Origin: Phycisphaerae bacterium
Lineage (GTDB): Bacteria > Planctomycetota > Phycisphaerae > JAJVII01
Length of the DNA: 42,666 nucleotides
Direction of reading: 5' to 3'
NCBI GenBank assembly: GCA_028706835.1
Contig: JAQTVL010000001.1
Span: 1-42,666 of the forward strand
In this document: piece by piece, positions 1 through 42,666 of the stretch
How positions within the stretch are numbered: the first letter of the stretch is position 1
How the letters are laid out: each line of letters opens with the position of its first letter
Translations under genes and position numbers: made by a program
Notes under the pieces: generated by a model
Seen by the model: the letters and a program-made list of their open reading frames with translations, nothing else
Told to the model about the DNA's origin: nothing
Database searches by the model: none

Positions 1-54
1 GTCAGCCGCCGCACCCCCCTGGGGAGGACCCGGAGGCAGCGGGGGGGCGCGATG

Positions 55-366
55 TCAGCCGCCTGGTCGGGAGGCAGGCCCGGCCCAAAGCTTGTCCAGA
101 CGCCGTGCAAGGTCCTCGAGCGTGCGGCGATCGTCGCCGTGCATCCGCTCCTGCCGCTCGACCGACTGCGCGAGGATCAGCACAGCGGTGGTCTGCTTCG
201 TGATCTCCTCTCGCACTTTCTGCGAAGTCTCGATCTCGACGTCGATCAGCGGCGCAAAGAGCGAGTAGAGCATCAAGAGCATGGCGGCGCAGAGAGCAGA
301 CGGAAAGCCAAACCGCTCCCCGATCCGGTACCAGTTGATCCCGCCGATCATTTCACGTGCCGACAT
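55..366 (-). CDS. hypothetical small membrane protein
   Basis: 103-aa ORF starting 3 nt after the stop of the upstream nuclease gene. One hydrophobic helix (FGFPSALCAAMLLMLYSLFAPLI). No family recognised. Confidence 0.4.
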   Translation of the reverse strand: MSAREMIGGINWYRIGERFGFPSALCAAMLLMLYSLFAPLIDVEIETSQKVREEITKQTTAVLILAQSVERQERMHGDDRRTLEDLARRLDKLWAGPASRPGG

Positions 367-368
367 CG

Positions 369-773
369 CTACGGCCCACCTTTCGCCTTGGTCGCGAATC
401 CACGCTCAACGATCAAGGCGCCGAGCTCGCGGCCATCCTTCAGGTACACACGCCCGAGGATCCGGCTCATCGTGATCGCCTTGCCGAGATCGCCATCCGC
501 CGGCAACGGGACGAGCAACGTCACGTCTCGCCCCTGCTCGGCCAGGAGCTGCTCGGCGAGTGACCGGTCGGCCTGGCCCCTGGACTTCTCGGCGAGGTCC
601 TTGGTGCGTGTCTCCGGTGCCCAGCAGTCCAGCAGCCGCACGTGGAAGCAGACGCGGATCTCGACGACGGCCGTGTCACCATCGACCATCCGGACCACCT
701 GGGCAGGAAGGGCCAGGCCGGGCTTCGGTGGTGCTGACAGCAGGACGATTGCCAACAACACGACGTGGTTCAT
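369..773 (-). CDS. secreted staphylococcal-nuclease (SNase/thermonuclease)-like nuclease
   Basis: N-terminal signal-like segment MNHVVLLAIVLLSAPP. Then VVRMVDGDTAVVEI...VRLLDCWAPETRTK, matching the SNase 'V-DGDT...RL-GIDAPE' pattern. CGGAGA SD upstream. Confidence 0.65.
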   Translation of the reverse strand: MNHVVLLAIVLLSAPPKPGLALPAQVVRMVDGDTAVVEIRVCFHVRLLDCWAPETRTKDLAEKSRGQADRSLAEQLLAEQGRDVTLLVPLPADGDLGKAITMSRILGRVYLKDGRELGALIVERGFATKAKGGP

Positions 774-811
774 GCAGATCTCCGGATCTCGAGGTCCGAC
801 ACGCCTCGATG

Positions 812-1765
812 TTACGCGCTGGTGCTAATGCCACCCGATGCCGTGGCGGCAGACGAGCCGGCGCCGGTCGCTTCGTCGGGCACCGCAGGCGCCGCGGTTT
901 CCGACCAGACGCGCAGCAACGGCGCGATCTGCAGATATGTGTACGCGCCGGCGCACCAAGTGCGATCGTTGGCGCTCGGAGTCCAGAGGGGATCGAGTGA
1001 GCCCTGATTCTGTACCAGGTTGCGGTCGACCGAATTCTTCGCCGCCGCGTAGGCATCGAAATCCGCCTGCGTAGCCACGTAGGCGTCGGTGACCTTCGCG
1101 GGGTCAACCTTCATCAGATTGATGAGCATCCACTTGTAGTTCTCGCGCAACGGCACTGCGACTCGATCCACGAACTGCTGGCTGAACCCGTAGGTAAAGC
1201 TGTTTTCCGGGCTCAGCATCAGCGAGGTCATCAGTTCCAGGTTGCGCCGGGCCCAGAGCACAATCTGCTCGTTACGCACATACGAGCCGTAGAAAGGCAT
1301 CACCCACGCGCGGAACGGGATGCTCTGCGCGCCGGTCTCGGTGGCGCGTGGACGTTCCTTGTTGTCGGCCACCAGCGTCGAGTTCAACAGGTCACGGGCG
1401 TTGACGTAGCAGTCGTGCATGACCTTGAGCACGTCCATTTCGGGCCAGCGATCCAGCCGAGCGCATTGGTGGAACAAGACCGCGCTCATATGCTCACCGA
1501 TCCGATTGAACAGGTAGGCGATGTTCGGATGCGCGGTGCGGAGGCGACCACCGCAGCCTGCGACCGCCAAGCCCATCTGCTTCCAAACATCGGGCACATT
1601 GGCCACCCACAGCGGCATTAAGGCTGTGAGGACCTTGGGAATCGATACCGTCGCAGCGCCGGGGTCCACGTCGGGCACCGCGATAGGGGTCAGGTTTGCC
1701 GGCAGCCCGCCGGTCGCGCCCGTGTCGCCGATCACCCCGCCAGAATTCTGCGTCTCATTGGCCAC
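812..1765 (-). CDS. hypothetical protein
   Basis: 317-aa ORF with GTG start preceded by AAGGAGA. Ordinary amino-acid composition. No family recognised. Confidence 0.5.
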   Translation of the reverse strand: MANETQNSGGVIGDTGATGGLPANLTPIAVPDVDPGAATVSIPKVLTALMPLWVANVPDVWKQMGLAVAGCGGRLRTAHPNIAYLFNRIGEHMSAVLFHQCARLDRWPEMDVLKVMHDCYVNARDLLNSTLVADNKERPRATETGAQSIPFRAWVMPFYGSYVRNEQIVLWARRNLELMTSLMLSPENSFTYGFSQQFVDRVAVPLRENYKWMLINLMKVDPAKVTDAYVATQADFDAYAAAKNSVDRNLVQNQGSLDPLWTPSANDRTWCAGAYTYLQIAPLLRVWSETAAPAVPDEATGAGSSAATASGGISTSA

Positions 1766-1785
1766 GTTGGTCTCCTTGGAAGACT

Positions 1786-3231
1786 CTAACCTGGGTTGGT
1801 CTGGCTCTTGGCCAGATCATCCCGATACATAAAAAACGCCGCTGCCTTCGGGTCCGACATCGCGATCACTCGCTCGGCCGCGCGCTTGGCTTCCTCCACC
1901 GGATCCGCTTCCGGGACCCGGATATACACGTTCTCGGTACGGGACTGGCCAGGTGTCACCACCGGTCGGTCGACCATCTTGACCACACCCGGCAATGGCG
2001 CAGCCGGAGCCTGGCCACCGAATCTGCCGACCACACGCCGTGCCAGCCTTCCTGCCAGCCACACCCCGATACCGGCCGCCGGAGACGACACGCCCAGCGC
2101 GACCAGGCCGGCGGTGAGCCAGGAGCCGGCGTCCACCTTGGCGGCCGATGCGGTGCCAGGGTCGGCTACGTTTTTCGGGTCGACGTTGCCCACTGTCTCA
2201 TGGGCGGCGCCGCTCCGGAGGCCTGCCGCCTGGGTGGCGCCAGCCGTCTCATGGAGCTTGGTCTCAATGACGTGAAACGCGGCCTCAAGCCCGTCAATGC
2301 GGGCTGATAGCCCTGGGATGGGGTCGGGCTTGTCGGGTTGCGTGGGCGACGGCTGCGGCGGAGCCGGCGTCTGGCCTTGGGCCTGGGGCAACGGTGTCGG
2401 GATCGGCTGGACCGGAAGCGTCGGCCACGGGTTTGTGCCGGGGGCCTGCTGGCCCGGCCGGGCGCCCTCGAGGTGCTGGCGCCACCGATCATCTTGCTCT
2501 TGACGGTAGGGCAAGAGTCGATACTGCGGCGCCGGGCAGCCGTTGGGACCGCAGCCGTTGGGACCGCACTGCACTTGCCGCTCCGCGGCCGCCCGGCAGA
2601 GTTGCCCGTAGAGCGACTGCACGCTCGAGGCGATCCCCTGACGGCTATTCAGCGTGCGTGCCCGCACCACGCCCACGATCCGCTCCCCTTCGGCGTCGAA
2701 CAGGGCCGAGCCGCTGCGGCCCATAGCCGGGGCGGGTACGAAACATAGATCGCCGCCGTCGTAGCCCAGGGCGTGCCCCTTCCAGCCGGTCGACCACGCA
2801 CCGCCGGCGCAGCCCACCGAGGTCAGTGTTTGGCCGGCCCCGACCACAAAGTCACGCGGCGCCAGCGGGATTGCCGGTGGCAGCGCGCCGCCGAAGTGCG
2901 ACTGATCGACGGCGATCACCGCGGCGTCGGTCTGGTCGTTGGCCACGCGCAGGACCACGACGCCCGGCAGGGGCGCCGACTGGTGGCCTTGTCGCCAGAA
3001 TTCGCACTCCACGCGGCGGGCATTGCCGACCACGTGGGCCGCCGTGAGCACATACACGGCCCCCTGGCTTCGTTCGAACACACAGCCGGTCCCCCGGCCG
3101 CCATCGGGCGCCGTGATCCGGCACGTGGCATCGATGCAGTCCGACATTGTGCCCGTTACCGGACACGCGGCCGCGGCAACGAGGATCGCAGCGGCGATCG
3201 CCGGCAACGCTCCGAGAACGGACCGGATCAT
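1786..3231 (-). CDS. trypsin-like serine protease with Pro-rich linker and C-terminal hydrophobic segment
   Basis: Signal-like N-terminus. LTAAHVV (His), DAAVIAV (Asp) and GRSGSALF (Ser) triad motifs typical of Trypsin_2-type proteases. P/Q-rich linker, then a hydrophobic stretch. AGGAGGAG SD. ATGA overlap with the upstream gene. Confidence 0.6.
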   Translation of the reverse strand: MIRSVLGALPAIAAAILVAAAACPVTGTMSDCIDATCRITAPDGGRGTGCVFERSQGAVYVLTAAHVVGNARRVECEFWRQGHQSAPLPGVVVLRVANDQTDAAVIAVDQSHFGGALPPAIPLAPRDFVVGAGQTLTSVGCAGGAWSTGWKGHALGYDGGDLCFVPAPAMGRSGSALFDAEGERIVGVVRARTLNSRQGIASSVQSLYGQLCRAAAERQVQCGPNGCGPNGCPAPQYRLLPYRQEQDDRWRQHLEGARPGQQAPGTNPWPTLPVQPIPTPLPQAQGQTPAPPQPSPTQPDKPDPIPGLSARIDGLEAAFHVIETKLHETAGATQAAGLRSGAAHETVGNVDPKNVADPGTASAAKVDAGSWLTAGLVALGVSSPAAGIGVWLAGRLARRVVGRFGGQAPAAPLPGVVKMVDRPVVTPGQSRTENVYIRVPEADPVEEAKRAAERVIAMSDPKAAAFFMYRDDLAKSQTNPG

Positions 3232-3680
3232 GTCCGACTCCTCCTATAATGCCGTCCACCGCAGAGCCTGACCGCGTAGTACATCAGCACTCGCTGCCAA
3301 GGGGCAACGCCCTCGGCGGCCATCGCATCGCGAAAGGCCGCATCCGCAAAAAACCGACTGATTCTTCCCCGTCGATACAGCCAATCGTGGCCGATCGCCG
3401 GGACCAGCCAGGGGCCGTTCGGTGGGACCAGCCACCAAAGAGCGCGTGGGGTGGTTGCGTAATCGGTCTCGAACCCGGCCGGCACCACGATCCGCCACGA
3501 CTCGCCGTTGATCTGCCATTCCAAGGTCACAGGCGTCAGCAGCCTGTGCCACGGCCGCCCATCACGCCAGCCTAGTTCCTCGACCTGGATCACCGAGTGA
3601 ACGAACGAGGTGTAGGGGTGTGGTGAATCGCCAGCGAAGATCTCCCGCAGGCCCTCTCGGATCTTTGTCCACGCCATCAT
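3228..3680 (-). CDS. DUF1353-family phage protein
   Basis: GFETDYATTP...AIGHDWLY...FFADAAFRDAM matches the DUF1353 signature (F-TD-aS-P ... HD-lY ... aD). Start overlaps the stop of the upstream gene. Confidence 0.65.
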   Translation of the reverse strand: MMAWTKIREGLREIFAGDSPHPYTSFVHSVIQVEELGWRDGRPWHRLLTPVTLEWQINGESWRIVVPAGFETDYATTPRALWWLVPPNGPWLVPAIGHDWLYRRGRISRFFADAAFRDAMAAEGVAPWQRVLMYYAVRLCGGRHYRRSRT

Positions 3681-4063
3681 GCCGCCGCCCCGCGTTCTGC
3701 CGGGGCGCCGCGGCGAATCTCCTCATAGCGGGCGAGGGCCTCGCCGCTGAGTTCCAGCCGTAGCCCCTCGGCATGCGGATCTGCGGCAGCCCGCGGGACG
3801 CGGCCGGTCGCCCGGGCCCGGCAGATCTGGCAAGGCAACTGGACGCTGTGGCCGCAGCCGTCGCAACGGACGAACGGCCCGCCCGGGGCCAGGGCCTCTT
3901 CGCTGCGCCGCCGCTCGCGATCGGCATAATCCGGCCGCTTGCCGCTGGCGATACCGCCGACGGATCCGCGCGACACGCCCACTTCGCGGGCGATCTTCCG
4001 CTGGCTGAGCCGGCCCTCGCCGAGCAGGCGGCGGATCTCGTCGACGACGGACTGGGGGATCAT
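3677..4063 (-). CDS. HTH DNA-binding protein with CxxC...CxxC zinc ribbon (putative regulator)
   Basis: N-terminal LSQRKIAREVGVSRGSV helix-turn-helix, followed by CDGCG...CQIC. Confidence 0.55.
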   Translation of the reverse strand: MIPQSVVDEIRRLLGEGRLSQRKIAREVGVSRGSVGGIASGKRPDYADRERRRSEEALAPGGPFVRCDGCGHSVQLPCQICRARATGRVPRAAADPHAEGLRLELSGEALARYEEIRRGAPAERGAAA

Positions 4064-4260
4064 GGCCGGCCTCGCGACCTGGTGCCGCCGCCAATTGCCG
4101 CGGCGATCTCCTCGCCGCCGAGCGTGGCGAAGTTCGCGGGTGCAGTGCAGCCGAGCCAGAGAAAATAAGAAGGGGGCCGGGGCGCGGTGGATGGCGCCCC
4201 GACCCTCGGATCCGGCGCGCGCGACGCGCAGAAAATTCGCCCCAACGGCGGCAACGTCAT
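4060..4260 (-). CDS. possible small ORF or translated leader (66 aa)
   Basis: GGGAG 7-13 nt upstream of the ATG. Third-position G+C about 80% by hand count. Its TGA overlaps the ATG of the HTH gene (ATGA). No homology recognised, and it contains a terminator-like hairpin. Confidence 0.25.
   Translation of the reverse strand: MTLPPLGRIFCASRAPDPRVGAPSTAPRPPSYFLWLGCTAPANFATLGGEEIAAAIGGGTRSRGRP
4074..4117. repeat. direct repeat copy 1 (GCGACCTGGTGCCGCCGCCAATTGCCGCGGCGA + CTCGCCG)
   Basis: 32/33 identical to 4819-4851 by hand alignment. Lies 11-54 nt upstream of the HTH gene ATG. Confidence 0.7.
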
Positions 4261-4292
4261 GCGAGATCGCTCCCGCCCGGTTGCCGCGGATC

Positions 4293-4301
4293 AGTATACC
4301 A
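4293..4301 (-). promoter_or_regulatory. candidate extended -10 promoter (TGGTATACT)
   Basis: Reverse complement of AGTATACCA. Sits downstream of a terminator-like hairpin and about 30 nt upstream of the 66-aa ORF. Confidence 0.35.
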
Positions 4302-4415
4302 TCTCCCCGGGCCGGCCCGGGGGATTTCCGCGGAAATAACGGATTGGTGCCGGGCCTAACCCGTGCCCCCGCCCAGGCTTAGTGATGCTAGCGTGGCCGG
4401 CCGGCCACGGCGCAG

Positions 4416-4451
4416 AAAAAGGGCCGGCAGGTTGGGCAACCGGGCTGGCCC
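4416..4451 (-). terminator. candidate intrinsic terminator
   Basis: Minus strand GGGCCAGCCCGGTTGCCCAACCTGCCGGCCC followed by TTTTT, about 30 nt after the stop of the 4482-4766 gene. Confidence 0.5.
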
Positions 4452-4481
4452 TTGCGGGCGCGACCCGAACCTGCCGGCCGG

Positions 4482-4766
4482 TCAGACGACCGCGGAAAGA
4501 TGCCGGATCAACTCATCGCCGGAGAGCCGCGGGAAGGCCTGGTGGCAGTTCGGGCAGGCATCGATCGCCGGGCCGAGCTCGTCGCCAAGCCGCGGCCGGA
4601 GGTGGATCGAGACGGGCATGCCCTTCTCCCGCCGGATGACCAGGGGCCACGAGCACCGGCATTGCGACTCGACGTGGTCGACCTGACGCACGACGCCGGA
4701 GTCGCCCCGGCATCGCGGGCAGATCAGCGCCTCGGACGGCTGGCGGCAGCAGGCACAACGGAGCAT
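4482..4766 (-). CDS. Cys-rich zinc-ribbon protein
   Basis: CACC...CPRC near the N-terminus and CPNC near the C-terminus. ATG at 4766 is preferred over the in-frame GTG at 4772 because TATACT sits 7 nt upstream, giving leaderless geometry. Confidence 0.5.
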   Translation of the reverse strand: MLRCACCRQPSEALICPRCRGDSGVVRQVDHVESQCRCSWPLVIRREKGMPVSIHLRPRLGDELGPAIDACPNCHQAFPRLSGDELIRHLSAVV

Positions 4767-4773
4767 GAACACC

Positions 4774-4779
4774 AGTATA
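4774..4779 (-). promoter_or_regulatory. candidate -10 box (TATACT) for a leaderless transcript
   Basis: TATACT-GGTGTTC-ATG. This is the same 7-nt spacing as the TATAAT-N7-ATG at 15780-15795. Confidence 0.35.
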
Positions 4780-4818
4780 GCTGACGCGTTCCGCCGCCCG
4801 AAGGCCGATTTGGGCCGC

Positions 4819-4862
4819 GCGACCTGGTCCCGCCGCCAATTGCCGCGGCGAGGACCTCGCCG
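4819..4862. repeat. direct repeat copy 2
   Basis: GCGACCTGGTCCCGCCGCCAATTGCCGCGGCGA + CTCGCCG. Lies about 40 nt upstream of the TATACT box. Confidence 0.7.
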
Positions 4863-4999
4863 TCAGTTCTGTCGGCGGCCGCGGCTGCCGCCCGATCGGG
4901 CGGCGGGCGATCGCGACCCGGCCCGGGCGCCGCCGCACTTTTCGCAGGCGAAGTACTCGGATCCGGTGCCGCGCAATTCGGTGGCGTCGGCCGATGCCG

Positions 5000-5698
5000 T
5001 CAGGCCGGGCGGCGGTCGACGGCGCGGATCGATTCCAAAAGCGCCGCCCGCTCCAAGGGCTGCAGCCGGAGCAGACGTCGTCGCCACCGCCTCTGGCGGC
5101 GGTGGATCCGCTCGCGCTCGCGGCGATCGCGGCCGAGGTATTGGTAATCATGGAGCTCCGTCGGCTCGGCGTAGTTCATCCAGATCACCTCGGTCGCCAG
5201 GGTGCCGCCGCGCGTCGTGACGCGATGGGTAAGCGTTCGCCAATCCCGCATGGCATCGGAATAGAGGTCCGAGGGATAGGAGCTGACCATCACCATACAG
5301 GACTGGGCCCTCAGCAGCTCGAGCAACGCCAGGTGCTGCCGGTCGGTCAGCTCGTGCTCGTACCGGTGGTGACTGGCCCGGGTCCCCAGCGGGTAAGGCG
5401 GGTCGGCGTAAATGAAAGAATCTGCTCGCAGCGTCGGGCCGAATTGGCGCAGCCACTCGGTGGCGCAGGCGTTCACGACCTCGAGCGTCGCCCGAATTGG
5501 CGGCGAGATCTGCGATTGCTTGCCGCCGAGCCTGGCGGCGGCGCCCGGGTCAAGCTCGACGGCGATCGACTTCATCGCCGGGCGCTTGCGGCGCAAAATG
5601 GCGGCGTCGCCGGCGAAGAGTTCGATATAGAGCCCGTGGGGTGGGATCTGGTTGATGATCCACTGGTAGGTCCCGTTGCCGGCCTTGCCGCCCATCAT
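5000..5698 (-). CDS. Dam-like DNA N6-adenine methyltransferase (D12 class)
   Basis: YQWIINQIPPHGLYIELFAGDAAIL (SAM-binding FxGxG-like motif) and FIYADPPYP (DPPY catalytic motif). Confidence 0.75.
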   Translation of the reverse strand: MMGGKAGNGTYQWIINQIPPHGLYIELFAGDAAILRRKRPAMKSIAVELDPGAAARLGGKQSQISPPIRATLEVVNACATEWLRQFGPTLRADSFIYADPPYPLGTRASHHRYEHELTDRQHLALLELLRAQSCMVMVSSYPSDLYSDAMRDWRTLTHRVTTRGGTLATEVIWMNYAEPTELHDYQYLGRDRRERERIHRRQRRWRRRLLRLQPLERAALLESIRAVDRRPA

Positions 5699-6261
5699 GG
5701 CGTCGTGGGCCTCCGTAGCGTGGACTCCTCTTTGGGCTCGGGCAGCGTGAACCGGTAAACGTCCTGGCCGCCCGGGCCGCGGCCCTTGTCGATATGCGCG
5801 AGCTGGAACCCGACAGCCCTGAAGAAAAGCTGCGAAAGCGTATCCCGCTCGGTCAGCATCACATGGAAGCCGCCCGGCATCCGGCCGACGTGCTCCTGCA
5901 GACCTTCGATCAGCGATCGGCCGACGCCGAGCCGGCGATCGTCGGGCAGGACCGCGATCCGGTCAATTACGATCAGCCGGGTCAGGCCAAATCCGGTCGG
6001 GTAGAACCACGCGAGGAGAGAGCCGCGCAGCCGGCCATTCTCCGCGTCGCCAATTCCAAGGGCATGGCTCCAGTCCTTGTCGAGCCGCCTCCGGATCTGG
6101 GCGATCGCGAGTGGTTGCTTGAAGCTCATCGCGTCGATGAGCTCGAAGTCCGCCCGCCAGGTCGACTTCGAGTTCTTGCGAAAATGATGCGGGGCGAGAC
6201 GCACGACCCGGGCCGGCCCGGGCGGGAAGAGTTCAAGATTTCGTTGCTTGTCGGGAATCAA
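5695..6261 (-). CDS. GNAT-family N-acetyltransferase
   Basis: IAVLPDDRRLGVGRSLIEGL matches the acetyl-CoA motif A (R-x-x-G-x-G). ATGA overlaps at both ends. Confidence 0.6.
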   Translation of the reverse strand: MIPDKQRNLELFPPGPARVVRLAPHHFRKNSKSTWRADFELIDAMSFKQPLAIAQIRRRLDKDWSHALGIGDAENGRLRGSLLAWFYPTGFGLTRLIVIDRIAVLPDDRRLGVGRSLIEGLQEHVGRMPGGFHVMLTERDTLSQLFFRAVGFQLAHIDKGRGPGGQDVYRFTLPEPKEESTLRRPTTP

Positions 6262-7139
6262 CGGCGGTCTCCTTTGTGACGGCTCAAGGTATCGACCTTC
6301 CGCAGAGCCCCGAAACGGCCTGCAATCAGATCGCTTCCCCTGACCGCAATGACGGGCACCGGCTCATGGCGGGCGAGGTTCGCTGCGTCGGTCCGCGAGT
6401 ACTCCGTGCGCGGCCGGCCGATCGAGGTCACGAAGCCCCGCCGGCGCAGCTTCGATAACGTCGAAATCAGCGTGCCGTAGAGATACCGCCGGACCGGCCA
6501 GTTTTGGCGGCGGCAGAGATCCTGCACGGCGGTGCCGATCGCCGGCAGACGCAGTGGCCGGTCGAGGATCGCGAGCACAAGGGCCTCGAGACCCGAGATC
6601 TCCGGCCAACCGAGCCAGGCCGCGACGAGCCCCGACCCGTTCGGTGACCGCTTCCGCGGGTCGGAATGGACCCGGTAAAGATCCACGCGGGAGCGTCGAG
6701 GATCGTTGAGCGCCTCTCCGGCTTCCGGGTCGACCGCATACCAGAACTTCGGCAGCCAATCGAGGAACCGGCGGACCCGGCTACGCTCGCGATTGTGCTC
6801 CCGGGTCGCCGCCGATGCCGCGGATCTGTTGCGGGCGTCGAGGGTAGGGTCCCAGACCCGTGCCAGATAGGCCACGTCGCCGGCGGTCCCGAGGATGTAA
6901 TTCGCGGGATCGTCGTTGAGAAAGTTCCCGTCCCGATGGATCACGCGTTTGCCGGGCGGGATTGGCCCGCGGTTCACCAGCCACCAGTAGCGGGCCAACG
7001 ACATCCACCGTCGGCCTCTGGGCCCATTCGCGCAGAGCTTGACCATCCGAACCCGCGTACGCCGGGAATGCTGGCGGATTCGGATCGTGCCCACCGGCAG
7101 CTTCGTGCGGTCCCAGGGCTGATGTCCCCGTTTTCCCAT
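6258..7139 (-). CDS. HNH endonuclease-like protein with C-terminal winged-helix-like region
   Basis: VIHRDGNFLNDDPANY matches the HNH_3-type motif. Start moved to ATG 7139 (MGKRGH), which follows GAGGAGG. The longer ORF to 7580 overlaps the ParB gene in another frame. Confidence 0.6.
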   Translation of the reverse strand: MGKRGHQPWDRTKLPVGTIRIRQHSRRTRVRMVKLCANGPRGRRWMSLARYWWLVNRGPIPPGKRVIHRDGNFLNDDPANYILGTAGDVAYLARVWDPTLDARNRSAASAATREHNRERSRVRRFLDWLPKFWYAVDPEAGEALNDPRRSRVDLYRVHSDPRKRSPNGSGLVAAWLGWPEISGLEALVLAILDRPLRLPAIGTAVQDLCRRQNWPVRRYLYGTLISTLSKLRRRGFVTSIGRPRTEYSRTDAANLARHEPVPVIAVRGSDLIAGRFGALRKVDTLSRHKGDRR

Positions 7140-7150
7140 TGATTGCCTCC

Positions 7151-8869
7151 TCATCGGGCCCTCTTGGACTTGTTGAGCCGCAGCTCTTTCGGCAGGTCGA
7201 TCGACTTGTCGCCGGCGGTGCTCGCGTCGTCGCCCTCCGCGGGGATCCGGGCCAGGAATGTCTCGACGATCGCCTCCTTGCCCATCTCCGCGGTGATCTC
7301 CTTGACCTTCAGCTCCTTGGCCAGGGCGAGGAGCTGCTCCTTGTCGTGGAGCTCCCAATACCGCTCCGACAACGGGCCGGCCTGGTGATCGAGCCAGCAG
7401 GCCTCCAGGTCGACGTCCAGAGCGGCGGCGATCGCCGGCAGCTCGGCCGCCTCGAGATCTTCGCTCGGACCGTGCTTCTCGTCGTAGAACAGCGAGGCAA
7501 TCCACTGGCGAGCCAGCCGATCGACGTCGTTGTCGCTCACCTCGCCGGCGAGCAAAGTGACAAAGATGTTCGCCCGCCACTTGGTGGCCGCTGCGACCCG
7601 GATCCCGGCCGACTTGCAGAGCTCGGCCATTCGCTGCGACATCGACCAGTCGCCGTAATTCGCCGCGGCCAAGAGGACTCGGATGAATTGGCCCGTGCTG
7701 GCAAACCCTTCCGTCAGGATGGCCCGGCTGATCTCGCAGCGGAGCAATTCGTCGCGGAATTCCGATATCTTGCGGCGGTACTCCTCGGCGGCCGCCTTCG
7801 CCGCGGCTCGCTTCTCCGCGGGTGTGAGTTCCTTCTTCGTGGCGCGACCGGTTCTTGCCGCCTCCGATCGCTTCTTGTGCTTCTGTGTGGCCTCCCAGGT
7901 GGCGCGGTGGGCCTTCCAGAGCTTGTCGAAGAGCTTTACGTTGAGTGCCCGGCTCTCCGTTTTCCCGCCTGGGGCCGGGACATGGATCAGATCGAGGTCC
8001 TTGCGCTGCTCCTCGGTCGGCTTGAGCGGTGGGACCGAGCCGCCGGCCAGGCCGGAGTATTCGTGCTTGTTCAACGGCCGCGTGTGCCGCCAGAGGACTC
8101 CATCGATGGCTGCTTCGACGTCGTCGGCCGAGAGCGGCTCCTCGTCGTTTCGTTTCTTGAGCTCCTTACCGAGGTCCCCGAGCAGTTTGGGGTGCCCCTT
8201 GAAAGGCAGGATCTGCCGAGCGTGGGTGGCGGACATTTCCCCGGAAATGATCCGCTTCTGCCACTCGGCCGGCAGCTCCAGGAGCCGCAGGCGATTGGCC
8301 ACGTGGGGCTGGCTGACCCCAAGGTGGTCGGCCAAGGCCTGTTGCGTCGGGTAGTCGCCGGCGTCGAGCAGTTGCTTGTAGCCGATCGCCTCCTCGATCG
8401 CGTTGAGATCTTTGCGTTGAAGGTTCTCGAGGATCACGACCGCCCGGGCCTCGGCGTCAGTCGCATCGCGGATCTCGCAACGGACCTGGGTCAGGCCCGC
8501 CTTGAGGACCGCCCGGAGCCGCCGCTCGCCGGCGAGCAGCTCGTAGCGGTCGCCCTTGGGGCGCACGACCAGGGGCTCAATGAGCCCATGCTCCTCGATC
8601 GTCGCCGCCAGCGCGGCGAGATTCTCCGCACCGAAATCCCGCCGCGGCTGATACGGGCTGGCATCGATCAACCCCGGCGAGATATTCTTGGGCTCGACGT
8701 TCTCCGTGCGGACAGGACGTTTGGCCCGGGCCGCGGCGGCCATTTCACGGATCGTGTGCCCGTTGCGACACAGGGGCGCGTCCAATAGCGGATCGGCCGC
8801 CTGGCCGTTGTGCTTGCCCTCGCGAGAAGATCCGCGTCCGCGGACCTGCGCCAATTGTTTGCTAACCAT
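7151..8869 (-). CDS. ParB/Spo0J-like N-terminal-domain protein with long C-terminal extension
   Basis: GLIEPLVVRP...YELLAGERRLRA (ParB box) followed by the HTH QQALADHLGVSQPHVANRLRLLELP. AGGAGG lies 5 nt upstream of ATG 8869. Confidence 0.7.
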   Translation of the reverse strand: MVSKQLAQVRGRGSSREGKHNGQAADPLLDAPLCRNGHTIREMAAAARAKRPVRTENVEPKNISPGLIDASPYQPRRDFGAENLAALAATIEEHGLIEPLVVRPKGDRYELLAGERRLRAVLKAGLTQVRCEIRDATDAEARAVVILENLQRKDLNAIEEAIGYKQLLDAGDYPTQQALADHLGVSQPHVANRLRLLELPAEWQKRIISGEMSATHARQILPFKGHPKLLGDLGKELKKRNDEEPLSADDVEAAIDGVLWRHTRPLNKHEYSGLAGGSVPPLKPTEEQRKDLDLIHVPAPGGKTESRALNVKLFDKLWKAHRATWEATQKHKKRSEAARTGRATKKELTPAEKRAAAKAAAEEYRRKISEFRDELLRCEISRAILTEGFASTGQFIRVLLAAANYGDWSMSQRMAELCKSAGIRVAAATKWRANIFVTLLAGEVSDNDVDRLARQWIASLFYDEKHGPSEDLEAAELPAIAAALDVDLEACWLDHQAGPLSERYWELHDKEQLLALAKELKVKEITAEMGKEAIVETFLARIPAEGDDASTAGDKSIDLPKELRLNKSKRAR

Positions 8870-8896
8870 CACCGACCTCCTGAAAAAGGGGAAAGA

Positions 8897-9115
8897 CTAT
8901 CTCGCAACTCTCCACACCTTGGCCCGGTGCCACCGGGTCCCATCCCACCTCACTCGCTGCTGATCTCGCAGGCGCAGCAGCGCCCCGTAGATCGTCCGCT
9001 TCTCCCACCGGCCGGCCAGGATCCAGGCCAGGGCCGGCCCGCTGAGCCCCATCGCCGCCCTCGAGCAAGCGTCCAGGGCCGAATACACCACGGCGGTGCA
9101 GCCAGCGGATCTCAT
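8897..9115 (-). CDS. hypothetical small protein
   Basis: 72-aa ORF. Its ATG overlaps the stop of the upstream gene (ATGA). Confidence 0.4.
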   Translation of the reverse strand: MRSAGCTAVVYSALDACSRAAMGLSGPALAWILAGRWEKRTIYGALLRLRDQQRVRWDGTRWHRAKVWRVAR

Positions 9116-10185
9116 GCCTCGTGCACCTCCGCGTGCACCTCCGCGTCATTTGGTACCAGCGGCCGTGGCGGCCAGACCGAGCCGCAGAGCAAGGCCTCCC
9201 GGCCGTAGCGCTCGATTGCCCGATCGAGCGCCGCCCGGGCGTCCGGAAGGTATGGCCGCACTTTTCGGAATGCCCGTCGCGTTACGGTCGAATTGAAAAT
9301 CGCCACACGATTCCGCCGCACCGATTCCGCCGGCAGCCCAGTCGCGTAGGCCGCCGCCGCCAGGATGAACAGGAGATCCGCCTCCGTGTCGCCTATCGCC
9401 GGATCCAGGGCCGAGAGCTGGCATCGGAACCATTTGATCAGCGTGCCAACCTGCTCGAGATTCCGCAGAGCAAGTTTCCGAAACACGCCGCACGAGAACT
9501 CGGTGGTGCATGGCAGCGGGTTGATCCTCCGCGATCTGGCCTGCTGCCAAAACTCCGGAGCGGCGGGACCGGTCACCACGATCCCGCCGCATACCCCTCG
9601 TTTGCTCGCTCTGGGCCTCCCGTCCGAATCCATCGAAGGCGGGTCGGCCTCCGGCCCGGTACGGGTTTCAAAGAGTGATTCAAAGAGTAGGTTTTCCTTA
9701 TAGGGGTGTCCTTCAGGGACACCCCCGTGTCCTTCAGGGACACCCCCGTGTCCTTCAGGGACACCCGGTCCATGGGGGGCACGATCTCCGCCAGGCCGAC
9801 GCGAGAGGTCGAGCAGTCGACGCACGCCGTCCCAATCGATCCAGTAGCTGTTTGCTGCCTGGCCGCCCGAAACGTAAGGGTCCTCACGCACGCCGATCAG
9901 GCCGAATCGGGCAGCGCGGGCGACGACCTTTCGGGCTCCCTCGCGACTGCAACAGAGCCCGTAGGGCGCCGCCGCCAGTTCCTTGTAGCTCTTCTTGCAG
10001 ACCAGGCCGGCGGCGCCGCCCTTGGTCACGCGGAACACATACATGCAAAGCTGGGCCAGCCGGCAGTCTCCCGAGGCGACGCGCATGAGGGCCAGACCGA
10101 GGACGTTTTTCAACTCGTCGCCCGAGGCCTCGGCCAGGCCGAAAGGAAGCTGCTGCTGCCGACCGCCGTTTCCGGGTGAAGCCAT
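9112..10185 (-). CDS. putative DNA-binding / replication-initiation protein carrying internal iterons
   Basis: 357-aa ORF. The N-terminal region looks winged-helix-like, a weak call. The central linker GVPEGHG x3 is encoded by three 21-bp dyad repeats next to an A+T-rich patch. Function is inferred from this lambda-O-like layout only. Confidence 0.4.
   Translation of the reverse strand: MASPGNGGRQQQLPFGLAEASGDELKNVLGLALMRVASGDCRLAQLCMYVFRVTKGGAAGLVCKKSYKELAAAPYGLCCSREGARKVVARAARFGLIGVREDPYVSGGQAANSYWIDWDGVRRLLDLSRRPGGDRAPHGPGVPEGHGGVPEGHGGVPEGHPYKENLLFESLFETRTGPEADPPSMDSDGRPRASKRGVCGGIVVTGPAAPEFWQQARSRRINPLPCTTEFSCGVFRKLALRNLEQVGTLIKWFRCQLSALDPAIGDTEADLLFILAAAAYATGLPAESVRRNRVAIFNSTVTRRAFRKVRPYLPDARAALDRAIERYGREALLCGSVWPPRPLVPNDAEVHAEVHEA
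9667..9690. repeat. 12-bp direct repeat x2 (TTCAAAGAGTGA / TTCAAAGAGTAG) in an A+T-rich patch
   Basis: Read directly. Adjacent to the 21-bp repeats. This is the locally lowest-G+C stretch inside this CDS. Confidence 0.7.
9706..9768. repeat. three head-to-tail 21-bp repeats, each with dyad GTGTCC-N5-GGACAC (iteron-like)
   Basis: GTGTCCTTCAGGGACACCCCC at 9706, 9727 and 9748. The third copy ends ...CCCGG. Confidence 0.8.
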
Positions 10186-10215
10186 AGTCGCGCTCCGTCG
10201 CTGGTGAATCGCCGA

Positions 10216-10974
10216 TCACGGCTCCCCGTAGAAGATCCGGGGCGGGTCGTCCACCAGGCCGGCGCTGAGCGTATTCGCGATGTCGTCCTGGGTGGACTGG
10301 ATCGCCGCCTCCAGGGCGTCGGGCTCGGGGCAGAGGTAGAAGACCTCGTTGGCCGGGTCGACGTCGAGGGTCATCCGGACGGATTTCTTCCAGATGATTC
10401 CCACCGATCGGTAGACGCGGATGTCGGCGGTGATCAGCTCGGGCAGGTCGGCGGTGCCAGAGACCTCCGCTTCCACGCTCCGGCCCAACGACTCTCGGCC
10501 GTGCTGGATGTTGGTCGTGCCGTCGCTGCGACGCTTGAAATCCAGCTTGCGAAACAAGGGGACCAGGTCCCCGGGCACCGCACCGACCAGGTCGTGACGC
10601 AGGAGGCGGATGATCCCCACCTGGTTCAATCGCTGCTCCGCTCGCAGCTTGCGCAGGCGCTCGAACTGCTCGGAGAATTGCAGCGGGAAAAAGACGCCGT
10701 CGCGCCGATACTCGTCGTCGATCAAGAGCGTGACGTTCGCCTCGGAATGCCAGACGGTGCCATGCTCGCCCCAACGCTCGCAGGCGCGGAGGAAGTCGTC
10801 CAGGGAGCCCACCCGGTGCGCCCGGTGGGCGGCGGGGAGCGCCAGCCCTTCGCGCATGCCCCCGGATTCGATGATCACATTGTCCGGGTCGCCGGGGATG
10901 GGGTGGATCTTCAGGCCGCTCGCGTCGACGGCCAAGGCCCTGATCTTCTCAAGGGTTTCGGGATGCAAAGACAT
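10216..10974 (-). CDS. hypothetical phage protein (possibly DUF2303/YfdQ-like)
   Basis: 252-aa ORF with AAAGGAA SD. The family guess rests on size, prophage early-region context and an N-terminal '...LEKIRALAV...' pattern only. Confidence 0.45.
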   Translation of the reverse strand: MSLHPETLEKIRALAVDASGLKIHPIPGDPDNVIIESGGMREGLALPAAHRAHRVGSLDDFLRACERWGEHGTVWHSEANVTLLIDDEYRRDGVFFPLQFSEQFERLRKLRAEQRLNQVGIIRLLRHDLVGAVPGDLVPLFRKLDFKRRSDGTTNIQHGRESLGRSVEAEVSGTADLPELITADIRVYRSVGIIWKKSVRMTLDVDPANEVFYLCPEPDALEAAIQSTQDDIANTLSAGLVDDPPRIFYGEP

Positions 10975-11022
10975 CAGAGATTCCTTTCAGCAAAGGGTCT
11001 AAGAGATAGAAAACGCAAACGC

Positions 11023-11397
11023 TCAGTTCTCGCCGGCGAACTTCTGCCGGGCGCGGCCATCCTCCTCGACGTCGCCGAAGGTGAGCTGCTCGACGTTGCT
11101 CGGGTCCTCGTCCGAGAAATACAGGCGGCCGCCGCTCTTCACCCCGAACGAGTAGACCTTGCTCCGCCGGGTCGGGATCTTATCGCGGATCTGAAACTTG
11201 CCGCGCACCCCCTCACACTTCCCGTCCTCGCCGCAGACCGGGGTGATCTCGGCCGAGAGCTCCAGCTTGCGCGGGCGCTCCTCGCCCGGCCGGTCCTCGC
11301 AATCGGCCACGATCCGTTTCATGGCCTGCTCGAACGCGGTCGCCACGCGGCCGCTGTCGAGGTTACGCAGTTCCTCCAATGTCAAAAATCGCAGCAT
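11023..11397 (-). CDS. hypothetical protein
   Basis: 124-aa ORF with AAAGGAG SD and ordinary composition. Confidence 0.5.
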   Translation of the reverse strand: MLRFLTLEELRNLDSGRVATAFEQAMKRIVADCEDRPGEERPRKLELSAEITPVCGEDGKCEGVRGKFQIRDKIPTRRSKVYSFGVKSGGRLYFSDEDPSNVEQLTFGDVEEDGRARQKFAGEN

Positions 11398-11412
11398 TGC
11401 AACGCTCCTTTC

Positions 11413-11700
11413 TCAAGTCGCCTTCTTCTGGCCAGGCGCGGCCATCAGGCGTCGGTCATCGGACCGCGCCATGACCTGGTCATAGGTGAATCCGCGGGGC
11501 GCCGCCGCGGCCGGGGAACAGCGGATTGCCAGCTTCAGATCCAACAGCCCCGCCAAGATCGGTCCGAGCCACCGCAAGCCGGGGATCGGACGGATCACCA
11601 CAGTCGGCGTCAAGTCGATCGTCATCCCCGGCAGTTCGATCCGCGTCGGGTCCCCGCTCAGCCGCCACCAGCCGACCGTCGTTTCCGTCGCTTCCGTCAT
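11413..11700 (-). CDS. hypothetical protein
   Basis: 95-aa ORF with AAGGAGG SD. Confidence 0.45.
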   Translation of the reverse strand: MTEATETTVGWWRLSGDPTRIELPGMTIDLTPTVVIRPIPGLRWLGPILAGLLDLKLAIRCSPAAAAPRGFTYDQVMARSDDRRLMAAPGQKKAT

Positions 11701-11724
11701 AAAAGCCTCCTTGTGGTAAACGAC

Positions 11725-12141
11725 CTAAACCCCGGCGTCCGCGCACTGGCTGCACAAATCCGGCTCGACCCAGTGGCAACCGCCCTCGCAGGCGCAATCG
11801 TCGGTGCAGCCGCACTCCCGGCAGTAGGTCACACCCCGCCGCGCGGCGGCCGCCTTGCGAAGCCGCTTGAATGTTTCGCAGGCCGCTTCCTCGTCGAGTT
11901 CGACTGCCCCCCTGCGGATCGCTTCGCGGCGCTTGCCGGCCGTCAGGTCGTAGTGCCGTAGGGAACGGTCTTGAAACCAGGTCCGCCGCACGACCAACTT
12001 GTCGGCCATGGCGTGGAGCTCCTCGATCGAGTCGGCGACCAGGTGGCACCACAGGCCTCCGTTACGCCGAGCGACGGCCCGGGCTGCGGGAGCCGTGGAC
12101 TCGATCGGCCATTGGAAGAGCGGATCGACGTAGACGGCCAT
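11725..12141 (-). CDS. DUF4031-domain protein with C-terminal Cys-cluster
   Basis: MAVYVDPL...WCHLVADS..ELHAMA...RRTWFQ...HYDL matches the DUF4031 pattern. C-terminus CRECGCTDDCACEGGCHWVEPDLCSQC. GGAGGG SD before ATG 12141. Confidence 0.6.
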   Translation of the reverse strand: MAVYVDPLFQWPIESTAPAARAVARRNGGLWCHLVADSIEELHAMADKLVVRRTWFQDRSLRHYDLTAGKRREAIRRGAVELDEEAACETFKRLRKAAAARRGVTYCRECGCTDDCACEGGCHWVEPDLCSQCADAGV

Positions 12142-12142
12142 T

Positions 12143-12490
12143 TCATTCGCCCTCCTGGTCCGCGAAGGCATCCCGGAGGCGCATCCGCACGCGTTGGATC
12201 TCGTCGACGAGTTGGCCGATGATCGCTGCCGGGCTGAGATCCCGCAGATCGAACGGCGACCCCAGGCGGTCGCAGGCCGATTTCACCTGGGCCAGCAGTT
12301 CGTCGCGTTCAAGGATAACGGTCCGCATCGGGTGCTTCTCGCACCCGGCAATGTGCTTCGATAGCAGCTCGTGCTGCGATGCCGGAGTCCCCGGTGGGTA
12401 TTCGTGGCCGCAGTAGGCGCAGGTCAGGACGTTGCCCGCCGGCGGCCGATCCATCGGGCCGCGATAAGATTCGCTGACTGGTCCAGGCAT
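12143..12490 (-). CDS. hypothetical protein (CxxC ... HxxxC zinc-finger-like)
   Basis: 115-aa ORF with CGGAGAAA SD. Contains CAYCGHEY...HIAGCEKH. Confidence 0.5.
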   Translation of the reverse strand: MPGPVSESYRGPMDRPPAGNVLTCAYCGHEYPPGTPASQHELLSKHIAGCEKHPMRTVILERDELLAQVKSACDRLGSPFDLRDLSPAAIIGQLVDEIQRVRMRLRDAFADQEGE

Positions 12491-12528
12491 GGCTCATTTC
12501 TCCGGAAATAAACGGCTAAACTCATCAG

Positions 12529-12601
12529 TGGGGGCGGCGGGACTCGAACCCGCAACCTCGAGGTTATGGGCCTCGCGAGCTGCCAATTGCTCTACGCCCC
12601 G
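12529..12601 (-). tRNA. tRNA, anticodon CAU, initiator-like but non-canonical (C1 opposite C72, C33)
   Basis: Hand-folded 73-nt cloverleaf. D stem GAGC/GCTC, anticodon stem CGAGG/CCTCG, loop CCCATAA, variable loop AGGTT, T arm GCGGG-TTCGAGT-CCCGC, acceptor positions 2-7 paired. No encoded CCA. Confidence 0.75.
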
Positions 12602-12794
12602 GGAGACACCGGAATGGAAGATCAGATTGGAGTCCTCGCACCTCCCGGCCCAGGGGGCCTGTTGAAAACGAAGCGGCGGCCCGGTGCCAACGTTTGCCCA
12701 GCCGGCCGGGCCGCCGGGCCGCCGCGCTCATCCATGGATCCGTCCCAAAAAGCCGCGATTCCACCGCGGCGCCAGACTGGTACCGAACAAGAAG

Positions 12795-12868
12795 TTGCGC
12801 GGGCGGGATTCGAACCCGCGACCTCCGGGGGGATGTGGCCCGGCGAGCGGCCGCCGCTCTTCCGCGCG
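12795..12868 (-). tRNA. initiator-tRNA-like gene with a 9-nt anticodon loop (CCACAUCCC), possibly a pseudogene
   Basis: Hand fold: C1 opposite A72, A73, A11:U24, stem CCGGG/CCCGG (G29-31:C39-41), variable loop AGGTC, T arm GCGGG-TTCGAAT-CCCGC. The loop is 9 nt with CAU at its centre. Confidence 0.6.
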
Positions 12869-13163
12869 TGAGGGATTCCTGGTTTCTTCCGTGTGCTCGG
12901 CTCGACACCTCCTTTCCTTGCAGCGTTCCTACTCAGCTCGCTCGTGGATCAAATTGGCGGCGGGAGGTCCCGTTAGGAGTCTTCGAGGACCGGGATACTC
13001 CCGCCGCCGGCAGCCGGACCCGATACCGTGCACGAGCTCGGGATCCATACCGCCAAAAGGGCCTTCCGGCCCCGTATGCAGCGCGCGGCGGCCGGGAACG
13101 GGCTTGGCCTGGCCGGCCGGGCCGCCGCGACTTTTTGTATTGCAGAAATTCATCATCGGTCTC

Positions 13164-14255
13164 TCAGAACAAGAGTTTCTGGCGAGGATCCGCCGTCTGC
13201 CGGGCCTTGGTCCGACGCTTGGCGGCGACCTCCTCGATCGCCCCGGCTGTCGCTCGCGGCGGGACGTAGTGGCCGCTGGTCATCGTCATGGCGGCGTGGC
13301 CGAGCTGCTTCTGGGCCGCGATCGGGTTGCCCTCGGCCAGGTCGCTGGCCAGCGCCTTGCGCAGGCCGTGGAAGCCGAATTGCCGATCGGCCGGGATGCC
13401 GGCCTTCTCGAGGAGCTGCTCGCGGATCGTGTCGAGGTGGCGCCGGCAGTGCGGCCAGGGGAAAACCAGCTCGCGGTCGGTGCGGATCGCCTGGATCGCC
13501 TCCCAGGCCTCGGCCGACACATAGAGTTTCAGGGCCTTGTGCCCCTTGATCGCTCCATACGGGATCTTGAGCCAATGACGGCCCTCCGGGTCCGTCGAGT
13601 GCCAAGCGTAGCGGATGGCCAGGGCCGACCCGATCCGGATGCCGACGTTGTAGATGTACACTATCAGACCCAACCACCAGGCCGAGGCCGCAACGCCGTC
13701 GATTCGCGGCGTGGTGGCGAACCGGCAGGCTCGCTTCCAGGCCTCGACCTCGTGGCCCTCGAATACGTCCTCCACCTCGTCGAGCCAGGCCGCGGGGCGC
13801 TGAAGATAGGGCGATTCGTCGAGCAGCCGCTTGGCCATCGGGTGGCGCCGATCCTTCGGGCCGGCCAGGTCGAGCACGTGCTGGAGGTGCACGCAGTGCT
13901 TGCGCACTGTGTTGACCGACAAAACCTCATGGCCCTCGCGCCCGGGCAGTCGCTTCAGCCGCTTGAGGAACTCCGCGCAGACCCACTCGTCGATTTCCTT
14001 GAGCGGCGGGTCGCCGGTCAGGTCATGCCAGTACTTGATAGTCTGGCCGTATTCGTAGAGGTTTCGCTCCGCGGCCCCGCCCGGCTCCATCACGGCCGGC
14101 CTGACGTAACGCTCGTAGAACTGACTCAAGCTCATCTCCGGCGAGAGCCCGTGCCGGATGTCGCTGTCGGCCGCGGCGGCCGCGGCCCGGAATAACCGAA
14201 TGAACGGCTGCGCCGCAGGCGGTTCTTTCTCTTGGCGTTTTGCTGGATGGCCCAT
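13164..14255 (-). CDS. int: tyrosine recombinase / phage integrase
   Basis: C-terminal FGFHGLRKALASDL ... LGHAAMTMTSGHY (R-H-R-Y catalytic signature region). Start moved to ATG 14255 (MGHPAKRQ), preceded by AGGAGAA. Confidence 0.8.
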   Translation of the reverse strand: MGHPAKRQEKEPPAAQPFIRLFRAAAAAADSDIRHGLSPEMSLSQFYERYVRPAVMEPGGAAERNLYEYGQTIKYWHDLTGDPPLKEIDEWVCAEFLKRLKRLPGREGHEVLSVNTVRKHCVHLQHVLDLAGPKDRRHPMAKRLLDESPYLQRPAAWLDEVEDVFEGHEVEAWKRACRFATTPRIDGVAASAWWLGLIVYIYNVGIRIGSALAIRYAWHSTDPEGRHWLKIPYGAIKGHKALKLYVSAEAWEAIQAIRTDRELVFPWPHCRRHLDTIREQLLEKAGIPADRQFGFHGLRKALASDLAEGNPIAAQKQLGHAAMTMTSGHYVPPRATAGAIEEVAAKRRTKARQTADPRQKLLF

Positions 14256-14311
14256 GTTCTGTTTTCTCCTGTGTTTTCCCGTGAAAAACCCAGGATCCGT
14301 CCCCAACGCTC

Positions 14312-14659
14312 CTATGACTTGGCGACCAGGCTCCGCAGCTTCGCGGCCGCCCGCAGAATCCTGCCCTCGACGTCGATGGGCAACCAGCCCCGCGACTTCC
14401 AGACGATCGCTTCCCGTTCGGACCACGGGCGCTGGATGATCGCCTCCCGATCGTTCCGCAGGTCGACGATCGCGACCGCGGAATTATCGATCAGCGTGAT
14501 CTCGGCCAATCGGATGGCGGTGTCATATCGGCTGCACCAGTCGATGAAGTCAGTTTCCCAGCCCTGCCAGCCCGGGCACCCCTGGCTGCCCGAAACCAAT
14601 ACGATCGCGAAGTTCTGAGTGCCGGTGGCCAACGGGTTGAGAGAGTCGATTCGACTCAT
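14312..14659 (-). CDS. hypothetical protein upstream of integrase
   Basis: 115 aa from ATG 14659 (MSRIDSLN), preceded by GAGGAGG. No HTH or excisionase pattern recognised. Confidence 0.5.
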   Translation of the reverse strand: MSRIDSLNPLATGTQNFAIVLVSGSQGCPGWQGWETDFIDWCSRYDTAIRLAEITLIDNSAVAIVDLRNDREAIIQRPWSEREAIVWKSRGWLPIDVEGRILRAAAKLRSLVAKS

Positions 14660-14951
14660 GTCGTCCTCCTCACCCCACGCGCCGCGCGTACGGCGAGCGC
14701 AGACCGTGTGAACGGTGCAACTCGCCGACGCGCTAGCGGCGCGCGGAGCCAATCGGGATTGCCCACAGCCCTACCCACAACTGGCGAAAAGGGCCGCGTT
14801 CGCGAGTCGCCAAACGCGCTCGGGCCTCAGGCAATCATCCCGGTTGGGATGCAAGCGTCAGAGACGCAGAAGAGGCTCTTGCAAGATCGGTGGCTCGCCA
14901 GTCGTTGTTTCACCGGGCCCACCGCGGGCCGCGGATTTTCGTGCGTCGGCC

Positions 14952-14981
14952 ATTAAAGACCCGAGAGGCCGATCGTGTCAA
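14952..14981 (-). promoter_or_regulatory. candidate sigma70-type promoter (TTGACA-N18-TTTAAT)
   Basis: Perfect -35 hexamer and near-consensus -10 on the minus strand, inside a ~440-nt ORF-poor spacer. Would give a ~285-nt leader for the 14659 gene and int. Confidence 0.35.
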
Positions 14982-15097
14982 GAGCTGGTTGCGCGGAATT
15001 TCAAGAAAGTTTTTCGGGCGGTCACCAAGGGCGCGCAACGTCCGGCGGCATTCTCACATGCGGCGTTGCGGGAAAAGTCGACAGGAGGCCGCGGAGA

Positions 15098-15655
15098 TCA
15101 CAGAGAAGCGACCAGAATGACAATGAGGACGAGTAGAAGAATTGCCCCGAGGACACCCAATTGAACCTGGACCGGGGGAATGCCCCTGCGACGCTGCGCC
15201 AACCGCCGCCTCTTCGCCGATGGAATCGCGCTCGGGGTCGGACTGTCTGCCGGGATCGCGATCGGCTCATCCGAGACGGCTCGATCGAGAGACAAGTCGA
15301 CATCCTCCGGGGCCCTGAGCCATTCGGAGACGTCGGCCTCGTCAGCCGCATCCGGCTTGCCCGGCATGACCAATCGGCGCTCTTCACGATGGTCTGGAGA
15401 CTGCCGTTGTGCGGCAGAAATCTTTGCGCGGCATGACGGGCAGATCTTCGCGAAGCGCTCTAGGCGCGTACCACAGGTCGCGCATTGGCGGCGCTCGTCG
15501 AGGAAACCCGCCAGGATTGCCCCCAACGGTCCGAGCCAGAAGCCCATCCAGAAGGCGGTTCTCCCCGCATTCTTTCGGCCGGCGATCGACGCCGCGAGCG
15601 ATGCGAAGAACAGGGCCTGAACCAGCCACATGACCAGAACGATCAGCAGTTCCAC
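15098..15655 (-). CDS. membrane protein with central zinc ribbon
   Basis: GTG start at 15655, 8 nt after GGGAGGG. Two N-terminal hydrophobic helices, CATCG...CPSC, an acidic/Pro-rich segment, and a C-terminal helix VLGAILLLVLIVILVASL. Confidence 0.5.
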   Translation of the reverse strand: MELLIVLVMWLVQALFFASLAASIAGRKNAGRTAFWMGFWLGPLGAILAGFLDERRQCATCGTRLERFAKICPSCRAKISAAQRQSPDHREERRLVMPGKPDAADEADVSEWLRAPEDVDLSLDRAVSDEPIAIPADSPTPSAIPSAKRRRLAQRRRGIPPVQVQLGVLGAILLLVLIVILVASL

Positions 15656-15776
15656 GGTGTTGCCCTCCCGATGAAACGCCGGATCCGCGAAGAGAACGGC
15701 CGTTATTGTGATCCGCCGCCCCCGCCCGATCAAGCCCGCGCGGCCCAGATCCCGGCCCAAATCGCCAAGGCCCCCC

Positions 15777-15785
15777 TGGTATAAT
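15777..15785 (+). promoter_or_regulatory. extended -10 promoter TGGTATAAT, 7 nt upstream of an ATG (leaderless)
   Basis: Perfect TGnTATAAT read directly. ATG at 15793. Confidence 0.5.
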
Positions 15786-15792
15786 CCACGGC

Positions 15793-16038
15793 ATGTCCAA
15801 GTCGCCGATTTTCGAGGTCTACGAACCGGGGACCACCTGCGTGATCCTGCAGCCGAATGGGCCCGGGATGCCGGCCGACATACTTTCCGCCGCCGTGGGG
15901 TTGGGCTGGCGAGTCAACTACGAGGTATGCTGGTGGGCCGCGGGGAGTAGAATCACCGCCTGGCTCGACTCCTCGGAAATCGCCCAGACGGGCGATTCCG
16001 TCCGGAAGATCGGGATCGGGTTTGGGGCCGCCCGGTGA
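15793..16038 (+). CDS. hypothetical 81-aa protein, divergently transcribed
   Basis: One of very few plausible plus-strand ORFs. Starts 7 nt after a perfect extended -10. No family recognised. Confidence 0.45.
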   Translation: MSKSPIFEVYEPGTTCVILQPNGPGMPADILSAAVGLGWRVNYEVCWWAAGSRITAWLDSSEIAQTGDSVRKIGIGFGAAR

Positions 16039-16102
16039 CCAAACCCGAATCGGAGAGCCATCGTTATCACGTCGTAGGTGACGTTCCGCTCTTCGTCCCT
16101 CG

Positions 16103-16131
16103 CCAAGCCCCAAGTCCTAAGCCCCAAGCCC
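16103..16131. repeat. tandem heptamers CCAAGCC CCAAGTC CTAAGCC CCAAGCC
   Basis: Read directly in the convergent spacer. Resembles the right arm of the 32602-32664 element. Confidence 0.6.
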
Positions 16132-16158
16132 TCCTCACCCCGCCTACTGTTCTCCCGT

Positions 16159-16932
16159 TCACTCGCCGATAACCGGCGGCGGCTTGGGTGGCACCTGGTC
16201 GGGAAGGACGATTCCGTCGACCTGAGCGTCCGGCCGGTAAAAGTACGCCAGCACGATCGGGATCGGAACGCGCCCGCCGACGAGGATCTTCTTGATGCTC
16301 GCCGACTGCGGGGAGCCCAGCTCGAGCCATTGGGCGACGACGGCGGCCGTATCGCAATCTTCCGGCACGAAGCCGATCTGCTCGCCGTTTTCAATTCGGA
16401 CTTCAACGGCGTTGGGGCTGAAAGCGTTTTCCCTGTCGCGGGCCAAATAGGCGCGGTCGCCCTCCCTGACCGATTTCCTGATGATATCTCCGCGCCCCTC
16501 GTAGTGAACGCCCGCGACCATAAAATCAAAGTCATCGACGGGTCTGGAGCGGAAGTATTCCTGCTTCTTACGTTCCTTTTCGCCCTCCTTGGCCAGCTTT
16601 TCACGCGACTTGATTTCGGCCTCGAGTGCCTTGCGATGGGCCGCGGCGACTCTGCGGGCGTCCGGTGGAAGAACGATCTCGATCGCCCGGTAGAGTTCCT
16701 TCTGCTCGTCGCGCGTGACCTTCCGATCGGCGACGATCCGGCTTACGGTTTCGAAGAGGTAATCCTTGGCGGGCAGGTCGGCTTCGCGATTGTCTCTGAG
16801 CCAGCGGACCAGCTCCTTGATCTCATCCAGCGAGAGCGTCCCGTCCTCGGTCATGCTCTGGCAGAGGACTAGGAGTTCCGCGCCGATCCCGCTCTCCCGC
16901 TGTGCCTTCGTAAGCGAAACCCGTTCTGGCAT
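16159..16932 (-). CDS. HIRAN-domain protein with TerB-like N-terminal domain and coiled-coil linker
   Basis: C-terminus FMVAGVHYEGRGDIIRKSVREGDRAYLARDRENAFSPNAVEVRIENGEQIGFVP matches the HIRAN pattern. The N-terminal LSLDEIKELVRWLRDN... TerB-like call is weak. Start at ATG 16932 after AGGAGG. Confidence 0.6.
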   Translation of the reverse strand: MPERVSLTKAQRESGIGAELLVLCQSMTEDGTLSLDEIKELVRWLRDNREADLPAKDYLFETVSRIVADRKVTRDEQKELYRAIEIVLPPDARRVAAAHRKALEAEIKSREKLAKEGEKERKKQEYFRSRPVDDFDFMVAGVHYEGRGDIIRKSVREGDRAYLARDRENAFSPNAVEVRIENGEQIGFVPEDCDTAAVVAQWLELGSPQSASIKKILVGGRVPIPIVLAYFYRPDAQVDGIVLPDQVPPKPPPVIGE

Positions 16933-17287
16933 AGCCGTCTGCCTCCTATGAAAAGGGTTCGCGATCCGGGGTACTGTTCTTACGTTCACATGCCGATAAA
17001 GAGAGGGGCGGGGTAGCCCCGCACTGTCATGCCGAGGCCCGCAGACCGCCCGCGCTGCGCCCGCTCCCCGCGCCGATCGGGCCCCGGGGGCCGAAGCCAA
17101 GGGTTTGCACGAAAATCCGCAACAACAACTGGCGAATCGCCCGCTGCTGAAGAGTTTTCCCCCTGGCTCCGGCCGCCGGGGCCCGATCTCTACGGACATT
17201 CAGTCCGTAGCTGTGCCTTCCACTCCCATCGGGTGGGCTTTCCCGCTACAATCCCAACCCCCGCCTAGCGGGGGTCTGTTCAAAAAG

Positions 17288-17329
17288 TGGGGCCGTCGGG
17301 GCTCGAACCCGAGACCTACGGATTAAAAG
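17288..17329 (-). pseudogene. 3' fragment of a tRNA-Lys(UUU) gene (candidate att core)
   Basis: CTTTTAA-TCCGT-AGGTC-TCGGG-TTCGAGC-CCCGA-CGGCCCC-A. The upstream 31 nt cannot form the D arm or the acceptor 5' strand. Confidence 0.7.
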
Positions 17330-17495
17330 GTCGCAGAGCCCGCCCGTCGTGGCCGCCGTGGGCCGACGCTCCGGGAACCGGACGGGGAATGGTGTACGGC
17401 CCGCAAAGGCCTCAGCATCGCTCTAATCGCTCGTGGGGCCGGCTGGGTTATTTCTGCCGAAATGGCAGGATCTGCGGCCGGGGCCGGGGCCGGCC

Positions 17496-18386
17496 TCACG
17501 TCCGCGCGAAGCTGCGCTCGAGAAATGCCTCGGCTGCGGGCCGCCCCGGGCGCTCGGCCGCAAAACGCTCGTAGGCCTCGGCCGCCTGCCGCTGCCACCT
17601 TTCGCCGGCCAGCAGGTGGTCGCACGTAGTCGGCAAATCGTCGACGGTGAGGACATACGGATCGAGCGCGCAGCCCGCCTTGCATCGCTCGCCGACCAGG
17701 CAGGATCCGTTCGCGACGTGAAACCAGTAGCGGGCGATCGAAGGCACGCCCCAGCCCGGGCATTGCCGCACGCTCACGCACACCTTCGCTCGCGCCGTGA
17801 GTTTGCGGCGTTGGGCGTCGGAGAGAAATTCCGGCCACTCGACTCGGTGTCGCTGCGACAGCGCCGTGAGGACCGCCTTCCGGTGCGGAGTCTTCGAGCC
17901 CCAGAACAGGATATCCACACCCTTCGCCTCCGCGTGCTGCACTCGCTCGTAGGCCCCAAAATGTGCGAACGGCAGCGGCAGGACCGGAATCCCGCCGGCC
18001 AATCCCCGATAGAGGTCGAGCTGCTGTGGGTCTTCAAATGTCGACCAGATCGCGCGGGCGAACGGCGCGCAGGCCTTGAGTGCGTTGAACCGCTTCTGCC
18101 AGTAGGCGGCATTTCCATAGTGCCCGGGGACGCCTGCGCCGAACCCGTTCAGCGTTGCACCTGTAATGCACTCGGTCGCCAGCAGCACGAAGTCCCCTCG
18201 GCTCTCGATCGCGCGTCGTATGGGCCTGATCTCTCCGCCCTCGATGAATACCTGGCACCCTGCAGAGGCGTTGCCGTCGAGGACACAACGGCAGCCCGCC
18301 GCCTCGATCACCAGCCGAGCTATGATCGTGAGATCCTCGACGTAACCGAAAGCCGGGTGGTTCGCCGCGACGATATTGAACTTCAT
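17496..18386 (-). CDS. putative glycosyltransferase-like protein
   Basis: C-terminal half KGVDILFWGSKTPHRKAVLTAL...ARAKVCVSV resembles the Glyco_trans_1_2/CgeB-type pattern. Recognised by eye only. Confidence 0.4.
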   Translation of the reverse strand: MKFNIVAANHPAFGYVEDLTIIARLVIEAAGCRCVLDGNASAGCQVFIEGGEIRPIRRAIESRGDFVLLATECITGATLNGFGAGVPGHYGNAAYWQKRFNALKACAPFARAIWSTFEDPQQLDLYRGLAGGIPVLPLPFAHFGAYERVQHAEAKGVDILFWGSKTPHRKAVLTALSQRHRVEWPEFLSDAQRRKLTARAKVCVSVRQCPGWGVPSIARYWFHVANGSCLVGERCKAGCALDPYVLTVDDLPTTCDHLLAGERWQRQAAEAYERFAAERPGRPAAEAFLERSFART

Positions 18387-18745
18387 GCCGTCCTTTCTTC
18401 AGCGACGCTGGCCGCCACGATTTCCCGGATCCATTTGCCCAGCGGATCCCCGCAGCCTCCCGTGACACTGCAGCCTCGGCCGGTGCAATGCCTGCATCTC
18501 GCACATCGCCGTGCCCCTTCGATCGCTCTGGCGCGCGTACCAGGCGGCTGCCCGTGTTCGTCGCACCAGGCCGCCACGCGAGCGACGACGCGACGTGCCC
18601 AGTCCTCCGCAGTTCCGCGGCATGTCATGCGTACCCGCTCGGGCGCGGCAAACGATCGGCGTCTTCGCCCGCAGACGTCGCAGATCATTTGCACGCCCTG
18701 CGCCGTGGCGTCTCCCAGCGGGTCGAGTTCAAATCGGCAGAGCAT
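18383..18745 (-). CDS. Cys-rich small protein
   Basis: 120 aa with ATGA overlaps at both ends. Contains CDVCG and CARCRHCTGRGCSVTGGCGDP. Confidence 0.5.
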   Translation of the reverse strand: MLCRFELDPLGDATAQGVQMICDVCGRRRRSFAAPERVRMTCRGTAEDWARRVVARVAAWCDEHGQPPGTRARAIEGARRCARCRHCTGRGCSVTGGCGDPLGKWIREIVAASVAEERTA

Positions 18746-19335
18746 CAGCCCGCCACCTCCGAGGACACCGACACCGTCATCCCTTGAAGCGACGTCGGCC
18801 AAAACTCCGGCTGCTCTGGAGCCAGTTCCATGTCCAGGGCCCGACAGTCGAATGGATCCTGAGTCTCCGCTTCTAACAGCGAGGTGCGGAGCTCGCCGAA
18901 GAACAGACCGCGGCCGACTATGAAGAGCGATTCCCGATAGCCGCTTCCGGTGCAGCACTTGGTCAACCAGAAAACGGCATCGCACTCTTCCTCGAATTCT
19001 TCGGTGTTCGTGACTTGCCCGTTTTCATCCCAGTACTTGTACCGCCCGTGCACCGTCGTGGTGATCGGCTCCGTACTGGCAATCACGCAGTAGTTGTTGC
19101 CGGTGTTGGCCGTGCCGTAGTCGCCCGGCGCATAGGCGTACTCACCATTGAGATCGGTCCAGTCCCACTCCTCGGTCATTCCTCCGCCCTCGGGCGGATC
19201 CGGCGTATCATCCTCCGCACCGCTGACCGTGAACGTCAGCGTCACTCCATCCAGTGGGTCGCTATCGTCCTCCATCGGCTGGCAACACGGGCAGCGCCGG
19301 CAGCAGTCTCGGCAGTGGCGACGCCGGCGGGCCAT
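18745..19335 (-). CDS. hypothetical protein with N-terminal Cys cluster
   Basis: 196 aa with ATGA overlaps at both ends. N-terminus MARRRRHCRDCCRRCPCC, followed by an acidic globular part. Confidence 0.55.
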   Translation of the reverse strand: MARRRRHCRDCCRRCPCCQPMEDDSDPLDGVTLTFTVSGAEDDTPDPPEGGGMTEEWDWTDLNGEYAYAPGDYGTANTGNNYCVIASTEPITTTVHGRYKYWDENGQVTNTEEFEEECDAVFWLTKCCTGSGYRESLFIVGRGLFFGELRTSLLEAETQDPFDCRALDMELAPEQPEFWPTSLQGMTVSVSSEVAG

Positions 19336-20048
19336 CAGGTTTGTTCCTCGCACTGCGGCTCGTGAATGCACCAGCATCCCTTGCCGTTGAGCGATACATA
19401 GCACCAGGTGCCCACGTCGATGTCCTCTCCCTCCGTCAGGAGCGGGTCCCAGGCTTCGACCTGGAACGTCATCGAGAGCGTCTCGTCGGCATACAGTGTC
19501 ACTTCCCCGGGTTCGTCCGGCCCCGACACGGCCTGGGTCACCTTCGCCAAGACGAGTCCGGGGAAACCTTCTCGCACGGCCCACACCAGGCCTTCGGCAC
19601 CGTCGGACAGCGCCCGAAACCCTGGGTGATAGCGCTTGAGCTTGAAGGAATCCTTTGCAATCCCGAGACAATCGCCGGCTTCGGGGGCCGGTCCGTCGTA
19701 CGCGACTTCGATTGCCTCGTCGGCAGCGTAGAGAGCGAACCCCGCCGCCCCGGCCGCGACCTCGGATTCCCCGTTGATGTACACCGGGCCGTCCTCGAAC
19801 TTGGCCGGGCGTGCCGCGTCGGCCACGGGAAATCCTTTCTGATCCCGCCTCAGGTTCGAGAGGATGACGGCGCCGTGCGCGGGGATTGTCTGGCCCGATT
19901 CGTTGTAGAATCTCTGCCACGGCTGCTGAGGGATTGCCGCCGCTCTCGCGGTTCCGGCCGGGGTCCCGCGCCCGGCGCCGGATTCGAACCAGCGCAGCAT
20001 CTTCTGGATCCGCCGGTAGAGAGTGTCGCCGATCATGTACCCGGCCAT
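19335..20048 (-). CDS. hypothetical tail-associated protein
   Basis: 237-aa ORF starting 4 nt after the stop of the giant fibre gene. No family recognised. Confidence 0.55.
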   Translation of the reverse strand: MAGYMIGDTLYRRIQKMLRWFESGAGRGTPAGTARAAAIPQQPWQRFYNESGQTIPAHGAVILSNLRRDQKGFPVADAARPAKFEDGPVYINGESEVAAGAAGFALYAADEAIEVAYDGPAPEAGDCLGIAKDSFKLKRYHPGFRALSDGAEGLVWAVREGFPGLVLAKVTQAVSGPDEPGEVTLYADETLSMTFQVEAWDPLLTEGEDIDVGTWCYVSLNGKGCWCIHEPQCEEQT

Positions 20049-20051
20049 CGG

Positions 20052-23000
20052 CTACCCTCCGACCGTGACGCGCTCGAGCGGGTCGATCTTCGTGCCGTCG
20101 AGGTCCTCGAGGGTCACCGCCTCGGTACCGCGGCTGAAGTCGAGCAGGCCGTCGTCGAGCACCACGAATACGCCGCCATTTTCCGGCGTCTCGTAGTAGT
20201 AGCGCCCCGGGTCCTCGATGGTCGTATCGCCGGGGGCGCCGGCGAATTGGTAGACCTCGCCCTGGTGCAGCGTCATGGTGTCGTACGAGCAATAGAGCTC
20301 GAGGAAGCCGCCGTCGGCCACGATCGCCCCGATCGTGGCGCCCTCGCCGACGAGGAGCTGCACGTCGTTGACGGAGCCCTCGTTGCCGAGGTTGACGGAG
20401 CCGAACTCCGCCAGTTCGTCCGGCCGGACGGCAATCCCGACGTCGCCGCTCCGTATATACAGGGACGCGTCATCCGCCCCGCCGGTGAGCATCAGGGCCC
20501 GGCCGATATCCCAGCGCCTAGAGCCGGTGCCTTCGACGTAGACCTTGGTGTCGGGGTCCGCCGCGCCGAGATCGACCCGGGCAAACGGGCACCCCGGGCC
20601 GTCTCCAATTCCGAATCGCCAGATGGCGGCCTTGGCCTTGAGCGTCGTCGGGCGCGGCTGCATATAGCTTGGGCTGCCGTTGCCGATCTCGACGTCCGGC
20701 AGGCCGAGGCAGGCAGTATAGGAGGCCCACACGGTGACCGAGGCGAATTCCGGCCAGTCCTGCGGCAGGCCCCAGACGCAATCGACGTCGCGCCCCCAGA
20801 AGACGACGTGGTCTCCGGGCTCTGGGACGTGCCCGTCCGACCAATTCGCATCGCAATCCCAGCAATTCGGTCCGGCGTTGGCCACGACGGTTTCGAAACT
20901 CACGGTTGTCCCGGGGTCTCCCTCCTGGATCGTGGTCACGGTCGGCGCGTCGGCTTTGCAGGCCAGGTAGCTGGCGATCACGAATGCGTCGATCGCCTTG
21001 CTGGCCAGGGCACCGCCGAACGTCATGACCAGCGTGTCACGCGGGAATCCGGTGCCCGGGCTCGTGACCGAGACATTGCCGGACCCAAAGACCGACGCCG
21101 CGGCCGCGAGGGCCTCGGCCACCGAGCAGTTCCAGGGCAACTCGCCGGTTGGGCCGCCGCTGGCAGTGATTGTCCAGGTGCCCCTTTCCAGATGGTCGGG
21201 CGCGGTGAGCCTGTAAGAGGCATTAATGCCTGTGGTCCCGGGCACGAGGTCGCCCACCACCACATCGTTGGCGCTGCTGGGGCGGAGGACCCAGGAGGCC
21301 GTGGTCGATGCCGCCTGATCGGTCAGTCCATAGTCACCGCCCCACTCGACTCGGAGCGGCTCGGCGGGGGAGGGGCCCAGCGTGACGTGCGCAGAGCCCG
21401 GGCCGTAGACCGCCTCCAAGGCCGTCTCGAGCTGGGCGGCGCTCGAATTGTAGTTGACCTCGACCGACGAGCCATTGAACCAGAGCAGCCATGTCCCCGA
21501 ATCGGCGTTCGTCGTCAGATTGAACTCATGGACCTCGTTGCGTGCGGCAAGGCCCTTCGTCGTCTCGGTGACTCCACCAGTGACCGTAGGCGTGAGACTT
21601 GCTCCGTTGACCACCAAGAGCGGCTGATCGATGCCGGCCAGCGTGCCGACGAATGTGAACACCCACGGCGACGAACCTTCGACCATGATGTTGCCGGTGC
21701 CGACTGTGCCGATGGCCTCCAGGGCTCCCTTGAGTTGGGCTGCCGTCGCGTTCCAGGCGACCGCCGTCGTCGTCGCGCCGGAAAACGCGAGCGTAAACGT
21801 CCCGCCGGTGACGTTCGCAAAGAAAACCTCCTGAACCTCGGAGATACCCGCCGGGCTGCCGTGTACCTCCGTTGCGATCGTTGGTGTGTAACTGGCCGAG
21901 AGCGAGGAATTCGCGATGATCTGGGGCTGGTTGTCCGAGCCCAACGCAAGCCTGAACGCTATCGAGAAGCCAGAGTTGATCGGCCCGCCGGCAACATCCA
22001 CGTTCGCCCCACCGATACTGGTCAGGGCGCGCAGGGCGGCGACGACATCCGCCGCCTGTGCGTTCCAAGCCAGGTCACTCGTCGTGTAGTCCAAAAAGGT
22101 CAGAGAAAACGTGCCTCCGTCAGCCATCGTCGCCGCCGTCAGGGTCTGCCATTCGTCGATACCTGGGACACCTGCCTCGACTTCGGTGCTGTAGGCGGAT
22201 GGCGTCTGGATCGTCAAAGCCAGCGAGTTGATCGAGATCAGTGGCTGGGCGTGGCGTGCCCGGGCGCCGATGTACGTGATGGTCATCGCGCCAGGCGGCT
22301 CTCCAGCCATTTGGATGTTCCCGGTGCCAATCGTCGGGAGAGCCTCCAGCGCGCCCTGGATCTGCGCCTTTGTGACGTTCCACGCGAGAGCCGAGGTTGT
22401 TTCCCCATTGAACGCGAGAGAGTAGGTTCCGGCCACCGGCGCCGTGGCGAACCACAAGTAGTGGACCTCGTTGGTGCCTGTCGTGCCCTTGATCTCTTCG
22501 CTGACTCCGTATGTGGCCGGAGTACCCGTCAGAGGCCCGGAATAACCGAGTTGGGCCACGTTCGTATAGGCGAGCGTCCCGCAGAACGTCACGGTGAAAC
22601 CGGCGGCTGTCGTCCCCGACACGGTGACATTCCCCGTGCCGATCGTGGCCAGCGCCTGTAGCGCGGACTGGACCTGCGTCGAGTTCGCGTTCCAAGCGAG
22701 CGAAGACGTGGTCGCCGTCGAACCCCCGTTGGCGAAACTGAGCATGTACCATCCGCTGCTGACACCATTGAACGAGATCAACTGGACCTCGTTGGCCGGC
22801 GGGTCGGCCGTGTAGCCTTGCGCCGTGATGGCCACGGTGACTTGCGCAGTGCCATACACGGTGTCTTTTTCGAGATCAGGCTGATTTCCTGCCGTCGTGG
22901 CGGTCAACACGACTGGAGCCGTGCCGAGCGGTCCTCCAGTTGCCGTCCAATATGCCTCGCCAAAGTACGCCGCATTCACTCGCTCTGCCACGATCGCCGC

Positions 23001-25016
23001 GGTATTGTTGTACGTGCATTCGATGTAACTTCCTTGAACGTAACCCGCGTGGCGTATTGTAAAATAGTCGCCAGAAGAGGCCCCGGTAACGGTGATTGTG
23101 ATCTCCTCCCTTCCGGCGACTGGGGAGCCAGGGGTCGTCGTGCTCACGCCCATCAGACCTTGGTTGGAGTACAAGGCGCTGTTGATCGCCATCGCGGGCT
23201 TGTCGCCTGGCCCGAGATAGGTCGTGAGGAAGGTCACCAGGTAACTGGCCGCCGTCCCCGTGACGGATACGTCCAGAATCGAGGGATGGGCCTCTAGCGC
23301 TGCCTCCACGTCCTCGACCGTGGAATTCCACGCCAGGGCGCTCGTCGTGGCGTTGTTGAACGTGATCGAATAGGTCCCGTACCCGGCCCCGGTGAATACC
23401 AGCCGTTGTTGCTCGTCGATCGGTTCTTCCCCGTTTGTCAGATGTATTGCGCCCAACACGTCCGGGTTGCCGGTCCACCAGCACGTGCTCGTCAGGGCTG
23501 GCTGGTCGGCAGCTTTTCGCGCACCTTGGTAGATCAGTGTGTACGTGCCCGGCGTCGGACCCGACACGACGAGGTTGCCTGTGCCAATCACGGCGAGCGC
23601 CTCCAGGGCGTTCTTCACCTGCGCTGCGCTGCTGTTGGCGGAAAGTGCCGTGGTCGTATAGCCCGCGAACGTCAGGGTGTACGTCCCTCCGGTGGTCCAG
23701 GTTTGGTAGAGTGTCTGCTGCTCGTTGTTGCCAGCCACGCCATCCCTGGTGGTCGCGGGCGTGATCGATACCGGAGACGTCAACGTCGAGACCGCCGTCA
23801 TTTCGCCGATGTTCTCCAACGCGTGCGCCCCCTGCCAGGCAAGCAAGAAGCTCGTGCCGGCGGTGGTGACGACGATGTTTCCCGTGCCGATCGTGGAGAG
23901 GGCTTCCAACGCCGATTGGATCGTCGCCGCATTGGCGTTGTAGGCCAGCTCGGCGGTCGCCTCGCCGTTCAGCACGAGCTGGTAGGTCCCGGCGCCGACC
24001 GTCGCTGGGATCGCGAAGCTCTTGACTTCGCTGTACTCGCTGCTGATCCCTTCTTGGAACACGCTCGACACGACCTCGGCATATATCCGCAGGTGGCTGG
24101 CGACGGTGAAAGCCGGGCCGTTGAGCAGGGTGCCTGGATCGCCCAGGAAGCGCACGGTGAAATCGTGCACCACGGTCGGTTGCCCGTCCCACGCGTTCCA
24201 GGCCAGGATCGACGGGTAGAGCTCGACGCCGAAGGCATTGGTCAGGGCCTGCTGGATCACCTCCACGCTCGCCGTGGCCGGAATGCCCTCGGTGGTGAGG
24301 CCGTTCCAGGTCATGGTCCACGTCCCGCTTTCGGCCGGCACGCTTCCGGTGCACGAGATCGCCTGTGAGAAATTCAGCGGCGGAGACCCGGCGACCAGCT
24401 CTTCGACGATCACGTCGCCCGGGCCGTAGAGGTAGCTCCGGGGGGCGAGCTCCGGCAAATCCTTGACTGCCAGAGAGCCGGTAAACGCCACTATCCAGAT
24501 GCCGTCGGTCGATGCGCTGACGCTGACGTTCCCGGCGCTGATCGTCGTCAGGTTCTCCAACGCGGCTTGGACCTCTGCCGCATTGGCATTGTGGTTGATT
24601 CCCGGGGTGGTCTTGCCGCGGAAGGTGAGCGTGAACGTGCCGGTCGTCGCTGTGCTGGGCTCGGCCACCTGCTGCTGGGCGCTGCGGGCCGTGCTCAGAT
24701 CGACGTTGCCCGTGGCGCTGACGACGATCCGCAGCAGCGGCCGCCCGGGCACCACGGCCGTCAAGAGCATCGTCAGGCCGTCCTCCGCGGCCTCGGCCGT
24801 GGCCTCCCGGATCAGGCGATCGGTGGAGAGGTTCCAGGCCGCCACCAGCCCGGCCACGCAATCCGCCACGCTGTCCGTCGTGCAGGTGAACTCGACGTAG
24901 TGCTCCTCCGCTCCCTCCAACGCCAGGCGCAGCGTCGTGCCGCTGCCGATCAGCAGGGGAGCCCCGGCCTGGCGTTCGGCCACCTCGGCCACATCACCGC
25001 GGAATATCCGTTGCAT
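20052..25016 (-). CDS. giant tail fibre / receptor-binding protein with 12 tandem ~100-aa domains and a ~300-aa C-terminal domain
   Basis: 1654 aa, positioned after tape measure and the distal tail protein. Repeating motif G-T-[FYW]-x-L-x-F-x-G-x-T-T-x-x-L-x-W-N-A-x-A-x-x-[VI]-Q-x-A-L-E-A-L-x-x-I-G-x-G-N-[VI]-x-V. Confidence 0.7.
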   Translation of the reverse strand: MQRIFRGDVAEVAERQAGAPLLIGSGTTLRLALEGAEEHYVEFTCTTDSVADCVAGLVAAWNLSTDRLIREATAEAAEDGLTMLLTAVVPGRPLLRIVVSATGNVDLSTARSAQQQVAEPSTATTGTFTLTFRGKTTPGINHNANAAEVQAALENLTTISAGNVSVSASTDGIWIVAFTGSLAVKDLPELAPRSYLYGPGDVIVEELVAGSPPLNFSQAISCTGSVPAESGTWTMTWNGLTTEGIPATASVEVIQQALTNAFGVELYPSILAWNAWDGQPTVVHDFTVRFLGDPGTLLNGPAFTVASHLRIYAEVVSSVFQEGISSEYSEVKSFAIPATVGAGTYQLVLNGEATAELAYNANAATIQSALEALSTIGTGNIVVTTAGTSFLLAWQGAHALENIGEMTAVSTLTSPVSITPATTRDGVAGNNEQQTLYQTWTTGGTYTLTFAGYTTTALSANSSAAQVKNALEALAVIGTGNLVVSGPTPGTYTLIYQGARKAADQPALTSTCWWTGNPDVLGAIHLTNGEEPIDEQQRLVFTGAGYGTYSITFNNATTSALAWNSTVEDVEAALEAHPSILDVSVTGTAASYLVTFLTTYLGPGDKPAMAINSALYSNQGLMGVSTTTPGSPVAGREEITITVTGASSGDYFTIRHAGYVQGSYIECTYNNTAAIVAERVNAAYFGEAYWTATGGPLGTAPVVLTATTAGNQPDLEKDTVYGTAQVTVAITAQGYTADPPANEVQLISFNGVSSGWYMLSFANGGSTATTSSLAWNANSTQVQSALQALATIGTGNVTVSGTTAAGFTVTFCGTLAYTNVAQLGYSGPLTGTPATYGVSEEIKGTTGTNEVHYLWFATAPVAGTYSLAFNGETTSALAWNVTKAQIQGALEALPTIGTGNIQMAGEPPGAMTITYIGARARHAQPLISINSLALTIQTPSAYSTEVEAGVPGIDEWQTLTAATMADGGTFSLTFLDYTTSDLAWNAQAADVVAALRALTSIGGANVDVAGGPINSGFSIAFRLALGSDNQPQIIANSSLSASYTPTIATEVHGSPAGISEVQEVFFANVTGGTFTLAFSGATTTAVAWNATAAQLKGALEAIGTVGTGNIMVEGSSPWVFTFVGTLAGIDQPLLVVNGASLTPTVTGGVTETTKGLAARNEVHEFNLTTNADSGTWLLWFNGSSVEVNYNSSAAQLETALEAVYGPGSAHVTLGPSPAEPLRVEWGGDYGLTDQAASTTASWVLRPSSANDVVVGDLVPGTTGINASYRLTAPDHLERGTWTITASGGPTGELPWNCSVAEALAAAASVFGSGNVSVTSPGTGFPRDTLVMTFGGALASKAIDAFVIASYLACKADAPTVTTIQEGDPGTTVSFETVVANAGPNCWDCDANWSDGHVPEPGDHVVFWGRDVDCVWGLPQDWPEFASVTVWASYTACLGLPDVEIGNGSPSYMQPRPTTLKAKAAIWRFGIGDGPGCPFARVDLGAADPDTKVYVEGTGSRRWDIGRALMLTGGADDASLYIRSGDVGIAVRPDELAEFGSVNLGNEGSVNDVQLLVGEGATIGAIVADGGFLELYCSYDTMTLHQGEVYQFAGAPGDTTIEDPGRYYYETPENGGVFVVLDDGLLDFSRGTEAVTLEDLDGTKIDPLERVTVGG

Positions 25017-25053
25017 TGGTCATGTCCAGTGGTCAGTGGTCAGTGTCCAGTGG
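25017..25053. repeat. heptamer element, left arm only (GTCCAGTGGTCAGTGGTCAGTGTCCAGTGGTCAG)
   Basis: Fills the whole 37-nt spacer between the distal-tail-gene stop and the fibre ATG. Confidence 0.7.
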
Positions 25054-26007
25054 TCAGCGCCGCGGCTGGTTGCTCCGCGTGCGCGGCGGCCGGTATTCGT
25101 AGACGAGTCCCAGCCGCGAGAAATCCTTCTTGCCGTGGTTCTTGAACGTCAGCTTCTTAATCGCGTCGCCCTTCGAGTCCTTGATCTGTTTCTCGGTCAG
25201 CACCTGCCCGTTGTTGCCGAAGAAGAAGTTCCCCCCGCTGGACCATTTCACCTTGCCGTTGGCGTGGACATCGACGCGGACCTCTTCACCGGTCTGCTCG
25301 TCCGTCTCGAGGTAATATGGGCCGGCATCGAGACGTTCGTGTTTCCACCCCTCCGGGTTATACCCGAACTCGTACGAGACCTTGACGTAGGCGTAGTCGC
25401 CGTCGCGGACCTCCCGCCAGGTCACACGCAGGAGCTTCACCGTCTCCGCCGGGCAGCCGCCGAACGGGTATTGGTTCACCTTGCCGACATACTCCCCGAC
25501 GAGCTTCCAGTTGTAATACCCTTCGTTTCGCGTGGCGCGCACGGTGGAGTACGGCTCGCTGACCGCGAGCCCCTGCTCGAAGGGGCAGCCGACCGAGTTG
25601 GCGAAGAACGTGTCCTCCGTGTCCTTCAGTTTGAACTTCTCCTCGACCACCGTGTCGCCGTCCCATTCGACGGGCTCCAGGAGCGGGTTCGTTTGGCTCG
25701 CCTCCTGCTTGGCCGGCGAGGGTGGGGCGTTGGTGTCCCAGGTGATCTCGGCCTCGTAGAGCAAGGGCGCCACCATGCGGATCTTGCGCCGGCGCACGAA
25801 GGCCAGTTTGTTCGTGTGTCCGTTGTAGCTATAGTAGCTGCCCCAACGCGGAATCAGCGGCGAGAGGGCCACCGCGGCCCCGCTCACCGCGCCGGACGAG
25901 ACCTTGACGCCGTAGACGATCCCATAGGAGCGAAAGAGGATCCCATCCTCGATCCGCTCTTCGTCGGTCGGCGTCGCGTATTTCACCCAGACCCGCACAA
26001 CTCCCAT
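25054..26007 (-). CDS. putative distal tail / baseplate protein
   Basis: 317-aa ORF immediately downstream of the tape measure gene. Assigned by position only. Confidence 0.45.
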   Translation of the reverse strand: MGVVRVWVKYATPTDEERIEDGILFRSYGIVYGVKVSSGAVSGAAVALSPLIPRWGSYYSYNGHTNKLAFVRRRKIRMVAPLLYEAEITWDTNAPPSPAKQEASQTNPLLEPVEWDGDTVVEEKFKLKDTEDTFFANSVGCPFEQGLAVSEPYSTVRATRNEGYYNWKLVGEYVGKVNQYPFGGCPAETVKLLRVTWREVRDGDYAYVKVSYEFGYNPEGWKHERLDAGPYYLETDEQTGEEVRVDVHANGKVKWSSGGNFFFGNNGQVLTEKQIKDSKGDAIKKLTFKNHGKKDFSRLGLVYEYRPPRTRSNQPRR

Positions 26008-26010
26008 GCG

Positions 26011-27693
26011 TCAGTTCTCCAGCACTCGGACGAGCTGCGCCTGCGCCACCTCGCGTATCAGCTCGTCGATCTTGACCCCCAAGTCCGGAAACGACGCGCG
26101 CAAGATCGCGTTGGCCTCTTCCTGCAGTCGCTCACTGCGTTTCGGGCCGGCCCCGCCCACGGCGCCGGCCAGCAGCCGATAGGCTTCCTGCGAGCCGATC
26201 GCGCCGCCGGGGGCCAACCGCCCCTCGCCGCCGGGCCGTCGCGCCCGGCCGAGGGTCTCTTCGTAGGCCCCGGCGATCGCCGTGTCGCGGGCCCGGTCCG
26301 TGAGGTCCTTACGCTTGATTGCCTTGAGCCGGTCTTCGAACCGCTCCTGCGGCGTGCGGGCCTCCTGCTCCAGATCGAATTCCTCCTTTGTCTTGATGGC
26401 CTTCTCGTATTCCTCGATCCTGGCCGGATCAAGGTTTTTCGCCCACGCATCCGCCACGCGCGGATCGATCCCCATTCGGAATGCCTCGAGGTTCCTCTTG
26501 ATGCCGTTGGTCTCTTCCTCGATGGCCCGGTTTCCGGCGTTGGTCTCCGCCTTCCGCTTCGCCTCCCGATCGAACAGATTTGACCCCTCTCGCAGGGCAT
26601 CATTCCGGCGATTGATCGCGTCGACCTGCGAGCGGATGGCCGCGGTCTGCGTGTCGAATTGGTCCTTGGTGATGTCGCGCTTTTCGAAGGACTTTTTCAG
26701 ATCGGCGATTCGCCTGTCTCCCTCCCGGTCGGCGGCGGTCTTGGGTTCGTATTGGGGACGGCCCCAGTGCAGATCGATCCCGCTCCGGGAGACGTCCCTT
26801 TGCAGCCCGCCGAGTGCGGCCTTGGACTCGTTGTCCATTTCTTTGAGCGTTGCACCCAGGTCTTTGAAGTACTTCTCTACCGCTTGGCCCTTGATCGCGT
26901 CGAGCTGGGTGTTGCTCGCTTTGATCGCTGTCTCGTAGTTTTCCCTGGCCCGGTCGAGCCGTTTGGCCGGCGCCTCGACGTCGAAATGGGTCGTCGCGTA
27001 GAGCGCGCTCCTGGCCGGCGAGTCATAGGTCTTCTTCGCGGCGGAGTACTCCTGGGCCAGCGGGCGTAGTTCTTTCTGGGCCGCGGCCCGGGCCGCGTCG
27101 TACGCGGACAAGTCGAGGCTCCCCGCCGGGCGCGCTCTGGCACGCGAAAGCCCCAGAGCGCGGTCCACGAATCCCGCGTTCCAGGCCTCCATTCCGGGCG
27201 GGTGTCGGATCTCGTCCATGAGCGCGTCGACGTGACTCTTGGCCGCGGCGAAGGCCGTTGCCACGGTTCCGGCCGCGGTGGCGAGGCCGAGGACCGCCGG
27301 TCCGGCCTTGATGGCCAAAGAGCCGATTCCCTCGAGGACCTTGCCGATGGTCGAATCGGCGTAGGTCATCCGCATTTTCGCGCCGACTTGCTCCAGTTCG
27401 CCGGTCTGTTTGAGGGCTTTGTCAATCGTCTTCGCGGGAAGGTCGAAGGCCGCCGATGTTTTGACCGTCGCGCCGCTCTTCCCAGGGGCGAGGCGCCCGT
27501 CGCCGAAGATCTTCTCCGATCCCCGGCTGATTCCCTTGAGGAAGCTGTCGATATCGGCGCCGCGTCCCCGTGCCAGCCCGCTGGCGGCCTTTTCCAGCCG
27601 GCCAAACCGCGTCTCCGCCCGATCGAAGGGCGCATCGATCCCGGGCGCCGAGGCGGCGATCGTGATGTTGAGTTTCCCGACTGATTCACCCAT
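26011..27693 (-). CDS. tail tape measure protein
   Basis: 560 aa, Ala/Lys/Glu-rich and helical, with a hydrophobic GLATAAGTVATAFAAA segment. Lies downstream of the frameshifted chaperone pair. Confidence 0.7.
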   Translation of the reverse strand: MGESVGKLNITIAASAPGIDAPFDRAETRFGRLEKAASGLARGRGADIDSFLKGISRGSEKIFGDGRLAPGKSGATVKTSAAFDLPAKTIDKALKQTGELEQVGAKMRMTYADSTIGKVLEGIGSLAIKAGPAVLGLATAAGTVATAFAAAKSHVDALMDEIRHPPGMEAWNAGFVDRALGLSRARARPAGSLDLSAYDAARAAAQKELRPLAQEYSAAKKTYDSPARSALYATTHFDVEAPAKRLDRARENYETAIKASNTQLDAIKGQAVEKYFKDLGATLKEMDNESKAALGGLQRDVSRSGIDLHWGRPQYEPKTAADREGDRRIADLKKSFEKRDITKDQFDTQTAAIRSQVDAINRRNDALREGSNLFDREAKRKAETNAGNRAIEEETNGIKRNLEAFRMGIDPRVADAWAKNLDPARIEEYEKAIKTKEEFDLEQEARTPQERFEDRLKAIKRKDLTDRARDTAIAGAYEETLGRARRPGGEGRLAPGGAIGSQEAYRLLAGAVGGAGPKRSERLQEEANAILRASFPDLGVKIDELIREVAQAQLVRVLEN

Positions 27694-27696
27694 GAG

Positions 27697-27770
27697 CAGT
27701 GTCCAGTGGCTAGTGGTCAGTGGTCAGGTCCAGTGTTCAGTTTCTTTCTGGCCACCGGCCACTGGCCACT
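27697..27770. repeat. heptamer-built imperfect hairpin (AGTGKYC)n - T-rich loop - (CYGGCCA)n
   Basis: Arms 27697-27740 and 27748-27770. 19 Watson-Crick pairs out of 23 in a hand pairing. Confidence 0.75.
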
Positions 27771-27783
27771 CTCCCTTCCCCCC

Positions 27784-28451
27784 TCACCACCTCTTCAACC
27801 TCTCCCGAATCTCCTCATCGCTCATTCGCTCCGGTCCTTCCCAGCTCGCCCGCGGGATCTGCCACACGAGCGGCGTGTCCTCGGGCAGGCCGTGGAGCAC
27901 GGCCAGGACGACGCGCGCCAGGGCCAGCTCGAGCCGCTCGGTCCCCGAGGGGATCAGGCGGTAGACGATCCGCCAGCGCTGGAGCTGCCGGCAACTGAGC
28001 CCGGCGAGCAGTCCGTCGACGTCGGCGACGCCGAGGTCCCGGGCGAGCTCGTGGGCAAAGAGCAGGTCCGGGTCGTTTCGGAGTTTTTTTCCAGCTTCTC
28101 CTGGGCCCCGCGCGTCAGCGCGGCCCGCTCGAAGATCGCCTCGGCGATCGCGTCGACCGTGCCCGTGATGTCGCGCCCCAGGGCCTCGACGTCTTCCTCG
28201 TAGGTCTTCTTGTCGTAGAAGGCGGGCTTGCCTTCCTTGTCGCAGGCGCAGCGCACGACCCAGCGCGCGTAGGCGTTGGGGTTCTCGGGGTGGTCGGCCC
28301 GCTCCTGGTTGATGGCCGACTTCTCGGCCGCCGTGGGCGGCATCACGAAGATCCGCCCGTCGAGCTCCGGCCACCCGGGGGTCGGCACGGCGATCGGCTT
28401 GAACTCGTTGTGGCTCGCCACCGCGGCGAGCATCTCCTGTCGCAAGCTCAT
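27784..28451 (-). CDS. tail assembly chaperone -1 frameshift product (GT-like)
   Basis: After A_AAA_AAC the -1 frame reads KKLRNDPDLLFAHELARDLG... and stays open to 27784. Same-strand overlapping ORF 27784-28374. Confidence 0.55.
27954..28451 (-). CDS. tail assembly chaperone (G-like, zero-frame product)
   Basis: Lies between the major tail and tape measure genes. Contains the slippery heptamer at codons 121-123. Confidence 0.6.
   Translation of the reverse strand: MSLRQEMLAAVASHNEFKPIAVPTPGWPELDGRIFVMPPTAAEKSAINQERADHPENPNAYARWVVRCACDKEGKPAFYDKKTYEEDVEALGRDITGTVDAIAEAIFERAALTRGAQEKLEKNSETTRTCSLPTSSPGTSASPTSTDCSPGSVAGSSSAGGSSTA
28083..28089 (-). promoter_or_regulatory. -1 programmed ribosomal frameshift slippery heptamer A_AAA_AAC
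   Basis: Minus strand CTG GAA AAA AAC, giving X_XXY_YYZ in the zero frame. Confidence 0.6.
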
Positions 28452-28505
28452 GGGAACCCTCTCATTTCCATGGAAATACGTTTGGGGCAGCGGCCACTGC
28501 TCTGG

Positions 28506-28835
28506 TCACGCCGCCGCCTTGCGGAACTTGTAGGTCGTGGTGACCTGGCCTTCGAGGCTGCCTTCCTTGGGCGTCTCCTCGACGATCGCGCTGCCCTTGT
28601 CGTCCGTGGTCCCGTCCTTGTAGGTGATCGTGAGGTTCCCGACGTCGTGGACGTCGACGACGGGGTGCCCGTTGCACTTGATCGTCAGCGTCCATTTCGT
28701 CTTGCCCGGCTCGAATTCCTCGGCCGTCCAGCCGACGTCGATCAGGTCGCCGCTGGCCTGGTCGTTGACGCTGACGACCTCCCCCAGGTTGTGTCCGCCG
28801 TGGGTTGCCGTGGTCCCGAAAAATCGCTTGGCCAT
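28506..28835 (-). CDS. putative major tail (tube) protein
   Basis: 109 aa from ATG 28835 (MAKRFFG), preceded by GGAGA. Lies directly upstream of the chaperone pair. Small for a tube protein. Confidence 0.5.
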   Translation of the reverse strand: MAKRFFGTTATHGGHNLGEVVSVNDQASGDLIDVGWTAEEFEPGKTKWTLTIKCNGHPVVDVHDVGNLTITYKDGTTDDKGSAIVEETPKEGSLEGQVTTTYKFRKAAA

Positions 28836-28858
28836 GATAGGTCTCCGGTATTGAGTGG

Positions 28859-31483
28859 TCAGTTTTCCGCCAGGTATGACAGCGCCGTGAAGCAGGCGTG
28901 CTCCTCGCGGGCCGGCTTGGGCAGCCCGAGTCCCGACTCGCGCCCGGCGGGCGTGAAGGCCCAATCCCCGTGCTCGAACGATGCGGCGGGGGCCAGGTCG
29001 GCCAGATCTCGCGACTCGGCCTCCGTCGAGGCCCAGAATCCCACCCGCAGCGTGGCGCGCACGTAGCCGTCTCCGGCCGAGGGGGCCGTCTTTTCACGCT
29101 CGATCGTGATGGCGGGGACCTGATCGTCGGCGAGGAGGTGGATTTTCCGGGCCGGGAGGTCGCTCAGCCCGGGCAGGGCTGCCAGCACGGCGAGCAGTTC
29201 GTCCTCGGGGTCCGCGCCGGGGACGCCCGCGGGCAGCGTCACGAGCGTGCCGGTGTACTGCGTGCCGCTGGCCCCGTAGCCGACGTCGGCGAGGACCTCC
29301 TCCGCATCGGGCAGGACGACGGTCCCGCCGCCAGACACGAGCACCAGGTCGGCGTCGAGCGCGCCCGGCTGGGCCAGGAGCGTGGTCCCCTCGAGGATCG
29401 CTCCCGCCGACGCGAGCACTGCGGCCTTATCTCCGATCAGTTGGTGCGCTTCCCCCGAGTTGTACGCCGTCAGAATCATCGCCTCGAAATCAAAGGCGCC
29501 CGGTTGCGAAAGAATCGAATGCCCGAGCAAAATGTAGTCATCATTGGCGAGCACCGCGGCCTGGTCGGTCGCGAGCTGCGCGGCCGCCGCGGCGGCCTCC
29601 AGGGCCGCGACGTCGAGCGTGCCGTCCACACCGAGGATGCTCGTGTCGTCGCTGATCTTGTCGGCCTTAAGAGTTACGGCATAGAAATCCTGGTTGTATT
29701 GATTCTGGGCACCCATCGCGTAGTGGCTGTTGTTTTCCGCCAGGAAGTCATAGGTGCCAGCCTGTCCGAGTACGGTCGCATCGTCCTTGATCGATGCGGC
29801 AGCGGCGAGCACCACGGCCTGGTCGGCGGCGAGCTGCGCGGCCTTGCTCGTCGCCTCGGTCGGGTACGTGCCCGCAGAGCCGCCGGCATAGTTGTCGTGC
29901 CCGCTAACGACCCAGGCGGCGCCGACCACGCTCGATTTGAGAGTGTAGAGACTCAGATCGAGCGTACCCGCGTACTCCGCCCCGGTCGGCCCCCACGTGG
30001 CTTCCACCGTGGAGACATTCGCCTCCGCCGGCCAGACCGCGGCAGCCAGCGGGTCGTAGGTGCCCTCGTGGCTGCCGTCGCCGTCATCCCAGGTCACACC
30101 GTCCTCGACCTCGCCGACGGATAGGCCAGTCGTCGCGTGGTAGTTGGTCCCGTCGAAGATGCCGGTCCCGTGGTAGACTCCTGCGCTCAAGAGGATGCCC
30201 GTCGCATGGTAGCCGACGTACTCGTCGAGGATGCCGGTCGCGCCGCCATACACGCCGTCGTCGTCCTGGATGCCCCACGCGTGATAGACGTAGGACTCGT
30301 CGAGCAGTCCAGCTCCCTGGTTCACGCCATCAGCGTCGACGCACCCGACCAGCGTGCCCACCGTGGCGTCAACGGATACGCCCTTGCGGACGTTTGACGC
30401 GACGGGAACGTAGCACGTCCCGACCGTGGCATCGACGTTGACCGCGTTGCGCACGTCCGCCGCCGCCGGAATGTAGGCCAGCCCGGTGGTAGTCCCGACA
30501 TTCACCGCATTGCGCACGTCGGCCGGCGCCGGCACATAACAGAGGCCGGTCATCGTCCCGTTGGCGTAGGTCACGGCGTGCCGCACGTCGGACGTAGTCG
30601 GATAATCCCCGCCTCCCCCGCCCCCCTCGTATGTGCCTTCGGAAGCCACGTCGTAGGCAACGCCGTTCTTCACGTCCGCCTCGGCGGGCATGTCGATCGG
30701 CCAGTCCATCGCCCAACTGATCCGGCCATCTATCGCGGCTGCCCCCGTACCGGCAGCGCCTCCGTTGCCAACATAAGTTGGCGACCACTCGTCCGGATAG
30801 TAAGCAGTGGCACCGGCGGCGCCATCACTGCCGGCAGCACCTTGGACGATACTGGCCCCCGGCCATTTCACCCAGACCAAGCCCCCGTCCAACGCAAATC
30901 CACCCGAGCCGCCGTTTCCTCCCGCGCCGCCATCGTACCCGCAGTTCTCGTCGGCGTATCCGCTGCCGCCGTTTCCCCCATTGCCGCTCGTTCCGTTCGT
31001 CAGCGTGCCGTGCACGCGGACGAGCGTGTAGGGATCGGACGATATCGCATGCCCGCCGGGCGACCCTCCGCTGCCGCCACTTCCCGGTCCGCCGGAGCTC
31101 GCCCCCTCTCCATCCGTGCCGTTGGCACCGTTACCGCCGGTGACGTGCCCCAGAATCTCGAAGGCGACTCGCCGGCCGGTGAACGCGATCACGTTGCGTC
31201 CCGTGATCGCCGTCACGTTGCCGTGGATGATGATGCAGCAGTTCTCGGCCGAGTAGTTCACCGTGACCCCGTCGCTGGTTGTCGAGGAATCGACGGTCAA
31301 GCTCCCGTCCAGCTCGAAGGCCGCGGTGATATCGAGCGAGCCCTCGCTAATGCACAGATCGCAATGCAGCACGCCTGCCGGCGCGGTGCAGGTGTGATGC
31401 ACGTAGCCCGTCCCCGACGTCGGCACCGATCCGCCCCATGTGGCGGCGTCGAGGAGCGATCCATTCTGGACCGTGTCGGCCAT
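28859..31483 (-). CDS. Gly-rich fibre-like protein with C-terminal DUF3168/tail-terminator-like domain
   Basis: 874 aa. GGxGG/NGG tracts. Five '..ADV[RK]N[AG]V...' repeats. Three QLxxDxAxVL...QxGxxD repeats. The last ~120 aa (ELLAVLAALPGLSDL...ATLRVGFWASTEAESRDLA) resemble tail terminator proteins. Confidence 0.6.
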   Translation of the reverse strand: MADTVQNGSLLDAATWGGSVPTSGTGYVHHTCTAPAGVLHCDLCISEGSLDITAAFELDGSLTVDSSTTSDGVTVNYSAENCCIIIHGNVTAITGRNVIAFTGRRVAFEILGHVTGGNGANGTDGEGASSGGPGSGGSGGSPGGHAISSDPYTLVRVHGTLTNGTSGNGGNGGSGYADENCGYDGGAGGNGGSGGFALDGGLVWVKWPGASIVQGAAGSDGAAGATAYYPDEWSPTYVGNGGAAGTGAAAIDGRISWAMDWPIDMPAEADVKNGVAYDVASEGTYEGGGGGGDYPTTSDVRHAVTYANGTMTGLCYVPAPADVRNAVNVGTTTGLAYIPAAADVRNAVNVDATVGTCYVPVASNVRKGVSVDATVGTLVGCVDADGVNQGAGLLDESYVYHAWGIQDDDGVYGGATGILDEYVGYHATGILLSAGVYHGTGIFDGTNYHATTGLSVGEVEDGVTWDDGDGSHEGTYDPLAAAVWPAEANVSTVEATWGPTGAEYAGTLDLSLYTLKSSVVGAAWVVSGHDNYAGGSAGTYPTEATSKAAQLAADQAVVLAAAASIKDDATVLGQAGTYDFLAENNSHYAMGAQNQYNQDFYAVTLKADKISDDTSILGVDGTLDVAALEAAAAAAQLATDQAAVLANDDYILLGHSILSQPGAFDFEAMILTAYNSGEAHQLIGDKAAVLASAGAILEGTTLLAQPGALDADLVLVSGGGTVVLPDAEEVLADVGYGASGTQYTGTLVTLPAGVPGADPEDELLAVLAALPGLSDLPARKIHLLADDQVPAITIEREKTAPSAGDGYVRATLRVGFWASTEAESRDLADLAPAASFEHGDWAFTPAGRESGLGLPKPAREEHACFTALSYLAEN

Positions 31484-31492
31484 CGCTTATTT

Positions 31493-31527
31493 CCTTGGAG
31501 TGCGGCGAGGCAATCGCCGCTTTCTTT
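31493..31527 (+). terminator. hairpin GCGGCGA-GGCAA-TCGCCGC + TTTCTTT (plus-sense terminator-like); copy 1 of a duplicated element
   Basis: Read directly. On the minus strand the same hairpin sits just upstream of the SD AAGGAAA of the 874-aa gene. Confidence 0.35.
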
Positions 31528-31536
31528 GGCCCGTCT

Positions 31537-31920
31537 TTACAGCGGCGAGCTGAGCAGCCCGCGGAAGGTCAGGATCATGGACGCGGTCGTCGACGAGTTC
31601 GTGACGTAGATGCTCTCGATGTCCGTCTCGCCCAGGGGGTTATCCTGTCCCGACCCGTCGCTCCACAGCAGGGGCAGGCTCGGGTCGAGCGCGATCGGCT
31701 CGGCCGAGTTCGAGTTCAGCTTCAGCTCGCCGGCGACGTCGGCGCCGAAGTACAGCGCCTTGAGCTGCGAGACGTCGAGCTCCAGCAGGTGCTGCTCGTC
31801 GACGGTCGACGCCTCGACGACCAGGTCGAGCTCGACGGCCTCCTCCTCGGTGACCGTCTCGGTCTTGGAGAATTGGACTCCGTTGAACCGCACCCCGCGG
31901 ACGATTTCCATGGTTGGCAT
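31537..31920 (-). CDS. hypothetical structural protein
   Basis: 127-aa acidic ORF between the gp10-like and fibre/terminator genes. Confidence 0.5.
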   Translation of the reverse strand: MPTMEIVRGVRFNGVQFSKTETVTEEEAVELDLVVEASTVDEQHLLELDVSQLKALYFGADVAGELKLNSNSAEPIALDPSLPLLWSDGSGQDNPLGETDIESIYVTNSSTTASMILTFRGLLSSPL

Positions 31921-31923
31921 GAG

Positions 31924-31998
31924 CAGTGTCCTGTGGTCAGTGGCCAGTGTTCAGTGTTCAGTTTCCTTCTGGCCACTGGCCACCGGCCACTGGCCACT
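31924..31998. repeat. heptamer-built imperfect hairpin (same family as 27697-27770)
   Basis: CAGTGTC CTGTGGT CAGTGGC CAGTGTT CAGTGTT CAG - TTTCCTT - CTGGCCA CTGGCCA CCGGCCA CTGGCCA CT. Confidence 0.75.
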
Positions 31999-32002
31999 CT
32001 CC

Positions 32003-32593
32003 TCACGCGTCCCCCCAGACCTTCCTCAGCGCGGCGCGGATCTCGCTGGCCACCAGGTCCTCGGCCAGGCCCTTGTTGGCCTGGTAGGCCGGCGCCAAGA
32101 ACGGCTTGGCCGGCGCCGCGGCGGCCTTGCGCCCGATGACGTCCCCGCTCTGGTCCAGGAGGATTTTTTTCTTCTTGATCTCGACGGCCTTGCGGCCTTT
32201 CTCGATCAGGTGGGCGATACGCGTCGGCTTGCGGATCTCGTCGGGGCGCACGCCCGCGGCGAGTTGTTTCTTGGTCATCCGCCGGATCCGCCCCACGCCT
32301 CCCTTCTTCCCGCCGCGCGGCGCCAGTTGGCGTACGGCCGCGTCGAATCCCCGCCGCGGCCCGATGACCACGCCCATCCGCGTGTGCTTGGTAAAGACCC
32401 GGTAACCGATCGACTTTCGCAGGGTCCCCGTCTCGACGGCCACGTGGCTCTTGGCGGCCTGCGAGATGACGCTCCCGATCTTGCGCATGGCCGATCGCAG
32501 CGCGGCCTTGAGCGTCGACCCCCGCACTTGCTCGAGGGCCTGGAGGGTGATCCTCTGGCCCGACAACTCGGCTTTGATGGCGATGGTGGGCAT
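32003..32593 (-). CDS. HK97 gp10-family tail-completion/neck protein
   Basis: ...VAVETGTLRKSIGYRV... matches the gp10-family 'DTG-LR-SI' motif. Lies in the connector region. Confidence 0.55.
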   Translation of the reverse strand: MPTIAIKAELSGQRITLQALEQVRGSTLKAALRSAMRKIGSVISQAAKSHVAVETGTLRKSIGYRVFTKHTRMGVVIGPRRGFDAAVRQLAPRGGKKGGVGRIRRMTKKQLAAGVRPDEIRKPTRIAHLIEKGRKAVEIKKKKILLDQSGDVIGRKAAAAPAKPFLAPAYQANKGLAEDLVASEIRAALRKVWGDA

Positions 32594-32601
32594 GGGCGGA
32601 T

Positions 32602-32664
32602 TGGTCTTTGGTCTTGGGTCTTTGGTCTTGGGTCTTTGGTCCTAAGGCCCAAGACCCAAGACCA
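32602..32664. repeat. heptamer-built hairpin, second flavour (GGTCTTK)n / (CCCAAGA)n
   Basis: TGGTCTT TGGTCTT GGGTCTT TGGTCTT GGGTCTT TGGTCC-TAA-GGCCCAAGACCCAAGACCA. Confidence 0.75.
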
Positions 32665-32670
32665 CTCTCT

Positions 32671-33024
32671 TCAATGCTTGACATGCACCCGAAACATCTT
32701 CCCGCCGGCGATCTCCTCGTAGACGAATCCATCTTTCTCGGTCGGGCGGACGGTATAGGTCTTCTCCGTTCCCTCCTCGGTCAGGGTGATCGTGTCGCCG
32801 GCGGCGGGCGCCGCGTGGAGGCCGCCGAGCAGGAGCTCGTCGGCCACGATCAGCTCGTCGTGGTACTGGCCCTGGGGGTCGCCCAGGTCCGTCAGGCCGG
32901 CGATCTGCGTCCGGTCGCGCACGGCGACCAGATCGCAGGTCAGCTCGCCGCGCGCGTACGTCGCATCCCGCCCGGCCGCGGCCTGCATTTGCGCGGCGAA
33001 CCAATCCAAGCCCTCGCGGTACAC
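32671..33024 (-). CDS. putative head-tail connector protein
   Basis: 117 aa from GTG 33024, 6 nt after AGGAGG. Assigned by position between the decoration and gp10-like genes. The longer ORF to 33069 would run through the hairpin element. Confidence 0.45.
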   Translation of the reverse strand: MYREGLDWFAAQMQAAAGRDATYARGELTCDLVAVRDRTQIAGLTDLGDPQGQYHDELIVADELLLGGLHAAPAAGDTITLTEEGTEKTYTVRPTEKDGFVYEEIAGGKMFRVHVKH

Positions 33025-33035
33025 GGCAGCCTCCT

Positions 33036-33084
33036 GCGTGGTTCGTGGCTCCTTCGCGCCACGCGCCACGAGCCACGCGCCACG
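33036..33084. repeat. hairpin, third flavour (CGTGGTTCGTGGC ... GCCACGAGCCACG plus extra CCACG units)
   Basis: Arms 33037-33049 and 33065-33077 pair with one T:G position. Confidence 0.7.
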
Positions 33085-33091
33085 ATCTTCC

Positions 33092-34000
33092 TCACGCGTT
33101 TGTCGGGATCGACCTCAGAATCAGGCTGAAGGCCGGCATGTTCGAGTTGGCCCCCTGGGTCACCGTGGCGGTGACCGCCTCGCCGGCGGTGAGGATCGAA
33201 TAGGTCCCGCTGAGCGCCCCGAGGTCCTCGTAGTCGCTGGTGGGCGGCTGAGTCTCGGTGTTGTACGTCTTGGTGACGATCGTGTTCCCGGCCAGGTCCT
33301 TGATGGTCACCACGCAGGTGTTGTCGTCGTCGATCCCGGCCGGCGCCCCTTCGGTGAGGATTCCCACCGAGGTCAGGGTGCAGGCCCGCGGGTGGACGAA
33401 GATCGGCCGGGCGGCGATATCCACCCCGGCCCCCAGGTCCTCGACGTGAGCGATGACGATCTGCTCCTGGTGAGCCGCGTTAAGGGTCGCGGCGCCGTTG
33501 GCGGCCAGGGTCACGTCCCCGCTCACCGCCACCTCCTCGTACTTCGAGCCGTCGGCCACGAGGATCCGGCCGGCCGTGTGGGCCACGGTGCCCACGTCCG
33601 ACAGGTCGTCGGTGCCCATGGTGTCCGCGTCGTTGGCCGAGCGGAGAAGGATCTCGACGGTCCCGACGGTGGTCCCGGCGGTCTCGAGCGTCCAGCCGGC
33701 AAAGGTGTTGCCGCTAGCGGTGCTCGTCAGGGCCCCGCTCAGGGCGGTCCCGCCCACCGGGCTGCCGTCGGCATCCCAATAGACGGCGGCGCCGACCGAG
33801 CTCAAATTGCTGGAATCCTTGGGGAACTTCATGCGCCCATTGATTGCCAGCGAGCCCTTGACGTTGGCCGCGATGTCGAGCTTGGCCACGCCGACGAGCT
33901 TCCCTTGCACGACGACGTCGCCGGCGGTGACCGCCGAGCCCGGGGTGTGGGGGATCACCTCGGCGCCGGTGGCGACGAATTCGACAGGAGTCTGTGCCAT
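33092..34000 (-). CDS. DUF2190-type head decoration/cement protein with C-terminal extension
   Basis: N-terminus ...AVTAGDVVVQGKLVGVAKLDIAANVKGSLAINGRMKFPK...VGAAVYWD matches the DUF2190 pattern. Immediately follows the capsid gene. Confidence 0.6.
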   Translation of the reverse strand: MAQTPVEFVATGAEVIPHTPGSAVTAGDVVVQGKLVGVAKLDIAANVKGSLAINGRMKFPKDSSNLSSVGAAVYWDADGSPVGGTALSGALTSTASGNTFAGWTLETAGTTVGTVEILLRSANDADTMGTDDLSDVGTVAHTAGRILVADGSKYEEVAVSGDVTLAANGAATLNAAHQEQIVIAHVEDLGAGVDIAARPIFVHPRACTLTSVGILTEGAPAGIDDDNTCVVTIKDLAGNTIVTKTYNTETQPPTSDYEDLGALSGTYSILTAGEAVTATVTQGANSNMPAFSLILRSIPTNA

Positions 34001-34047
34001 AACTTGGTTTCCTCTCTCAAGTAGGTCCCGCCTGCCGGGCGGGATCG

Positions 34048-34068
34048 GGGTTCAGGGTTCAGGGTTCA
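34048..34068. repeat. (GGGTTCA)x3 tandem heptamers, next to a TCCCGCC/GGCGGGA hairpin (34026-34044)
   Basis: Read directly in the capsid-decoration spacer. Confidence 0.7.
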
Positions 34069-34092
34069 CGATCGGCACTCGGTACCCGATAG

Positions 34093-36162
34093 CTACGCCG
34101 TCGCTCCGGTGCTCTTGACCGCGCCTCGGCAATCCGCCTGGCAGACGCCGAAGTCGAGGTAGCCCCGCCAGGCGCGTCCCAGGTATTGGCCCGAGAGCTC
34201 CACCTCTTCGACTACCGGCTCGGCGACGCCGTTGAGATAGGCTGCGCCGAAGGCGGCCACGTCGGCCGGATCGCCCCACAGGTACCAGGCGATGTCGGAG
34301 GCCGAGGCGTGGAAGCTCGTATTGCCCAGGTAGGGCGAGGCCTGCGGCTCGTAGCGCCCGGCGTAGCGGTTCCGGTTGGGCACCTTCTCCGCGGTCGCCG
34401 CGCCGCCCGTATTGAGGTTGGTCGACTGGTAGAGCTCGTCGGCCGTTTCGTGCAGGGCCGGCGGCACGACCAGGTAGCGGCCGCTGACGAGGATCGGGTC
34501 CCCCTGGTCGTCGGTCTGCTCCTCGAGGGCCTTGGCGGCCAGGCCCAGGCCCACGCTCCCGAGGACCTTGGTGATCAGGTTCGAGTTGTTGCTGTGGAAG
34601 AAGTTGCCCGTGTTGGCATGGACCAGGGTCCAGAAGAGCCGCTCCTTCATCAGCACCGCCCCTCGGCCGATCATCCGCGGGATCTCGGCAAAGGCGCCCA
34701 GGTCGTCGTTGACCTCCATCTGCCGCGTGAGGCCGAAGTAGCGGCCGTAGGTCTTGACGGCATACGTGTAGGTCGCCTCGTCGACAGTGGCGTGTTCCAG
34801 CTCGCCGTCGGGTGCGACCTCGCGCATGGTGAAATCGCCGCTCAGGCGATACCCGGTATGCGTCTTGAAGTCGCTGGCGCTCAGTCGCTTGCAGAGCAGG
34901 TCGACCAGCGCCGGCACGGCCGTATAGGCCTCGAGCATCACCTTGTGCCCGACGTTGGAGAGGATCCCCGGCAGGCTCACCGTCGAGAAGGCGGCCTTCA
35001 CGAGCTCGGCCGACGACGCGTCGAACTGGGGGACCTGGTGGCCGTCGATCGCGCAGCAGATCCGCATCAGTTCCTTGAAGCGGATCCGGCGGAACTTGTG
35101 GGCCTGCTCGAGGACCTGGTCGCCGTAGGCCTTCACCAGGCGGCCCTCGTCCGCCATCACGGCCAGGAGGATCCCCGCCTCCAAGACCTTCTGGTCGGGT
35201 GCCGGGGCCGAGCCGTGGATCGCCGGGCCCTTGGGGCGCTCGGCGCGGAGGACCTCGAGCTCGGCCGCCTCGGCGCTGGCGCCGTCGGCGATGGCCTTGG
35301 CCTCGATCTCCGGGTGCCGGCCGGCGCAGGCCTTGCGGATCCGCGCCACGCGATCGGTCTCGGCCGCCTGGCCCTTGCGGAATTCGGCGAGGGCCTCCGC
35401 GGCGATCGCATGCACGTCCGGCTTGGGGCTGGCCTCCGCGGTCCCGGCGGGCGGCCTCTGGGCCGCGTCGAAGGCCGCCCTGAGGGGCACGAGCTGCTGT
35501 TCGCTCAGGGTCTCGGGGGTGTCATAGCCGTTCGCCTTGAGCCACTCGGAAAACTTGGGATCCATGTTTCGCTCCTTGGTTGATGCGGCCCCCGCGGCCG
35601 CGACGTTGACATTGGTCCGCGCGTCGGCCCCGACGGCCACGAAAGAGACCTCGAAGAGGGTCGCCGCGCGAATGATTTGCACCGGGCCCTGGAACGTCCG
35701 GCCGTTGGCCTTGGCCGACGCGCCCTGTTCGACGTACTCGACCTTCTCCGGCCGGGCGCCGATCGAGGCCTTCCAGGGAAAGCCCCGCCGCGAGGCCACG
35801 AGGACCTCCTGGGCGGCCGGGCCGCCGCCGGAGATCACGCCGGCGAGCTTCACGCGCTGCGCGGAGATCTCCACCTGGGAATGGCCGACGATCTGTCCCA
35901 AGTCGTGGTTGAGCAGGTTCGGAATCTCGTCGGCCGCCGCCTTCAGGCCGGCCAGGTCGACGACGATCGGAGACATATAGGCCGAGACGCGCATCGGCCC
36001 GCCCGTGTAGGCCACCATCGAGAACCGCTTGGGCGCGTCCGGATCGCCTTCGGCCGCCTGGATCCAGTCGACCGGCTCGGGCGCCAGCTCGATCGCCGCC
36101 GGCGGCGCCGAACAGGTCAGTAGGGTGGGCCGATCGCAGCGAGTCCCATTTTTGCTTCTCAT
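34093..36162 (-). CDS. fused prohead protease (S78/HK97-type) - scaffold-like linker - major capsid protein
   Basis: N-terminus ...LLNHDLGQIVGH...LFEVSFVAVGADARTNV (protease). A coiled Ala/Glu-rich middle section. The C-terminal ~330 aa are capsid-like. ATGA overlap with the portal stop. Confidence 0.65.
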   Translation of the reverse strand: MRSKNGTRCDRPTLLTCSAPPAAIELAPEPVDWIQAAEGDPDAPKRFSMVAYTGGPMRVSAYMSPIVVDLAGLKAAADEIPNLLNHDLGQIVGHSQVEISAQRVKLAGVISGGGPAAQEVLVASRRGFPWKASIGARPEKVEYVEQGASAKANGRTFQGPVQIIRAATLFEVSFVAVGADARTNVNVAAAGAASTKERNMDPKFSEWLKANGYDTPETLSEQQLVPLRAAFDAAQRPPAGTAEASPKPDVHAIAAEALAEFRKGQAAETDRVARIRKACAGRHPEIEAKAIADGASAEAAELEVLRAERPKGPAIHGSAPAPDQKVLEAGILLAVMADEGRLVKAYGDQVLEQAHKFRRIRFKELMRICCAIDGHQVPQFDASSAELVKAAFSTVSLPGILSNVGHKVMLEAYTAVPALVDLLCKRLSASDFKTHTGYRLSGDFTMREVAPDGELEHATVDEATYTYAVKTYGRYFGLTRQMEVNDDLGAFAEIPRMIGRGAVLMKERLFWTLVHANTGNFFHSNNSNLITKVLGSVGLGLAAKALEEQTDDQGDPILVSGRYLVVPPALHETADELYQSTNLNTGGAATAEKVPNRNRYAGRYEPQASPYLGNTSFHASASDIAWYLWGDPADVAAFGAAYLNGVAEPVVEEVELSGQYLGRAWRGYLDFGVCQADCRGAVKSTGATA

Positions 36163-37709
36163 TCGGTCGGCTCCTCCTCCGGGGAATCTGCGTCCTCTGC
36201 GGATGACTCTTCTCCACTCGGCCGAGGCTTTTGGTCTTTCCCTGGCGAACCCTGCTCCGCGCCGAGCAGTTTGTCTGCCAGCCGCTTCCTGTACTGGGCC
36301 AGGGTCAGTCCCAACCCCTGCGCCGCCTTGCTCTGCTCGGTCTCGTAGTCCTGGCCCTTGCGTGCGAACATCGTGGGGATGGAGAGCTGGCCCGACTCGA
36401 GTTCCACCCGCGAGGCGTCGGCCGCCTGCAGGGGATTGATGTCTTCGCTGATCTCATCCCAAAAGACCCAAACGGTCCACTGCGCGAAAGGGGGCAGCTC
36501 CGGCAGGTAACCCGCGACCAAGCGCGCCTCCAGGTACCAGCTCGCCACGATCCGGTAGACGATCGGGTCCCACTCGAGCACCCGCTCGACGATTCCGGCC
36601 CGGGCATAGCCCCTTCTATCCAGCTTGCCCGAGGCGAAGTTGTAATCCTTCGAGTCGCCGGCTCCGACCGCGTAGGGCATCATCACGCTCGAAAAGGCCT
36701 CGGCCAGGATCTCCCGCTTGAACTCGCCGTAGGTGGTCGTCGGCTGCTCGCTCTTGATCTGCCCGAGCTGGTAGCCCTCGGGCAGCACGGTGACCATGCG
36801 CTGGGCCAACTCAAAAACATCAAAGGCCTGGTCGCTGTCATCGGTGGCCTGACCCCAGGCGGCCCCCGGCGGCTGATTGGTCTGGATCACGGCCGCGAAG
36901 TCGGCGGCCGTCTCGGCCGCGGCCAGCACGGCCAGCGTGTATCGCCGGAGCTGCGAGAAGAGCGGCAACGCCGGCGTGATCTCCGGCACTCCCCGGTGCT
37001 GACCCGACCGGTCCTGCCGAAAGACGTGGATCACGTCGCGCGCCTCGTAGCTGTCGGCCTTGCCCCAGTTCACGGCGGTTCCCCAGCCGTCACCCGGGTG
37101 TGCGCGGAGGATGTCGTACTCCAGCGGCTCGCCATCCTCGTCGAAGCGGATCCCGTCGACCGCGTTTTTCTGTTGTTCGGTGTAATCCGGGCTCGACAAC
37201 TGGTCGCACTCGATCGTGCGCAGGCCCAGCTTGACGGGCACGGGCAGCTTCGGCCGGTTCACCAGCAGCCCCAGCCCCTCCCCGTTGAAGCATTTTTCTT
37301 TGCGGAGCAATCGGAGGCGCTTGGCCAGGCCCGCGGCGAGCATCCACTGGGAGAGCTCTTTTTCGATCCGTTGGTCCGTCTGCTTGCCGGCCCCGGTGAG
37401 GATCTGCACGCGCGGCCCGGTGCCGACGACGTCGTTGGCCAGGGTCTCGACCATCGAGCGGCAATAGGAGTTGTTGTCGACCTCGTAGCGCGCCCGCGAT
37501 CGCAGCTTGCGCAGGATCTCCGGCCGGTTGGCGGCGTCGGCCGAGTAGTAGTCGGCGGCCGCCCAATGCCGCATGTTCTCGTCGGTCGTCTGCGCCGCGT
37601 CGTAGCGCGCCAAGATCCGCCGCCAGCTCGCCCGCCCCGGCGGCGCCGGCAGGCGCTGCGCCCGCGTGGCGGTGAAGGGTTTTCCGTATTGGTCGAGCAG
37701 TGCGGGCAT
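36159..37709 (-). CDS. portal protein, lambda (gpB) family
   Basis: Starts at ATG 37709 (MPALLDQYGKPF). ...RYDAAQTTDENMRHWAAAD...RSRARYEVDNNSY... is typical of lambda-type portals. The upstream 30 codons of the ORF are the hairpin element. Confidence 0.75.
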   Translation of the reverse strand: MPALLDQYGKPFTATRAQRLPAPPGRASWRRILARYDAAQTTDENMRHWAAADYYSADAANRPEILRKLRSRARYEVDNNSYCRSMVETLANDVVGTGPRVQILTGAGKQTDQRIEKELSQWMLAAGLAKRLRLLRKEKCFNGEGLGLLVNRPKLPVPVKLGLRTIECDQLSSPDYTEQQKNAVDGIRFDEDGEPLEYDILRAHPGDGWGTAVNWGKADSYEARDVIHVFRQDRSGQHRGVPEITPALPLFSQLRRYTLAVLAAAETAADFAAVIQTNQPPGAAWGQATDDSDQAFDVFELAQRMVTVLPEGYQLGQIKSEQPTTTYGEFKREILAEAFSSVMMPYAVGAGDSKDYNFASGKLDRRGYARAGIVERVLEWDPIVYRIVASWYLEARLVAGYLPELPPFAQWTVWVFWDEISEDINPLQAADASRVELESGQLSIPTMFARKGQDYETEQSKAAQGLGLTLAQYRKRLADKLLGAEQGSPGKDQKPRPSGEESSAEDADSPEEEPTE

Positions 37710-37713
37710 GAAG

Positions 37714-37789
37714 CAGTGGTCAGTGGCCGGTGTCCGGTGTTTAGTTGCCGGTGTTCCTTCTGGCCACCGGCCACTGGCCACTGGCCACT
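37714..37789. repeat. heptamer-built imperfect hairpin (family 1)
   Basis: Left arm 37714-37759. Right arm CTGGCCA CCGGCCA CTGGCCA CTGGCCA CT at 37760-37789, followed by TTTTGTTT. Confidence 0.75.
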
Positions 37790-37795
37790 TTTGTT

Positions 37796-37981
37796 TCACA
37801 CGGTTCCCCCGGGGCGGATGCGGCCGATGCGGATCGGCAGGCCGGTGGCGGTGCTCGCCGCGGCCGCCTTCTTCGCAACGTACTGGTCGTACTCGATCTG
37901 CTCCCGCAGCGAATGCTGCTCGACGACGTTTCCGTCGACGGCGACGCGTACGGGCGCGGCGGCATTTTCCTCAAGCGACAT
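37796..37981 (-). CDS. gpW-like head-tail joining protein
   Basis: 61 aa immediately upstream of the portal. VRVAVDGNVVEQHSLREQIEY...IRIGRIRPGG resembles lambda W in size, position and pattern. Confidence 0.5.
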   Translation of the reverse strand: MSLEENAAAPVRVAVDGNVVEQHSLREQIEYDQYVAKKAAAASTATGLPIRIGRIRPGGTV

Positions 37982-37987
37982 GCGGCG

Positions 37988-38057
37988 AGTGTCCAGTGGT
38001 TAGTGGTCAGTGGCCGGTGATCGATTTTCTGGCCAGTGGCCACCGGCCACCGGCACT
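37988..38057. repeat. heptamer-built imperfect hairpin (family 1)
   Basis: AGTGTCC AGTGGTT AGTGGTC AGTGGCC GGTG - ATCGATTTT - CTGGCCA GTGGCCA CCGGCCA CCGGCACT. Confidence 0.75.
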
Positions 38058-38209
38058 GCTCAATAAAGACGGCCGCGCCGGGTCACCTCGGCGGCAACCG
38101 GGCAAGTTCCGGCGCGGCCCGTCCCAGGCTGTCTCGCCTTATACCGCGCGGCCCGGCCGATTCCGGCGAACAATCGCTCCGGCGGAAAAAATCGTTACAC
38201 CGGTAGAGC

Positions 38210-38238
38210 GCCCCGCCCCGGGAGCGGGGCCTTTATTT
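38210..38238 (+). terminator. plus-sense terminator-like hairpin GCCCCGC-CCCGGGA-GCGGGGC + CTTTATTT
   Basis: Read directly. No plus-strand gene lies upstream of it in the window. Confidence 0.35.
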
Positions 38239-38252
38239 CCACAGAAATGCCC

Positions 38253-38283
38253 CCTTGGAGTGCGGCGATTCATCGCCGCTTTC
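38253..38283 (+). terminator. copy 2 of CCTTGGAGTGCGGCGA..TCGCCGCTTTC hairpin element
   Basis: Stem GCGGCGA/TCGCCGC, loop TTCA, tail TTTCGA. The 16-nt left flank is identical to 31493-31508. Confidence 0.35.
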
Positions 38284-38342
38284 GACCCGCCGCGCCTTCG
38301 CCCTGGCGTGAGGAATGGAGCCCGGAGTAGAATAAGCCCTCA

Positions 38343-38365
38343 ACAGGAGGCGGCTTCGGCCGACG
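38343..38365 (+). repeat. 23-bp repeat ACAGGAGGCGGCTTCGGCCGACG (SD + CGGC-UUCG-GCCG hairpin), copy 1
   Basis: Identical to 38525-38547. AGGAGG lies 19 nt before ATG 38370. Confidence 0.8.
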
Positions 38366-38369
38366 TGAA

Positions 38370-38555
38370 ATGCGATTTGACGACGAGGAGACCGACGCCG
38401 TGCGGCGACTGAGAGACTCCGATCTGGGGTTCTCGGCCCAGAACAGGGCCCTCTTTGATCTGGTTCCGGCCGAAACCATCCGGCGAATAGTCAGAGAGGA
38501 AACGCGCCGGCGGGCTCTCCGACGACAGGAGGCGGCTTCGGCCGACGAATCATGA
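38370..38555 (+). CDS. hypothetical 61-aa protein (plus strand)
   Basis: Preceded by the repeat-borne SD. The opposite-strand ORF is Arg/Ser-rich junk. The stop overlaps the next ATG (ATGA). Confidence 0.45.
   Translation: MRFDDEETDAVRRLRDSDLGFSAQNRALFDLVPAETIRRIVREETRRRALRRQEAASADES
38525..38547 (+). repeat. 23-bp repeat, copy 2
   Basis: Same SD-to-ATG spacing (19 nt) before ATG 38552. Confidence 0.8.
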
Positions 38556-38770
38556 ACGGAAGAAACATTCCGAGAGACTGGGCGGTTAGGTTCTTTCGCA
38601 ACGCCAAAAGCGCCAAGGTGTTTCGCGATGGTGGTGGGGTTCGCGTCCACGAGGACTGGAATGCCGACCAGATCGTGGCATGGCTCGAGCAGCACGATGT
38701 CGCGTGCCACGAATCCGGCACGCTGATCGGCGCGGACGACGACGGGGCGCTCTTCATCGAGTTAGAGTGA
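38552..38770 (+). CDS. hypothetical 72-aa protein (plus strand)
   Basis: Ordinary globular composition. Third-position G+C is high in the second half by hand inspection. Confidence 0.5.
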   Translation: MNGRNIPRDWAVRFFRNAKSAKVFRDGGGVRVHEDWNADQIVAWLEQHDVACHESGTLIGADDDGALFIELE

Positions 38771-38869
38771 CCAGCGTCTCCGTCGCAGCCGTGCCTTGCG
38801 AAGGGCCTTACGCGATCGATTCCGCTTCTTCCCCGCCCGCCGCGCGTGCCGCCGGTGATAGTGACCCAT
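38762..38869 (-). CDS. possible 35-aa highly basic peptide
   Basis: MGHYHRRHARRAGKKRNRSRKALRKARLRRRRWSL. Its ATG overlaps the stop of the upstream gene (ATGA). Could be fortuitous in high-GC DNA. Confidence 0.2.
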   Translation of the reverse strand: MGHYHRRHARRAGKKRNRSRKALRKARLRRRRWSL

Positions 38870-39105
38870 CACGGAAATTCTGATTCCGGGACAAAGGCGG
38901 TGAAGAACTCGCGAGTCTCGCTCCCCACCGGCAAGAGCTTGTGGGGATCGTCTTCGGCGCAGAACTCGAGGAGGCGCGGCCGGCCGTCGGCATCGCGATC
39001 GCGGACCTCGAACAGCGCCAGGCGGTAGACCGCGCTCGAGCCATTCCCCCGCTTGACGCGGAGGCGTGGCAACACCGACACCGAGACGTCCCAGGCCGTC
39101 CTCAT
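38869..39105 (-). CDS. hypothetical protein
   Basis: 78-aa ORF downstream of a family-1 hairpin. Confidence 0.45.
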   Translation of the reverse strand: MRTAWDVSVSVLPRLRVKRGNGSSAVYRLALFEVRDRDADGRPRLLEFCAEDDPHKLLPVGSETREFFTAFVPESEFP

Positions 39106-39120
39106 CTGGCATCACCCATG

Positions 39121-39193
39121 GTGTCCAGTGTCCAGTGTTCAGTGGCCGGTGTCCAGTTGTTTGTCTGGCCACCGGCCACTGGCCACTGCCCAC
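39121..39193. repeat. heptamer-built imperfect hairpin (family 1)
   Basis: GTGTCC AGTGTCC AGTGTTC AGTGGCC GGTGTCC AG - TTGTTTGT - CTGGCCA CCGGCCA CTGGCCA CTGCCCACT. Confidence 0.75.
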
Positions 39194-39778
39194 TCAAAAC
39201 AGCCTCCCTTGCCTCTCCTCATCCCCCGCCTCGCCGCCCAGCCCGGCATGGGCCTGGCTGACCCAGAACGGGAGCGGGTTCTCCACAAAGTACTCGCCGC
39301 CGGCGACGGGCCATTTTAGTGCGGGGTACCGGGTCCGGGTACCGAGTACCGAGCAGGGATTGCCGACGCGAACGACGTGGTAGGCCCCGGGGGCGAAGCG
39401 CAGGGCGAACCACCAGCGGGCCTCGGCGGGCGGCCCCTCGACCACCAGCAGCTTGTCGCGGGCGACCCGGCCGGGCTTGCTCGCGAAATGGTACACGCGG
39501 TTGGCCCGGGCCTGCCAGTGGAATCTCCGCACCGCAGCGTCGACCAGGTTCTCGCGGCTCTCCTCGGCGTGGACCCGCGGCTTGCACTCCAGCGGCAGCG
39601 CGAGGCCGCCGACGACCACGAGAAAATCAAAATGCGGCACGCGGTCCCCGCAGTACTCCGCCGGCAATCGCCACTCGGCCAGGGTCCGCGCCCACTCCGC
39701 CTCCAGCCGGCTGGCATATTTTCCCGTCCGCGCCGCCGGCCGCGAATACCCGACCGGCAGTTCCTCACCGACCCCCAT
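39194..39778 (-). CDS. putative PD-(D/E)xK-type nuclease
   Basis: Starts at ATG 39778 after GAGGAGGG. YASRLEAEWARTLA...HFDFLVV...LPLECKP resembles the D...ExK core. Weak call. Confidence 0.4.
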   Translation of the reverse strand: MGVGEELPVGYSRPAARTGKYASRLEAEWARTLAEWRLPAEYCGDRVPHFDFLVVVGGLALPLECKPRVHAEESRENLVDAAVRRFHWQARANRVYHFASKPGRVARDKLLVVEGPPAEARWWFALRFAPGAYHVVRVGNPCSVLGTRTRYPALKWPVAGGEYFVENPLPFWVSQAHAGLGGEAGDEERQGRLF

Positions 39779-39801
39779 TTTTCCCTCCTCCGTACTCGGC
39801 A

Positions 39802-40176
39802 CTACGCCCACGGGACCGGATACCCCAGCACTGGCCGGCGGTCCTCGGGGCCGCGTTCCCCCTCGCGCCGCCAGTGGAGCATGATGTCGGCGTGGCGCTC
39901 CGAGACGAACCTGACGCTCCGCGACGAGAGCCGGAACACGCGGCCGTAGGTCGAGCGGATATCGCCGCACTGCGGCACGCGGTGGTCGGCCAACAGCACG
40001 GCGGCAGACGGCAGCGGCCCGCCGCGGGCAAAGGCCACCAGCAGCCAGGGCGGCTCATCGAACCGGCGGCGATCGAAGACCTCGGCCATCTTCACGACCA
40101 CGCCCTCCTCCTCCTTGTCCGCCGGGCATTCCTCCCGCCGGCCAAAGGCCCGCCAGATGCTTTTCAAAAACATCAT
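39802..40176 (-). CDS. hypothetical protein
   Basis: 124 aa from ATG 40176 after GGGGAGGG. Its start overlaps the stop region of the upstream gene. Confidence 0.45.
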   Translation of the reverse strand: MMFLKSIWRAFGRREECPADKEEEGVVVKMAEVFDRRRFDEPPWLLVAFARGGPLPSAAVLLADHRVPQCGDIRSTYGRVFRLSSRSVRFVSERHADIMLHWRREGERGPEDRRPVLGYPVPWA

Positions 40177-40361
40177 TCCCTCCCCACTTCCTTTTCCCTG
40201 GTCGAGATCCTGCGGCCGCAATGCCGGCACTCCCGTCGCCGGAAGATTTTGCCGAATTGCCTCCGGGTATAGATCACGTAGAAGTGCCGGCAGCCGCAGG
40301 TCTGGCAGACCAGCCCGGCCGGCTCCTCGGATTTCTCGTTCGCCTGATCGGCTGTGCTCAT
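40173..40361 (-). CDS. small zinc-ribbon protein (Ogr/Delta-like spacing CxxC-N22-CxxC)
   Basis: 62 aa MSTADQ...CQTCGC...CRHCG. The rest of ORF 40173-40970 overlaps the terminase gene and is discarded. Confidence 0.45.
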   Translation of the reverse strand: MSTADQANEKSEEPAGLVCQTCGCRHFYVIYTRRQFGKIFRRRECRHCGRRISTREKEVGRE

Positions 40362-40371
40362 AGGTCGTGAT

Positions 40372-40390
40372 GCGTGGTTCGTGGCTCGTG
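40372..40390. repeat. half element GCGTGGTTCGTGGCTCGTG (third flavour, left arm only)
   Basis: Matches 33036-33051. Fills the terminase-to-zinc-ribbon spacer. Confidence 0.6.
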
Positions 40391-42562
40391 CTACCTTCGC
40401 CCCCACTTCTTCCGCTGGATCTCCGAAAACCGCATCCTCTTCCTCGCCGGCCCCCGCAGCTCCAGCCCGGGCACGTGCACGCCGGCGACGCTGGCCGCCA
40501 CGGTGGCCCCCACGACGCAGTCGAAGATGTGGTTGTCGCGCCCGGCGACGAGCTGCCACTCGTCGATCGTGCGTCCGCGGCCCTCCACGCGCTCCGGGTA
40601 CTCGGCGGTCATCTGGTCGGCCAGCATGCGATGGTCGCCGGTCCAGACCGAGAGCGAGGTCCGCTCGCCCAACGGCGCGCGCCACCGCGTGGCGACCTGG
40701 CTCTTCCAGTAGTTCGTGTCCCACAAGCAATGCCGCACGGGCAGATCCTCGGCCCGCGTGATCCGCCAGTTGTCGCCGACCTGGTCCCCCCGCGCCGGCT
40801 TGTATTCGCCCAGCGATTTCTTGGCGGCGCCCACGTAGCGCCCATGCGAAGGCAGGATCCTCGCCGCATGCTTCGAGGCCCGGGCCCACTGCTTGACCAA
40901 CCGCGTTTTCCAGTTGGCGTCGACCAGCAGGATCTTCATCTGGTGGGCCGAGCCGCCATCGCCGATCCATTCCCGGCCCAACAGCAGCTCGGCGACCTGA
41001 TCCAAGCCCCAGAGGATGGCCGCCTCCTCGCCGCCGCCCTCGGCGCCGACCCGGCCGCTCCGCGCAAAGACCTGCTCCAGCGTGATCGAGACCTGGTCAT
41101 GCGTGAAGTACTCGACCTGCTGCCGCGGGAAGGTGCCCCAGTCCACGACGGCTCCTGTAAAATCCGACTCCCAAGCCAGGGCCGCCCAATAGAGGACCTC
41201 CTTGTGCACGTCGCAGAATCCGGTCAGCACGTTCTGGGCCGCGGTGATCACGCCCCGGGCCAACCCGTTCTGCTTGCCGAGGATTTCCTCGCGCGTCAGG
41301 GCCGCCACCCGGCGTTCATCCTTGAGCGGCCGCTGCTGCTGCTCCGCGGCGAAAGCATACGGGTCTGCCAGCTTGAGGTTCATCTGGTGCTGCAGCCCGG
41401 AGATCTCGTCCTCGTTGAACCGCTCCTCCCAGGCCACCTTGGCGCCGGCGTCCATCGCCTCTCGGTTCGCCGCGTAGAACTCGGTCGCGTCCTCGATCCC
41501 CCGGCCCGCGCGCAGCCCTTCGGCCCGGATCCGGGCGTACTCGTCCCACAGCTTCTCGTCGGTCGGGAAGGCATACACGGCCGGCAGCCGCTCCCCGTCC
41601 CACTCCGGGTGCGTCTGGCGATCGAGGAGCTGGTCGGCGACGTCCCCTTCCGCGATGACGGTGCAAGGCATGATGGCGGCGATCTTCTGCCCCGGGCCCG
41701 CCAGGTTCAGCACCGCGCCGCAGAGCACTCTCAACCTCCGCTCACACTGGCCAGGCGAGCGGGCCGACTGATCGGTCTGCGGATCGTCGACGATCACCAG
41801 TCCCGGGCGCACAGCGGTCCCATCCGCGCGCTTGTGCTTCGCCCCGCGGATCGCCGCGGTGAGTCCGGCCGCCCGGAGCACGACCCCCGCCGCCGCCGAC
41901 CCCTCGACATTCGGCAGCACCAACACCCGGTCCTTCCACTGGATCTCGGTCGGCTTGCCGTTGAGGAGCTGGCCCTTGCATCGCTGGGTGATCCCCTCCA
42001 TTTCCCGGATCGGCAGACACACCTCGGGAAAATCCTCGGCGAGCAAGTCGTTATGGGCGAGCTCCGACTTGATCGAGCTGAGCATATCCACGGCGTGCCC
42101 CAGATCGGCCCCGATGATGAGGATAAAGAGCCGGTACCCGTGCAGCGCGGCCCACTCGCAGGCCACCTCGCACAGCGTTGTCTTCCCCGTTCCGCGCGGC
42201 ATGGCCAGCGCGAAGCACCCTCCGACCCTGATCGCTCGCTCGGCCTTCCCGATCACGGTGAGGTGATCGGGCGACCAGGGCAGCGCGAACAGGTCCGGGT
42301 GATAGGTCTTGGCGTGGAACGCGAGCGACTCCTTCGCCTTCTCTCTGCGCTTGGGCCTGGCGATCGCCGGCAGCGGTCCGATCTCCCGTCCCGTCTCGGA
42401 GAGCTCCGCCCTTCGTCGTCTCGCCTCCTCCTTGACCCTCGCGTAATCGTCGCGTTTCGGCCGGGGTTTGGCCGGCGGCTTTGGCGCGGGCTTGCCCGGC
42501 CGCTTCGGCTTGGGCTTCGGCCCGGGTTTGCTCGGCTGCTTGGCCGCCCGCTTTTTTCTCAC
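40391..42562 (-). CDS. terL: terminase large subunit, GpA (lambda) family, with a Lys/Pro-rich N-terminal extension
   Basis: Walker A MPRGTGKTT and LVIVDDPQTD (Walker B-like). Size, layout and the downstream W/portal order match the lambda A-W-B order. GTG start. First ~40 aa are KPGPKPKPKRPGKPAPKPPAKPRPK. Confidence 0.8.
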   Translation of the reverse strand: MRKKRAAKQPSKPGPKPKPKRPGKPAPKPPAKPRPKRDDYARVKEEARRRRAELSETGREIGPLPAIARPKRREKAKESLAFHAKTYHPDLFALPWSPDHLTVIGKAERAIRVGGCFALAMPRGTGKTTLCEVACEWAALHGYRLFILIIGADLGHAVDMLSSIKSELAHNDLLAEDFPEVCLPIREMEGITQRCKGQLLNGKPTEIQWKDRVLVLPNVEGSAAAGVVLRAAGLTAAIRGAKHKRADGTAVRPGLVIVDDPQTDQSARSPGQCERRLRVLCGAVLNLAGPGQKIAAIMPCTVIAEGDVADQLLDRQTHPEWDGERLPAVYAFPTDEKLWDEYARIRAEGLRAGRGIEDATEFYAANREAMDAGAKVAWEERFNEDEISGLQHQMNLKLADPYAFAAEQQQRPLKDERRVAALTREEILGKQNGLARGVITAAQNVLTGFCDVHKEVLYWAALAWESDFTGAVVDWGTFPRQQVEYFTHDQVSITLEQVFARSGRVGAEGGGEEAAILWGLDQVAELLLGREWIGDGGSAHQMKILLVDANWKTRLVKQWARASKHAARILPSHGRYVGAAKKSLGEYKPARGDQVGDNWRITRAEDLPVRHCLWDTNYWKSQVATRWRAPLGERTSLSVWTGDHRMLADQMTAEYPERVEGRGRTIDEWQLVAGRDNHIFDCVVGATVAASVAGVHVPGLELRGPARKRMRFSEIQRKKWGRR

Positions 42563-42666
42563 GGTGCCTGTCGCTCTATCCTGTGTTCAGGCCTCCCCGC
42601 CGCGCCCCGCCGTCCGGGGCCCCGCCGCAGAACCCCGCGCAAACAAACTCACTTTTTCTTGCCGAG

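Follow-up and report, generated by a model that had tools for sequence, protein, structure and literature searches.

Two tandem tRNA genes of initiator type lie between the integrase gene and the early genes of a temperate tailed phage, whose genome is a 42.7-kb contig (42666 bp; hereafter "the window", meaning the whole stretch of DNA that was analysed) binned with a Phycisphaerae (Planctomycetota) MAG. In the reading that we prefer, with a probability of roughly 0.45, both are accessory genes that descend from an initiator tRNA of bacterial type; tRNA-A would be a working tRNA whose variant positions are plausibly evasive, and tRNA-B would be a non-decoding mimic or decoy, or else a processing element. 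Phage-borne initiator tRNAs are already known, and what is unusual here is only tRNA-B.

Gene neighbourhood of the tRNA pair

The minus strand carries all genes of the contig, tRNA-A and tRNA-B included, and terminase, portal, protease-capsid, decoration, tail, integrase and ParB genes were identified on it. The tyrosine integrase gene (13164..14426, minus strand, as its longest ORF; 321 aa in the NCBI call) has matches to PF00589 and phrog_1 and a 100% match to an NCBI MAG protein. Its stop is separated by 295 nt from the start of tRNA-B. The first protein gene past tRNA-A (12143..12490, minus strand) encodes a Cys/His-rich protein of 115 aa and opens an early-gene block syntenic with related phages: the genes after tRNA-A at 11725-12171, 11023-11397, 10216-10974 and 9112-10185, and the ParB gene, have homologues in the related phage contigs L004-L007 and L117. 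Phage genes flank the pair for more than 12 kb on each side, on one strand and in synteny with other phage contigs. A sequence-only reading of this DNA had placed both tRNAs downstream of the integrase, oriented like the phage genes and with phage genes on either side, and gene annotation and synteny agree with it.

No host-type gene was seen across the whole window, and no nuclease or tRNA-repair gene was found in it. A CsrA gene is absent from the window, in contrast to the relatives, and the contig ends share no direct repeat. GGAG-type sites precede many genes of the window, which bears on the suggestion of the sequence-only reading that the tRNAs could be dedicated initiators for SD-less late genes. 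A GNAT acetyltransferase gene at 5695-6261 was considered since AtaT-type toxins acetylate Met-tRNAfMet; it matched generic GNAT proteins only and was rejected as an AtaT-type toxin. An ORF of 114 codons through both tRNA genes (12564-12908) was judged noncoding from its flat GC content by codon position (0.70/0.70/0.63).

Sequence and fold of tRNA-A

tRNA-A (12529..12601, minus strand, running from 12601 to 12529) is an initiator-type tRNA(CAU) of 73 nt with the sequence CGGGGCG UA GAGC AAUUGGCA GCUC G CGAGG CCCAUAA CCUCG AGGUU GCGGG UUCGAGU CCCGC CGCCCCC A, and its MFE fold is the cloverleaf. Positions 1 and 72 are mismatched and A73 is present, though the mismatch is C1xC72, not the classical C1xA72. 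A11:U24 in the D stem and G2:C71 are as in bacterial initiators; the 3:70 pair is G:C (G3:C70) instead of C:G. This pair contributes to recognition by the E. coli formyltransferase. In the anticodon stem, G30:C40 and G31:C39 are accompanied by A29:U41, so that two rather than three G:C pairs occupy 29-31:39-41. The anticodon loop, CCCAUAA, has 7 nt with CAU and carries C at position 33, where U33 is expected; it equals the human initiator loop. The core is complete, with U8, A14, G18G19, A21 and the T loop all present, and no CCA is encoded. The coordinates and every structural detail that had been given for both tRNAs from sequence alone proved correct, base for base, when read on the minus strand.

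ARAGORN typed tRNA-A and tRNA-B alike as tRNA-Met(CAT). The Rfam model RF00005 scored tRNA-A at 59.2 bits (E 1.9e-10; gathering score 29) and, together with the ARAGORN call, accepts it as a tRNA. The covariance model R1, for phage initiator-type tRNAs, gave 89.8 bits for tRNA-A and 67.5 bits for tRNA-B, scores that are partly circular because the training set was picked by a T-arm/3'-acceptor pattern derived from these two genes.

The closest relative of tRNA-A is the canonical initiator tRNA of a related phage, L078, which lies at the same integrase-proximal place and is identical at 64 of 73 positions. The nine differences consist of three compensated pairs (3:70, 28:42 and 29:41) and positions 9, 33 and 72. 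Since the changes are mostly compensated pairs, the fold of tRNA-A is, judging by these comparisons, under structural selection. When 8 related sequences were compared, 99.4% of cells were paired and double changes were seen at 8 pairs. The proposal of a remodelled anticodon loop in the sequence-only reading is partly supported for tRNA-A, in the sense that the fold was kept while 3:70, 29:41, 33 and 72 changed, but the reference for these changes is the phage L078 copy, not the host tRNAfMet.

Related phages hold one initiator-type tRNA in this module, or none. The order in L078 is integrase, terminator, canonical tRNAfMet and CsrA; in L005-L007 the integrase is followed by CsrA with no tRNA between them; L004 and L117 have one initiator-type tRNA apiece, with C1xC72 in both. 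By protein search, relatives of the integrase had at most 45% identity and were found in contigs L004 (one tRNA) and L005-L010 (none), and a peptide-pattern search for integrase relatives in IMG/VR found none. The small protein encoded past tRNA-A had homologues in unrelated phages that carry no tRNAs, and a D-arm pattern search returned an unrelated tRNA group.

Recurrence of variant initiator tRNAs

Among 45 unique mobile-element tRNA(CAU) sequences with an unpaired 1:72, C72 was present in 20 and C1xC72 in 10. Non-canonical anticodon loops were found in 16 of the 45, and CCCAUAA, hence C33, in two. The anticodon arm of L116 is identical to that of tRNA-A, and CCCAUAA is present in three differing backbones (the window, L116 and L068). 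tRNA-A is not novel in kind, as both C1xC72 and variant loops are also found among the initiator-type tRNAs of other phages.

Phage initiator tRNAs with 80-84% identity to tRNA-A or tRNA-B over 60-76 nt include the tRNA-fMet of Stenotrophomonas phage vB_Sm_QDWS359, an unannotated copy in Pseudomonas phage PaMx74, and those of Janthinobacterium, Xanthomonas, Variovorax and Nocardia phages. As here, they are tRNA(CAU) in which 1:72 is unpaired, 11:24 is A:U and the anticodon stem is rich in G:C, and the loops of PaMx74 (UUCAUAC) and QDWS359 (UUCAUAA) are also altered. The known phages are, however, lytic-type siphoviruses of Proteobacteria with the tRNA beside terminase and nucleotide-reductase genes, whereas the temperate Planctomycetota phage has two copies past its integrase gene, of which tRNA-A has C1xC72 and C33 and tRNA-B has a 9-nt loop.

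Two of the variations in tRNA-A occur naturally in cellular initiators of other lineages and are united in it. Initiators with A29:U41 (au/GC/GC) are natural and functional in alpha-proteobacteria and some mycoplasmas (PMC5389676), and the cytoplasmic tRNAiMet of metazoans and plants naturally has C33 (PMC8887486). Bacterial initiators examined all had U33, and E. coli TsaBCDE no longer formed t6A in vitro once U33 was changed to C (PMC8887486).

Sequence and fold of tRNA-B

tRNA-B (12795..12868, minus strand, running from 12868 to 12795) is an initiator-like, tRNA-shaped gene of 74 nt with the sequence CGCGCGG AA GAGC GGCGGCC GCUC G CCGGG CCACAUCCC CCCGG AGGUC GCGGG UUCGAAU CCCGC CCGCGCA A. 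It bears every classical initiator identity element (C1xA72, G2:C71, C3:G70, A73, A11:U24, G29-31:C39-41 and the variable loop AGGUC); its T arm is canonical and no CCA is encoded. The anticodon loop CCACAUCCC has 9 nt with CAU central, and lacks U33 and a purine at 37. This combination of classical elements with a 9-nt loop had been pointed out earlier and is confirmed by the sequence. In the R1 alignment, one extra base is inserted on each side of the anticodon loop.

The core of tRNA-B also deviates, with A8 (not U8), A9, G14 (not A14) and C21 (not A21). The D loop has 7 nt and can lengthen the D stem to 6 bp; the MFE fold is a cloverleaf with such a 6-bp D stem and accounts for 74% of the ensemble. 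The A8, G14, C21 and 7-nt D loop go beyond the features that the sequence-only reading had listed. Functional tRNAs very rarely lack U8 and A14. All 20 of the 20 stem pairs are standard, with no unpaired stem position, and 4 of 20 family-conserved unpaired positions are altered in addition to the insertion of 2 nt. The acceptance of tRNA-B as a tRNA was divided: ARAGORN called it and R1 scored it at the partly circular value given above, but the RF00005 search listed it neither at the gathering score nor at E<=10.

No homologue of tRNA-B with its odd features was found in IMG/VR. The exact anticodon arm had one match there (L003), which lay within a coding region with no tRNA and was dismissed as chance, and a degenerate pattern for an initiator-like arm with a 9-nt loop found nothing in the same database. 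In JGI metagenomes this pattern found a single 1.2-kb contig, L124, with the loop AUCCAUGCA, U1:A72 and an unrelated loop sequence. With IMG/VR empty and the lone L124 unrelated, 9-nt-loop initiators do not form a family.

Engineered 9-nt anticodon loops read five-base codons. A five-base anticodon ACAUC reading GAUGU was considered for tRNA-B and rejected, as 2 of 32 gene starts were in that context, which is chance level with no enrichment. Expanded-loop tRNAs, both these and the 8-nt frameshift suppressors such as SufB2, resemble tRNA-B in being cloverleaves whose anticodon triplet is intact but sits in an enlarged loop; they serve elongation, however, and their core is normal and their geometry U33-like, whereas tRNA-B is initiator-like without U8, A14, A21 and U33. 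The species 1 and 2 RNAs of T4 are tRNA-like stable RNAs of unknown function in phage tRNA clusters. By description, they are like tRNA-B in being phage-encoded, tRNA-shaped and adjoining true tRNA genes.

Candidate expression signals

A GGAGGTG motif precedes each tRNA gene on the minus strand, at 12906..12912 before tRNA-B and at 12639..12645 before tRNA-A, with the same gap of 37 nt in both cases. The motif before tRNA-B sits inside GGAAAGGAGGTG, which is identical at 12 of 12 positions upstream of the L078 tRNA. No known function is assigned to GGAGGTG, and we regard it as a candidate expression signal. No sigma-70-type promoter was found near the tRNAs. An intrinsic-terminator-like hairpin, GCCGCGGUGGAAUCGCGGC followed by UUUUU (12752..12770, minus strand), lies 25 nt past tRNA-B. 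A second GC-rich hairpin with 12-bp arms, followed by UUCGUUUU (12673..12725, minus strand), lies between tRNA-B and tRNA-A, and a related copy of it is found at 13084-13129, between the integrase gene and tRNA-B.

Possible roles of the two tRNAs

In the preferred reading, tRNA-A would be transcribed by the host RNA polymerase, its ends would be trimmed by RNase P and 3' nucleases, and CCA, none being encoded, would be put on by the host enzyme. MetRS would charge it via the CAU anticodon and A73, after which it would serve the ribosomal P site, adding to the initiator tRNA available in a lysogen or an infected cell. The positions changed from the canonical copy of the related phage (72, 3:70, 29:41 and 33) are ones read by proteins. 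If a factor of the host or of a competitor, for example a nuclease of the anticodon loop or a modification enzyme, acts on the normal initiator, the changes plausibly make tRNA-A insensitive to it. tRNA-B, the positional counterpart of the canonical tRNA of L078, would still be expressed and folded as a cloverleaf; with its core (positions 8, 14 and 21) and anticodon loop rebuilt, it probably does not decode. It would most likely act as an RNA of tRNA shape, which would either mimic the initiator or serve as a decoy for a factor that binds initiator tRNA, or else be a processing element.

Substitutions in the anticodon loop of phage tRNAs have been proposed as a means of escaping anticodon nucleases (van den Berg et al. 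2023, PMC10264068), and T5 tRNAs counter PARIS and retron effectors (PMC11464382, PMC11555353). In those cases, as here, a phage copy of a host tRNA is altered in or near the anticodon loop. The changes in tRNA-A, unlike those, reach the acceptor end too (72 and 3:70). Shigella phages generally avoid encoding tRNA-fMet (PMC10264068).

There is a sizeable minority chance that the canonical (L078) and variant (tRNA-A) copies just raise the initiator supply, the variants being neutral drift with no link to defence. The fully canonical initiator tRNA at the same place in L078 shows that the phage group also carries plain supply without remodelling. Ordinary tRNA-fMet genes are annotated in phage records, and A29:U41 initiators function in nature (PMC5389676). 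The recurrence of non-canonical loops in the survey and of CCCAUAA in three backbones argues against this explanation, though drift of a dispensable extra copy could also yield it. The bacterial initiator loop CUCAUAA is near-invariant, that is, less varied than in the mobile-element set. Supply would also leave tRNA-B unexplained.

It is rather unlikely that tRNA-B is a dead paralogue, left over from the original integrase-proximal initiator gene and dispensable once tRNA-A was present, so that only tRNA-A matters. Its score under the Rfam tRNA threshold, the disappearance of U8, A14, A21 and U33 with 2 nt added to the anticodon loop, and its uniqueness, with no conserved homologue in IMG/VR or the JGI metagenomes, are what such a relic would present; the run of six C beside CAU may have come from slippage. 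Against decay, the 20 stem pairs are all Watson-Crick despite changes at at least six conserved unpaired positions. Six random substitutions in 73 positions would miss the 40 paired ones with a probability of about (33/73)^6 = 0.01, a post hoc estimate. A14G and A21C moreover make an additional G:C pair, which is unexpected from random decay, and tRNA-B has its own terminator, an upstream GGAAAGGAGGTG shared 12/12 with L078 and a GGAGGTG at a spacing equal to that of tRNA-A. Neither decay across stems and loops nor loss of expression signals was found. The same intact stems, shared upstream motif and terminator disfavour the suggestion in the sequence-only reading that tRNA-B is possibly no more than a pseudogene in decay.

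A more specific possibility, which we consider improbable, is that tRNA-B is a purpose-built initiator mimic, a decoy or sponge for an initiator-directed nuclease or binding factor, with tRNA-A as the resistant working copy in a two-part counter-defence. tRNA-B would then keep the protein-read elements, CAU and the four stems, with its own promoter-like motif and its own terminator. Its re-wired core (A8, G14:C21 and the 6-bp D stem) and 9-nt loop would mean that it is neither used nor cut like a real initiator.

Attachment site

An orphan tRNA fragment, the 3' half of a tRNA-Lys(UUU), lies upstream of the integrase gene at 17288..17346 (minus strand). Its tRNA-like part, from 17330 to 17288, reads CUUUUAA UCCGU AGGUC UCGGG UUCGAGC CCCGA CGGCCCC A and scored 27.4 bits with R1 (E 3e-4); blastn matched it to phage tRNA-Lys genes and to the attP region of TribleTrouble. 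Similar orphan tRNA fragments occur near the integrase gene in L004, L005, L007 and L078, and at the prophage-host junction in L009. The fragment at 17330->17288 is likely to be the attP core; as it retains the whole 3' half, the host tRNA would be rebuilt by it. The 3' end of this candidate attP had no match in IMG/VR.

A separate tRNA-Lys(UUU) 3' half that suits attP argues against either CAU tRNA being the attachment site. We consider it very improbable that tRNA-B or tRNA-A is the attP for a host tRNAfMet gene, with tRNA-A complementing that gene, as in tRNA-dependent lysogeny (Guerrero-Bustamante & Hatfull 2024, PMC10865867). The likeness to that system lies in a temperate phage with a tyrosine integrase of a tRNA-targeting family and a complete phage tRNA adjoining it; in phage Gaia (Hatfull lab), the cognate tRNA is directly downstream of the integrase. 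The aberrations of tRNA-B also all lie 5' of position 39, its 3' part being canonical. The attP candidate here is, however, a tRNA-Lys(UUU) fragment of classical attP form, with a Lys isotype not cognate to CAU tRNAs. In an attB test against 185,579 species genomes, a set from which the source MAG is absent, the last 22 nt of tRNA-B were found in just four Gaiellaceae/Actinomycetes tRNA arrays and in no member of the Planctomycetota. The integrase gene moreover lies 5' of tRNA-B, the reverse of the usual layout. Williams is said to have described in 2002 that the integrase gene usually stands beside the rebuilt tRNA.

The view in the sequence-only reading that the tRNAs are phage-borne rather than an integration target is borne out by synteny on both flanks, by relatives with one tRNA or none and by the tRNA-Lys attP candidate, and these comparisons support tRNA-A and tRNA-B being phage cargo, not an attachment site. 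It is hardly credible that they are host tRNA genes of the ordinary kind at the edge of a prophage, or the result of a host/phage mis-assembly: the contig was binned in a bacterial MAG, but the long syntenic single-strand flanks and the lack of any host-type gene in the window oppose it.

Implications

No single point of translation is more sensitive than the initiator tRNA, which VapC-type toxins are known to attack. Phage tRNAs are now viewed as counter-measures to tRNA-cutting defence, and the experimental cases concern elongator tRNAs (Lys, Tyr and others). Here, a temperate Planctomycetota phage lineage bears, next to its integrase gene, an exchangeable cargo of initiator-type tRNAs, in a natural series from canonical (L078) through variant (C72, C33 and A29:U41) to heavily rebuilt (9-nt loop). 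This series is suited to testing which initiator features may change without loss of function, and to testing protection from nucleases and modification enzymes. If tRNA-B is a relic, the locus is ordinary phage tRNA cargo; if it is a decoy, anti-defence by RNA would gain a new kind.

Phage genome around the tRNA genes

The window is an entire contig with phage genes only. Its G+C content is 66%, it has no terminal repeat, and all genes with a coding-type GC pattern lie on the minus strand. These encode a large terminase (40391-42562), a lambda-type portal (36159-37799), a fused protease/major capsid protein (34093-36162), a decoration protein (33092-34000), head-tail joining and tail proteins, including one of 1654 aa (20052-25016), a HIRAN-domain protein (16159-17199) and a tyrosine integrase (int, 13164-14426). 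The two tRNA genes, tRNA-B (12868->12795) and tRNA-A (12601->12529), come next along the strand and are followed by a block of small genes, including one for a DUF4031 protein. A ParB-like protein (7151-8872) and HNH, GNAT, HTH, DUF1353 and trypsin-like proteins are encoded on the same strand. The GNAT acetyltransferase gene in the early region (5695-6261, minus) gave generic GNAT matches only and did not resemble AtaT/TacT, the toxins by which charged tRNAs are acetylated.

A tandem heptamer, GACCACTGACCACTGGACA, was present on the minus strand at 25023-25041, 27700-27725, 31927-31959, 37990-38008 and 39122-39147, with nine matches in the window (at most three mismatches) against 0.01 expected. 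At the three late genes checked (starts 25016, 27693 and 31920), which lack GGAG sites, the motif ends 6 nt ahead of the ATG. It is a candidate late promoter or translation signal.

Detection and fold of the two tRNAs

Read on the minus strand, the coordinates and each base named for both tRNAs in the sequence-only reading were correct. tRNA-A, an initiator-type tRNA(CAU) of 73 nt, is CGGGGCG UA GAGC AAUUGGCA GCUC G CGAGG CCCAUAA CCUCG AGGUU GCGGG UUCGAGU CCCGC CGCCCCC A. tRNA-B, an initiator-like copy of 74 nt with a 9-nt anticodon loop, is CGCGCGG AA GAGC GGCGGCC GCUC G CCGGG CCACAUCCC CCCGG AGGUC GCGGG UUCGAAU CCCGC CCGCGCA A. ARAGORN, a check that reading had proposed, called each of them tRNA-Met(CAT). 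With the Rfam tRNA model, tRNA-A scored 59.2 bits (gathering score 29). tRNA-B was not listed, and a 96-base stretch searched at E<=10 yielded the T arm alone, as a tmRNA fragment. A purpose-built covariance model trained on 34 phage-borne initiator-type tRNAs gave 89.8 bits for tRNA-A and 67.5 bits for tRNA-B, scores that are partly circular because the training set was selected by a pattern drawn from the two tRNAs' own T arm and 3′ acceptor strand. Its alignment placed one inserted base on each side of the tRNA-B anticodon loop. The minimum-free-energy structure was a cloverleaf for both, with a D stem of up to 6 bp in tRNA-B, where G14:C21 and G15:C20 are able to pair. A 114-codon ORF (12564-12908, minus), which begins at the GTG of a GGAGGTG, crosses tRNA-B and stops in the tRNA-A anticodon loop, was rejected as a gene because its GC content is flat across codon positions.

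The tRNA slot in related phages

The proposal that the tRNAs are phage-borne was confirmed by the genes after tRNA-A (11725-12171, 11023-11397, 10216-10974, 9112-10185 and the ParB gene), which have homologues in phage contigs with a related integrase (31-46% identity), L004, L005-L007 and L010, and, via ParB, in L117. In the related phage contig L078, int is followed by a terminator, then by an initiator tRNA that is canonical throughout (C1xA72, GGG:CCC, loop CUCAUAA), and then by CsrA. CsrA directly follows int in L005-L007, without a tRNA. A single initiator-type tRNA is found 1.6 kb past int in L004 and ahead of the early genes in L117. Since the slot after int differs among these relatives, the tRNA is an exchangeable cargo of the phage group. 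Related phages have one or two CsrA genes immediately past int (L005 7185-7376 and 10722-10925; L007 1911-2108 and 5884-6069; L078 ~400-595), and L078 combines CsrA with tRNAfMet; no CsrA was found in the window. The group seems to collect cargo acting on translation initiation.

Both tRNAs in the window are preceded by a candidate expression signal, GGAGGTG (minus; 12912->12906 for tRNA-B, 12645->12639 for tRNA-A), in each case exactly 37 nt from the tRNA start. This heptamer occurs seven times on the minus strand of the 42.7-kb window, and the tRNAs of L004 and L117 have GAGGTG and GGTG at similar upstream distances. It resembles a Shine-Dalgarno sequence, with no ORF after it. The upstream regions of tRNA-B and the L078 tRNA have GGAAAGGAGGTG in common at 12 of 12 positions (L078 ~741-752), and tRNA-B corresponds to that canonical tRNA in both its position and its upstream sequence. 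On its 3′ side, tRNA-B has a hairpin resembling a terminator, with a U run (12770->12752), and past it a second hairpin (12725->12673). The latter is one of two copies (13084-13129 and 12673-12725) of a GC-rich hairpin element that flank tRNA-B; they have 12-13-bp arms and share a 24-nt block, and the copy beside int has a T run on the plus strand.

Variant positions of tRNA-A

Among 93 tRNA(CAU) genes collected, the nearest relative of tRNA-A was the canonical L078 tRNA (64/73 identical), which has the same T arm, D arm and variable loop. The two differ at nine positions, through three two-sided pair changes (3:70 C:G to G:C, 28:42 C:G to G:C and 29:41 G:C to A:U) and single changes at position 9, at 33 (U to C) and at 72 (A to C), none of which weakens a stem. 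Across eight related sequences, 99.4% of pair cells were standard, with double changes at 8 of 20 pairs. Intact pairing and compensated changes indicate that the fold is under selection, and tRNA-A is very probably functional. The positions changed relative to the L078 tRNA are ones read by proteins.

The 1:72 position of tRNA-A is still unpaired, as CxC. We surveyed 45 unique mobile-element tRNA(CAU) with unpaired 1:72, a set limited to A or C at 72 and one T-arm type. C1xA72 was found in 21, C1xC72 in 10, A1xC72 in 6, U1xC72 in 4 and A1xA72 in 4; the anticodon loop was CUCAUAA in 29 and a variant in 16. CCCAUAA was seen in two, from L068 and the IMG/VR contig L116. L116 has the entire anticodon arm of tRNA-A, CGAGGCCCAUAACCUCG, and also C1xC72, which occurs in L004 and L117 as well. 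A29:U41 is natural in alpha-proteobacteria and some mycoplasmas and is functional, although E. coli pays some cost for it (PMC5389676). Multicellular eukaryotes naturally have C33 in their initiator tRNAs; the bacterial initiators examined have U33, and U33C blocks modification by E. coli TsaBCDE (PMC8887486). GenBank records of phages already include annotated initiator tRNAs, and an unannotated one with the loop UUCAUAC is encoded by PaMx74. Such tRNAs were thus known before, and tRNA-A adds one more of that sort.

Kept and lost features of tRNA-B

tRNA-B has the complete classical initiator set (C1xA72, G2:C71, C3:G70, A73, A11:U24, GGG:CCC, CAU), a canonical T arm and 20 of 20 stem pairs of Watson-Crick type. 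Its changes are confined to bases outside the stems: A8 and A9, a D loop of 7 nt (G14, C21) and the 9-nt anticodon loop, which lacks U33 and purine 37. The sequence-only reading had not mentioned the loss of U8, A14 and A21; within the phage initiator family of 34 sequences, U8 and A14 never vary and A21 is conserved to 90% or more. A14G and A21C jointly make a new G:C pair. The probability that at least six random substitutions over 73 positions would spare all 40 paired ones was ~0.01 in a post hoc calculation.

No relative of tRNA-B with the same peculiarities was found in IMG/VR. In JGI metagenomes, only one tRNA had a 9-nt loop around CAU, and it is unrelated to tRNA-B (L124). This tRNA (Ga0224507_10087874, 476-550) has the initiator arm CCGGG AUCCAUGCA CCCGG, U1:A72 and a G5xA68 mismatch, and its 1.2-kb contig also has a small phage-like ORF next to it. 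A scan of 185,579 species genomes with the 3′ 22 nt of tRNA-B gave matches in four Gaiellaceae/Actinomycetes tRNA arrays and nowhere else. These dense arrays (L120-L123, 17-23 tRNA genes each) include a tRNA(CAU) with the tRNA-B acceptor stem, unpaired 1:72 (C or A against A72) and the loop CUCAUGA or UUCAUGA.

Stem integrity, the pattern of changes, the upstream motif and the terminator argue for tRNA-B as an expressed RNA with a maintained structure and against plain decay. Normal tRNA function fits poorly with the absence of U8 and A14. Because of this loss, and because no like relative was found, we rank a functional, non-decoding, tRNA-shaped RNA only a little above a relic.

A candidate attachment site

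The purpose-built model found a third tRNA-like piece (17346->17288, minus) 2.9 kb upstream of int, in the intergenic stretch that precedes the HIRAN gene. Its resemblance to a tRNA is limited to its 3′ part, CUUUUAA UCCGU AGGUC UCGGG UUCGAGC CCCGA CGGCCCC A (CUUUUAAUCCGUAGGUCUCGGGUUCGAGCCCCGACGGCCCCA). This is a 3′ tRNA-Lys(UUU) half that runs from anticodon loop through discriminator and is followed by a GC hairpin, ACCCCCGC-UAG-GCGGGGGU (~17250-17275). It matches phage tRNA-Lys genes and the attP region of mycobacteriophage TribleTrouble, for which integration in tRNA-Lys-TTT is reported. Similar orphan T-arm/3′-end fragments lie near int in L004, L005, L007 and L078. In L009, a related prophage within a host contig of 246 kb, one such orphan 3′ tRNA fragment (11239-11270) sits precisely where int gives way to host genes (RMF, Macro and beta-lactamase). 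It marks the junction of the prophage and demonstrates that integrases of this family use tRNA genes as targets. The tRNA-Lys(UUU) half is likely the attP core; it has the classical form of one, so integration could be explained without tRNA-A or tRNA-B. In L116 (3135-3160), the C33/C1xC72 tRNA is directly followed by another orphan T arm whose tail is acceptor-like, GUCGCCGGUUCGAGUCCGGCCCGCC, and which may be an att site abutting that tRNA.

Possible functions

The phage group would carry an initiator tRNA as accessory cargo next to int, with tRNA-A as a working copy that has changed at positions read by proteins. Such changes would be in keeping with evasion of a factor that acts on the normal initiator, for example a VapC-type nuclease or an anticodon-loop modification enzyme. 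Nuclease escape by tRNA-A and a decoy role are both plausible readings of the sequences. The model of tRNA-dependent lysogeny requires a phage tRNA cognate to the disrupted host tRNA (PMC10865867), whereas the candidate attP here is Lys with its 3′ half complete, and this reading is therefore unsupported. A dedicated initiator for late genes, as also proposed from the sequence, is likewise unsupported. Many genes have GGAG-type sites, and late genes instead share the GACCACTGACCACTGGACA motif; a GAUGU start context, readable by a five-base anticodon, was at chance level among gene starts in the window. tRNA-B itself, the unusual variant of the pair, would be a mimic or a processing element.

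Follow-up and report, generated by a model that had tools for sequence, protein, structure and literature searches.

The window analysed here, a 42,666-nt stretch of contig JAQTVL010000001.1 from a Phycisphaerae bacterium, carries a phage late operon on its minus strand, and at 10 of the 18 late gene junctions heptamer elements lie between the stop and start codons of co-directional genes, totalling about 600 nt. Six of these sites, A1–A6, share a plus-strand architecture of four to six CAGTGKY units, a T-rich loop and three to four CTGGCCA or CCGGCCA units; A1–A5 are five homologous hairpins of about 75 nt, and A6 is a one-arm array only. A1 (27697–27770, minus strand, as are all the elements below; located by folding and a covariance model, 85.9 bits) occupies the 90-nt spacer 27694–27783 between the stop of the tail-chaperone G/T gene (27784) and the ATG of a tape-measure-like gene (27693). 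A2 (31924–31998; folding and covariance model, 98.4 bits) occupies the 82-nt spacer from the stop of a gp10-like gene (32003) to the ATG of g31537 (31920), and base pairing between its flanks, GCGUGAG and CUCAUGC, joins the stop to the start. A3 (37714–37789) sits in a spacer of 86 nt that runs from the stop of a small ORF (37796), labelled gpW-like from its gene position, to the portal ATG (37709), while A4 (37988–38057) lies within the leader of the same gpW-like ORF (ATG 37981), directly 3' of a terminator-like GC stem and then UCUUUAUU, with no cistron immediately upstream; both were located by folding and the covariance model. A5 (39121–39193; folding, codon-position GC and covariance model) begins at the stop codon of g39194, with UGA running into GUGGGCAG, and A6 (25017–25056; sequence and folding), a direct array reading (TGRMCAC)5 in the sense strand, takes the g25054 stop codon as its first unit and reaches the ATG of a 1654-aa gene (25016). 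A6 has no inverted arm and no significant fold relative to shuffles. A preliminary description had each element ending just before the next ATG at a conserved junction. After A5, the likely start is the ATG at 39105, 15 nt away, rather than that at 39119, because of codon-position GC and the gene call on an identical contig (L131), 39119 opening a 5-codon ORF; as for the junction, the exact CCACTGGACACTGCTC-ATG occurs in A1 only, A2 has one mismatch, and A3 reads CACTGACCACTGCTTC-ATG.

The six sites of that description are real, and four further late spacers with sister arrays had been overlooked, as had an array at 16103–16131. B (32597–32665; TRF and folding), between the stop of the head-tail joining gene and the gp10-like ATG (32593), is a hairpin of a different unit, with sense-strand GUGGUCUUGG, a loop and (ACCMAAG)n. 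C (33040–33084; TRF, folding and a weak covariance-model match) is a hairpin of GUGGCGC and GCCACGA units that separates the stop of the cement-protein gene (33092) from the head-tail joining gene and is followed by a normal GGAGG Shine-Dalgarno (SD) sequence and a GTG start (33024). D and E were detected by TRF as direct arrays: D (40362–40390), with units CACGAGC, CACGAAC, CACGCAU and CACGACC, occupies the spacer between the TerL stop and the ATG of a 62-aa CxxC-motif (zinc-ribbon-like) ORF and has no SD, and E, (UGAACCC)3 at 34048–34068, lies in the MCP/cement gene spacer, with a small GC hairpin and an ordinary SD after it. TRF also reported a four-unit GGCTTGG-type array, G, at 16103–16131, the sole heptamer array beyond the 25–40 kb block, and a four-unit GGTACCC-type array at 39324–39351, apparently within the 3' part of ORF 39194–39778. 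Membership of A–E in a widespread class of intergenic tandem-heptanucleotide repeats is the best explanation of these observations.

These arrays far exceed chance: in the window, GGCCACYGGCCAC (at most one mismatch) has 19 matches against 0.44 expected and CAGTGKYCAGTG 32 against 0.49, all confined to the six A sites, and TRF finds 12 period-7 arrays against 0.11 per window in dinucleotide-matched simulated sequence. The family of imperfect, heptamer-built hairpins was as first described, and the elements do fill late-operon spacers, lying between stop and start. The covariance model built from the five full copies recovers exactly A1–A5, at 81–98 bits. Their loop and junction sequences are held in common and found nowhere else, which points to the spread or homogenisation of whole elements, and A1–A6 are best explained as a local, internally homogenised family of heptanucleotide-built intergenic repeats.

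Every full copy folds far better than its shuffles on both strands (z −3.5 to −8.4). On the sense strand, the cores reach −32 to −47 kcal/mol (z −3.5 to −6.9), and the predicted mRNA stems of the window elements are 23–29 bp long and begin 0–14 nt past the upstream stop codon. Covariation among the five copies is weak, with 2 of 29 pairs compensatory and many sense-strand pairs being C·A or G·A mismatches. The 19 of 23 Watson-Crick pairs reported for A1 hold, the remaining four being G:U in the plus-strand MFE structure. The strand asymmetry drawn from that pairing is real in A1, A3 and A4, where the plus-strand core is about 10 kcal/mol more stable than the sense core; A2 is equal on the two strands and A5 is weaker on the plus strand, and of 20 co-directional cases, 10 had the weaker fold on the sense strand and 8 the stronger. 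This bears on the view that the elements are terminators, pause sites or insulators, acting either in the sense direction, where antitermination would be required, or against antisense transcripts. The stems are indeed long and GC-rich, the antisense fold is better by about 10 kcal/mol in four of seven elements (A1, A3, A4 and B), A3 carries a T-run after its plus-strand hairpin and is flagged by a terminator scan, and ten bacterial arrays lie between convergent genes. However, no U-tract was found after the hairpins on the sense strand of the window elements, the plus-strand T-run is confined to one element in seven, the asymmetry is not general, and the same hairpins stand between essential ribosomal-protein genes. 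We regard such a function as very improbable, and the suggested insulation against antisense transcription as weak; the earlier statement that these are neither a CRISPR array nor classical terminators of the mRNA strand stands.

The same type of hairpin, (GTGGCCA)n-loop-(CTGGCCA)n, is present at at least 120 bacterial genome loci in many phyla, mainly in Acidobacteriota and Planctomycetota, and in one ribosomal-protein operon such hairpins sit between S8 and L6 and between L6 and L18, so the elements must be transcribed through and tolerated in essential operons. The structural operon of an unrelated HK97-type phage (L005) carries at least five copies, oriented to its genes as they are here. 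In relatives of the present phage the heptamer hairpins are absent and the junctions compact (about 11 nt at the A3 junction), indicating that the elements are not part of the inherited module. Together, these occurrences argue against both a phage-specific operator and an efficient terminator. A sequence-specific phage or host protein might bind the arrays, either on DNA in the manner of stoperators, as the preliminary description had suggested for a phage regulator, or on RNA; the units are repeated and orientation-specific, they contain the palindrome TGGCCA, and a heptamer-binding protein has been speculated upon in print (PMC4679880; bioRxiv 10.1101/2022.06.06.494920). Yet the same sequence recurs in many phyla and unrelated phages, many unrelated heptamer units coexist (dozens within single genomes and at least five at equivalent positions of this phage), repeats every 7 bp do not keep phase with the DNA helix, and the sites lie between cistrons, not at promoters, the lone promoter-like site in a 15.6-kb scan (28862–28834) coinciding with none of A–E. 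This proposal is therefore improbable.

The placement of the arrays across genomes is biased. Co-directional and convergent gene pairs are favoured (41 and 10 contexts, against 3 divergent ones). Arrays typically begin 0–10 nt beyond the upstream stop, 34 of 51 doing so between −4 and +10 nt of it; at the bacterial loci a median of about 26 nt separates the array from the start codon, and a normal SD often lies in that gap. The G-rich arm is the 5' arm in 45 of 48 inverted heptamer pairs (45:3), and 14 of the 17 pairs that do not belong to the GGCCACT family show this polarity; TGACCA, the variant that contains a stop codon, outnumbers TGGTCA 39:8 on the sense strand, and both of these biases run against the expected direction of deamination bias. 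The preliminary description had held that generic REP-like scatter with no positional bias would tell against its proposals: scatter is largely what we found, but the positional and strand biases persist.

Some features near the start codons might suggest a translation device, in which ribosomes would land or stand by on the C/A-rich 3' arm independently of an SD, the G-rich 5' arm would mask that site, and the stem would set the upstream stop beside the downstream start for re-initiation, with coupling like that of a shunt or a MIRU. The ATGs after A1–A6, B and D lack an SD, whereas four ordinary 23–54-nt spacers, as well as C and E, have one; one or two heptamers beside the ATG are unpaired; in A1–A3 the (C)UCA immediately 5' of the AUG base-pairs with the stop (UGAG or UGAA); A1, A2 and B have GA-rich SD-like runs ahead of the 5' arm; GUG occurs in every frame of the 5' arm and UGA in the 3' arm, with 21 stop codons in the sense strand of the spacers but 8 in the antisense; and a translational role has been proposed for TAACTGA heptamers lying just 5' of starts without an SD (PMC4679880). 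Against this, seating a ribosome on the stop codon in a thermodynamic model fails to open the start region (P(unpaired) goes from 0.42–0.53 to 0.42–0.58), the bacterial arrays are near the stop and not the start, and A4 has no upstream ORF. We consider this reading unlikely, if less so than a protein-binding site.

Among known repeats, the closest relatives are the heptanucleotide simple sequence repeats (SSRs): the cyanobacterial STRR, Mrazek's long SSRs, GGGAATC of Xanthomonas and Nostoc (PMC4692102) and TAACTGA of Beggiatoaceae (PMC4679880). Like the present elements, they are tandem 7-nt units in at least three copies, strongly intergenic and with many units per genome; some form inverted pairs able to make stem-loops, they are often beside SD-less starts and occur in ribosomal-protein operons, and slippage is their proposed origin. 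In contrast, the dominant unit here is TGGCCA+S, of which no description was found in the literature searched, in high-GC Acidobacteriota, Planctomycetota and phages; the elements are typically two-armed hairpins of fixed polarity near the upstream stop, and the phage copies are paralogous whole elements of about 75 nt. REP/BIME elements and REPINs are likewise imperfect palindromes in intercistronic or 3' regions that occur many times per genome, lie close to stop codons and are transcribed together with their neighbouring genes, but the present elements lack a GTAG or CGTC head and are built from tandem 7-mers of very variable length and sequence. Correia/NEMIS and ERIC elements share the size (about 70–150 nt), the long inverted arms and the scatter between genes, and their mRNA hairpins are cut by RNases, altering the stability of neighbouring cistrons; here, however, no target-site duplication was seen, the arms are internally repetitive, and they can arise in situ at two separate sites, as in phage L156. 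The RNase III sites of T7 are also roughly ten similar hairpins between the genes of long phage transcripts without terminator function, but they are phage-specific, with a defined internal loop and no tandem repeats. Mycobacterial MIRUs are intercistronic tandem repeats in operons whose short ORFs abut stop and start and are thought to couple translation; their units are, however, 40–100 bp long and form no hairpins, and in the present elements mini-ORFs, from a GUG of the 5' arm to a UGA of the 3' arm, are only a formal possibility. The stoperators of cluster A mycobacteriophages, too, are many orientation-specific short sites in short phage intergenic regions, but as single 13–14-bp sites of one consensus, phage-specific and bound by the phage's own repressor, they differ from tandem and inverted 7-mers of several units common to bacterial chromosomes.

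The most serious alternative, possible though less probable than our preferred reading, is that the arrays are a non-adaptive by-product of high-rate polymerase slippage in certain host lineages, with inverted arms made by snap-back or template switching at palindromic cores, hairpins without function for the phage, and selection removing only harmful versions (start codons, SD-like runs near real starts, ORF intrusion). Period 7 leads all others regardless of the unit (415 arrays against 117 for the next period), many unrelated units share a genome, the arrays abut the stop codon and spare just the ribosome-binding region, as in expansion up to a constraint, relatives with compact junctions lack them, and covariation is weak; arm polarity and the TGACCA bias are both readable as purifying filters, and PMC4679880 (citing Mrazek 2007) and PMC4692102 ascribe heptamer excess to slippage. 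Yet the concentration of the elements in the late junctions, with one array beyond that block, the common loops and junctions of A1–A5 and the same orientation in two unrelated phages count against it, and the two complementary arms that L156 gained together, 140 nt apart within a coding linker, relative to close relatives, are not easily accounted for by slippage alone.

Our preferred reading, held tentatively, is a REP-like, co-transcribed intercistronic hairpin, grown from slippage-prone heptanucleotide repeats and serving as a 3' cap or processing site. The 7-nt units would expand by replication slippage. The A unit adds a single base to the 6-bp palindrome TGGCCA, so inverting a direct array changes only one position in seven, and this near-identity makes inverted arms easy to generate. 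Late-operon transcription would run through the elements, each of which would fold in the mRNA and, by analogy, may work like an enterobacterial REP element, which stabilises upstream mRNA, or like the processing hairpins of T7 and Correia elements, which are cut by RNase III. It would shield the 3' end of the upstream cistron from 3'–5' exonucleases, or offer a double-strand-specific cleavage site, and the polycistronic message would thereby split into segments of unequal stability. The 3' arm beside the next gene is G-poor, free of start codons and UGA-rich, and so can be a harmless SD-less leader for the next cistron. For this preferred reading we counted the non-random arrays, the stable sense folds, the stop–start placement, the bacterial chromosomes including the ribosomal operon, L005, the absence in relatives, the 3'-end bias, the TGACCA and arm-polarity biases, and the paired arm gain in L156; counted against it were the weak covariation, the better-folding antisense strand in four of seven elements, the dominance of period 7 whatever the unit (a hairpin needs no such periodicity, and this points to a mutational origin), A4 without an upstream cistron to cap, A6, D and E without an inverted arm, and close relatives that function without any such element. 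The data are compatible with the RNA processing, stability or translation-start roles raised at the outset, and this is the direction we favour.

More generally, the hairpins of this phage are one local family of a widespread intergenic repeat class, which also lies inside essential operons of soil bacteria, and not a regulator site private to the phage. We infer that the heptanucleotide class typifies particular bacterial lineages, chiefly Acidobacteriota and Planctomycetota, and that phages infecting such hosts acquire repeats of this kind.

The family of heptamer-built hairpins in the late operon of this phage is real, and the preliminary description of it was largely right. At all six of its sites, namely the five two-armed hairpins A1-A5 (27697-27770, 31924-31998, 37714-37789, 37988-38057 and 39121-39193) and the arm-only direct array A6 (25017-25056), the sequence reads as described. 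Allowing up to one mismatch, GGCCACYGGCCAC matches 19 times in the window against 0.44 expected by chance, and CAGTGKYCAGTG 32 times against 0.49, with the matches to both confined to these six sites. Likewise, TRF detects 12 period-7 arrays of 3.0-5.9 copies in the window against 0.11 expected from simulation. The proposed fold stands for the five two-armed copies when compared with shuffled sequences (z between -3.5 and -8.4, whichever strand is folded); A6, with its single arm, has no significant fold. An alignment of the five spans about 75 nt at 69% column identity and yields a consensus stem of 29 pairs; the covariance model derived from it finds these copies and no others in the window, at 81-98 bits. 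Compensatory changes affect 2 of the 29 pairs, a number too small, with five copies, to decide for or against the structure. The loop shared by these five copies, GGCCAGAARGAAAC, is absent from all other fetched loci and IMG/VR contigs, and their junction, CCACTGCTYCATG, occurs elsewhere only once, in the viral contig L010. As loop and junction are thus essentially private to them, the copies are taken to be paralogues that spread or were homogenised inside the phage. The only other contig with this phage, L131, is 100% identical, so copy-number variation is not visible.

The 42.7-kb window has a G+C content of about 66%, and codon-position GC places essentially all of its genes on the minus strand. 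Pfam delineates a head-tail block on that strand, comprising the large terminase (40391-42562), a lambda-type portal (36159-37709), a capsid ORF (34093-36162, with the capsid-domain match at residues 389-684), a cement protein (33092-34000), a head-tail joining protein (32671-33024) and a gp10-like protein (32003-32593). The N-terminal third of the capsid ORF, which has no Pfam match, is read from its context as protease-like; around residue 199 the ORF has an internal start-like sequence, MDPKFSEW, whose conservation in relatives suggests nested products. The tail genes come after this block: going by position and ORF translations, 27954-28451 and an overlapping minus-strand frame ending at 27784 look like the tail-chaperone G/T (G/GT) programmed frameshift pair, and 26011-27693, just downstream and with no Pfam match, is read on like grounds as a tape-measure-like gene. 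An 874-aa ORF (28859-31483) contains two copies of a 63-bp repeat with 75% identity (30433-30560). Two minus-strand tRNA-Met genes with the CAT anticodon lie at 12528-12601 and 12794-12868, and a perfect 21-bp tandem repeat, GTGTCCTTCAGGGACACCCCC, with 2.9 copies and an inverted repeat inside each unit, lies at 9706-9766 and may be an operator or iteron. An 887-nt gap at 38058-38868 interrupts the succession of minus-strand genes and contains a plausible plus-strand ORF of 72 aa (38552-38770); on the sense strand, A4 is directly preceded by a GC stem resembling a terminator, with UCUUUAUU after it (about 38066-38125). Searched by megablast, the late region has no match in the phage database, a tblastn search of that database with TerL recovered relatives only at 29% identity or less, and the window thus has no close cultured phage.

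Beyond the A family, the preliminary description missed several heptamer elements with other units, all on the minus strand. Two are hairpins, B (32597-32665, units TTGGTCT and CCAAGAC) and C (33040-33084, units GTGGCTC and CGCGCCA), and two are direct arrays, D (40362-40390) and E (34048-34068); G (16103-16131) is the sole array of the early region. Heptamer arrays with at least five different units occupy 10 of the 18 late gene junctions; four others overlap or are 3 nt or less apart, and the remaining four are unremarkable spacers of 23-54 nt that contain a Shine-Dalgarno (SD) site. No SD site precedes the ATG that follows A1-A6, B and D, and the start after A5 is probably the ATG at 39105 rather than the one at 39119 adopted earlier. 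GA-rich, SD-like runs (GGGAGAG, GGAGAG and AGAGAG; 27775-27783, 31999-32002 and 32666-32670) lie directly 5' of A1, A2 and B, and in A1 and A2 a GUG 6 nt downstream of the purine run opens a mini-ORF of 10-12 codons that stops at a UGA of the 3' arm. Purine runs of this kind also stand before arrays in L004, L010 and L022. In array-less spacers, lone heptamer-like fragments right after stop codons (28836-28858 and 28452-28505; TGACCACTC and TGACCAGAGCAGTGGCC) may be relics or seeds of arrays.

The claim that the hairpins are strand-asymmetric survives in part. The plus-strand core exceeds that of the mRNA strand in stability by about 10 kcal/mol in A1, A3, A4 and B, but the two are equal in A2 and C and the plus strand is the weaker in A5; G:U pairs are more numerous on the plus strand than on the mRNA strand. 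As a general rule the asymmetry was rejected, since it holds in four of the seven window elements and not across genomes, as was a rule of A-rich sense loops (12 versus 6 only).

The same hairpin is found far beyond this phage. The right-arm pattern CTGGCCACYGGCCACYGGCCAC matched 10 IMG/VR contigs and at least 120 bacterial genome loci; among the matches listed, about 45 loci belong to Acidobacteriota and about 20 to Planctomycetota, the rest falling in Verrucomicrobiota, Chloroflexota and further phyla, and several MAGs have 3-4 matches each. An inverted (GTGGCCA)n arm lies upstream in 51 of the matches listed, the opposite order being seen in only four. The A-family covariance model yields 116 matches at E<0.01 in the fetched loci, the best of them in MAGs of Planctomycetales (L092), Isosphaeraceae (L055), Pirellulales (L063) and Acidobacteriota (L089, four copies) and in the viral contig L005 (at least five copies). 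A scan of viral contigs with a 15-nt B-type pattern was too unspecific for use.

The Acidobacteriota locus L089 (CAVUTP010000025.1) is the ribosomal-protein spc operon, with S8, L6, L18, S5 and L14 recognised by Pfam and L24 by its N-terminal sequence and a KOW-motif match. Within L089:1040-1840, GTGGCCA/CACTGAC hairpins sit between S8 and L6 and between L6 and L18, with further ones upstream, beginning 8 nt and 10-14 nt past the stop codons and laid out as in the window: stop, (GUGGCCA)n, loop, (CACUGAC)n, about 15 nt, AUG. The hairpins are thus compatible with essential operons, and their presence inside this one speaks against terminators. An intrinsic terminator comprises a GC-rich hairpin directly followed by a U-tract on the transcribed strand, but the sense-strand tails of the window elements (CACUGCUCAUG and similar) lack one, as the preliminary description had noted in setting this class aside, and a terminator scan flags A3 only, on the antisense strand; termination is therefore unlikely. 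L005 (IMGVR_UViG_3300047586_000215) is an unrelated HK97-type phage with capsid, portal and terminase families unlike those of the window, in which at least five hairpins of the same family occupy structural-operon spacers (L005:1000-6600) in the same orientation, one array directly abutting the ATG.

In contrast, period-7 arrays are nearly absent from relatives of the window's phage that viral and metagenome scans returned, which share its gene order and have portals 55-57% identical and capsids at most 43% identical: only 8 arrays occur over 324 kb, six of them in one phage (L156), versus 347 in 868 kb of pattern-positive genome loci. At A3, the spacer is 86 nt in the window versus about 11 nt in relatives. 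Hence, the elements follow host lineage or cell environment rather than phage ancestry, and this distribution argues against the phage-specific regulatory role suggested earlier. It also weighs against sequence-specific protein sites, including the proposed analogy to stoperators, which are a single conserved asymmetric 13-14-bp site specific to a phage and its repressor; here several unrelated units are used in one phage, and the same sequence is common to many bacterial phyla and an unrelated phage, making such sites unlikely.

The wider class displays further regularities. In pattern-positive loci, period 7 accounts for 415 arrays versus 117 for the next period, with dozens of different units and up to 13 arrays per 8 kb. 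The resolved gene contexts, assigned by a codon-position GC rule that replaced a classifier based on stop-free frames after the latter misclassified the window itself, comprise 41 co-directional, 10 convergent and 3 divergent cases. Sense-oriented arrays start -4 to +10 nt from the upstream stop in 34 of 51 cases, often sharing its last base; their distance to the next start spreads more broadly, with a median of about 26 nt. Among inverted heptamer pairs in the genome loci (L011-L130), the G-rich arm lies 5' of the C-rich one in 45 of 48 clear cases, an order that recurs outside the GGCCACT family (14 of 17) and by symmetry holds on both strands. This order leaves few Gs, no start codons and no SD-like runs in the arm that neighbours a downstream start. 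On the sense strand, the UGA-containing degenerate unit TGACCA occurs 39 times versus 8 for TGGTCA. This bias amounts to G-to-A on the coding strand; as the usual deamination bias runs in the opposite direction, it is read as selection on the transcript. In L156 (Ga0101941_1000707), complementary AGGCTGG-type and CTCCAGT-type arrays 140 nt apart (10563-10594 and 10733-10762) lie in frame in a coding linker of the capsid ORF, bracketing an internal ATG; since relatives 75-92% identical lack them, the two arms were apparently acquired together.

Stop-codon adjacency, enrichment on the 3' side of genes and rarity in divergent spacers are best accommodated by a REP-like 3' cap or processing hairpin, a reading that we favour tentatively. 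From their position inside operons, the elements are probably co-transcribed with the flanking genes; they would be transcribed through and fold in the mRNA, with the C/A-rich 3' arm providing an innocuous SD-free leader for the next gene. The main rival, a possible though somewhat doubtful one, sees them as by-products of slippage and snap-back shaped by purifying selection only, consistent with the dominance of period 7 whatever the sequence, the many diverse units, the weak covariation among copies and the relatives that lack the elements. For A1-A3, a translational-coupling device is attractive in that the stop codon is paired to bases immediately ahead of the AUG, but a thermodynamic folding model with a ribosome at the stop gave no clear effect. 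Improbable, if more far-reaching, is the proposal that tandem-heptamer hairpins are a functional intercistronic punctuation in Acidobacteriota, Planctomycetota and their phages, each hairpin combining a 3' cap that begins at the stop codon with a UGA stop block effective in any frame and a restart leader that lacks an SD. It would be read by a conserved host factor or the ribosome and copied by phages to plug into host post-transcriptional control, with the G-arm-first polarity and the sense TGACCA bias as signatures of the reading mechanism.

Among known systems, the hairpins resemble REP/BIME and Correia elements in position, though they fall outside the sequence definitions of both. Like REP/REPIN, they are extragenic, multi-copy, close to stop codons and, judging by operon position, co-transcribed; however, REP/REPIN are defined by a 20-40 bp imperfect palindrome with a GTAG or CGTC head, which is lacking here, and the stems of 23-29 bp are, unlike theirs, built from repeats. 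The elements, whose predicted stem is long and nearly continuous, may be cut by RNase III as are hairpins of the T7 or Correia type. Rfam at gathering score gives no family at the elements, its sole match in the window being a tRNA. CRISPR arrays, with direct repeats of 23-50 nt split by unique spacers of similar length, differ from these contiguous 7-nt units without spacers, as was recognised from the outset.

The class does match the heptanucleotide repeats reported from bacteria. Such repeats are over-represented in some bacteria with function unknown, namely the STRR of cyanobacteria and Mrazek's long SSRs (as cited in PMC4679880 and PMC4692102), and with these STRR/long SSR arrays the window shares head-to-tail 7-nt units in three or more copies, a mostly intergenic location, many unit sequences and lineage-specific abundance. 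Further examples are the GGGAATC repeats of Xanthomonas, some of them inverted (PMC4692102), and heptamer repeats near Nostoc start codons (bioRxiv 10.1101/2022.06.06.494920). TAACTGA repeats immediately precede SD-less starts, those of ribosomal-protein operons among them (PMC4679880). Comparably to these pre-start heptamers (MacGregor 2015), the arrays A6 and D, like the 3' arms of A1-A4 and B, stop 0-9 nt short of an SD-less ATG, but the unit sequence differs, with only ACUGA in common. Literature searches with exact repeat strings, and for heptamers with Planctomycetes or Acidobacteria, returned no TGGCCA-based hairpin, no report of it in Acidobacteriota/Planctomycetota or their phages, and none of polarity or strand rules.

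Bacterial heptameric repeats have remained of unknown function since 1990; here they take the form of a defined hairpin with reproducible rules, namely stop-codon adjacency, arm polarity and sense-strand bias, found in essential operons and two unrelated phages. These rules provide concrete variants for tests, such as arm swaps and TGACCA-to-TGGCCA changes. For annotation, intergenic hairpins of about 75 nt in phage operons need not be terminators or operators, and start codons beside them can be miscalled, as with 39119 versus 39105. Finally, because their distribution mirrors the host lineage and not the descent of the phage, the elements could help predict the hosts of uncultured phages.
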